Below, piece after piece: positions 1 to 32,000 of a stretch of 32,000 bases of DNA. Within the stretch, counting starts at the first letter, position 1; the number at the start of each line of letters is the position of its first letter. A model generated the notes under the pieces. The model was not told where the DNA came from and did not search any database. It saw nothing but the letters and a program-made list of their open reading frames with translations. The stretch lies in the NCBI RefSeq assembly GCF_040655775.1, contig NZ_JBFAKN010000002.1:190832-222831 (forward strand), in the 5' to 3' direction. The position numbers were made by a program, and so were the translations under genes. The DNA comes from Streptomyces sp. NPDC050315 (GTDB lineage Bacteria > Actinomycetota > Actinomycetes > Streptomycetales > Streptomycetaceae).

Positions 1-142
1 CCTCGCTCCGGACGGCGTCCTGCTGCGCAGAGCCTCGCACGGCGGCGGGGGTTTGTCAGGCGAGTGCGGGAGCGGTCGGCGGCGCGGCGGTCATCTGATC
101 GCAACCTGTGAGGGGTGTTGCGGGAGGGGCTCCTGCGCCAGA

Positions 143-193
143 ATCTACGCGCGTCGTTCACCCGAACGTGACGTCCATCTACGCGCGTTGTTC
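143..193 (+). promoter_or_regulatory. Two 17-nt direct repeats (ATCTACGCGCGTYGTTC) centred on the palindrome ACGCGCGT, upstream of the nucleotidase gene
   Basis: Copies at 143-159 and 177-193 are 16/17 identical. GTTCACCCGAA (156-166) matches the Streptomyces PhoP direct-repeat unit G(G/T)TCAYYYR(G/C)G at 9/11 positions. Confidence 0.35.
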
Positions 194-253
194 CGCTGTA
201 CGTCCAGTCGTACGCCAACGGTCCGCAGGGATGCGGACGGTCAAGGAGAGGTC

Positions 254-2047
254 ATGCCGCTCGATCGCAGAACGTTTGTGGGAAGTTCCGTCGCCGCCGG
301 TGCCGGGGTGGCGCTGACGAGCGCAAGTGCGCCGGCCGCCGCGGTGCCCACGGGGCACGGCGGCGGCAAGCGGTACGCGTTCACCGTCATGGGCACCACC
401 GACCTGCACGGCAATGTCTTCAACTGGGATTACGCGACGGACGCGGAATTCGACGACGCGGCCCACAACGACGTCGGCCTGGCGAAGATTTCGACCCTGG
501 TGAATGAGGTACGCGCCGAAAAGGGACGCGGCAACACCCTTCTCATCGACGCGGGCGACACCATCCAGGGCACGCAACTGGCGTACTACTACGCAAAGGT
601 GGACCCGATCACCGGCGCGAACGGCCCGGTGCACCCGATGGCCCGGGCGATGAACGCCATTGGTTACGACGCCGCGGCGCTCGGCAATCACGAGTTCAAT
701 TACGGCATTCCGGTGCTGCGCAAGTTCGAGGAGAACTGCGACTTCCCGCTGCTGGGCGCGAACGCGGTGGACGCCAAGACGCTGCGCCCGGCGTTCCCTC
801 CGTATGTCATCAAGCGGCTGCGCACGCCGCAGGGGCGGGACGTCCGGGTCGGCATTCTGGGGCTGACGAATCCCGGTATCGCGATCTGGGACAAGGCGCA
901 CGTGCAGGGGAAGATGGCGTTTCCCGGTCTGGAGGAGCAGGCCGCGAAGTGGGTTCCGCGGTTGCGGGCGCTGGGTGCGGACGTGGTGATCGTGGCCGCG
1001 CATTCCGGGTCGAGCGGCACGTCCTCGTACGGGGATCAGCTGCCGTACGTGGAGAATGCGGCGGCGTTGGTGGCGCAGCAGGTGCCGGGCATCGACGCGA
1101 TTCTGGTGGGGCACGCGCATACGGAGATTGCGGAATACCGGGTGAAGAATGAGCGGACGGGCCGTGAGGTGGTGCTGTCGGAGCCTTTGAAGTGGGGGCA
1201 GCGGCTGACGTTGTTCGACATCGAGATGGCGTGGGAAAAGGGTCGTTGGTCGGTGGATTCGGTGTCGGCGCGGGTGCTGAACTCGAATGCGGCGGCGGAG
1301 GATGCGCGTATTTCGGGGCTGCTGCGTGATGCCCACGCGAAGGTGGTGCGTTATGTGAACCAGGTGATCGGGCGGTCGACGGCGCGGCTGTCCGCGGCGG
1401 AGGCTCCGTACAAGGACACTCCGGTGCTGGATTTCATCGCGTTCGTGCAGGCGGAGGTGGTGCGGAAGGCGCTGGCCGGGGGCGCGTACGCGGAGCTGCC
1501 GGTGGTGTCGCAGGCGTCGTGTTTCTCGCGTACGGCGGCGGTGCCGGCGGGGGATGTGACGATCCGGTCGATGGCGGCGCTGTATCCGTTCGACAATACG
1601 CTGGAGGCGCGAGTGTTGACCGGCGCGCAGCTGAAGGATTACTTGGAGTTCTCGGCGCGGTATTACGTGCGGACGCCGGCGGGTGGCGAGGTGGATCCGT
1701 CGAAGCTGACGAATGCGGATGGCATTCCGGATTACAACTATGACGCGGTGAGCGGCGTTTCGTACGAGATCGACATTGCGAAGCCGGCGGGGCAGCGGAT
1801 CGGGAAGCTGGTGCGGGACGGGAAGCCGGTGGATCCGGCGGCCCGTTTCGTGTTGGCGGTGAACAATTATCGGGCGAGCGGTGGGGGGAATTTTCCGCAT
1901 GTGGCGAAGGCGGAGCAGGTGTGGGTGACGTCGGACGAGATCCGGAATCTGATCATTGAGTGGGTGAAGCAGTCGGGCTCGATCGACGCGTCGCGTTTTG
2001 CGTCAGTGGACTGGAAGCTGACGCGGGACGGAGTTCCGGTCTTCTGA
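254..2047 (+). CDS. Tat-exported bifunctional metallophosphatase/5'-nucleotidase (CpdB/UshA-like 2',3'-cyclic-nucleotide phosphodiesterase / nucleotidase)
   Basis: ATG at 254 is preceded by AAGGAGAG (243-250). The N-terminus MPLDRRTFVGSSVAAGAGVALTSASAPAAA is a twin-arginine signal. Calcineurin-like phosphoesterase motifs are present (TTDLHGN, DAGDTIQG, GNHEFNYG, GHAH), followed by a C-terminal nucleotidase-type domain. The track start at 53 is an upstream extension without an RBS. Confidence 0.85.
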   Translation: MPLDRRTFVGSSVAAGAGVALTSASAPAAAVPTGHGGGKRYAFTVMGTTDLHGNVFNWDYATDAEFDDAAHNDVGLAKISTLVNEVRAEKGRGNTLLIDAGDTIQGTQLAYYYAKVDPITGANGPVHPMARAMNAIGYDAAALGNHEFNYGIPVLRKFEENCDFPLLGANAVDAKTLRPAFPPYVIKRLRTPQGRDVRVGILGLTNPGIAIWDKAHVQGKMAFPGLEEQAAKWVPRLRALGADVVIVAAHSGSSGTSSYGDQLPYVENAAALVAQQVPGIDAILVGHAHTEIAEYRVKNERTGREVVLSEPLKWGQRLTLFDIEMAWEKGRWSVDSVSARVLNSNAAAEDARISGLLRDAHAKVVRYVNQVIGRSTARLSAAEAPYKDTPVLDFIAFVQAEVVRKALAGGAYAELPVVSQASCFSRTAAVPAGDVTIRSMAALYPFDNTLEARVLTGAQLKDYLEFSARYYVRTPAGGEVDPSKLTNADGIPDYNYDAVSGVSYEIDIAKPAGQRIGKLVRDGKPVDPAARFVLAVNNYRASGGGNFPHVAKAEQVWVTSDEIRNLIIEWVKQSGSIDASRFASVDWKLTRDGVPVF

Positions 2048-3463
2048 CGGGCGTGTGGCGGCGGGCGGCTGGGGCTGGAGCCGCCGCCCGCCGGGGGCCT
2101 GCTGGTGGCCCGGTTGCGGTGTCAGGCCGAAGGTGGTGAAGGCGGTGCGGTCGGGGAGGGGGTAGGGCGTGGTGCCGGTGAGGTGGTTGAGGATGACGGC
2201 ACTGCGCCAGGCGGCGAGGCCGAGGTCGGGGGCGCCGACGCCGTGGGTGTGGCGTTCGGCGTTCTGTACGTAGACGGAGCCGGTCACGCGGGTGTCGAGG
2301 TGCAGTCGGTGGTGGGCGTCGATGCGGGGGCGGCCGGCGGTGTCGCGGCGGAGGTAGGGGTCGAGGGCGCCGGTGAGGGCGTCGAGGCTGCGTTCACGGT
2401 AGCCGGTGGCGAGGACGACGGCGTCGGTGCTGAGCCGGCTGCGGGTGTGCTGGTGGGCGTGTTCCAGGTGGAGTTCGATGGTGTGGGTGCCGATGCGGCC
2501 CGCGGTGCGGACGGTGACTCCTGGGGTGAGGACGGCATCGGGCCAGCCGCCGTCGATGGTGCGTTCGTACAGCTCTTGGTGGATGGCGGCGATGGTGTCG
2601 TGGTCGATGCCTTTGTAGAGCTGCCATTGCTGGGGGACGAGCGTGTCGCGGGTGGCTTCGGGGAGGCCGTGGAAGTAGCGGGTGTGGTCGGGGGTGAATT
2701 GTTCGAGGCCGAGCTTGCTGTACTCCATGGGCGCGAAGGCGGGCGTGCGCGCCAGCCAGTGCAACCGTTCGTGACCTGTGGGGCGGTTGCGGAGCAGGTC
2801 GAGGAAGATCTCGGCGCCGGACTGGCCGGAGCCGATGACGGTGATGTGGTCGGCGGCGAGCAGGCGTTGGCGGTGGTCGAGGTAGTCGGCGGAGTGGATG
2901 ACGGGGAGGGTGGGGGCGTCGGCGAGGGGCTGGAGCGGCTCGGGGACGTGGGGCGCGGTGCCGATGCCGAGGACGACGTTGCGGGCGTATGTCCTGCCGA
3001 GTGCTTCGGCCTCGCCCTCGGCGTCGAGCTGGGTGTGGTCGACCTCGAAGACGGCGTGTTCGGCGTTCCAGCGGAGGCCGTCGATCTGGTGGCGGAAGTG
3101 CAGGCCGGGGAGGTTTTCGCTGACCCAGCGGCAGTACGCGTCGTACTCGGCGCGGGGGGCGTGGAAGCGTTCGGCGAAGTAGAAGGGGTAGAGCCGGTCG
3201 CGGTGCCTGAGGTAGTTCAGGAAGCTCCAGGGGCTGGTGGGGTCGGCGAGGGTGACGAGGTCGGCGAGGAAGGGGACTTGGAGGGTGGCGCCGTCGATCA
3301 TGAGGCCGGGGTGCCAGTGGAAGGCGGGCCGTTGGTCGTAGAAGGCGCAGGTCAGGTCGGTGAGCGGCGAGGCGAGGGCGGCGAGTGAGAGGTTGAAGGG
3401 GCCGATGCCGACGCCGACGAGGTCGAGGGGGGTGCGGGGGTCGGGGGTGGGGGCGGTGGTCAT
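2003..3463 (-). CDS. N-hydroxylating flavin monooxygenase, lysine/ornithine/diamine N-hydroxylase family (IucD/DesB/AlcA-like)
   Basis: N-terminus MTTAPTPDPRTPLDLVGVGIGPFNLSLAA (FAD site) and ITVIGSGQSGAEIF (NADPH site). The ATG at 3461-3463 overlaps the stop of the upstream decarboxylase (ATGA at 3460-3463). The first 270 aa of the 756-aa track ORF overlap the decarboxylase gene in another frame and are rejected. Confidence 0.85.
   Translation of the reverse strand: MTTAPTPDPRTPLDLVGVGIGPFNLSLAALASPLTDLTCAFYDQRPAFHWHPGLMIDGATLQVPFLADLVTLADPTSPWSFLNYLRHRDRLYPFYFAERFHAPRAEYDAYCRWVSENLPGLHFRHQIDGLRWNAEHAVFEVDHTQLDAEGEAEALGRTYARNVVLGIGTAPHVPEPLQPLADAPTLPVIHSADYLDHRQRLLAADHITVIGSGQSGAEIFLDLLRNRPTGHERLHWLARTPAFAPMEYSKLGLEQFTPDHTRYFHGLPEATRDTLVPQQWQLYKGIDHDTIAAIHQELYERTIDGGWPDAVLTPGVTVRTAGRIGTHTIELHLEHAHQHTRSRLSTDAVVLATGYRERSLDALTGALDPYLRRDTAGRPRIDAHHRLHLDTRVTGSVYVQNAERHTHGVGAPDLGLAAWRSAVILNHLTGTTPYPLPDRTAFTTFGLTPQPGHQQAPGGRRLQPQPPAATRPSEDRNSVPRQLPVH
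2057..2092. terminator. GC-rich hairpin between/over convergent gene ends (nucleotidase vs N-hydroxylase)
   Basis: GGCGGCGGGCGGCT-loop-AGCCGCCGCCCGCC begins 10 nt after the nucleotidase stop (2045-2047). The inner 7 bp are perfect, the outer part has a 1-2 nt bulge, and there is no U-tract. It lies inside the non-conserved C-terminal tail of the N-hydroxylase ORF. Confidence 0.4.
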
Positions 3464-5376
3464 CGGGGGGTGTGGCCTTCCACTAGGTCGATGAGGGCGC
3501 GCAGGTCGTCGGGGTGCGCGTGGGGGTTGAGGAGGGTGGCCTTCAGCCAGAGGCCGGTGGGGGTGGTGGCGCGGCCCAGTACGGCGCGGCCGTCGTGCAG
3601 GAGGCGGCGGCGGATGGTGGCGACGGTGGTGTCGTCGGCGCCGGTGGGGCGGAAGAGGACAGTGGTGAGGGTGGGGCGTGAGTGCAGTTCGAGGGTGGGG
3701 CGTGCCTCGATGAGGTCGGCGAGGGTGCGGGCGGCGGTGACGGTGCGGTCGACGAGGTCGGCGATGCCGCGGCGGCCGAGTGCTTTGAGGGTGACGGCGA
3801 TCTTGAGGATGTCGGGGCGGCGGGTGGTGCGCAGCGAACGGCCGAGCAGGTCGGGGAGGCCGGCTTCGGTGTCGTCGTCGGCGTTGAGGTAGTCCGCGCG
3901 GTGGTCGAGGGGGGTGAGGTCGCGGGCGTCGGGGACGGCGAGGAATCCGGCGGCGACCGGCTGCCAGCCGAGTTTGTGCAGGTCGAGGGTGACGGTGTGG
4001 GCGCGGTGCAGGCCGGTGAGCAGGTGCCGGTGGGTGTCGCTGAAGAGGACCGGTCCGCCGTACGCGGCGTCGATGTGGAACCGGGCGCCGTGTGCGGCGG
4101 CGACGTCGGCGAGGGCGGGCAGCGGGTCGATCGCACCGGAGTCGGTGGTGCCGGCGGTGGCGACGACGAGGAGGGGTCCGGTCAGGCGGTCGAGCGCCGC
4201 CGCCAGGTCGCCGGGGTCGAGCGTGCCGTCGGGCGTGGGAACGGTGACGGGCGCGGGCAGTCCGAGCAGCCATGCCGCCCGGTGGATGCTGTGGTGCGCG
4301 TTGGCTCCGCAGACGACTTGCAGGGGCGGCCCGGTGGGTGCGGTGGGGCCGGGCTGTGACGGGTGTGGGGTGTGTGGGTGAGCGGCGAGGTGCGGGTGGG
4401 CGCCGTTGTGCGGGCGGGCGGGGTGCTCGGGGCCGTGGCCGGTCCGGTCACCGACGCGATGCCCGTCCGTGTGCGCACCGCCCGGACCCGAACCACCCGG
4501 TCCCGAGCCGTGCGCCAGGCCTTGGCAGGGACCGTACGGGGGCGAGTACGGAGCTGTGTACGAGGGCGTGTACGCGGCCGCTCCCTGTGAAGCGGGGGTG
4601 CGGTGCTCGCGGGCGGCGCGCTCCGGGTCGGCCTCCTGCCCCCATACGGAGTGGCCCTGAGCCGTGTACTCCTGGGCCGCTCGCTCCCTGGCCAGCAGTA
4701 CGGCGAGTTGGTTCGACTCGGTACCGCCCGTGGTCACCAGGGCTTCGGCGTCGGGCCCCTGCGGGTGCACGAGCTCGGCGAGGGCGCGGGTGGTCAGGGC
4801 TTCCAGCTCGGACGCGGCGGGGGCCTGGTCCCAGGAGTCCATGGAGGGGTTGAGGGCCGAGGCGGCGAGGTCGGCGGCGGTGGCGAGGGCGAGCGGCGGG
4901 CAGTGCAGGTGCGCGGCGCAGTGCGGGTCGGCGGGGTCGGCGGCCCCGGCGGCGAGCGTACGGACGACCGCGCGCAGGGCGGCGTGCGGTCCGGCGCCGG
5001 TGTCCTGGAGGAGCGGCGCGCACGCCTCGCGCACGGCGTCCGCGACGCTCTCGGGGCCGCCTGTCGGCAGCGGTCCGCCGCGCTCGGCGGCCCCGGTGGC
5101 CAGGGCGTCGAGCACGGTGTCCAGCAGCGGCCGCAGCGCCTTGGCCCCTTGCGGGCCGCCGGCCAACTCGGGGGTGGCGGGGGCGTCAGTAGCGGGTGTG
5201 TCGGGGAGCGTAAGCGGAGGGGGCTGAGCGGGGACCGGTACGGGGGCCGGCTCCGGGGGCAGAACGGGTTCGCGGGCCTTTGCGGGACTTGTGGGACTGG
5301 GAGAGCTCGCGGGACTTGAGGGGCTTGCGGGGGTGCGATCGCCTGGGGCCGGGGCGCCTGGGGCGGGCACAGGCAT
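3460..5376 (-). CDS. Group II PLP-dependent decarboxylase (DesA / lysine or 2,4-diaminobutyrate decarboxylase-like) with a Pro/Ala-rich N-terminus and a ~115-aa internal insertion
   Basis: Motifs VTTGGTESNQLAVLLARE, VVCGANAHHSIHRAAWLLGL and TLDLHKLGWQP (His-Lys PLP motif). GAAGGG lies ~8 nt upstream of ATG 5376. The start is less certain than the stop because the first ~75 aa are low complexity. Confidence 0.8.
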   Translation of the reverse strand: MPVPAPGAPAPGDRTPASPSSPASSPSPTSPAKAREPVLPPEPAPVPVPAQPPPLTLPDTPATDAPATPELAGGPQGAKALRPLLDTVLDALATGAAERGGPLPTGGPESVADAVREACAPLLQDTGAGPHAALRAVVRTLAAGAADPADPHCAAHLHCPPLALATAADLAASALNPSMDSWDQAPAASELEALTTRALAELVHPQGPDAEALVTTGGTESNQLAVLLARERAAQEYTAQGHSVWGQEADPERAAREHRTPASQGAAAYTPSYTAPYSPPYGPCQGLAHGSGPGGSGPGGAHTDGHRVGDRTGHGPEHPARPHNGAHPHLAAHPHTPHPSQPGPTAPTGPPLQVVCGANAHHSIHRAAWLLGLPAPVTVPTPDGTLDPGDLAAALDRLTGPLLVVATAGTTDSGAIDPLPALADVAAAHGARFHIDAAYGGPVLFSDTHRHLLTGLHRAHTVTLDLHKLGWQPVAAGFLAVPDARDLTPLDHRADYLNADDDTEAGLPDLLGRSLRTTRRPDILKIAVTLKALGRRGIADLVDRTVTAARTLADLIEARPTLELHSRPTLTTVLFRPTGADDTTVATIRRRLLHDGRAVLGRATTPTGLWLKATLLNPHAHPDDLRALIDLVEGHTPR

Positions 5377-5404
5377 GGATGTGCCCTTCTTGTCGGGGAA
5401 TCGA

Positions 5405-5423
5405 TTGGTTTAGGGCGACCTAA
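5405..5423. promoter_or_regulatory. Candidate IdeR/DmdR iron box upstream of the decarboxylase/N-hydroxylase pair
   Basis: TTGGTTTAGGGCGACCTAA matches the consensus TTAGGTTAGGCTAACCTAA at 14/19 positions by hand alignment. The TTAGG...CCTAA inverted arms are conserved. The site lies 29-47 nt upstream of ATG 5376. Confidence 0.5.
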
Positions 5424-5603
5424 GTTACTTCCGGTGTCGAGTACTTCGCCGAGATGCGGGTGGAGTCCACTCGCACGAGGGACACGCGTAAGGGTTGCGG
5501 CGAACGGATCTGGTATGGGCCCCGCCCCACACCGTCCGCCGCCACTCCCGCACCCCGGCAAAGCACTCAAGGTGCCCTGAGGGCCCTGGACTTCCCCCCT
5601 GTC

Positions 5604-8120
5604 TCAGCCCTGAGCGTCCCGCACGGCCAACGCGCGGCGGAGGTCGTCGAGCTGGTCGGCGAGCTTGCGCCGGAGGGCGGGAGTGGGCTCGGCGTCGCGC
5701 AGGCACGCCTCGCCGAGCCGGAGGGTTGCCGCCTCGACGAGCGGTGCGGGGAACGCGTACCGGCCGGCGGCCTCGGCCAGGGCCGGGCCTCGGCGTTCGG
5801 CGAGGGTGACGGCGTCGGTGAAGTACCGCTCCACGTAGGGGCGTACGAGCTCGGCCTGCTCGGGCGCCCAGAAGCCGGTGGCGGTGGCGGTGAACAGGTA
5901 GGTGGACAGGTCGTCGGTGGTGTCGGTGGTGAACATGGCGTCCCAGGCGGTCTTCTTGGCGGCCGGGTCGGGAAGCGCGGCGTGGCAGCGGGCGGCGCCT
6001 TCCTTGCCGCTGGCGCTGGGGTCGCGGGTCAGTTCGGCGTCGATGGCGGCGGGGGTGGTGGCGCCGAGGACGGCGAGGCGGCCGAGGATGCGCCAGCGCA
6101 GTTCGGGGTCGAGGGCGGGGCCGCCGGGGACGCTGTCACCGTCGAGCCAGTCCTGGATGCCTTCGGGTGTGGTGGCGCTGTCGATGAAGGTGCGGACGGC
6201 TGCCAGGCGGAGGCCCTGCCCATCGCCGTTCTCGCTGCCTTCGGTGCGGCGGAGGATGTCGCGGCAGAGGTCGGCGAGGGTGGTGAGGGCGGCGGGGCGG
6301 TCGGCCGCGGGGAGGTAGCGGTCGGCGATCTGGCTGCGGGCGAAGGCCAGTACGCCCTGGACAAGGGCGGTGTCGGTCTCGTACGGGAGGTGAGTGCGGA
6401 CGGCTTCGAGGTAGGCGGCGGGGGGCAGTTCGCCGTCGCGGACCATGTCGCGGGCGGCGTTCCAGACCACGGCGCGGGTGAGGGGGTCGGGGAGGCCCGA
6501 GAGGGCGGTCTGTGCGGTGGTCCAGGAGGTGGGGTCGAGGCGGACCTTGGCGTAGGTGAGGTCGCCATCATTGAGGAGGACGAGGTCGGGGCGGCGGCCC
6601 GGGATGGTGTGGGTGCGGTCTCCGGGCAGGTCGTGGGTGAGGGGGGTGCGGGGGACGAGGCGGCCGGGGGTGGTGGGGTCCTGGTCGTAGAGGCCAATGG
6701 TGAGGTGGTGCGGGCGGTCACCCTCGTGGGTGACGGTGAGGGTCCAGGAGCCGTCGGTGGTCTCGTCGATGGCGGGGGTGAGGGTGTCGACTCCGGTGGT
6801 GCGCAGCCACTTGTCGGCCCAGGCGTGGACGTCGCGGTCGGTGGCGCGGGCGAGGGAGTCGGTGAAGTCGGCGAGGGTGGCGTTGCCGAAGCGGTGCCGG
6901 GCGAAGTGGTCGTTGATGCCGGCGAGGAAGTCCTTTTCGCCCATCCAGGCGACGAGTTGGCGCAGTGCGGAGGCGCCCTTGGCGTAGGAGATGCCGTCGA
7001 AGTTGAGGAAGGCGGAGGCGGTGTCGGGGACGGCGTCGGGGGCGGGGGCGACAGGGTGGGTGGAGGGTCGCTGGTCGGCGTCGTATCCCCAGCTCTTGCG
7101 GGCGACGCCGAAGTCGGTCCAGGTGTCGGTGAAGTGGGTGGCTTCGCTGAGGACTTGGTATCCCATGTACTCGGCGAAGGACTCGTTGAGCCAGATGTCG
7201 TCCCACCAGGCGAGGGTGACGAGGTCGCCGAACCACATGTGGGCCATTTCGTGGGCGATGACCATGCCGCGGGTCTGGCGCTCGGTGTCGGTGACGGCGG
7301 AGCGGTAGACGAATTCGTCGCGGAAGGTGACGAGTCCTGGGTTCTCCATGGCGCCGGCGTTGAATTCGGGGACGAACGCCTGGTCGTAGGAGTCGAAGGG
7401 GTAGGGCTCGTCGAAGAGCTGGTGGTAGCGGTCGTAGCAGCGGCGGGTGATGTCGAGGATTTCGTCGGCGTCGGCGTTGAGGTAGGGCGCGAGGGAGCGG
7501 CGGCAGTGGATGCCGAAGGGGAGGCCGGCGTGCTCGGTGCGGACGGAGTGCCAGGGACCTGCGGCGACGGCGACCAGGTAGGTGCTGATGGGCGGCGTGG
7601 GCGCGAGGGTCCAGTGGCCTTCGGGGGTGCGGGTGGCGCGGGAGTTGCCGAGGACGGTCCAGCCGTCGGGGGCGGTGACGGTGAGGGCGAAGACGGCTTT
7701 GAGGTCGGGCTGGTCGAAGGCGGGGAAGACGCGCTGGACGTCTTCCATGAACAGCTGGGTGTAGACGTAGGTCTCGCCGTCGGCGGGGTCGGTGAAGCGG
7801 TGCATGCCTTCGCCGGTGCGGGAGTACCGCATGGTGGCTTCGACGTGCAGCTCGTGCTCGCCGGGGGTGAGGCCGGTGAGCGGGAAGTGGTTGTCCTGCA
7901 GGTCGGCGGGGTCGAGGGGGCGGCCGTCGAGGGTGATGCTGTGCAGGTGGTCGGGCTTGAGGTCGAGAAAGGTGTCGCCCGGAGTGCGCGCGCTGAAGCG
8001 GATGGCCGTGCGGGTGGTGAAGTGCTCCTCGCCGGTGGTCAGGTCGAGGTCGATGTCGTAGTGGTGGACGTCGAGGATGCGGGCTCGGGTTTGCGCTTCG
8101 TCGCGCGTCAATGCGGGCAT
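5604..8120 (-). CDS. pepN: Aminopeptidase N (M1 family zinc metallopeptidase)
   Basis: GAMENPGLVTF exopeptidase motif and HEMAHMWFGDLVT...WLNESFAEY zinc site. The chosen start MPALTRDEAQTRARILDV (ATG 8118-8120) matches the usual actinobacterial PepN N-terminus. The track start at 8204 adds 28 aa without an RBS. Confidence 0.9.
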   Translation of the reverse strand: MPALTRDEAQTRARILDVHHYDIDLDLTTGEEHFTTRTAIRFSARTPGDTFLDLKPDHLHSITLDGRPLDPADLQDNHFPLTGLTPGEHELHVEATMRYSRTGEGMHRFTDPADGETYVYTQLFMEDVQRVFPAFDQPDLKAVFALTVTAPDGWTVLGNSRATRTPEGHWTLAPTPPISTYLVAVAAGPWHSVRTEHAGLPFGIHCRRSLAPYLNADADEILDITRRCYDRYHQLFDEPYPFDSYDQAFVPEFNAGAMENPGLVTFRDEFVYRSAVTDTERQTRGMVIAHEMAHMWFGDLVTLAWWDDIWLNESFAEYMGYQVLSEATHFTDTWTDFGVARKSWGYDADQRPSTHPVAPAPDAVPDTASAFLNFDGISYAKGASALRQLVAWMGEKDFLAGINDHFARHRFGNATLADFTDSLARATDRDVHAWADKWLRTTGVDTLTPAIDETTDGSWTLTVTHEGDRPHHLTIGLYDQDPTTPGRLVPRTPLTHDLPGDRTHTIPGRRPDLVLLNDGDLTYAKVRLDPTSWTTAQTALSGLPDPLTRAVVWNAARDMVRDGELPPAAYLEAVRTHLPYETDTALVQGVLAFARSQIADRYLPAADRPAALTTLADLCRDILRRTEGSENGDGQGLRLAAVRTFIDSATTPEGIQDWLDGDSVPGGPALDPELRWRILGRLAVLGATTPAAIDAELTRDPSASGKEGAARCHAALPDPAAKKTAWDAMFTTDTTDDLSTYLFTATATGFWAPEQAELVRPYVERYFTDAVTLAERRGPALAEAAGRYAFPAPLVEAATLRLGEACLRDAEPTPALRRKLADQLDDLRRALAVRDAQG

Positions 8121-8296
8121 GGCGTCATGCTGCCGCAGGCCGGCAGTTTCGCGCACCCATGCCTCCGAGCCTGTGGATAACTCGCCGGGCGGCAGCTCCG
8201 CCATGGGTCCGGGACGGCTGCGGGGGACGCGTCGCGGTGGGTGTACGGCTTCGCGCCGGGCCGATCCGACCGTTAAGTGTCCGGGCTTCTCAGTAC

Positions 8297-8310
8297 TAAG
8301 ATTTCCGGAA
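8297..8310 (+). promoter_or_regulatory. Candidate marR -10 element (TAAGAT, 8297-8302) abutting an 8-bp palindrome TTCCGGAA (8303-8310)
   Basis: This is the only AT-richer patch (8270-8316) in the pepN-marR divergent spacer. TAAGAT fits TAnnnT, and TTAAGT/TAAGTG lies 17-18 nt upstream. The palindrome is a plausible MarR auto-operator. Confidence 0.3.
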
Positions 8311-8361
8311 GATCACGGCCGGGTGCCCGGCCCGAGGGGCGAGCCCGGGGAGGGTGCCGAG

Positions 8362-8904
8362 ATGGCGAGGAAGACGGCGGCGCTGGACGCGGTGGCCGGC
8401 ATCATCGAGGACTGGCGGCGGGAGCGGCCGGAGCTGGACACCTCGCCACTGGAGGTGCTGGCGCGGCTGCACCGTACGTTCCTGCGGTACAGCGCGAAGC
8501 TGACGGCTTCGGTGGAGTCGCACGGCCTGTCGGTGGCCGGGTTCGACGTGCTGACGGCGCTGCGCAGGGCGGGGAAGCCGTACCGGCGTACGGCGGGCCA
8601 GCTGGCCGATTCGGGGCTGATCTCGTCGGCGGGTGTGACGCTGCGGATCGACCGGCTGGAGAAGGACGGCCTGATCGTGCGGGAGCGGGACCCGGAGGAC
8701 CGGCGGGTGGTGCGGTCGCGGCTGACGGAGGAGGGCCTGGCCAAGATCGACGCGTTGTTCGCCGAGCATCTGGAGAACGAACGGCGGATGCTGGCCGGCC
8801 TCTCCCCCGCCGAGTGCCGTCAGCTGGCGCGGCTGCTGTCGAAGCTGGAGCGGTCGATCACGGAGTCGGGTGCGGCGGAGCCGGACTCGTCGTCCGGGGG
8901 CTGA
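8362..8904 (+). CDS. MarR family transcriptional regulator
   Basis: GGGGAGGG RBS lies ~8 nt upstream of ATG 8362. Winged-helix region LSVAGFDVLTALRRAGKPYRRTAGQLADSGLISSAGVTLRIDRLEKDGLIVRERDPEDRRVV. The track start at 8077 lies inside pepN. Confidence 0.85.
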   Translation: MARKTAALDAVAGIIEDWRRERPELDTSPLEVLARLHRTFLRYSAKLTASVESHGLSVAGFDVLTALRRAGKPYRRTAGQLADSGLISSAGVTLRIDRLEKDGLIVRERDPEDRRVVRSRLTEEGLAKIDALFAEHLENERRMLAGLSPAECRQLARLLSKLERSITESGAAEPDSSSGG

Positions 8905-10183
8905 CCGGCGGCTCTTCGGTGGCGGGCGGGCCGGGCCGGAGCAGGAGCCATGCCCCGCAGATCAGCGTGATGGCCTGGGCGCCGATCAGCAGCGCGTATC
9001 CGGCGCCGAAGCTGTGGCCGCCGCCGAGGGCGATGGCGGCTCCCATGGCGGTGGGCATGAAGGCGGAGACGAGGTTGCCGACGCCGTTGACCACTCCGTA
9101 GGCGCTGCCGACCGTACCGGCCAGCGCGTGCCGCTGTACGAGGGTGGGGATGGCCGGGCCCTGCAGGCCCCAGAAGCCGCCCGCCAGGACGAGTCCGGTG
9201 GCGGCGAGCCAGGCGGCGTCCGCGGTGATGACGAGCAGGACGCAGCTTCCGGTACCGAGCGCGCCGACGACGAACAGCAGGGGCAGCCTGCGGGCGGACA
9301 GCTTGTCGATGAGGAAGCCACCGAGGAACCCGGAAGCCAGGCTCATCAGGAACGGCAGCGCGGAGACAGCGCCCATCTGGGCGAGGGAGAAGTGGCGTTC
9401 CTGAAGGAGGTACGCCGGCAGCCAGGAGCTGCTCCCCCACAGGTAGGCCAGGGTGGCGATCTCGATGAGCAGGATGCAGCCGAGGCGCGGGGTGCGCAGG
9501 GCTTCGCGCAGGGTGGCCGCGACGCCGCGCCGCGGTCCCGAAGGGGCGTGCCCGGCTCTCCTCTCCCCCGCTTGCCGGCGTTCCCGTATGAACAGCGCGA
9601 TGAGTGGCAGCCCGATCGCGGCGTTGAGGAGCGCGAGGAGCACGAAGGACGTGTGCCAGTCGTAGCGGTGGACGAGGTAGGTGATCAGGGGCAGCCCGAC
9701 GGCGGTGCCCAGGGAGACGCCCATGGAGCTGACGGCGTTGGGCCTGCCCACCTCGTGCGGCGCGAAGTGCTCCTTGACGTACATCGTCTTGAGCGAGAAC
9801 AGCGGCCCTTCGGACACGCCCAGCAGGAAGCGGAGGGCGATGAACATCAGGGCGCCGAGCGCATAAGGAGAGAGCAGGGTGAGTGCTGCCCACAGGCCGA
9901 CGCTCACCAATAGGCCGCGCCGCGCCCCCAGGGCGGATTCGTACAGCGGGGTGAGGAAGAAGGCGGCGAGTCCGTATCCGATGAGGAAGACGGTCATCAG
10001 GGCGCCTTGGAGGACGCGGTCGCCGGTCATCCCGAAGTGGTCGGTGAAGGCGCGGTCGGTGATCAGTACGGAGACGTTGACGCGGTCGACGTAGGAGATC
10101 AGGACGATGGCGAGCAGGCTGAGGACGCCCGCCCACCGCCGCGGGGAGGCCGTGGCGGTGGGCGGTGCGGCGGTCGGCGCCAC
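8858..10183 (-). CDS. MFS transporter, anion:cation symporter (ACS)-like, last gene of the catabolic operon
   Basis: 12-TM-type hydrophobic profile, with SYVDRVNVSV near TM1 typical of ACS/phthalate-type permeases. The GTG at 10181-10183 is the first in-frame start after the Rieske stop (5-nt gap). The upstream 219 aa of the track ORF overlap the Rieske gene out of frame. Confidence 0.75.
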   Translation of the reverse strand: MAPTAAPPTATASPRRWAGVLSLLAIVLISYVDRVNVSVLITDRAFTDHFGMTGDRVLQGALMTVFLIGYGLAAFFLTPLYESALGARRGLLVSVGLWAALTLLSPYALGALMFIALRFLLGVSEGPLFSLKTMYVKEHFAPHEVGRPNAVSSMGVSLGTAVGLPLITYLVHRYDWHTSFVLLALLNAAIGLPLIALFIRERRQAGERRAGHAPSGPRRGVAATLREALRTPRLGCILLIEIATLAYLWGSSSWLPAYLLQERHFSLAQMGAVSALPFLMSLASGFLGGFLIDKLSARRLPLLFVVGALGTGSCVLLVITADAAWLAATGLVLAGGFWGLQGPAIPTLVQRHALAGTVGSAYGVVNGVGNLVSAFMPTAMGAAIALGGGHSFGAGYALLIGAQAITLICGAWLLLRPGPPATEEPPVSPRTTSPAPPHPTP

Positions 10184-10188
10184 CGGTG

Positions 10189-11259
10189 TCAGCCGCCGGC
10201 GGGGGCGGTCGCCGCGGCGGGCTCCGGGGAGGCGAGCGCGGCGGCCTGCTGTTCGGCCGCGGTCCGGTAGAGGCGGCGCAGCCGTACGACACCGAGGTCG
10301 TGCTGGTAGAGGTTCTCGGCCTGGTCGGCGTCGTGCGGCATGGCCTCCAGCATGACGCGGTCCTGTTCGAGCACTTCCCAGTGACGCTTCTCGATGAGCG
10401 TGCGGTACAGGAAGCGCCAGGTGTCGCGCTGCCAGCCGGTGACCTTGCGGTAGCGCCAGAAGAAGACGCCGCTGCGGTGCTCGTCCACGGGGCAGATCAT
10501 GCCGACGATCCCGAAGGGGCCGCCGGGGCCCGCGGACGGCGGGTACGGGATGGACAGGTCGACCCAGTCGATACCGGTGCGGCACAGTTCGACCCAGTCG
10601 AAGTTGACGCCGCGCTGGTCGGTCTTCTCGAAGAAATAACCGCGGTCGGTCTCCCGGATGCGGAACTTCGCGGTGGTGTCGCCGTCGAACATCGTGTGCG
10701 ACTCGTGGTGCAGGAACTGGCCGTGCATCGGGTCGAGGAGGTTCTCCATGCCGAACCGCCAGGGCACGTCCCACTCGGCGTAGCAGAGGATGGCCTCCGT
10801 ACCGGGGTCGGTGAGCGGTTCGGGGAGGGTCAGTTCGCACGGCTCCGGGTGCTGCTCGTCTCCGAAGTAGGCGAGGATCGCGCCGCCGACCTCGCGTACG
10901 GGGAGGCTGGTGACGAGCTTCTTGCCCTCCAGGTTGCAGCCGGGCAGGCCCGGTACGGAGGAGACCGTGCCGTCACCCTCGACCTCGACGCCGTGGTACC
11001 AGCAGGCCACGCGGTCCCCGAGGTGCTTGCCGAGAGAGAGCCGGGCGCCCCGGTGCGGGCAGCGGTCGGCGAGCATGTGGAGGGTGCCGTCGGCGCGCCG
11101 GAAGAGGAGCCAGTCCTCTCCGAGGGCGGTGACCTTGCGCATGCCTCCGGGGGCGACGAAATGGGACGGCACTACGGGGTGCCACTGGTTGCGCAGCCCG
11201 GTGGCGTAGATGTGCTCGGCGGTGGCGGCGGTGCCGGCCTTGGTGTGGGTGAGGGTCAT
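10189..11259 (-). CDS. Rieske [2Fe-2S] non-heme iron oxygenase, VanA/phthalate-family (class IA) oxygenase component
   Basis: Rieske motif CPHRGARLSLG...ACWYHG. Mononuclear iron motif ENLLDPMHGQFLHH (E-x3-D-x2-H-x4-H). ATG 11257-11259 lies 1 nt after the stop of the 73-aa ORF (TGAcATG). Confidence 0.85.
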   Translation of the reverse strand: MTLTHTKAGTAATAEHIYATGLRNQWHPVVPSHFVAPGGMRKVTALGEDWLLFRRADGTLHMLADRCPHRGARLSLGKHLGDRVACWYHGVEVEGDGTVSSVPGLPGCNLEGKKLVTSLPVREVGGAILAYFGDEQHPEPCELTLPEPLTDPGTEAILCYAEWDVPWRFGMENLLDPMHGQFLHHESHTMFDGDTTAKFRIRETDRGYFFEKTDQRGVNFDWVELCRTGIDWVDLSIPYPPSAGPGGPFGIVGMICPVDEHRSGVFFWRYRKVTGWQRDTWRFLYRTLIEKRHWEVLEQDRVMLEAMPHDADQAENLYQHDLGVVRLRRLYRTAAEQQAAALASPEPAAATAPAGG

Positions 11260-11260
11260 G

Positions 11261-11482
11261 TCAGGCTCCCAGGCGGTGCATCTCGGCGCGGAAGGTGTCC
11301 TCGGTCCAGGGGGCGCCGTCGGGGGCGTGCACCTGCCGGGAGTTGAGGCCGCGGACGACATCGGCGAGCTCGTGGCCTTCGTTGGTGAAGACCTCTTCGA
11401 GGGTCGCGGCGAGCTTGTACTCGTACGGGGTGGGCTCGTGCGTACGGGACTGGTGGACGTCCAGGTACGGCCAGGGGGTCAT
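11261..11482 (-). CDS. 73-aa protein of unknown function with a recombinase-type LNxxG..PxGxxW helix-turn-helix-like motif, coupled to the Rieske oxygenase
   Basis: Strong SD: GGAGG lies 5 nt upstream of ATG 11480-11482. Its stop is 1 nt from the Rieske ATG. The C-terminal half reads ELADVVRGLNSRQVHAPDGAPWTEDTFRAEMHRLG. Confidence 0.65.
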   Translation of the reverse strand: MTPWPYLDVHQSRTHEPTPYEYKLAATLEEVFTNEGHELADVVRGLNSRQVHAPDGAPWTEDTFRAEMHRLGA

Positions 11483-11519
11483 CGGTGCCTCCGGTGTCTA
11501 CAAGGCGAGCGGGGTGGCT

Positions 11520-12512
11520 TTACAGGTCCAGGACGAGGCGGTCGGAGGCACAGCGCGAGACGCAGATCATCATGGTCGCGTTCGCCGCGTGCTCGGCCTC
11601 GCTGAGGAGGAAGTCGCGGTGGTCGGGGACGCCTTCGAGGACGCGGGTCTCGCAGCTGCCGCAGATGCCGTCGCGGCAGGAGCTCTCGGCCTGCAGGCCG
11701 GCGGCCTCCACAGCTTCGAGGATCGAGGTGTCCGCACCGACGCTGAGCGTCGTTCCCGAGCGGCGGCACTCGACTTCGAAGGCGCTGTCGTCGCCGCTGC
11801 GCTCCACAACGGGCGCGGCGAAGCGCTCCACCCGGAGCTGTGCGGCGGGGCAGCGATCCTCGACGGCGACGAGCAGCGGCTCGGGGCCGCAGCAGTACAC
11901 GAGGGTGTGGTCGTCGAGGCCGGTCAGGGCGGCGTCGAGGTCGATGTGGCCGTGTTCGTCCTGGGGGTGGAGGACGAGTTCGCCGCCTCCTTGCTCGGCG
12001 AGGTCGGCGAGTTCGCTGCCGAAGGCCATCGAGGCGCGGCTGCGGCCCCCGTGGACGAGTCGCCAGGGCACGCCCTTACGGGTGGCCTCGCGGGCCATGG
12101 CCAGCAACGGGGTGATGCCGATGCCGCCGGCGATGAACAGGTACGCGGGCGCGTCGGCGAGCGCGAAGTGGTTGCGGGGACCGACGGCGGTGACGGTCTG
12201 TCCGGGGCGCAGCTGGGTGTGGACGAAGCGGGAACCTCCGCGGGAGGCCGGTTCGTTGAGGACTCCGAGGCGGTAGCGCGTGGTGTCGAGGGGGTCGCCG
12301 CACAGGGAGTACTGCCGGGTGTGGCCGCCGACGTGCAGGTCGAGGTGGGCGCCGGGCTGCCAGGCGGGCAGGGGCTTGCCCTCGGGGTGGACGAGGTCGA
12401 CGGAGAGGACGCCGTCGGCTTCCCAGGTCATGCGGTGGACGAGCAGGTCGAGGCGGGGCTCGGCGGCCGTGGCCTGGTCAGGGGCGCCCGGCCGGGTGTC
12501 GTTGCTGGTCAT
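11520..12512 (-). CDS. PDR/VanB-family oxidoreductase (FMN + NAD(P)H + plant-type [2Fe-2S] reductase of class IA oxygenases)
   Basis: RQYSL (flavin), FIAGGIGITPLLAM (NAD), and C-terminal CRDGICGSCETRVLEG...MICVS ferredoxin cysteines. Confidence 0.88.
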   Translation of the reverse strand: MTSNDTRPGAPDQATAAEPRLDLLVHRMTWEADGVLSVDLVHPEGKPLPAWQPGAHLDLHVGGHTRQYSLCGDPLDTTRYRLGVLNEPASRGGSRFVHTQLRPGQTVTAVGPRNHFALADAPAYLFIAGGIGITPLLAMAREATRKGVPWRLVHGGRSRASMAFGSELADLAEQGGGELVLHPQDEHGHIDLDAALTGLDDHTLVYCCGPEPLLVAVEDRCPAAQLRVERFAAPVVERSGDDSAFEVECRRSGTTLSVGADTSILEAVEAAGLQAESSCRDGICGSCETRVLEGVPDHRDFLLSEAEHAANATMMICVSRCASDRLVLDL

Positions 12513-12525
12513 GGCGTCGGCCTCC

Positions 12526-14193
12526 TCACGCGGTGGGGATCTTGACGGGCGGGGTGAACGGGTTCTTCATCGGGCCGAGCGCGTTGAGGTCGACCTCGAC
12601 GAGGGTGGGGTCGCCGGAGGCGACGGCCTCGGTGAGGACGGGCGCCGCGTCGGCCTCGGCGGCGATCCGGGCGTAGGGCAGGCCGCAGGCACGGGCCAGG
12701 AGGGAGAAGTCGGGGGTGGTGAGGTCGACCCCGGAGCGGCGCTCGCTGTAGCGGTCCTGCATGTTGCGCAGCACGCCGTAGCCGCCGTCGTTGAAGACGA
12801 GGAGGGTGAGCGCGGGCCGCTCCTGGGCGAGGGTGAGGAGCTCCCCGAGGTGCACGGCGAGGCCGCCGTCACCGGCCATGACGACGGTCGGTTCGTCCGG
12901 CCGTGCGAGTGCGGCGCCGAGGCCCATGCCCAGGCCCTGGCCGATGCCGCCGCCGCGCGGGAAGACGTTGTCGCGCGGGTCGTAGATCTCCAGCAGGCGG
13001 TTGCCCCAGCTGCTGGACGGGATGGTGACATCGCGGGCGATGACGGCGCGGCGCGGCAGGGCTGCACGCAGCGCGTCGCAGACGGCGGCCTGCGGCCCGA
13101 TGCCGTCGTGCAGGGCGGCGCGTACGTCCTCGCGTACGGAGGTGACGCGGGCGGTCCAGCCGGGCTCGGCGCTACCGGTCGCGGGGCCCTCGCTGGGCGT
13201 CTGCGGCCCCTCGGGCAGGCGGGCGAGCAGGGCGCCGAGTACGGCGTGCGCGTCGCCGTGCAGTGCGTGCTGCGCCGGGTAGACGCGCCCCAGGGCGGCG
13301 GCGTCGACGTCGATCTGGAGGTGCGTTTCGGGCAGGGCGAGCGAGTAGTCGCCGGTCTCGTTGGAGCGGAAGTGGGTGCCGATGGTGAGCAGGACGTCGG
13401 CGTCGGCGAGCAGGGCGCGGCCCGCCGGTGTGGTGGCGAAGTTGCCGATGACCTGCGGGTGGTCCTCGGGGACGGCGCCGCGGCCGGAGTTGGAGGTGAA
13501 CAGTCCGGCGCCGGTGCGCGCCAGCAGCTCGGCGAGCCGGTCCCCGGCCCCGCACGCGCCACCGCCTGCCCAGATCAAGGGCCTGCAGGCGCCGGCCAGC
13601 AGCCGTGCGGCGGCGTCGAGTTCGGCCGCCTCCGGGTGCGCCGTCTCCGGGGGCACGACGGTGACCTGCTCGTCCTGCTGCGGCGCGTACTGCAGGTCGA
13701 TCGGCCACTCCACGCTCGCCGGGCCACCGGGTGCGCGCAGGGCGGCGCGGGCCGCCTCTCGTAGTACGCGTCCCGCGGCGTCCGTGGAGGGCACGGTCGC
13801 AGCGTATGTAGAGACCGCGCGCAACATGGCGAGCTGGTCCTTGGTCTCGTGGATGAAGCCGCGGCCGCTGCCGAGGTACTGGCTTTCGATCTGGCCGGTG
13901 ACGTGCAGGACGGCGGTGCCGGAGCTGAGCGCTTCGATGAGCGACCCGGCGGCGTTGCCGGCGCCGGTACCGGTGGAGGTGAGGGCGCAGCCTATGGAGC
14001 CGCGGGCGCGTCCGTAGGCGTCGGCGGCGTTCACCGCGGTGGCTTCGTGGCGTACGGGCACGAAGCGCAGCTCACGGTCGACGGCTTCGACGAGCGGCAG
14101 GTTGTGGACGCTGACGATGCCGAACACGGTGTCGATGCCGAGTTCGCGCAGGACGGCGACGAGGAGGTCGCCTCCGGTGGGATGGTGCGTCAT
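12526..14193 (-). CDS. Thiamine diphosphate-dependent enzyme (acetolactate synthase large subunit / benzoylformate decarboxylase superfamily)
   Basis: N-terminal PYR domain with catalytic Glu in VRHEATAVNAADAY. ThDP-binding motif MAGDGGLAVHLGELLTLAQERPALTLLVFNDGGYG. It lies 13 nt upstream of the reductase gene. Confidence 0.85.
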   Translation of the reverse strand: MTHHPTGGDLLVAVLRELGIDTVFGIVSVHNLPLVEAVDRELRFVPVRHEATAVNAADAYGRARGSIGCALTSTGTGAGNAAGSLIEALSSGTAVLHVTGQIESQYLGSGRGFIHETKDQLAMLRAVSTYAATVPSTDAAGRVLREAARAALRAPGGPASVEWPIDLQYAPQQDEQVTVVPPETAHPEAAELDAAARLLAGACRPLIWAGGGACGAGDRLAELLARTGAGLFTSNSGRGAVPEDHPQVIGNFATTPAGRALLADADVLLTIGTHFRSNETGDYSLALPETHLQIDVDAAALGRVYPAQHALHGDAHAVLGALLARLPEGPQTPSEGPATGSAEPGWTARVTSVREDVRAALHDGIGPQAAVCDALRAALPRRAVIARDVTIPSSSWGNRLLEIYDPRDNVFPRGGGIGQGLGMGLGAALARPDEPTVVMAGDGGLAVHLGELLTLAQERPALTLLVFNDGGYGVLRNMQDRYSERRSGVDLTTPDFSLLARACGLPYARIAAEADAAPVLTEAVASGDPTLVEVDLNALGPMKNPFTPPVKIPTA

Positions 14194-14202
14194 GGAGGCT
14201 CC

Positions 14203-14991
14203 TCAGAGGATGCCGCGGCCGACTCCGCCGCAGACGTCGATGCTGGTTCCGGTGATGTAGGAGGCGCGCGGCGAGAGGAGGGCCAGTACCGCGTAGGCGA
14301 CTTCCTCGGCGCGGCCGAGGCGGCCGAGGGCGATGCCGCGGTCGGCGGCCAGTTCGGCCTGCCACTCCTCGTAGGTGAGCCCGCTGTCGGCGGCGGCGTG
14401 CCGGCGTGTCCACTGTCCGGTGTCGATCAGCCCGAGGCATACGGAGTTGACGCGGATGCCGTCGGGGGCGAGTTCCCGGGCGAGGTTGGCGGAGAGGTTC
14501 AGGATGCCGGCGCGGGCGGCGCTGGTGGTGATGAGGCGGGGTTCGGGCTGCTTGGCCAGTACGGCGTTGATGTTGACGATGCCGGCGGCGTCGGAGGCGC
14601 GCAGGTGCGGAAGGGCGGCGTGCAGCGGGTTGAGTACGCCGGCGAACTTCAGCTCCAGTTCGTCGCGCCAGTCCTCCTCGGTGGTCTCCGCGAGGCGCTT
14701 CATACGGGACTGCCCGGCGTTGTTGACCAGGCCGTCCAGTGTGCCGAAGTGGTCGGCGGCGCGGGTCACGAAGTCGCGTACGGCGGTGGCGTCCCGCACG
14801 TCGCAGACGCCGGTCAGCAGCCGGTCGGTGCCTGCTCCGAGGCGGGCCGCGGCCTTGTCGAGGCGGTCGGCGTCGCGGCCGCAGGTGGCGACGCGTGCGC
14901 CTTCGTCCAGGAGGGCGCGGACCGTGGCCAGGCCGACGCCCGAGCTGCCGCCGGTGACCAGTACGGTGCGGTCGGCGAGGCCCAGGTCCAT
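14203..14991 (-). CDS. SDR-fold protein with a cofactor motif but a substituted catalytic triad (Ser/Tyr/Lys -> Ala/Thr/Arg)
   Basis: ATG 14989-14991 with GAAGGAA upstream. VLVTGGSSGVGLA (TGxxxGxG) and NNAG are present. The region IVNINAVLAKQPEPRLITTSAARAGILNL aligns to the classical ..S..(13)..YxxxK with A, T and R at the catalytic positions. The track start at 15258 overlaps the next gene. Confidence 0.8.
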   Translation of the reverse strand: MDLGLADRTVLVTGGSSGVGLATVRALLDEGARVATCGRDADRLDKAAARLGAGTDRLLTGVCDVRDATAVRDFVTRAADHFGTLDGLVNNAGQSRMKRLAETTEEDWRDELELKFAGVLNPLHAALPHLRASDAAGIVNINAVLAKQPEPRLITTSAARAGILNLSANLARELAPDGIRVNSVCLGLIDTGQWTRRHAAADSGLTYEEWQAELAADRGIALGRLGRAEEVAYAVLALLSPRASYITGTSIDVCGGVGRGIL

Positions 14992-15077
14992 GGGAGTTCC
15001 TTCGGTGGTGGTGAGCGGTACGGAGTGCCCGGGGAGGCCGGTGGTGGCCGCGCGGGCCGATGCGCCGGGCAGGTTGA

Positions 15078-15815
15078 TCAGTGCATGGTGAAGCCGCCGT
15101 TGACGGCGATCACCTGTCCCGTGAGGTAGCGGGATTCCTCGCCGAGCAGGAAGGCGACGACACCGGTGAGGTCGTCCGGCTGCTGGGTCCGGGAGATGGC
15201 CCGGTTGAGCCGGTAGAGCTCGTGGCGCTCCGCGGGGACGTTCTCGGTCGCCTCGCACTCGGTGATGCCGGGCGCGACGGCGTTGACGGTGATGCCGCGG
15301 TCTCCCAGCTCACGGGCCATCGCACGGGTGAGGGCGATGACGGCCCCCTTGGAGGCGATGTAGTGGGCCAGCCGCGGGGAACCGTACAGAGCGGCGTCCG
15401 ACGCGAGGTTGACGATGCGGCCGCTGCCCCCGGCGAGAAGCTGGGGCAGCAGGGCGCGGGCGACGAGCCACGGACCGCGGGCGTTGACCGTCATGATCCG
15501 GTCCCAGGCGTCGATGCCGATGTCCTGGAACTCCTTGCCGCCCACGCCGTTGGCGAGGCCGGCGTTGTTGACCACGCCGTGCAGCGGCCCCAGCTCGGCG
15601 ACCCGCTCCGCCATCGCCGCGACCGAATCCGGGTCGGCGACGTCGCACGGGACGAAGTGAGCGTCGCGGCCCTCGGCGCGCAGCTCGTCGGCCACCCGCG
15701 TGCCCCGCTCGGCGTCGAGTTCGGCGAGCACGACGCGGTGTCCGTCCGCGGCGGCCCGGCGGGCCATGGCCTCCCCCAGGCCACGGCCGGCGCCGGTGAT
15801 GACGACGGTGCGCAT
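15078..15815 (-). CDS. Classical SDR family oxidoreductase
   Basis: VVITGAGRGLGEA, NNAG, NLASDAALYGSPRLAHYIASKGAV (Ser...YxxxK intact). The ATG overlaps the cupin stop (TGATG at 15813-15817). Confidence 0.88.
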   Translation of the reverse strand: MRTVVITGAGRGLGEAMARRAAADGHRVVLAELDAERGTRVADELRAEGRDAHFVPCDVADPDSVAAMAERVAELGPLHGVVNNAGLANGVGGKEFQDIGIDAWDRIMTVNARGPWLVARALLPQLLAGGSGRIVNLASDAALYGSPRLAHYIASKGAVIALTRAMARELGDRGITVNAVAPGITECEATENVPAERHELYRLNRAISRTQQPDDLTGVVAFLLGEESRYLTGQVIAVNGGFTMH

Positions 15816-16336
15816 CAGTCGCGGGTGACGCCGTGCATCGGCGAGTGCTCGGGGTAGGTGGGGACCTGCGGCTTCTGCGTGCCGATGACGACGCAGAAGA
15901 GGGCGTCGGTGTCGCCCTCGTTCTTGAGGGACCGGGCCACACCGGCCGGCACGACGATCATGTCGCGGTACCCGAGCGTGCGGTACTCGACCTCGTCCTT
16001 GCCGCGGTGGATACCGACCCTGACCTGGCCCTCCAGGACGAAGAACGCCTCTTCGACGTCGTGGTGGGTGTGCTCGGGGCCCTCGGCGCCGGGCGGCAGC
16101 AGCATGTTGGAGAAGGTGAAGCCGCCGGACGGCAGGACGCGGTTGTCGCCCTCGTGGTTACCGGTGGCGCCGGAGCCGACGTACCGGATCTGGGCACGGC
16201 GGTACTGGTCACCGGCCTTGGCCTGGAAGGCCAGGGTGTTCCAGTCGGGCTCGCGGGAGTCCTTGGTGGCGATCAGGGAGTCGGTGTAGCGGGCGAGGTC
16301 GCCGCCGTTGTCGTAGTCGGTGGTGGTGATGGGCAT
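15815..16336 (-). CDS. Cupin domain protein (173 aa)
   Basis: AAGGAAG RBS upstream of ATG 16334-16336. Cupin metal motif GPEHTHHDVEEAFFVLEG ... VPAGVARSLKNEG. The track start at 16450 runs into the hydrolase gene. Confidence 0.8.
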   Translation of the reverse strand: MPITTTDYDNGGDLARYTDSLIATKDSREPDWNTLAFQAKAGDQYRRAQIRYVGSGATGNHEGDNRVLPSGGFTFSNMLLPPGAEGPEHTHHDVEEAFFVLEGQVRVGIHRGKDEVEYRTLGYRDMIVVPAGVARSLKNEGDTDALFCVVIGTQKPQVPTYPEHSPMHGVTRD

Positions 16337-16385
16337 GGCTACAACTTCCTTTTGTCGTACTAATGGGCGGGGCTGTGGACAGTCC

Positions 16386-17279
16386 TCAGCCGGCTTCGGC
16401 GATTCCTGCTGAAATTCGGAGGTGGGCGAGAACCCACGCGTCGAAGGCATCGGGCTGTTCCTGGTTCGCGAGGTGACCGGCGTCCTTGACGATCACGTAC
16501 ACGGAGGAATGGAGGCCTGCTGTGAGCGTCTGGCTCGCTTCGATACCGGTGACCCGGTCCTGGTCACCGCAGAGCACCAACGTGGGCGCCACGACGGCGG
16601 CGAGGTCGGCGATACGCAGATCGGTGGCGGCCATCGACTCGGCGGCGTAGCGGTAGCCGGGCAGCCGCACGGAGCGCGCCATGGTTTCGGTGACGCGCTG
16701 GACGAGAGCGTCGGGAGCGGCGTCGGAGACCAGGCGGGGGCCGCGCCGTTCGGCGAAGGCGCGGGGGCCGGCTTCGGCCAGCTCGTCGGCCCGCGCCCGC
16801 ATCGCTTCCGCCTTCGCCGGGTCGGTCCCCGAGCCGGCGCTGGAATCGGCCACGATCAGAGAGGAGACGAGTTCGGGGTGGCGGGTGGCGAGCCGCACGG
16901 CGATGACGCCACCCCAGGAGACCCCGAGCACATGAGCGCGGCCGCCACGCTGCCGGATGAGGGCTGCGGCGGTATCGGCGAAGTCGTCGAGCGTGAACGG
17001 ACCTGCCGGGTCGGCGGACTTGGCGTAGCCCGGCGCGTCCCAGGCCACCACGCGCACGTACCGGCTCAGCGTGGCGAGCTGCGGCGCGAACGCGGCGGAG
17101 GAGGACCCGATCCCGTGCAGACACAGCAGTACAGGACCACTGTCGCCGGCTTCCTCGACGTACAGCCCGGCGAGATCGTAAGGAGACGACATGGAAGGAA
17201 CGGACGCCCCGATGGCCTCAGACGAAGTGGGGGACGCGGACGAGGAAGGGAGAGTGCGATGAGCGGTACGGCCGGTCAT
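16386..17279 (-). CDS. Alpha/beta-fold hydrolase (meta-cleavage-product hydrolase / enol-lactonase-like)
   Basis: LLCLHGIGSS, nucleophile elbow GVSWG, Asp in CGDQDRV, His in DAGHLANQEQP. ATG 17277-17279 overlaps the upstream stop (ATGA), which favours this start. An alternative ATG at 17192 (MSSPYDLAG) would remove a Ser-rich 29-aa leader. Confidence 0.82.
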   Translation of the reverse strand: MTGRTAHRTLPSSSASPTSSEAIGASVPSMSSPYDLAGLYVEEAGDSGPVLLCLHGIGSSSAAFAPQLATLSRYVRVVAWDAPGYAKSADPAGPFTLDDFADTAAALIRQRGGRAHVLGVSWGGVIAVRLATRHPELVSSLIVADSSAGSGTDPAKAEAMRARADELAEAGPRAFAERRGPRLVSDAAPDALVQRVTETMARSVRLPGYRYAAESMAATDLRIADLAAVVAPTLVLCGDQDRVTGIEASQTLTAGLHSSVYVIVKDAGHLANQEQPDAFDAWVLAHLRISAGIAEAG

Positions 17280-18280
17280 AGGATCTGCCCCCTCCGCCCG
17301 GCGAGGGCGCCGAGGCTGCGCAGTACCGCGTACGGCACGACCTGGCTGGTGGCGGGGTTGCCGGGGTCGGGGAGGTGCTGCACTTCGAAGCGGTAGACAC
17401 CGTGACTGCCGGACGCCTCGATGACGTGCCGAGTGTGCTGGGCCGCCGGGTCGGCGACGACATGGACGCGTACGGCATCCAGGTCGCCGACGGCCAACGC
17501 GACGGAGGCGGCGACGTTGGTGGACTTCGGGAACTTCACCGGCACGTCGCGGGCGGTGCCGCGCATGACCTCGACCGGTCCGGTGGCCGTGCGCATCCGG
17601 TGCAGCAAGTCCTCGTCCATCCAGGGCTGTTCGAGGGTGCTGGGCAGCTTGGTGGTGGTGAGGGTGACGTCGGTGAGCCGGCCGAGGGAGCGTACGGCCT
17701 GCAGCAGGTCCAGGCCGCCGACGGCACCGCCGGTGAAGTACACACGCCCCGGGCCGGCGGCGAGGAGAGCGGAGGTGAGGTCCTCATCGGTGAGCGCACC
17801 GGTGGAGGCGATGAGGAGGTCGGTACCGGAGCGCAGGACTCGTTCGCCCCACTCGCGGACGACGCTCTGGCCCGCCGCTTCGACGATGAGGTCGCACTGG
17901 TCGAGGGCGTCCTCGAAGGAGAGCTGAGGTACGGGGGCATCGCCGAGAGCACGGTTGTCGATGATGCAGATCAGCTCGGCGCCGGGGACGTTCCCCTCGG
18001 CGAGCGCGGTGCCCACGACGCGGCCGATGGCGCCCCAGCCGACGAGGCCAACCTTGCGGGTGGTGGGGGGCGTGGCGGGTGCCGGCGAGGCGGTGCGTGC
18101 TGTGGTTGTCGGAGGGAGGGTTGCCGAGGGGGCGGTCGGCGTAGTGGTCGAAGCGTTCGCCGAGGGAGCAGTTGACGTGGTGGTCGAAGAGTTCGCCGAG
18201 GAGGTCGTGGCTGTGGTTGCCGAGGGGAGAGTCGACGTGGTGGTCGACGTCGGGTTGTGCGTGGTGGTCGGGCGTGTCAT
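17276..18280 (-). CDS. Aspartate dehydrogenase-fold (NadX/DUF108-like) NAD(P)-binding protein with a ~78-aa Thr/Ser-rich N-terminal extension
   Basis: Rossmann start KVGLVGWGAIGRVVG, and the C-terminal NPATSQVVPYAVLRSL typical of AspDH-domain proteins. ATG 18278-18280 overlaps the dioxygenase stop (ATGA). There is no in-frame ATG/GTG/TTG between it and the Rossmann fold. Confidence 0.8.
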   Translation of the reverse strand: MTRPTTTHNPTSTTTSTLPSATTATTSSANSSTTTSTAPSANASTTTPTAPSATLPPTTTARTASPAPATPPTTRKVGLVGWGAIGRVVGTALAEGNVPGAELICIIDNRALGDAPVPQLSFEDALDQCDLIVEAAGQSVVREWGERVLRSGTDLLIASTGALTDEDLTSALLAAGPGRVYFTGGAVGGLDLLQAVRSLGRLTDVTLTTTKLPSTLEQPWMDEDLLHRMRTATGPVEVMRGTARDVPVKFPKSTNVAASVALAVGDLDAVRVHVVADPAAQHTRHVIEASGSHGVYRFEVQHLPDPGNPATSQVVPYAVLRSLGALAGRRGQIL

Positions 18281-19236
18281 GCGGGGATCTCCTGGGGGGC
18301 CGGCTGGGTGAGGGGGCCGGGGTCGGGGTGACCGGCCATGTGGGAGCGGATCTCCTGTGACGGGGGGCCTGCGGTGCCCCACAGGTCGGACAGCTCCGGT
18401 ACCCGGCGCCAGACGCGGGCGATCCAGGCGTCCTCGACGATCTGGGCGACCTCGGAGGTGTATTCGCAGACGAGACCGGAAGGGTCGGTGAAGTAGGAAA
18501 AGGTGTTGTTACCGGGTCCGTGTCGCCCCGGCCCCCACTGAGGGTTGATGCCGTGGTGGCGCAGCCGGCCCAGACCGCGCATGAAGTGGTCGACCGAGCT
18601 CATCTCGTACGCGACGTGGTTGAGGGAGGCCCATTCGGCCTGGTTGAAGGCGATGCAGTGGTGGTCCGCGTTGCAGCGCAGGAACGCCATCTGGTGTTCC
18701 GACCAGTCCGAGACCCGCAGGCCCAGGACATCGCAGTAGAAGGCGACGGCGGCGTCGATGTCGGTGGTGTTGAGGACGGCATGGGTGACGCCGACCGGGA
18801 CGGCGCCGTCGCGCCCCCGCGGGGCGACGGCCTCGACCTGGGCGCTGATCTCGATGAGCCGGTGCTCGGGGTCGGTGAAGCGGAGGCCGTAGCCACCGCC
18901 GACCTGGTCCAGCGGGCCGGGGCCGGTGACGGGCGTGATGCCGCGGGCGAGCAGTCGGCGGGCGGCTTCGTCGACCTCCGCGGGGGTGGCGACGGCGAAG
19001 GCGATCCGGCCGAGTCCGGTGCGGTCGGCGCGGGTCAGCTGGAGGACGTGGTGCTCGTCGCCCGTGCCGCGCAGCCAGCGTGCGCCCCGGTCACCCTCGA
19101 CGGCCTCCAGGCCCCAGACCTCCTGGTAGAAGTCGGCGGCTTCGGTGAAGGCGGGGGTGAACAGTTCGACGCACCGCAGGGAGCGCAGACGCGCAATGGG
19201 CTGCTGGGGCGGAGGCTGGTGCGGGGTACGGGACAT
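18277..19236 (-). CDS. Two-domain type I extradiol ring-cleavage dioxygenase (VOC superfamily, catechol 2,3-dioxygenase / BphC-like)
   Basis: GGAG lies 6 nt upstream of ATG 19234-19236. Metal ligands in VTHAVLN, LNHVAYE and LVCEYTSE, plus HHCIAF and FSYFTDP catalytic His/Tyr contexts. Confidence 0.85.
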   Translation of the reverse strand: MSRTPHQPPPQQPIARLRSLRCVELFTPAFTEAADFYQEVWGLEAVEGDRGARWLRGTGDEHHVLQLTRADRTGLGRIAFAVATPAEVDEAARRLLARGITPVTGPGPLDQVGGGYGLRFTDPEHRLIEISAQVEAVAPRGRDGAVPVGVTHAVLNTTDIDAAVAFYCDVLGLRVSDWSEHQMAFLRCNADHHCIAFNQAEWASLNHVAYEMSSVDHFMRGLGRLRHHGINPQWGPGRHGPGNNTFSYFTDPSGLVCEYTSEVAQIVEDAWIARVWRRVPELSDLWGTAGPPSQEIRSHMAGHPDPGPLTQPAPQEIPA

Positions 19237-19612
19237 CGCTGTCTCCAGTCGTACGGGGGGCGATGGGGCGGGGCGGTGGTGGGCTGATGGGGCGGGGGGG
19301 GGCGGTGGTGGGTTGGTGGCCGGTGGTGGGAGGTGGAGGCGGAGGGGGTGGGGGGGCGGGGGGCGGGGCCCCCGAAGGGGCGCGGGCGGACTCCGGCGGG
19401 TTGCGGGGCGGTGGTGGGTTGGTGGGGCGGTGGTGGGCTGGTGGTGGAGGCGGAGGAGGGCGGAGGGGGCGGGGCGGGCCCCCAGATCGGCTGCGGGGCG
19501 GGGCTCCGGGGCAGGGCCCCAATCTGCTGCGGGGCGGGGCTCCGAAGCGGGCCTCCCAAGGAACGGGTCAGCCGGAGCAGGCGGCTCAGGCGGACCAGGT
19601 AGGCCGGGCCGG
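19237..19612. repeat. 376-nt intra-operon spacer made of G-tracts (plus strand) with nested direct repeats
   Basis: About 30 runs of >=3 G within ~300 nt by my count. The exact 21-mer GGGGCGGTGGTGGGTTGGTGG occurs at 19299-19319 and 19405-19425. The exact 17-mer CTGCGGGGCGGGGCTCC occurs at 19491-19507 and 19527-19543. On the sense (minus) strand, a C(UUCG)G tetraloop hairpin maps to 19368-19381. Confidence 0.9.
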
Positions 19613-21508
19613 TCAAGTGGCCCAGGGGAGGGGGCTGGATGAGGTGTTCCAGTAGAGGGACTTTTGGCGTTGGTGGGCGCGGATGCCGTCGCGGCCCTTT
19701 TCGCGGCCGAGGCCGCTGTCCTTCATGCCGCCGAAGGGGGTGGAGATGCTGAATTGCTTGTAGGTGTTGATCCAGACGGTTCCGGCGTCGATGCGGCGGG
19801 CGAGGCGCCAGGCGCGGGCGGCGTCCTTGGTCCACAGGCCGCAGGCCAGTCCGTAGACGGAGTCGTTGGCCTGGGTGACCAGGTCGTCCTCGTCGTCGAA
19901 GGGCAGGGCGACCAGGACCGGGCCGAAGATCTCTTCCTGGCAGGTGCGGGCGGAGTTCGGCAGGCCGTCGAGGATCGTGGGCAGGTAGTACGCGCCGTCG
20001 CGGTACTGCTCACCGTCCGGTACCGCGCCGCCGCACAGGACGCGGGCGCCTTCCTCGCGGGCGAGGTCGACGTACGCGGCGACGGCGTCCCGGTGCTTGT
20101 GGTGGACCAGGGGGGCGACCTGGGTGCTGGGGTCAGTGCCGGGGCCGATGCGGAGTTTGCGTGTACGGGCGACGAGTTCGGTGAGGAAGTGGTCGTACAG
20201 GGAGCGGGCGATGAAGAGGCGGGAGCCGGCGATGCAGCTCTGGCCGCTGGAGGAGAAGATGCCGAACATCACGCCGGCCAGGGCCTGTTCGACGTCGGCG
20301 TCTTCGAGGACGACGGTGGGTGACTTGCCGCCGAGTTCGAGGGAGACCGGCATCATCTTGTCGGCGGCGGCGTGCGCGAGGGTGCGGCCGGTGCGGGTAC
20401 CGCCGGTGAAGGTGACCTTGCCGACCGCCGGGTGGCGGACGATCGCATCGCCGATGACGCGGCCGGGTCCGGGGAGTACGGAGAGCAGGGCCGTGGGCAG
20501 GTCGTACTCGGTCAGCGCGCGGTGGAGGATGCGGCCGAGGGCGAGGGAGACCAGCGGGGTCCATTCGGCGGGCTTGAGGAGTACGGCGTTGCCGGCGGCC
20601 AGGGCCGGGGCGAGTTTCTGGGCGTCGCTGGCGATGGGCGAGTTCCAGGGGGTGATGGCGCCGATGACGCCGATCGGTTCGTGGACGCTCATCGTGACGT
20701 ACGGGCCGCGGGCGGGGGTGAGGGCGTCCTCGGCGGTCTCCAGGGCGGCGGCGGTGTAGCGGAAGGTGCCGGCGGCGCTGTGGACCAGGGCGCGTGTCTC
20801 GGTACGGGCCTTGCCGGTGTCGGCGGTCTGCAGGGCGGAGAGTTCTTCGGCCGCGTCTTCGATGAGGGCGGCGATGCGGTGCAGCAGGCGGGCGCGTTCG
20901 TGTGCGGGCAGGTCGCGCCAGGCCGGGTCGGCGGCGGCCCGCGCGGCGTGTTCGGCGGCTTCGTCGACGTCGGCGAGCGAAGCGCCGCGGAGGACGGTGA
21001 GGACCTGGCCGGTCGCCGGGTCGGTGGTGGTGATCGGAGCACCGCGCCCCGGCCGCCAGGCCCCGGCCGCGAGGATCTCGTCGGCCGGGAGGATGTACGT
21101 GGGGGACGTGGATGCGGAGGCCGTGTCTACGGCCGCCACATTCACGGTCGCCGCGTCCGCGGTGGTCGCGTCCGCGGTGGTCGCGTCCACGGCAGCCGCC
21201 GCCACGGAGCTCGCGTCCACGGGGGACGCCCCCACAGCGGCCGCGTCCCCGGGCATAGACGACGGAGCGGCAGCCCCGGTCGCCGCCGAAGCCCCGGCCG
21301 ACGCGGAAGACCCCGGCGGCACCGAAGCCCCGGACGACGCGGAGATCCCGGACGACACGGAGGACTCGGACGCGGCGGAGGGCGCGGACGGCCCGGACGG
21401 CGCGGCGGGCCCCGCCGGCGTGGGCGGGATCGGGGGTTTGGGGGTCGAAGACATCGGTGGTTCCCCAGACATCGGTCGGTTCGCGGACATCGGCGAGTGG
21501 ATGGGCAC
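19613..21508 (-). CDS. NAD(P)+-dependent aldehyde dehydrogenase with a ~140-aa Ala/Ser/Thr/Pro-rich N-terminal extension (start uncertain)
   Basis: Core motifs VSLELGGKSPTVV, FSSSGQSCIAGSRLF (catalytic Cys), EEIFGPV, WINTY. The conserved domain begins near 21090 (ILPADEILAAG). Candidate starts are GTG 21508 and ATG 21490, 21472, 21454 and 21256; none has a convincing SD. Confidence 0.8.
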   Translation of the reverse strand: MPIHSPMSANRPMSGEPPMSSTPKPPIPPTPAGPAAPSGPSAPSAASESSVSSGISASSGASVPPGSSASAGASAATGAAAPSSMPGDAAAVGASPVDASSVAAAAVDATTADATTADAATVNVAAVDTASASTSPTYILPADEILAAGAWRPGRGAPITTTDPATGQVLTVLRGASLADVDEAAEHAARAAADPAWRDLPAHERARLLHRIAALIEDAAEELSALQTADTGKARTETRALVHSAAGTFRYTAAALETAEDALTPARGPYVTMSVHEPIGVIGAITPWNSPIASDAQKLAPALAAGNAVLLKPAEWTPLVSLALGRILHRALTEYDLPTALLSVLPGPGRVIGDAIVRHPAVGKVTFTGGTRTGRTLAHAAADKMMPVSLELGGKSPTVVLEDADVEQALAGVMFGIFSSSGQSCIAGSRLFIARSLYDHFLTELVARTRKLRIGPGTDPSTQVAPLVHHKHRDAVAAYVDLAREEGARVLCGGAVPDGEQYRDGAYYLPTILDGLPNSARTCQEEIFGPVLVALPFDDEDDLVTQANDSVYGLACGLWTKDAARAWRLARRIDAGTVWINTYKQFSISTPFGGMKDSGLGREKGRDGIRAHQRQKSLYWNTSSSPLPWAT

Positions 21509-21574
21509 GGGGGGCGGATGCGGGAGGTTTACGTACGGTCACGGAGCTGAACGAGCGCGGACGGCCCGGAGCCC

Positions 21575-21614
21575 CGCAGGCTCCTGCGGACCCTCGCAGG
21601 CTCCTGCGGACCCT
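21575..21614. repeat. Exact 20-nt tandem duplication CGCAGGCTCCTGCGGACCCT x2, each unit containing the near-palindrome CGCAGG-NN-CCTGCG
   Basis: Read directly: unit 1 is 21575-21594 and unit 2 is 21595-21614. The repeats lie in the putative 5' leader of the operon. The 20-bp period places both half-sites on the same helix face. Confidence 0.85.
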
Positions 21615-21722
21615 CGCGGGCCCCGCAGCCGTACACGCCCCATTCGGAGCAACTTCCGCGTAGTTCCACACGCTTCGGTTGCGGTCCGCGCCCGTGGCGG
21701 CACAAACGCGGAGCTTTCCTCG

Positions 21723-21758
21723 GTGCTGCTCTGCGTGCTGCTCTGCGTGCTTCTCTCA
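21723..21758. repeat. 12-nt tandem repeat GTGCTGCTCTGC x3 (third copy 9/12)
   Basis: Read directly: 21723-21734, 21735-21746 and 21747-21758. It lies immediately downstream (minus-strand sense) of the candidate operon promoter. Confidence 0.85.
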
Positions 21759-21766
21759 GTGCCAGG

Positions 21767-21795
21767 AATCTAAGCGCTTAAGTAATTGCCCGCAA
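21767..21795 (-). promoter_or_regulatory. Candidate sigma70-type promoter of the 12-gene operon
   Basis: On the minus strand: TTGCGG (-35, complement of 21790-21795), a 17-nt spacer, then TAGATT (-10, complement of 21767-21772). It sits in the only AT-richer patch of the divergent region. It implies a ~250-nt leader if translation starts at 21508. Confidence 0.4.
21770..21782. promoter_or_regulatory. Candidate operator: perfect 10-bp palindrome TAAGCGCTTA (21771-21780) within CTAAGCGCTTAAG
   Basis: It overlaps the -10/spacer of the candidate operon promoter. A related 13-mer in inverted orientation, CTTAAGCCCTAAG (21861-21873), matches at 11/13 positions after reverse-complementing. Confidence 0.4.
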
Positions 21796-21830
21796 GAGTC
21801 CCCGTCGAAAAATTTGCCTGAGCCAGACCC

Positions 21831-21875
21831 TTGACTTCCACACCCCTTGAGTCGGTAGAACTTAAGCCCTAAGAC
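21831..21875 (+). promoter_or_regulatory. Candidate promoter(s) of the divergent MFS gene
   Basis: Option 1: TTGACT (21831-21836), 19 nt, TAGAAC (21856-21861). Option 2: TTGAGT (21847-21852), 17 nt, TAAGAC (21870-21875). Neither is a strong match. Confidence 0.3.
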
Positions 21876-22008
21876 ACTTGGCGCTTACGTACGGGACTCC
21901 CCCACTCCCGGCACCATGGGCCTCCTACGCCCCCTGCGCCCGCCCACTCCCCCCTTTCCCTCCCCCATCCCTCGCCCGTGCCCCGTGCCGGGTCTGGAGG
22001 AATCCCGG

Positions 22009-23520
22009 ATGAGCCTTGACGCATCTCCGGGCCGTGACGCCGACGCCATCCGCGCCGGCATCGCCGCCCGGTTCGAACGTCTCCCCCTGTCCCGCTGGCA
22101 CGTCACCGTCCGCATCGTCATCGGCATGGTGACCTTCTTCGAAGCCTTCGACCAGCTGCTGATCGCCTACGCCATGCCTGAGCTGCGCCAGGAGTGGCAC
22201 CTCACGGACGGTGACGCCACCGCCGTCCTCACCATCGGTTCCCTCGGCATGCTCGTCGGCGCGCTCTTCTCGGGGCGGATGGCGGACCGCATCGGGCGTG
22301 TGAAGATCATCGCGATCTGTATCGGCGTGTCGGGGCTGTCCTCGCTCGCGCTGGCCTTGAGCCCGTCACCGACGCCCTTCATGCTGTTGCGCTTCGTGCA
22401 GGGCCTGGCGATCGGCGGTGAAGTGCCGGTCGCCGCGACCTTCATCAGCGAGATCACCCGCAGCTTCAAGCGCGGCCGCTTCGTGCTGCTGTACGAACTG
22501 GTCTTCCCCGCCGGCCTCACCATCGGAGCGGTGGCAGCGGCCTGGATCGTGCCGGCGCTGGGCTGGCGCTGGATGTACGCCGTGGCGGCCGTCCCGGGTC
22601 TACTCTGCATCCTCGTGCAGCGCACCGTCCCGGAGTCGCCGCGCTGGCTCGCCGACCGCGGCCGGATGCACGAGGCCGAGGCGACGATGGACCTGATCGA
22701 GACGAAGGTCGCCGCGGCGACGGGGGCCCCGCTCCCGCCGGTCGTCGCCACGATCCCCACCGCAGGCGCGGCGAGTACAACCAGTACGGCGAGTACGACG
22801 AACACAACGAGCACAACAAGTACGACGAGTACAAGCGGTACGACCGGCGCCACTGCGACAGTGCGTGCCGCCATCCCCGCCACCCCCGCCGAAGCCGCCG
22901 CGACCGGCGTGAAGGGGCTGTTCACGGGGCGGTACCGGCGTCGGACGCTGGTCATCGGGGCGCTGTGGTTCACCGGCTACTTCGTCAATTACGGCATTAC
23001 GTCCTGGCTGCCGACGATCTACGGCAAGCAGTACGGGCTGTCGCTCTCCGATGCGCTGATGTACTCGACGGTCACCTCGGTCGCCGGTTTCTTCGGCTGT
23101 CTGCTGGTCGCGCTCACCGTCGACCTGATCGGGCGGCGCAAGGTCTTCGCGTTCTTCCTCGGCGGCGCGGCCGCGCTGCTGATCGTGCTCGGCGCGCTCG
23201 GTGCCCGTACGCCCGTGCAGGTACTGGTGTGGACCTCGCTCGCCGCGGTCTGCTTCTTCGGCTCGAACATCTGCCTGTACCTCTACACGCCCGAGCTGTA
23301 CCCGACGCGGATGCGGGCACTGGGCTGCAGCGTCGGCGGCGCGCTCAACCGGCTCGGCGTGATCCTCGGTCCGGTGCTGGTCGGGGCGATCTACGCGGGC
23401 GGGGGCCAGGTCTCCGCGGTCTTCGTGACGCTGGGCGGAGTGGCCCTCGTGGGTGCGCTGGCCGCCGCGTTCTTCGCCGAGGAGACCACCAACCGGCCGC
23501 TGGAGGAAGTCTCCCCGTGA
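22009..23520 (+). CDS. MFS transporter (metabolite:H+ symporter, NiaP/aromatic-acid transporter-like) with a Thr/Ser-rich insertion in the central loop
   Basis: GGAGG (21996-22000) lies 8 nt upstream of ATG 22009. N-terminal RFERLPLSRWHVTVRIVIG motif, 12 TM-like segments, and the central loop contains STTSTASTTNTTSTTSTTSTSGTTGATAT. The track start at 21916 adds a Pro-rich leader with no RBS. Confidence 0.82.
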   Translation: MSLDASPGRDADAIRAGIAARFERLPLSRWHVTVRIVIGMVTFFEAFDQLLIAYAMPELRQEWHLTDGDATAVLTIGSLGMLVGALFSGRMADRIGRVKIIAICIGVSGLSSLALALSPSPTPFMLLRFVQGLAIGGEVPVAATFISEITRSFKRGRFVLLYELVFPAGLTIGAVAAAWIVPALGWRWMYAVAAVPGLLCILVQRTVPESPRWLADRGRMHEAEATMDLIETKVAAATGAPLPPVVATIPTAGAASTTSTASTTNTTSTTSTTSTSGTTGATATVRAAIPATPAEAAATGVKGLFTGRYRRRTLVIGALWFTGYFVNYGITSWLPTIYGKQYGLSLSDALMYSTVTSVAGFFGCLLVALTVDLIGRRKVFAFFLGGAAALLIVLGALGARTPVQVLVWTSLAAVCFFGSNICLYLYTPELYPTRMRALGCSVGGALNRLGVILGPVLVGAIYAGGGQVSAVFVTLGGVALVGALAAAFFAEETTNRPLEEVSP

Positions 23521-23521
23521 C

Positions 23522-23536
23522 GGCCGGGCACCGGCC
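23522..23536 (+). terminator. Small GC hairpin directly after the MFS stop
   Basis: GGCCGG-GCA-CCGGCC (6-bp stem, 3-nt loop), with no U-tract. Confidence 0.25.
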
Positions 23537-23574
23537 CCCTGCCTACCGCTGTACCGCCCCCGGAGCCACGCTAC

Positions 23575-24465
23575 TCACCCCGCCCCCCTCACCACCGGCG
23601 GATCGTCCGGATCCGGGATCCTGGTGGACCAGCCACCCGGCACCGTCCGCCCCTGCTGAGTGCGGAAGCGGACCGGTGCGGTGCCGACCCTCCGGGTGAA
23701 GAGGCGGCTGAAGTAGGCCGGGTCGTCGTAGCCGACGCGGCGGGCCACCGCGGCGACCGGTAGTTCGGTGGCGGCGAGGAGTTCCTTGGCGCGGCCGAGG
23801 CGGATGCCGAGGAGGTAGTCCTTGGGGCTGCAGCCGGCGCCGCGGCGTACGGCGGTGCGCAGTTCGGCGGGGCTCATGCCGTGCCGGGCCGCGTGTTCGG
23901 CGACGGAGAGCGGCAGGAAGGCGTCCCGGGCCAGCGCTTGCAGGACCGGGTCGCCGTCGGCGTCGGTGTCGGCACGGGCGCGGCGCAGCGCGACGAGCAG
24001 TTCGTGTACCGCGGCGGAGGTCTCGACCTCCAGGAGGGGGTTGCCGCGGCGGGCGGCGCGGGCGATGCGGCCGATGGCGGCGCGCGCTGCGGCGGTGTCG
24101 GCGAGCGGTACGAGTGGCCGGTCGGGGCGGGGTTCTATGTAGCCGAGTTCGGTGTACGTGCTGGTGGCCGGGCCGGTGAAGTCGACGAAGCTCTCGTCCC
24201 AGCCGCTGTCCGGGTCGGCGCCGTAGTGGTGCGGGACGCCGGGGGTGAGCCAGAGGAGGGCGGGCGCGGTGACGGGGTGCCGGGTGCCGTCGGGGTCCGC
24301 GTACCAGCCGCCGCCCGCGTGGATGATCACGGCTACGTAGTGGTCGAGGGTGCGCGGCCCGACGGCGGGCAGCGTGCCGTGCTGGAGGCCGACGCCCAGG
24401 CAGACCAGGCCGAGCCGGTGGTGGACCGGGCTGGGCGTGAAGTAGCGCATCCAGGTGTGGTACAC
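23575..24465 (-). CDS. AraC family transcriptional regulator (N-terminal cupin-like sensor + C-terminal double HTH)
   Basis: C-terminal LSVAEHAARHGMSPAELRTAVRR...PVAAVARRVGYDDPAYFSRLFTRRVG. GTG 24463-24465 lies 5 nt downstream of GAAGGAG. ATG 24450 is an alternative start. The track start at 24627 would overlap the GH35 gene region. Confidence 0.82.
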   Translation of the reverse strand: MYHTWMRYFTPSPVHHRLGLVCLGVGLQHGTLPAVGPRTLDHYVAVIIHAGGGWYADPDGTRHPVTAPALLWLTPGVPHHYGADPDSGWDESFVDFTGPATSTYTELGYIEPRPDRPLVPLADTAAARAAIGRIARAARRGNPLLEVETSAAVHELLVALRRARADTDADGDPVLQALARDAFLPLSVAEHAARHGMSPAELRTAVRRGAGCSPKDYLLGIRLGRAKELLAATELPVAAVARRVGYDDPAYFSRLFTRRVGTAPVRFRTQQGRTVPGGWSTRIPDPDDPPVVRGAG

Positions 24466-24541
24466 GCGGGCTCCTTCCGTCGGCCGGCCGCCTGCCCCGG
24501 CCGCCCGGGACGTTCCGTCCAAACAACGCCGATCTTTGTCC

Positions 24542-26461
24542 ATGGACCGCCCGCCCCGCCAGGGGGTGAGCTGGTCCCGACGCGAGCCGGGCGGGGACGA
24601 CGGGACGGACGACGTGGCAGACAGCAAGGCGGATGGCCAGACGAGTGACGTGCGGACAAGTGCGCCTCACGGGACCGACCGGCGGCGGGAATTCCTCGTC
24701 GAAGAGCGGGAGTTCACGCTGGACGGGCGGCCAGTACGGCTCCTGTCAGGGGCGCTGCACTACTTCCGGGTGCACGAGGGGCACTGGGACCACCGGCTGG
24801 CGATGCTGCGGGCGATGGGCCTGAACTGTGTGGAGACGTACGTACCGTGGAATCTGCACGAGCCGCGCCCTGGCGAGTTCCGGGAGTTGGCGGCGCTCGG
24901 CCGGTTCCTGGACGCGGTGCGGCGCGCAGGGCTGTTGGCGATCGTCCGGCCCGGCCCGTACATCTGTGCCGAGTGGGAGAACGGCGGGCTGCCGCACTGG
25001 CTGACCGGGCCGCTGGGGCGGCGGATACGTACGCGCGATCCGGAGTATCTCCGGGCGGTGGACGGGTGGCTGGCGGCGGTCCTGCCGCAGGTGGTGGCGC
25101 GGCAGTGCGACCGCGGCGGCCCGGTGATCATGGTCCAGGTGGAGAACGAGTACGGCTCCTACGGCTCGGACGCCGCCTACCTCGCGCATCTCACCGACCG
25201 GCTGCGCGCGCTCGGCGTGACCGTGCCGCTGTTCACCTCCGACGGCCCGGAGGACCACATGCTGACGGGCGGGAGCGTGCCGGGCGTGCTCGCGACGGTC
25301 AACTTCGGGTCCGGCGCGCGGGAGGCGTTCGCGACGCTGCGCCGCCACCGGCCGGACGGGCCGCTGATGTGCATGGAGTTCTGGTGCGGGTGGTTCTCCC
25401 ACTGGAGCGCCGGGCCGGAGGACGGAGACGCCGCGGCTGCACGGGATCCGGAGGACGCCGCGAACGCACTGCGCGAGGTCCTGGAGTGCGGTGCGTCGGT
25501 GAACATCTACATGGCGCACGGCGGGACGAGTTTCGGCGGCTGGGCGGGGGCGAACCGGGGCGGTGCGCTGCAGGACGGCGCGCTGCTGCCGACCGTGACG
25601 TCGTACGACTACGACGCGCCCGTCGACGAGCGGGGCAGGCCGACGGCGAAGTTCTGGCGGTTCAGGGAGGTGCTGGCGCCGTACGCCGACGGGCCGCTGC
25701 CGGAACCGCCCGCGCCGCAGCCGGTGCTGGCCGCGCCGGCGGAGGTGCGGCTGACGGGCTGGGCGCCGATGGACGCGGTACTGGACGGGCTGGGCGGTCC
25801 CGAGCTGCGGTCGGGGGCGCCGCCGACGTTCGAGGAGCTGGACGTGGACCGCGGGGTAGTGCGGTACCGGACACGGGTGCCGGGACCGCGGGGGCCGTAC
25901 GAGCTGCGGGTCCGGGGGTTGCGGGACCGGGCGGTGACGTTCGTGGCCGGGGTGCCGGGGCCCGTACTGGACACCGAGGAGGCCGTGCTCGGGCCGGTGC
26001 CGGGCCCGGCGGAGGCGGAGCTGTGGGTGGAGTCGCTGGGGCGGGTCAACTACGGGCCGCGGCTGGGCGAGCCGAAGGGCATCACGGGCGGGGTGCTGCA
26101 CGAGCGGCAGTACGTGCACGACGTACGGGCGCGCGGGCTGCGGCTGGACGCGCTGGAGGACGCGGGGGCGGTGGGGAAGTTGGCCTTCGGGGCGGGCCCC
26201 GGGGCGGGGGCGCGTGGGCTGCATCGCGGAACCGTGACCGTGCCGGTCGGCGGTGTCGGGGACGCGCTGCTGGAGCTGCCCGGCTGGACGCGGGGCTTCG
26301 TATGGATCGGCGGCTTCCCGCTGGGACGGTACTGGTCAGCAGGCCCGCAGCGCGCACTGTACGTACCGGGCCCGTGCCTGCGCGAGGGCCCGAACGAGGT
26401 GCTCGTACTGGAGCTTGAGGGGACCGACCAGGGGGCGGGGGCACCGCGGCTGGTGCCTTGA
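24542..26461 (+). CDS. Glycoside hydrolase family 35 beta-galactosidase, no signal peptide (cytoplasmic)
   Basis: FTLDGRPVRLLSGALHYFRV, NCVETYVPWNLHEP, RPGPYICAEWENGGLPHWL, IMVQVENEYGSYG, MCMEFWCGWF. The start is uncertain. ATG 24542 has no SD. In-frame GTGs at 24614 and 24650 would give an N-terminus of more typical length. Confidence 0.82.
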   Translation: MDRPPRQGVSWSRREPGGDDGTDDVADSKADGQTSDVRTSAPHGTDRRREFLVEEREFTLDGRPVRLLSGALHYFRVHEGHWDHRLAMLRAMGLNCVETYVPWNLHEPRPGEFRELAALGRFLDAVRRAGLLAIVRPGPYICAEWENGGLPHWLTGPLGRRIRTRDPEYLRAVDGWLAAVLPQVVARQCDRGGPVIMVQVENEYGSYGSDAAYLAHLTDRLRALGVTVPLFTSDGPEDHMLTGGSVPGVLATVNFGSGAREAFATLRRHRPDGPLMCMEFWCGWFSHWSAGPEDGDAAAARDPEDAANALREVLECGASVNIYMAHGGTSFGGWAGANRGGALQDGALLPTVTSYDYDAPVDERGRPTAKFWRFREVLAPYADGPLPEPPAPQPVLAAPAEVRLTGWAPMDAVLDGLGGPELRSGAPPTFEELDVDRGVVRYRTRVPGPRGPYELRVRGLRDRAVTFVAGVPGPVLDTEEAVLGPVPGPAEAELWVESLGRVNYGPRLGEPKGITGGVLHERQYVHDVRARGLRLDALEDAGAVGKLAFGAGPGAGARGLHRGTVTVPVGGVGDALLELPGWTRGFVWIGGFPLGRYWSAGPQRALYVPGPCLREGPNEVLVLELEGTDQGAGAPRLVP

Positions 26462-26495
26462 AGCGTGCCGCCGGGCCCGCCCCCCCCCGAACGGC

Positions 26496-29400
26496 TCACA
26501 CCTCCCTGACCTCGAACCCGTCCAGCACGAACTCCGCCTTCCCGTCGCCTCCGGTCTTCCGCAGCCCCACCCACGCCTCGCCCTTCTCCGGCGCGGTGAA
26601 CTCGTAGGAGTGGACGGTGGGTCCGGTGGCGACGGGGAGCGGGGTGCGGCTCAGCTCGCGCGCCGCCGGATCGTCCACCGCCGTGACCCAGGCGTACTGG
26701 TCCGCCTTCTCGTTCTCGTACCGGAAGGTGACCCGGTAACGGCGCCCCGGTGCGAAGCGCACGGTGTGCGGCACGGTCCGGTAGACCAGTCCGCCGTTCT
26801 CGCCGCGCGACTTCAGCGACTGGCCGCCGTCGATCACATCGTCGATGGCCTTGCCGTTCCAGCCGCGCTGGGTGTAGGGCGCGTGCCGCTGGGCGATGTG
26901 GGTGCGCGGGTCGTTCGCGCCGCCCGCGTCGCCCTTCACGAAGACGCCCCAGCCCTGCGGCACGTGCTCGAAGTCCTCGTAGGCGAGGGTGCCGTCCTTC
27001 TCCGTACGGGAGGCGGCCACCACTCGTACGTTGTCGAAGCGGACGCGCGCCTGTCCGGCCGCCGCCTTCAGGGCCAGCGTCACCGGTCCGCCGCCCTCGG
27101 GAACGGTGAAGTAGGTGAACATCCGCTGGAAGCGGGTGCCGTGCTTGCGGTCGGCGGCGACGTAGTTACCGGCCGTGGAGGTCTCGGTCCAGTTGGCCGC
27201 GGTGACCCCGTCGGCGGTGCGTACAGTCAGCTCGGCGCGGCGCCGCTGCCCCGCCTTCTCGCCCACCTCGACCTGCACGGATGCCGCGTACGTACCGGGC
27301 GCGAGGCGGTCCAGGCGGCGGGCGACGGCCGCCGCGCCACCCGCGCCGATCACCAGCTCGTAGTCGCCCAGCGCGCTCGCGCGGACCGTCGCCGGGCCGC
27401 TCACCTGCCAGCCGTCGAGCGTGCCGGAGTGGAAGCCGGGGTCGGCCAGGCCGGTGCCCTCGCCCCAGCGGGGGTCCTCCTGGGGTGCGGCCCGCTCCTT
27501 GCGGACGACGTACGGGACGCCGGCCGCGGCCTCGATGGTGACCTTGCCGCCCTTGACCGGCAGCCGCTTCTCGTCGGCGCGGCCCTGGTCGGTGAGGCGG
27601 TACAGGTACACCGTCCCGGTCATCCAGCCGCGCGGCAACGTCCAGGTCGTCGTGCCGCCCTTGGGGTGGTAGTGGTACAGCTTCGCCGGATCGGTGGCGC
27701 GGCGCGGCTCCCACGGCAGCAGATACACCCCGTCGTCGTAGACCAAGCGGCCGTCCGTGGTGATGCGGCGCTTGCCGCCGTCGGCGTCGGAGACGACCGT
27801 GCGGGTCGGGCCCTCGAAGGTGATCTCGTGGTCGGTCCAGGTTTTGATGGGGTACGCCTGGAGGTACTTGGCGGGCAGGCTGTCCGTCCAGATCAGCCGG
27901 TAGAAAGCGGTCCAGTCGGTCTTGCCGACCCAGCCCTCGAAGTTGCCGGTGCGCGGGATGCCCAGCAGGGTCGGCCACTTGTCGGCGAAGACGTCCTTGT
28001 GGTGGTTCCGGACGAAGCGAATGAGCCGGGAGTTGATGCCCCGGGAGGTGTCCGGTCCGTAGTCGACTTCCGTCGCCCAGTGGGACCACAGCGCGGAGCG
28101 TTCCAGGCCGTGCCCCCATTCCGTGGTCACCAGCCACCCCTGGTCGCGCAGGTGGCGCTGGAGCCGGTCGGAGTTCCAGCCGGACTCGCGGAAGACGTCG
28201 ATGTAGAGCATGTTCAGGGCCGGGTCGGTCTCGTCGCGGAGCTGCTGGAAGCGCGCTGCGATGTCGCCGGAGACCAGATCGCGGCGGGCGTCGATGCGGT
28301 AGGACTGGTCGAGCCAGTCCCACTGCTCGTTGTTCTTGTCGACGAGCGTCTCGGAGAAGGCGTTGGCGACGGGGTAGGACTCGGTGGCGTTGACGTGGAC
28401 GGCGAAGTCGCTGTTCCACTTCTTTCCGGCGCGGACCAGGGCGTTGAGGTCCTTCAGGCCGCCCGCGCGCTGGTTGTAGTTGCCGCCGTAGTCCGGGTGC
28501 GCCGAATCGTGCCCCTCCGACTGATACCCCTTCAGCAGCGTGAACTGCCGCAGTCCGTCCGTCGCGAGGGAGATCCGCTTGACGTTGTCGAGGGTGGCGA
28601 GGAACGGATTGGTGGCCTGGCTGGCGAAGTTGAAGGGGATGTGCGGGACGACGCGCAGATGCTGCTCGTCCGCGCCGAGCGGCATGACCATGATGTCGCG
28701 CAGCGCGATGGCGGCGTCCTGCCAGTCGACGCGGCCGTCGCCGTTGCGGTCGCGGGTGAGGATCACGGTGGCGTAGGGCAGCGGTTCGGTGGCGTCCACG
28801 GGCGCGGTGGCCGCGCGGTGGGTCCACTGGCCGCACGCGAGCCGCGCCTCGACGTGGCCGTCGCGCTGTACGGTCTGCCGCCAGAGTCGGCCGTTCTCCC
28901 AGGTCGTGGTGGCGGAGGGCTTGTCGTGGACGGTGTTGGTTTCCACGGCGGCGGCCAGCTTGTCGGTGGCGACCACGGCGTACGCGCAGCCCAGGGGCGC
29001 GGCGTCGGCGGGCGTGCCGTCCGTGACCCGGACGAGGGTGTCGCCGCTCTTGGCCTTGTCCAGCTCGATCCGGGCCGCGAGGAGCGTCGCGCCGGGCTGG
29101 TCGCTGCGGACGCTGAGCAGCGCGAGCGCGGGGATCTGCAGGGTGCCGACGCGCAGCGCGGCGGTGTCGGCGATCCTCGTGACCCGCCAGTGGACCTGCC
29201 AGCCCTCGACCGCGATCTCCACGCCGATCTCGGTGCCGCCGTCGAAGGCGAGGGTGTAGGCGATGCGGTCGGTGGAGGGCCGCGCGGTGACCTCGGGAGT
29301 GCGGGGCGTGCCGTCGATGACGACCTGGGTGACCGGCGTCGCCTGTCCGTGCAGCACGGCGCCGGTACCGGTGTCGGTGTACGCGAGGACGCGCGGGAAG

Positions 29401-29576
29401 GCGGTGTCCACGCGGACCTGGAGCTGATCGGAGCGGAGCACGGCCTCGCCCGCCCTCGGCGCCGCGTACGCGGACGCGGCGCCGAGGGGCAGCGCGGTGC
29501 CGAGGGCGGCGAGCGCGGTGGTGGCGACGACGGTCCTGCGGCTGGGGTTGCGCCCGTCACCTGTGGGTTCGTTCAC
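26496..29576 (-). CDS. Tat-exported GH101-like endo-alpha-N-acetylgalactosaminidase (O-glycanase) with a C-terminal carbohydrate-binding-type domain
   Basis: AAGGAGG lies 9 nt upstream of GTG 29574-29576. Signal NPSRRTVVATTALAALGTALPLGAASAYA. Catalytic-region motifs as I remember them for GH101: HIPFNFASQATNPFLATLDNVKRISLATDGL, LLKGYQSEGHDSAHPDYGG and FAVHVNATESYP. The first 159 aa of the track ORF overlap the trypsin gene out of frame. Confidence 0.75.
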   Translation of the reverse strand: MNEPTGDGRNPSRRTVVATTALAALGTALPLGAASAYAAPRAGEAVLRSDQLQVRVDTAFPRVLAYTDTGTGAVLHGQATPVTQVVIDGTPRTPEVTARPSTDRIAYTLAFDGGTEIGVEIAVEGWQVHWRVTRIADTAALRVGTLQIPALALLSVRSDQPGATLLAARIELDKAKSGDTLVRVTDGTPADAAPLGCAYAVVATDKLAAAVETNTVHDKPSATTTWENGRLWRQTVQRDGHVEARLACGQWTHRAATAPVDATEPLPYATVILTRDRNGDGRVDWQDAAIALRDIMVMPLGADEQHLRVVPHIPFNFASQATNPFLATLDNVKRISLATDGLRQFTLLKGYQSEGHDSAHPDYGGNYNQRAGGLKDLNALVRAGKKWNSDFAVHVNATESYPVANAFSETLVDKNNEQWDWLDQSYRIDARRDLVSGDIAARFQQLRDETDPALNMLYIDVFRESGWNSDRLQRHLRDQGWLVTTEWGHGLERSALWSHWATEVDYGPDTSRGINSRLIRFVRNHHKDVFADKWPTLLGIPRTGNFEGWVGKTDWTAFYRLIWTDSLPAKYLQAYPIKTWTDHEITFEGPTRTVVSDADGGKRRITTDGRLVYDDGVYLLPWEPRRATDPAKLYHYHPKGGTTTWTLPRGWMTGTVYLYRLTDQGRADEKRLPVKGGKVTIEAAAGVPYVVRKERAAPQEDPRWGEGTGLADPGFHSGTLDGWQVSGPATVRASALGDYELVIGAGGAAAVARRLDRLAPGTYAASVQVEVGEKAGQRRRAELTVRTADGVTAANWTETSTAGNYVAADRKHGTRFQRMFTYFTVPEGGGPVTLALKAAAGQARVRFDNVRVVAASRTEKDGTLAYEDFEHVPQGWGVFVKGDAGGANDPRTHIAQRHAPYTQRGWNGKAIDDVIDGGQSLKSRGENGGLVYRTVPHTVRFAPGRRYRVTFRYENEKADQYAWVTAVDDPAARELSRTPLPVATGPTVHSYEFTAPEKGEAWVGLRKTGGDGKAEFVLDGFEVREV

Positions 29577-29678
29577 GCGCACGGTCCTCCTTCGCACCGG
29601 TACTGGCTGTCGCCGGACAGCGTGCTGCGCGTGCGACGGATGCGCCCATGGACAAAGAAGGGACAGATGTTGGACTAA

Positions 29679-29709
29679 CGGGCGGCGCCACCACGCGCGG
29701 CACCGCCCG
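29679..29709 (-). terminator. Strong hairpin 7 nt after the trypsin stop (intrinsic-terminator-like)
   Basis: The minus-strand RNA CGGGCGGUGCCGC-GCGUG-GUGGCGCCGCCCG forms a 13-bp stem (11 GC/CG pairs and 2 G-U) with a 5-nt loop. The wobble pairs exist only on the minus-strand transcript. It is followed by UUAGUCC, a weak U-tract. Confidence 0.6.
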
Positions 29710-29716
29710 CGACGGG

Positions 29717-30565
<849 letters not shown>

Positions 30566-30826
30566 TCAATGACGGGCTCATGCCAACACCGGACCCGGTG
30601 TCCACCGCCGCGTGGAACAAGAACCGGCAAAAGAACCGGCGGCAAAAACGGCAGCGCACGAAAAGGCGTCCGGACCCGGTGGGGGCGAGCCCGTAAAGCG
30701 CCCTGTGATTATGTGGAACGCGCGACAAGTGTGACAAGAGTGTCCAGCCGCTCAATTCCCCTGCCACCGTGGGCAGTACGTCCCGTACCGTCCGGTCAGC
30801 GCCGCCCGTACAGTGGTCGGGTGGCA

Positions 30827-31729
30827 GTGGGAGACACCCGTCCCGGCAGCGAGGTCGTGCACGGCTATCCGCATCTGGAGACGGTCCGGGCGGCCGTGAC
30901 CGCGCTGTACAAACGGATGTCGTACGACACCGTGCGCACCTTCGAGACCGCCGTGCCGCCCGTCGACGCGGCGTTCGGCGACGAGGAGGATCTGCACCTG
31001 GGCGTGGCGCGGGTGGCCCGGGCGATGGTGGCGCATCTGCGGCTGCCGGACGCCCGCATGATCGTCTCGTTCCGCGGGATGCGGCACGCGGCGCACGTCG
31101 AACTGACCGCGGGCCCCGAGTACTTCATCGAGCTCAACGACCGCTTCCGCAACCACCGCCGGGACATCGCCGCCGCGCTCGCGCACGAGGTGATGCACAT
31201 CTACCTGCACCGCCTCGGCCTGTCCTTCCCCGGCACGCACGCCAACGAGATCCTCACCGACACCGCGACCGCCTACCTCGGCGCGGGCTGGCTGCTGCTG
31301 GACGCCTACCGCGAGCACGGCACGTCCTCGCAGAAGCTGGGCTACCTCACCCCCGAGGAGTTCGGCTACGTCCTCGCCAAGCGGGCGCTGTTCTTCGGCG
31401 AGGACCCGGCGCCGTGGTTCACCAGCCCGCAGGCGTACGACGCCTACCGCGCGGGGCGGCTGCGGGCGCTGCACGACACCCGGCAGCCGCCGCTGGCCGC
31501 CGCGGGCCGGGCCGACCGGTGGCGGTACGCGAAGGACCGGCGCGCCGCGCGGGTGCCGCGCCGCTCCCCCGGCCCGCCGCCGGACGCCGGCTACGCCTTC
31601 GACGGTCCGGGCCCGCTCCGCGTCTCCTTCCCGTGCCCGGTCTGCCACCAGCGCATCCGGCTCCCCGTACGCGGCCCCCTCCGCGCCCGCTGCGCCCTGT
31701 GCCGCACGGAGCTGGAGTGCGACACGTAG
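30827..31729 (+). CDS. Putative zinc metallopeptidase-like protein (HExxH) with a C-terminal CxxC...CxxC zinc ribbon
   Basis: ALAHEVMHIYLH, with Glu 21 residues after the first His (THANEILTD). The C-terminus reads CPVCHQRIRLPVRGPLRARCALCRTELEC. The start is ambiguous (GTG 30827, GTG 30857, ATG 30917). The first 393 aa of the track ORF are antisense to sprT/GH101 and are rejected. Confidence 0.6.
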   Translation: MGDTRPGSEVVHGYPHLETVRAAVTALYKRMSYDTVRTFETAVPPVDAAFGDEEDLHLGVARVARAMVAHLRLPDARMIVSFRGMRHAAHVELTAGPEYFIELNDRFRNHRRDIAAALAHEVMHIYLHRLGLSFPGTHANEILTDTATAYLGAGWLLLDAYREHGTSSQKLGYLTPEEFGYVLAKRALFFGEDPAPWFTSPQAYDAYRAGRLRALHDTRQPPLAAAGRADRWRYAKDRRAARVPRRSPGPPPDAGYAFDGPGPLRVSFPCPVCHQRIRLPVRGPLRARCALCRTELECDT

Positions 31730-31733
31730 GAGC

Positions 31734-31751
31734 TGCGGGCGGCGGCCCGCG
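31734..31751 (+). terminator. GC hairpin after the HExxH gene stop
   Basis: TGCGGGC-GGCG-GCCCGCG (6-7 bp stem, 4-nt loop), 5 nt after TAG 31727-31729, with no U-tract. Confidence 0.3.
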
Positions 31752-31793
31752 CCGGTGAGGCTTCGAGCGCGCTCCAGCGCCTAGGCTCGCCGG

Positions 31794-32000
31794 TATGAGC
31801 CCTTCCATCGCGACGAACAAGAAGGTCGAACTCCCCGAGCTGCTGGAGTTCGTCCGGCCCCGGCACCGTGCCATCCTGCTGACCCGCCGGTCCGACGGCA
31901 CCCCTCAGGGCTCGCCGTTGACCTGCGGCGTGGACGACTCGGGGCGGATCGTGATCTCGACGTACCCGGAGCGTGCCAAGGTACGCAATGCGCGCCGCGC
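31794..32000 (+). CDS. PPOX-class (pyridoxamine 5'-phosphate oxidase fold), probably F420-dependent oxidoreductase; 3' end outside the window
   Basis: My own translation from ATG 31794: MSPSIATNKKVELPELLEFVRPRHRAILLTRRSDGTPQGSPLTCGVDDSGRIVISTYPERAKVRNARR. It follows the L.T...DG.PQ.S......dg.i.is.....K..N.RR pattern of this family. It is absent from the ORF track because no stop lies in the window. Confidence 0.55.

Follow-up and report, generated by a model that had tools for sequence, protein, structure and literature searches.

Organisation of the locus

Within the stretch of the Streptomyces sp. NPDC050315 genome that was analysed (32,000 nt, the window), twelve genes were found on the minus strand at the positions given in the initial annotation, with all twelve ORFs checked, and each family assignment made there agreed with Pfam and NCBIfam profile HMMs. 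The features of the locus are as follows.

8362–8904, plus strand: MarR-family regulator (Pfam MarR_2, 2e-13)
8858–10183, minus strand: ACS-type MFS transporter (MFS_1, 2e-47; closest NCBIfam subfamily TIGR00893, ACS/galactonate)
10189–11259, minus strand: alpha-only Rieske oxygenase, VanA/phthalate/carbazole-type (Rieske, 4e-18; VanA_C, 1.9e-8)
11261–11482, minus strand: 73-aa PF20552 (HTH_62) protein (E 5e-32)
11520–12512, minus strand: PDR/VanB-type reductase (NAD_binding_1 and Fer2; RxYS motif; flavin, NAD and plant-type 2Fe-2S domains)
12526–14193, minus strand: ThDP enzyme, family PRK07064 (NF005470, 693 bits against a cutoff of 495)
14203–14991, minus strand: atypical SDR, family PRK07062 (NF005468, 353 bits against a cutoff of 266)
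15078–15815, minus strand: classical SDR (adh_short, 1e-54; YxxxK intact)
15815–16336, minus strand: single-domain cupin (Cupin_2, 1e-12)
16386–17279, minus strand: alpha/beta hydrolase, lactonase/esterase/amidase type (GxSxG)
17276–18280, minus strand: aspartate dehydrogenase (AspDH)-family protein (Asp_DH_C, 8.5e-24, 84 bits)
18277–19236, minus strand: two-domain type I extradiol dioxygenase (VOC; Glyoxalase, 2e-26)
19237–19612, minus strand: 376-nt intra-operon spacer, a C-rich degenerate tandem-repeat expansion (TRF arrays, periods 7–36 nt)
19613–21256 (maximal ORF to 21508), minus strand: NAD(P)-dependent aldehyde dehydrogenase (ALDH; Aldedh, 1e-158)
21771–21780, no strand: palindrome TAAGCGCTTA, putative operator in the divergent promoter
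21916–23520, plus strand: divergent MFS transporter, aromatic-acid/H+ symporter family (TIGR00895, 223 bits)

The gene junctions described earlier were re-found, namely ATGA overlaps at 18277–18280 and 17276–17279, a TGATG overlap at 15813–15817 and gaps of 1, 5, 9, 13, 37, 49, 86 and 376 nt, with most starts being preceded by GGAGG-like ribosome-binding sites. Two starts were corrected, that of the SDR called at 14203–15258 to 14991 and that of the cupin to 16336, because the upstream extensions show a GC3 of 0.56–0.58 against approximately 0.9 in the genes. Two further starts are uncertain: that of ALDH falls somewhere from 21256 to 21508 (in the maximal ORF the Pfam domain sets in at residue 151), and the MarR gene could begin at 8077, 8277 or 8362. 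The MarR gene converges on the ACS-type MFS gene, the two overlapping at the 3' end of the latter. The canonical lower meta-cleavage pathway is absent: neither the operon nor the scanned ORFs of the window encode a hydratase, an aldolase, an acylating dehydrogenase or a tautomerase. The earlier view that this is not a textbook pathway stands. Desferrioxamine-like genes lie 3 kb from the operon.

Conservation of the gene cassette

Eighty Streptomyces loci were examined, of which 76 were long enough to show the 11-gene core running from ALDH to the Rieske gene. This core was collinear in 76/76, more than chance would give. The genes behave as the operon that was proposed, and conservation stops abruptly beyond the MarR gene, the MFS gene and the operon. 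The ACS-type MFS gene, the twelfth of the operon and separated from the Rieske gene by 5 nt, was present in 9/80 loci. In most Streptomyces relatives the position of the 376-nt spacer is taken by a gap of only tens of nt; no Rfam match or terminator-like site was detected within the spacer. Both the spacer and the ACS-type MFS gene are lineage-specific additions.

The 11-enzyme cassette occurs nearly unchanged in hundreds of bacteria from soil, marine and hospital sources. Nine shared enzymes recur, along with the PF20552 protein, a transporter and a redox partner, in Caballeronia, Acinetobacter, Cupriavidus and Klebsiella, and also in Novosphingobium, Paracoccus, Pseudosulfitobacter and Burkholderia (including B. 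pseudomallei). The cassette, of which this locus is a single copy, is conserved in both Actinobacteria and Proteobacteria. In the Klebsiella chromosome the cassette sits between speB and tkt, and in Novosphingobium the ThDP enzyme, AspDH and ALDH genes form a separate unit. Four of the cassette genes are reported to be co-induced on mucin in A. baumannii. No member with an assigned substrate was found in the literature or among curated models.

This distribution bears on whether the genes form a pathway at all. Biosynthetic clusters abound in Streptomyces genomes and the desferrioxamine-like genes are close by, as would suit secondary-metabolite tailoring or an accidental juxtaposition. Such a reading is nevertheless scarcely credible given the collinearity of the core, the identical gene set in the Klebsiella chromosome, Acinetobacter, Burkholderia and marine Rhodobacterales, the uptake transporters, porins and IclR or MarR repressors found in the cassette, and the lack of any scaffold-forming enzyme.

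Transporters and regulation

The initial annotation described two MFS transporters flanking the operon, which is true of this locus; the conserved member of the cassette is the divergent one alone. It was present and divergent in 71/80 Streptomyces loci, and its product is 38–39% identical over the full length to the MFS proteins of the Cupriavidus and Caballeronia cassettes. Across the cassettes, the accompanying genes include MarR or IclR regulators, porins and uptake systems which differ in type (MFS, ACS-MFS or a three-gene ABC system). In 56/80 Streptomyces loci a MarR homologue adjoins the cluster, in most cases next to the divergent MFS gene. The palindrome in the divergent promoter is accompanied by a relaxed second copy at 21862–21874. 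The motif TAAGSSCTTA was detected 70 times in 24 kb of ALDH–MFS intergenic DNA (59/71 loci), compared with twice in 1.48 Mb elsewhere in the loci. On the best explanation, this is a catabolic operon under repressor control whose substrate is an aromatic carboxylic acid, most likely an N-heteroaromatic one.

Oxygenase and redox partner

The translation of the Rieske oxygenase contains the CxH...CxxH and ExxxDxxHxxxxH motifs and is 50–51% identical to the oxygenases of the proteobacterial cassettes. Its best solved relatives, CarAa (2e-20) and OxoO (7e-12), both act on N-heterocycles. The PDR/VanB-type reductase is its predicted electron donor and shares 49% identity with its PDR/VanB counterpart in the cassette of Cupriavidus pauculus; in other cassettes this role falls to a ferredoxin with a FAD reductase, or to a flavodoxin. 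The 73-aa ORF between them is present as initially called but is not anonymous, being a strong member of PF20552 found in every cassette seen. Its AF2 model (pLDDT 82.5) is a small helical bundle, for which a fold search gave no significant match.

In the proteobacterial cassettes the classical-SDR orthologue directly follows the Rieske gene, often overlapping it, and this translational coupling resembles that of dioxygenase/cis-diol-dehydrogenase pairs. An SDR coupled in this way to an oxygenase suggests a diol dehydrogenase, and the classical SDR is proposed to be a cis-dihydrodiol dehydrogenase. This argues against the earlier suggestion of a mandelate-like route, in which an SDR, a ThDP decarboxylase and ALDH would trim the side chain of an aryl-glycolate and a VanAB-like O-demethylase would then unmask a catechol, its ring being opened by the dioxygenase and hydrolase. 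The VanA_C domain, the PDR-type reductase and the joint occurrence of the ThDP enzyme, ALDH and SDR agree with that scheme. However, nothing further was found in favour of O-demethylation, most cassettes have a ferredoxin and FAD reductase with no VanB-type protein, and the ThDP enzyme scores 153 bits on the benzoylformate decarboxylase model (cutoff 493), belonging to PRK07064 instead. Neither a mandelate dehydrogenase nor a mandelate racemase is present, and the scheme has no lower pathway and does not account for AspDH or the cupin. It is considered very improbable.

Putative ring-cleavage and downstream enzymes

The closest structure to the extradiol dioxygenase is 3b59 (E 2.5e-63), to which no function is assigned. 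Its identity to the proteobacterial cassette VOC proteins is only 27–30%, with the His/His/Glu ligands aligning. The Streptomyces enzyme belongs to a lineage other than the proteobacterial one, and therefore the two versions of the cassette may not share a substrate. The initial reading of dioxygenase and hydrolase as a ring-opening module is not supported, the hydrolase being unlike meta-cleavage-product hydrolases: it scores 32 bits on the BphD model and 126–153 bits on NCBIfam models for 3-oxoadipate enol-lactonase (PcaD)-type enzymes, esterases and amidohydrolase, and its PDB neighbours are PcaD, esterases and the AAMS amidohydrolase.

The ThDP enzyme carries the GDG...ND motif and the catalytic Glu, is 40–42% identical to its cassette orthologues and is proposed to be a 2-oxo-acid decarboxylase. 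The label of atypical SDR proved apt, as all cassette orthologues carry T-S-A/S-A-R in place of the canonical YxxxK; this protein, without the Tyr/Lys of carbonyl reductases, is proposed to reduce an enone side chain. The cupin (42–45% identity across phyla) has an invariant HxH...E, with the His of motif 2 swapped for an invariant Arg, and is probably a metalloenzyme. ALDH is 59–61% identical to its cassette orthologues.

Aspartate dehydrogenase

The AspDH-family protein has a 75-aa T/S/P/A-rich N-terminal tail with no other in-frame start codon. It is 27–34% identical to the proteobacterial proteins, scoring 145 bits, under the NCBIfam equivalog cutoff of 206, and the catalytic His is invariant among the cassette proteins of this family. 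The K. pneumoniae AspDH has been purified and is a genuine aspartate dehydrogenase; the primers used encode MKKVMLIGY... and ...CRELA*, the exact termini of the gene in the Klebsiella cassette. Likewise, the R. eutropha AspDH primers match the termini of the Cupriavidus cassette AspDH. As the Klebsiella positional orthologue is a true AspDH, aspartate or iminoaspartate is probably a pathway metabolite, which supports the initial view of this protein as a pointer to an amino-substituted intermediate.

The true AspDH activity would also suit the breakdown of an aromatic amino acid, such as phenylalanine or a ring-substituted analogue, by an hca/mhp-like route, which the Rieske-SDR-VOC-hydrolase set resembles. 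After dihydroxylation and extradiol cleavage of the ring, C–C hydrolysis would free L-aspartate in place of succinate for deamination by AspDH, while the 2-hydroxypentadienoate fragment would be left to the ThDP enzyme, ALDH, the cupin and the atypical SDR. We know of no precedent for such disposal by decarboxylation, the hydrolase is of a type other than MhpC/BphD, and the transporters come from families for aromatic acids and anions, not from the amino-acid permeases. The purified Klebsiella and Delftia enzymes, moreover, aminate oxaloacetate 5–10 times faster than they deaminate aspartate. This route is regarded as unlikely.

Proposed pathway

Hayaishi, Taniuchi, Kuno and Horibata reportedly described in 1961–63 a route in which kynurenate is converted to a dihydrodiol, followed by a diol dehydrogenase, an Fe(II) 8,8a-dioxygenase and an NAD(P)H-dependent reduction. 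Decarboxylation via an aldehyde is said to give a carboxyethyl compound, with glutamate, alanine and acetate as the end products. Set against this classical scheme, each cassette enzyme is needed exactly once; the scheme requires no hydratase-aldolase or meta-cleavage-product hydrolase and the cassette has none. The N1-C2(COOH)-C3-C4 portion of kynurenate is the skeleton of (imino)aspartate. Our best, though tentative, inference is that the cassette encodes a full route from kynurenate-type 4-oxoquinoline-2-carboxylates to 2-oxoglutarate and aspartate, the substrate and each step below being part of that inference.

Kynurenate (4-hydroxyquinoline-2-carboxylate) or a close analogue such as xanthurenate would be imported by the MFS symporter and dihydroxylated at C7/C8 by the Rieske oxygenase and PDR reductase, and the cis-diol would be re-aromatised by the classical SDR. 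Extradiol 8,8a cleavage by the VOC dioxygenase would yield 5-(3-carboxy-3-oxopropenyl)-4,6-dihydroxypicolinate. The atypical SDR would reduce its side-chain double bond, the ThDP enzyme would decarboxylate the 2-oxo acid to an aldehyde and ALDH would oxidise this to 5-(2-carboxyethyl)-4,6-dihydroxypicolinate. The cupin could then oxidatively open the 4-hydroxy-2-pyridone (a beta-dicarbonyl), with the lactonase/amidase-type hydrolase releasing 2-oxoglutarate and iminoaspartate and AspDH converting the latter to L-aspartate. The roles given to the cupin, hydrolase and atypical SDR are chemical guesses. It should also be noted that the Novosphingobium ThDP-AspDH-ALDH unit would be better suited to three consecutive steps than to this mapping.

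The same architecture and logic (Rieske dioxygenation, diol dehydrogenase, extradiol cleavage and an unconventional lower pathway via 2-oxo-acid decarboxylase and aspartate) could, somewhat doubtfully, serve another natural aromatic or heteroaromatic acid, with some enzymes acting in a different order. All of the cassette-conservation evidence is neutral on the substrate, uptake systems vary among cassettes and no kynurenine-pathway gene was adjacent in any locus examined. Against this, we could name no alternative common natural compound that would call for all nine enzymes, need no hydratase-aldolase or meta-cleavage-product hydrolase and yield (imino)aspartate. The enzyme set of the cassette fits the 1960s route for kynurenic acid breakdown, the genes of which, to our knowledge, have never been identified.

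Organisation of the operon

The twelve minus-strand ORFs proposed in the initial annotation (8858–21508) were all found with the same boundaries, and the junctions between them agreed exactly, with ATGA and TGATG overlaps and with gaps of 1, 5, 9, 13, 37, 49, 86 and 376 nt. Each family it had assigned was likewise recovered with Pfam and NCBIfam. The operon encodes an ACS-like MFS transporter, a Rieske/VanA_C oxygenase, a PDR-type reductase, a ThDP enzyme, two SDRs, a cupin, an alpha/beta hydrolase, an aspartate dehydrogenase (AspDH)-fold protein, a two-domain VOC extradiol dioxygenase, an ALDH and a 73-aa protein of family PF20552. The G+C content of the window is ~72%, with a third-position G+C of ~0.9 inside the operon genes, and GGAGG-like sequences lie upstream of most operon starts. 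By third-position G+C, the start of the atypical SDR gene (14203–) was placed at 14991 and that of the cupin gene at 16336. Candidate starts of the ALDH gene range from 21256 to 21508.

Features flanking the operon and in the ALDH–MFS intergenic region
8362–8904, plus strand, MarR gene (candidate starts 8077, 8277 and 8362)
8858–10183, minus strand, ACS-type MFS gene at the 3' end of the operon
21771–21780, palindrome TAAGCGCTTA
21862–21874, second, relaxed copy of the palindrome
21916–23520, plus strand, divergent MFS gene

The 376-nt spacer between the ALDH and dioxygenase genes is a C-rich degenerate tandem-repeat expansion, and the matching gap is a few tens of nt in most relatives. An Rfam match and a terminator-like feature were searched for in this spacer and none was found; Rfam, terminator and promoter scans of the operon together with the spacer gave nothing above background. 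It should also be noted that degenerate short tandem-repeat expansions, G-rich on the plus strand, are numerous in the lineage of the window, where they sit in intergenic DNA and in gene 5' ends or loops (18059–18280, 19237–19612, 21143–21420, 21449–21493, 21567–21621, 21719–21762 and the central loop of the divergent MFS, ~22760–22900). Protein segments derived from such repeats are the 75-aa T/S/P/A tail of the AspDH, the T/S-rich loop of the MFS and, in the ALDH ORF, a long N-terminal extension of low complexity. From coordinates, enlarged gaps also occur in the closest Streptomyces relatives (L004, L005 and L081) and are absent in most Streptomyces.

Conservation in Streptomyces and the divergent promoter

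Relatives were located by a profile search with the ThDP enzyme (10-sequence profile, one genome per species), in which at least 570 matched stretches were found to encode a relative. The best 80 loci, all from Streptomyces, were compared with the window proteins by tblastn. In all 76 loci that were sufficiently long, the eleven genes from ALDH to Rieske kept their order and orientation, with protein identities to the window typically of 70–95%; the window ThDP protein is 96% identical to those of Streptomyces ochraceiscleroticus and S. violens. Conservation ends directly past the Rieske gene and, on the other side, directly past a MarR gene, and no conserved genes were found outside the cassette in Streptomyces. 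A biosynthetic role and a chance juxtaposition of the genes were rejected on the grounds of synteny. The divergent MFS gene was present in 71 of the 80 Streptomyces loci and a MarR homologue nearby in 56, with the ACS-type MFS gene in only nine. In the window, the convergent MarR and ACS-type MFS genes overlap at their 3' ends by 47 nt (8858–8904).

The palindrome TAAGSSCTTA was detected in 70 copies within 24 kb of ALDH–MFS intergenic DNA (59 of 71 loci), against two copies in the other 1.48 Mb. Its position in the intergenic region points to a regulated promoter upstream of ALDH, and the motif probably serves a local MarR-type repressor as operator. Three proteobacterial loci with IclR regulators (L001, L002 and L083) were also checked, and the motif was absent from them.

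The cassette in proteobacteria

As the best loci of the 10-sequence profile all came from Streptomyces, proteobacterial cassettes were taken from a collection of annotated plasmids and chromids searched by tblastn. The clusters around the ThDP gene were found to hold a PF20552 gene, a Rieske alpha subunit, an SDR, a cupin, an alpha/beta hydrolase, a second SDR, an AspDH, an ALDH, a VOC dioxygenase, a redox partner, a transporter and an IclR regulator. Carriers include Caballeronia, Acinetobacter baumannii, Cupriavidus pauculus, Novosphingobium resinovorum, Klebsiella pneumoniae (between speB and tkt), Paracoccus, the marine Pseudosulfitobacter and Burkholderia pseudomallei, and profile searches with the ThDP enzyme and PF20552 also named relatives from Paraburkholderia, Cupriavidus necator, Raoultella, Kluyvera and Enterobacter. 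A ThDP match in Variovorax proved to be a paralogue in another gene context. Identities between the window and Caballeronia proteins were 61% for ALDH, 50% for Rieske, 49% for the classical SDR, 45% for both the cupin and the atypical SDR, 42% for the ThDP enzyme, 39% for the MFS, 35% for the hydrolase, 33% for AspDH and 27% for VOC.

The redox partner and the extradiol dioxygenase are two components that were swapped during evolution of the cassette. The redox partner is of the PDR type in Streptomyces and C. pauculus (49% identical to each other), a Rieske ferredoxin with a FAD reductase in Caballeronia, Acinetobacter, Klebsiella and Burkholderia, and a FAD reductase with a flavodoxin in the Rhodobacterales cassettes. 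Independent evidence for co-expression in a homologous cassette comes from A. baumannii, in which A1S_0954 and A1S_0956–0958, encoding the hydrolase, AspDH, ALDH and ThDP enzyme, showed a joint 2.2–3.7-fold rise on mucin.

PLSDB records of 0.7–5 Mb with the cassette, namely L084 (the K. pneumoniae 'plasmid' NZ_CP129771.1) and several from Acinetobacter and Burkholderia, contain the core chromosomal genes speB, tkt, pgk, fbaA and rpiA. These records are evidently chromosomes or fragments of them, and give no ground for taking the cassette as plasmid-borne in those species.

Oxygenase, reductase and extradiol dioxygenase

The translated Rieske oxygenase contains the CxH...CxxH cluster motif, as CPHRG...CWYHG, and the mononuclear-iron motif E/DxxxDxxHxxxxH in the form ENLLDPMHGQFLHH, with Pfam matches to Rieske (65.5 bits, cutoff 20.3) and VanA_C (35.1 bits, cutoff 23.5). 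NAD_binding_1 and Fer2 domains were identified in the reductase along with an RQYSL motif, and its identity to a protein annotated as a PDR/VanB oxidoreductase is 49%. The operon has no beta-subunit gene, and the motifs, the VanA_C domain and the fused flavin/NAD/2Fe-2S reductase place the pair with the alpha-only VanA/phthalate/carbazole-type Rieske oxygenases and their PDR-type reductases. Among solved structures, the oxygenase is nearest to carbazole 1,9a-dioxygenase, with 2-oxoquinoline 8-monooxygenase as a more distant relative. The initial annotation had proposed O-demethylation. None of the NCBIfam equivalogs was matched by the oxygenase, and in proteobacteria the classical SDR gene lies directly after the oxygenase gene, often overlapping it. 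This is the usual arrangement of a cis-dihydrodiol dehydrogenase, and the coupling would argue for dioxygenation and leaves O-demethylation unsupported.

The extradiol dioxygenase has two Glyoxalase domains and the 2-His-1-Glu triad of type I enzymes, with ligands that align with those of the proteobacterial VOC proteins. The latter are 54% identical to one another and 27–30% identical to the Streptomyces VOC, whose closest solved relative is 3b59, an uncharacterised structure matched by the Streptomyces VOC only. No match to 3om8 or 3b59 was obtained with the Klebsiella hydrolase or the Novosphingobium VOC, so neither structure could be taken as an orthologue of the proteobacterial cassette hydrolase or VOC.

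ThDP enzyme, SDRs, cupin and hydrolase

The ThDP enzyme belongs to PRK07064 (NF005470; 693.3 bits against a cutoff of 495, residues 2–552), and the nearest NCBIfam families that carry a functional name are those of 5-guanidino-2-oxopentanoate decarboxylase and acetolactate synthase. With the benzoylformate decarboxylase model NF005485 it scored 152.7 bits, below the cutoff of 493; set against the PRK07064 score, this gives no support to the mandelate-like side-chain shortening that had been suggested for the operon. The atypical SDR belongs to PRK07062 (NF005468; 353.5 bits, cutoff 266), and its catalytic YxxxK is replaced by T-S-A/S-A-R in every cassette orthologue. The cupin retains HxH...E, but the His of motif 2 is replaced by an invariant Arg.

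The best NCBIfam scores of the hydrolase were to PcaD-type models (126–153 bits), and its PDB neighbours are PcaD (an enol-lactonase), esterases and an amidohydrolase of the pyridoxine pathway. A meta-cleavage-product C–C hydrolase of the BphD, MhpC or XylF type was rejected, with the BphD (32 bits, cutoff 462) and HsaD (48 bits, cutoff 400) models far below cutoff. Genes for 2-oxopent-4-enoate hydratase, 4-hydroxy-2-oxovalerate aldolase, acylating acetaldehyde dehydrogenase and 4-OT/4-OD were absent from the twelve operon genes and the flanking ORFs scanned, which bears out the earlier remark that the gene content is unusual and lacks the canonical lower meta pathway. In this cassette the standard lower meta-cleavage steps are replaced by a ThDP decarboxylase, an SDR without the Tyr/Lys pair, a cupin and an AspDH, chemistry that is seldom tied to ring cleavage.

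The PF20552 protein

The 73-aa ORF matches PF20552 strongly (HTH_62; E 5e-32), at 110 bits over residues 3–73 against a gathering score of 27. A PF20552 protein was found in all cassettes, usually encoded by the first gene or adjoining the oxygenase gene (11261–11482 in the window, 6785–7093 in the proteobacterial locus L001, 3246–3554 in the Klebsiella locus L084, 6669–6971 in locus L086, and others). It was modelled as a small bundle of helices (pLDDT 82.5), for which no significant structural neighbour was found, only a weak resemblance to helix-turn-helix domains. The protein could be a regulator or an accessory of the oxygenase. The family, annotated as 'recombinase-like HTH', comprises 647 database clusters, all inspected ones of which adjoin cassette genes, and it appears almost cassette-specific. 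The Streptomyces proteins lack a ~30-residue N-terminal segment of the proteobacterial ones, and in Rhodobacterales an ABC transporter lies between the PF20552 and oxygenase genes.

Aspartate dehydrogenase

The window AspDH matches Asp_DH_C (84 bits, cutoff 27) and NAD_binding_3 (44 bits) and has the expected fold with a Rossmann N-terminal domain, with the catalytic His211 invariant in the alignment of cassette AspDHs. It scores below the equivalog cutoffs (145 against 206 bits for TIGR03855; 144 against 177 for the subfamily NF009828) and is 34% identical to its positional orthologue in Klebsiella. Because no other start codon is available to the gene, the 75-residue T/S/P/A-rich tail must be part of the translated protein. 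NadX proteins (TM1643, PA3505, ReuAspDH and KpnAspDH) share the fold, the Asp_DH_C domain and the catalytic His. They differ in that NadX can be encoded with the NAD-biosynthesis genes nadA and nadC, whereas the window gene lies in a catabolic operon, and in that the window protein falls below the equivalog cutoff and carries the low-complexity N-terminal tail.

Purified AspDHs of K. pneumoniae and Delftia aminate oxaloacetate 5–10x faster than they deaminate aspartate (PMC5554190). The Kpn primers of that study (MKKVMLIGY..., ...CRELA*) correspond to the exact termini of the cassette gene in L084, and its R. eutropha primers (MSMLHVSM..., ...HAVSI*) match the cassette AspDH gene of C. pauculus. 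On this primer match, KpnAspDH is the Klebsiella cassette gene itself. Given the AspDH activity of the Klebsiella cassette orthologue, aspartate, iminoaspartate or oxaloacetate is very probably a metabolite of the pathway. The initial annotation had taken the AspDH as a hint of an amino-substituted intermediate, an apt suggestion. Papers on P. aeruginosa that mention PA3505 give no function for it.

Stand-alone AspDH genes of Ralstonia solanacearum and Phaeobacter lie outside the cassette. In Phaeobacter gallaeciensis (L089, pP75_c, 10862–24168), the AspDH gene adjoins a gene of the DHDPS family and lies ~7 kb from kynureninase (kynU) and ~11 kb from 3-hydroxyanthranilate 3,4-dioxygenase. This is a second, distinct genomic association of AspDH with tryptophan/kynurenine metabolism.

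Comparison with known pathways

The cassette shares a Rieske oxygenase, an adjoining SDR, a type I extradiol dioxygenase and an alpha/beta hydrolase with the hca/mhp and carbazole car systems, and CarAa, the best structural relative of its oxygenase, is likewise alpha-only. It differs from them in its lactonase/esterase-like hydrolase and in having a ThDP enzyme, an atypical SDR, a cupin, an AspDH and an ALDH instead of a hydratase, an aldolase and an acylating dehydrogenase. A ThDP-dependent 2-oxo-acid decarboxylase followed by an aldehyde dehydrogenase also occurs in the mandelate (MdlB, MdlC, MdlD) and 2-ketoarginine (AruI, KauB) routes. The AruI family NF005712 was the third-best NCBIfam match of the ThDP enzyme (310 bits), but all models of these two routes were below cutoff and the protein belongs to PRK07064, a family to which NCBIfam assigns no substrate. 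In the lumichrome/riboflavin Lum operon, ThDP-dependent decarboxylation and Rieske and extradiol dioxygenases dismantle a fused N-heterocycle (PMC12746152), a combination also present in the cassette. However, the ThDP enzyme encoded by Lum is a two-subunit protein acting on the heterocycle, and the Lum gene set differs, with a P450 and a xanthine oxidase and without AspDH and PF20552 (PMC12746152).

Members of the cassette are generically named in NCBIfam release 20 (June 2026) and in genome annotations. Literature queries covering PA3505/PA3506, AspDH/Rieske/ThDP/cupin, PF20552/HTH_62 and the kynurenate/quinoline pathway returned no substrate assignment for it, so the locus is one more copy of a widespread uncharacterised cassette. 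Its pathway is a new variation on the Rieske/extradiol catabolic theme. The locus is very likely a conserved operon for the catabolism of an aromatic or heteroaromatic acid.

Kynurenate as a possible substrate

The kynurenate (4-hydroxyquinoline-2-carboxylate), or 'quinoline', pathway of Pseudomonas was reportedly worked out in the Hayaishi laboratory in 1961–63 (EC 1.14.99.2, 1.3.1.18, 1.13.11.10 and later steps), and Horibata et al. 1961 is a reference from that work. Delftia and Comamonas acidovorans are classical organisms of this pathway. Kynurenate is reported to be converted to the 7,8-dihydrodiol and, by NAD-dependent oxidation, to 7,8-dihydroxykynurenate, of which Fe(II)-dependent 8,8a-cleavage reportedly gives 5-(3-carboxy-3-oxopropenyl)-4,6-dihydroxypicolinate. 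NAD(P)H side-chain reduction, loss of CO2 via an aldehyde and oxidation are then said to yield 5-(2-carboxyethyl)-4,6-dihydroxypicolinate, with glutamate, alanine and acetate as the reported end products. To our knowledge the steps beyond 5-(2-carboxyethyl)-4,6-dihydroxypicolinate were never defined, and we know of no sequence assigned to the three EC numbers, which are believed still to be orphans. A search for a paper assigning genes to kynurenate degradation found none.

In the order of its chemistry, this pathway matches the enzyme set of the cassette: a dihydrodiol is formed and re-aromatised with NAD, Fe(II)-dependent extradiol cleavage takes place at the ring fusion, an oxo-enoate side chain is reduced with NAD(P)H, and decarboxylation via an aldehyde and amino-acid end products follow. 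The part played by the cupin, hydrolase and AspDH is newly proposed here. The enzyme set may map one-to-one onto the 1961–63 pathway, a putative route that we put forward tentatively, as somewhat short of an even chance. The six published steps would be carried out, in order, by the Rieske/PDR pair, the classical SDR, the VOC dioxygenase, the atypical SDR, the ThDP enzyme and the ALDH. The cupin would then cleave the 4-hydroxy-2-pyridone beta-dicarbonyl oxidatively, the lactonase/amidase-type hydrolase would release 2-oxoglutarate and iminoaspartate, and the AspDH would convert iminoaspartate to aspartate. The atoms N1–C2(COOH)–C3–C4 of kynurenate form an aspartate skeleton. Such a route would account for the absence of hydratase–aldolase and C–C hydrolase functions, the presence of AspDH and the aromatic-acid transporter. 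Against it, no kynurenine-pathway gene adjoins the cassette in any locus examined, ThDP–AspDH–ALDH form a separate unit in Novosphingobium, the AspDH of the window has diverged from those characterised, and the Streptomyces VOC is of another lineage than the proteobacterial VOCs. That the cassette is a complete catabolic pathway for kynurenate, and perhaps xanthurenate, is graded slightly lower, as less likely than not.

The cassette is self-contained, with nine enzymes conserved in two phyla, and is found in chromosomes of major opportunistic pathogens. Should the kynurenate assignment be right, it would supply sequences for EC 1.14.99.2, 1.3.1.18 and 1.13.11.10, define the steps from 5-(2-carboxyethyl)-4,6-dihydroxypicolinate to 2-oxoglutarate and aspartate, and close a 60-year gap in tryptophan metabolism, in organisms including K. 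pneumoniae, A. baumannii and B. pseudomallei. Kynurenate, a signalling metabolite, is abundant in hosts and plants, and the assignment would thereby reveal its removal by soil, gut and clinical bacteria. Work on AspDH has so far been mainly biotechnological; capture of iminoaspartate would explain the role of the bacterial enzyme and give it a physiological context. The prediction is directly testable, and the carrier species are genetically tractable.

Other genes in the window

Two further gene groups lie outside the operon.

2003–5376, minus strand, lysine/ornithine N-monooxygenase and PLP-dependent decarboxylase genes side by side
23575–30053, AraC regulator, GH35 and GH101 genes together
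24455–26461, plus strand, GH35 beta-galactosidase
26496–30053, minus strand, GH101 endo-alpha-N-acetylgalactosaminidase

The AraC/GH35/GH101 set points to the breakdown of mucin-type O-glycans, an unexpected trait for a soil Streptomyces. The N-monooxygenase and decarboxylase genes are arranged as in desferrioxamine-type siderophore biosynthesis, and both ORFs have long N-terminal extensions in their maximal reading frame.
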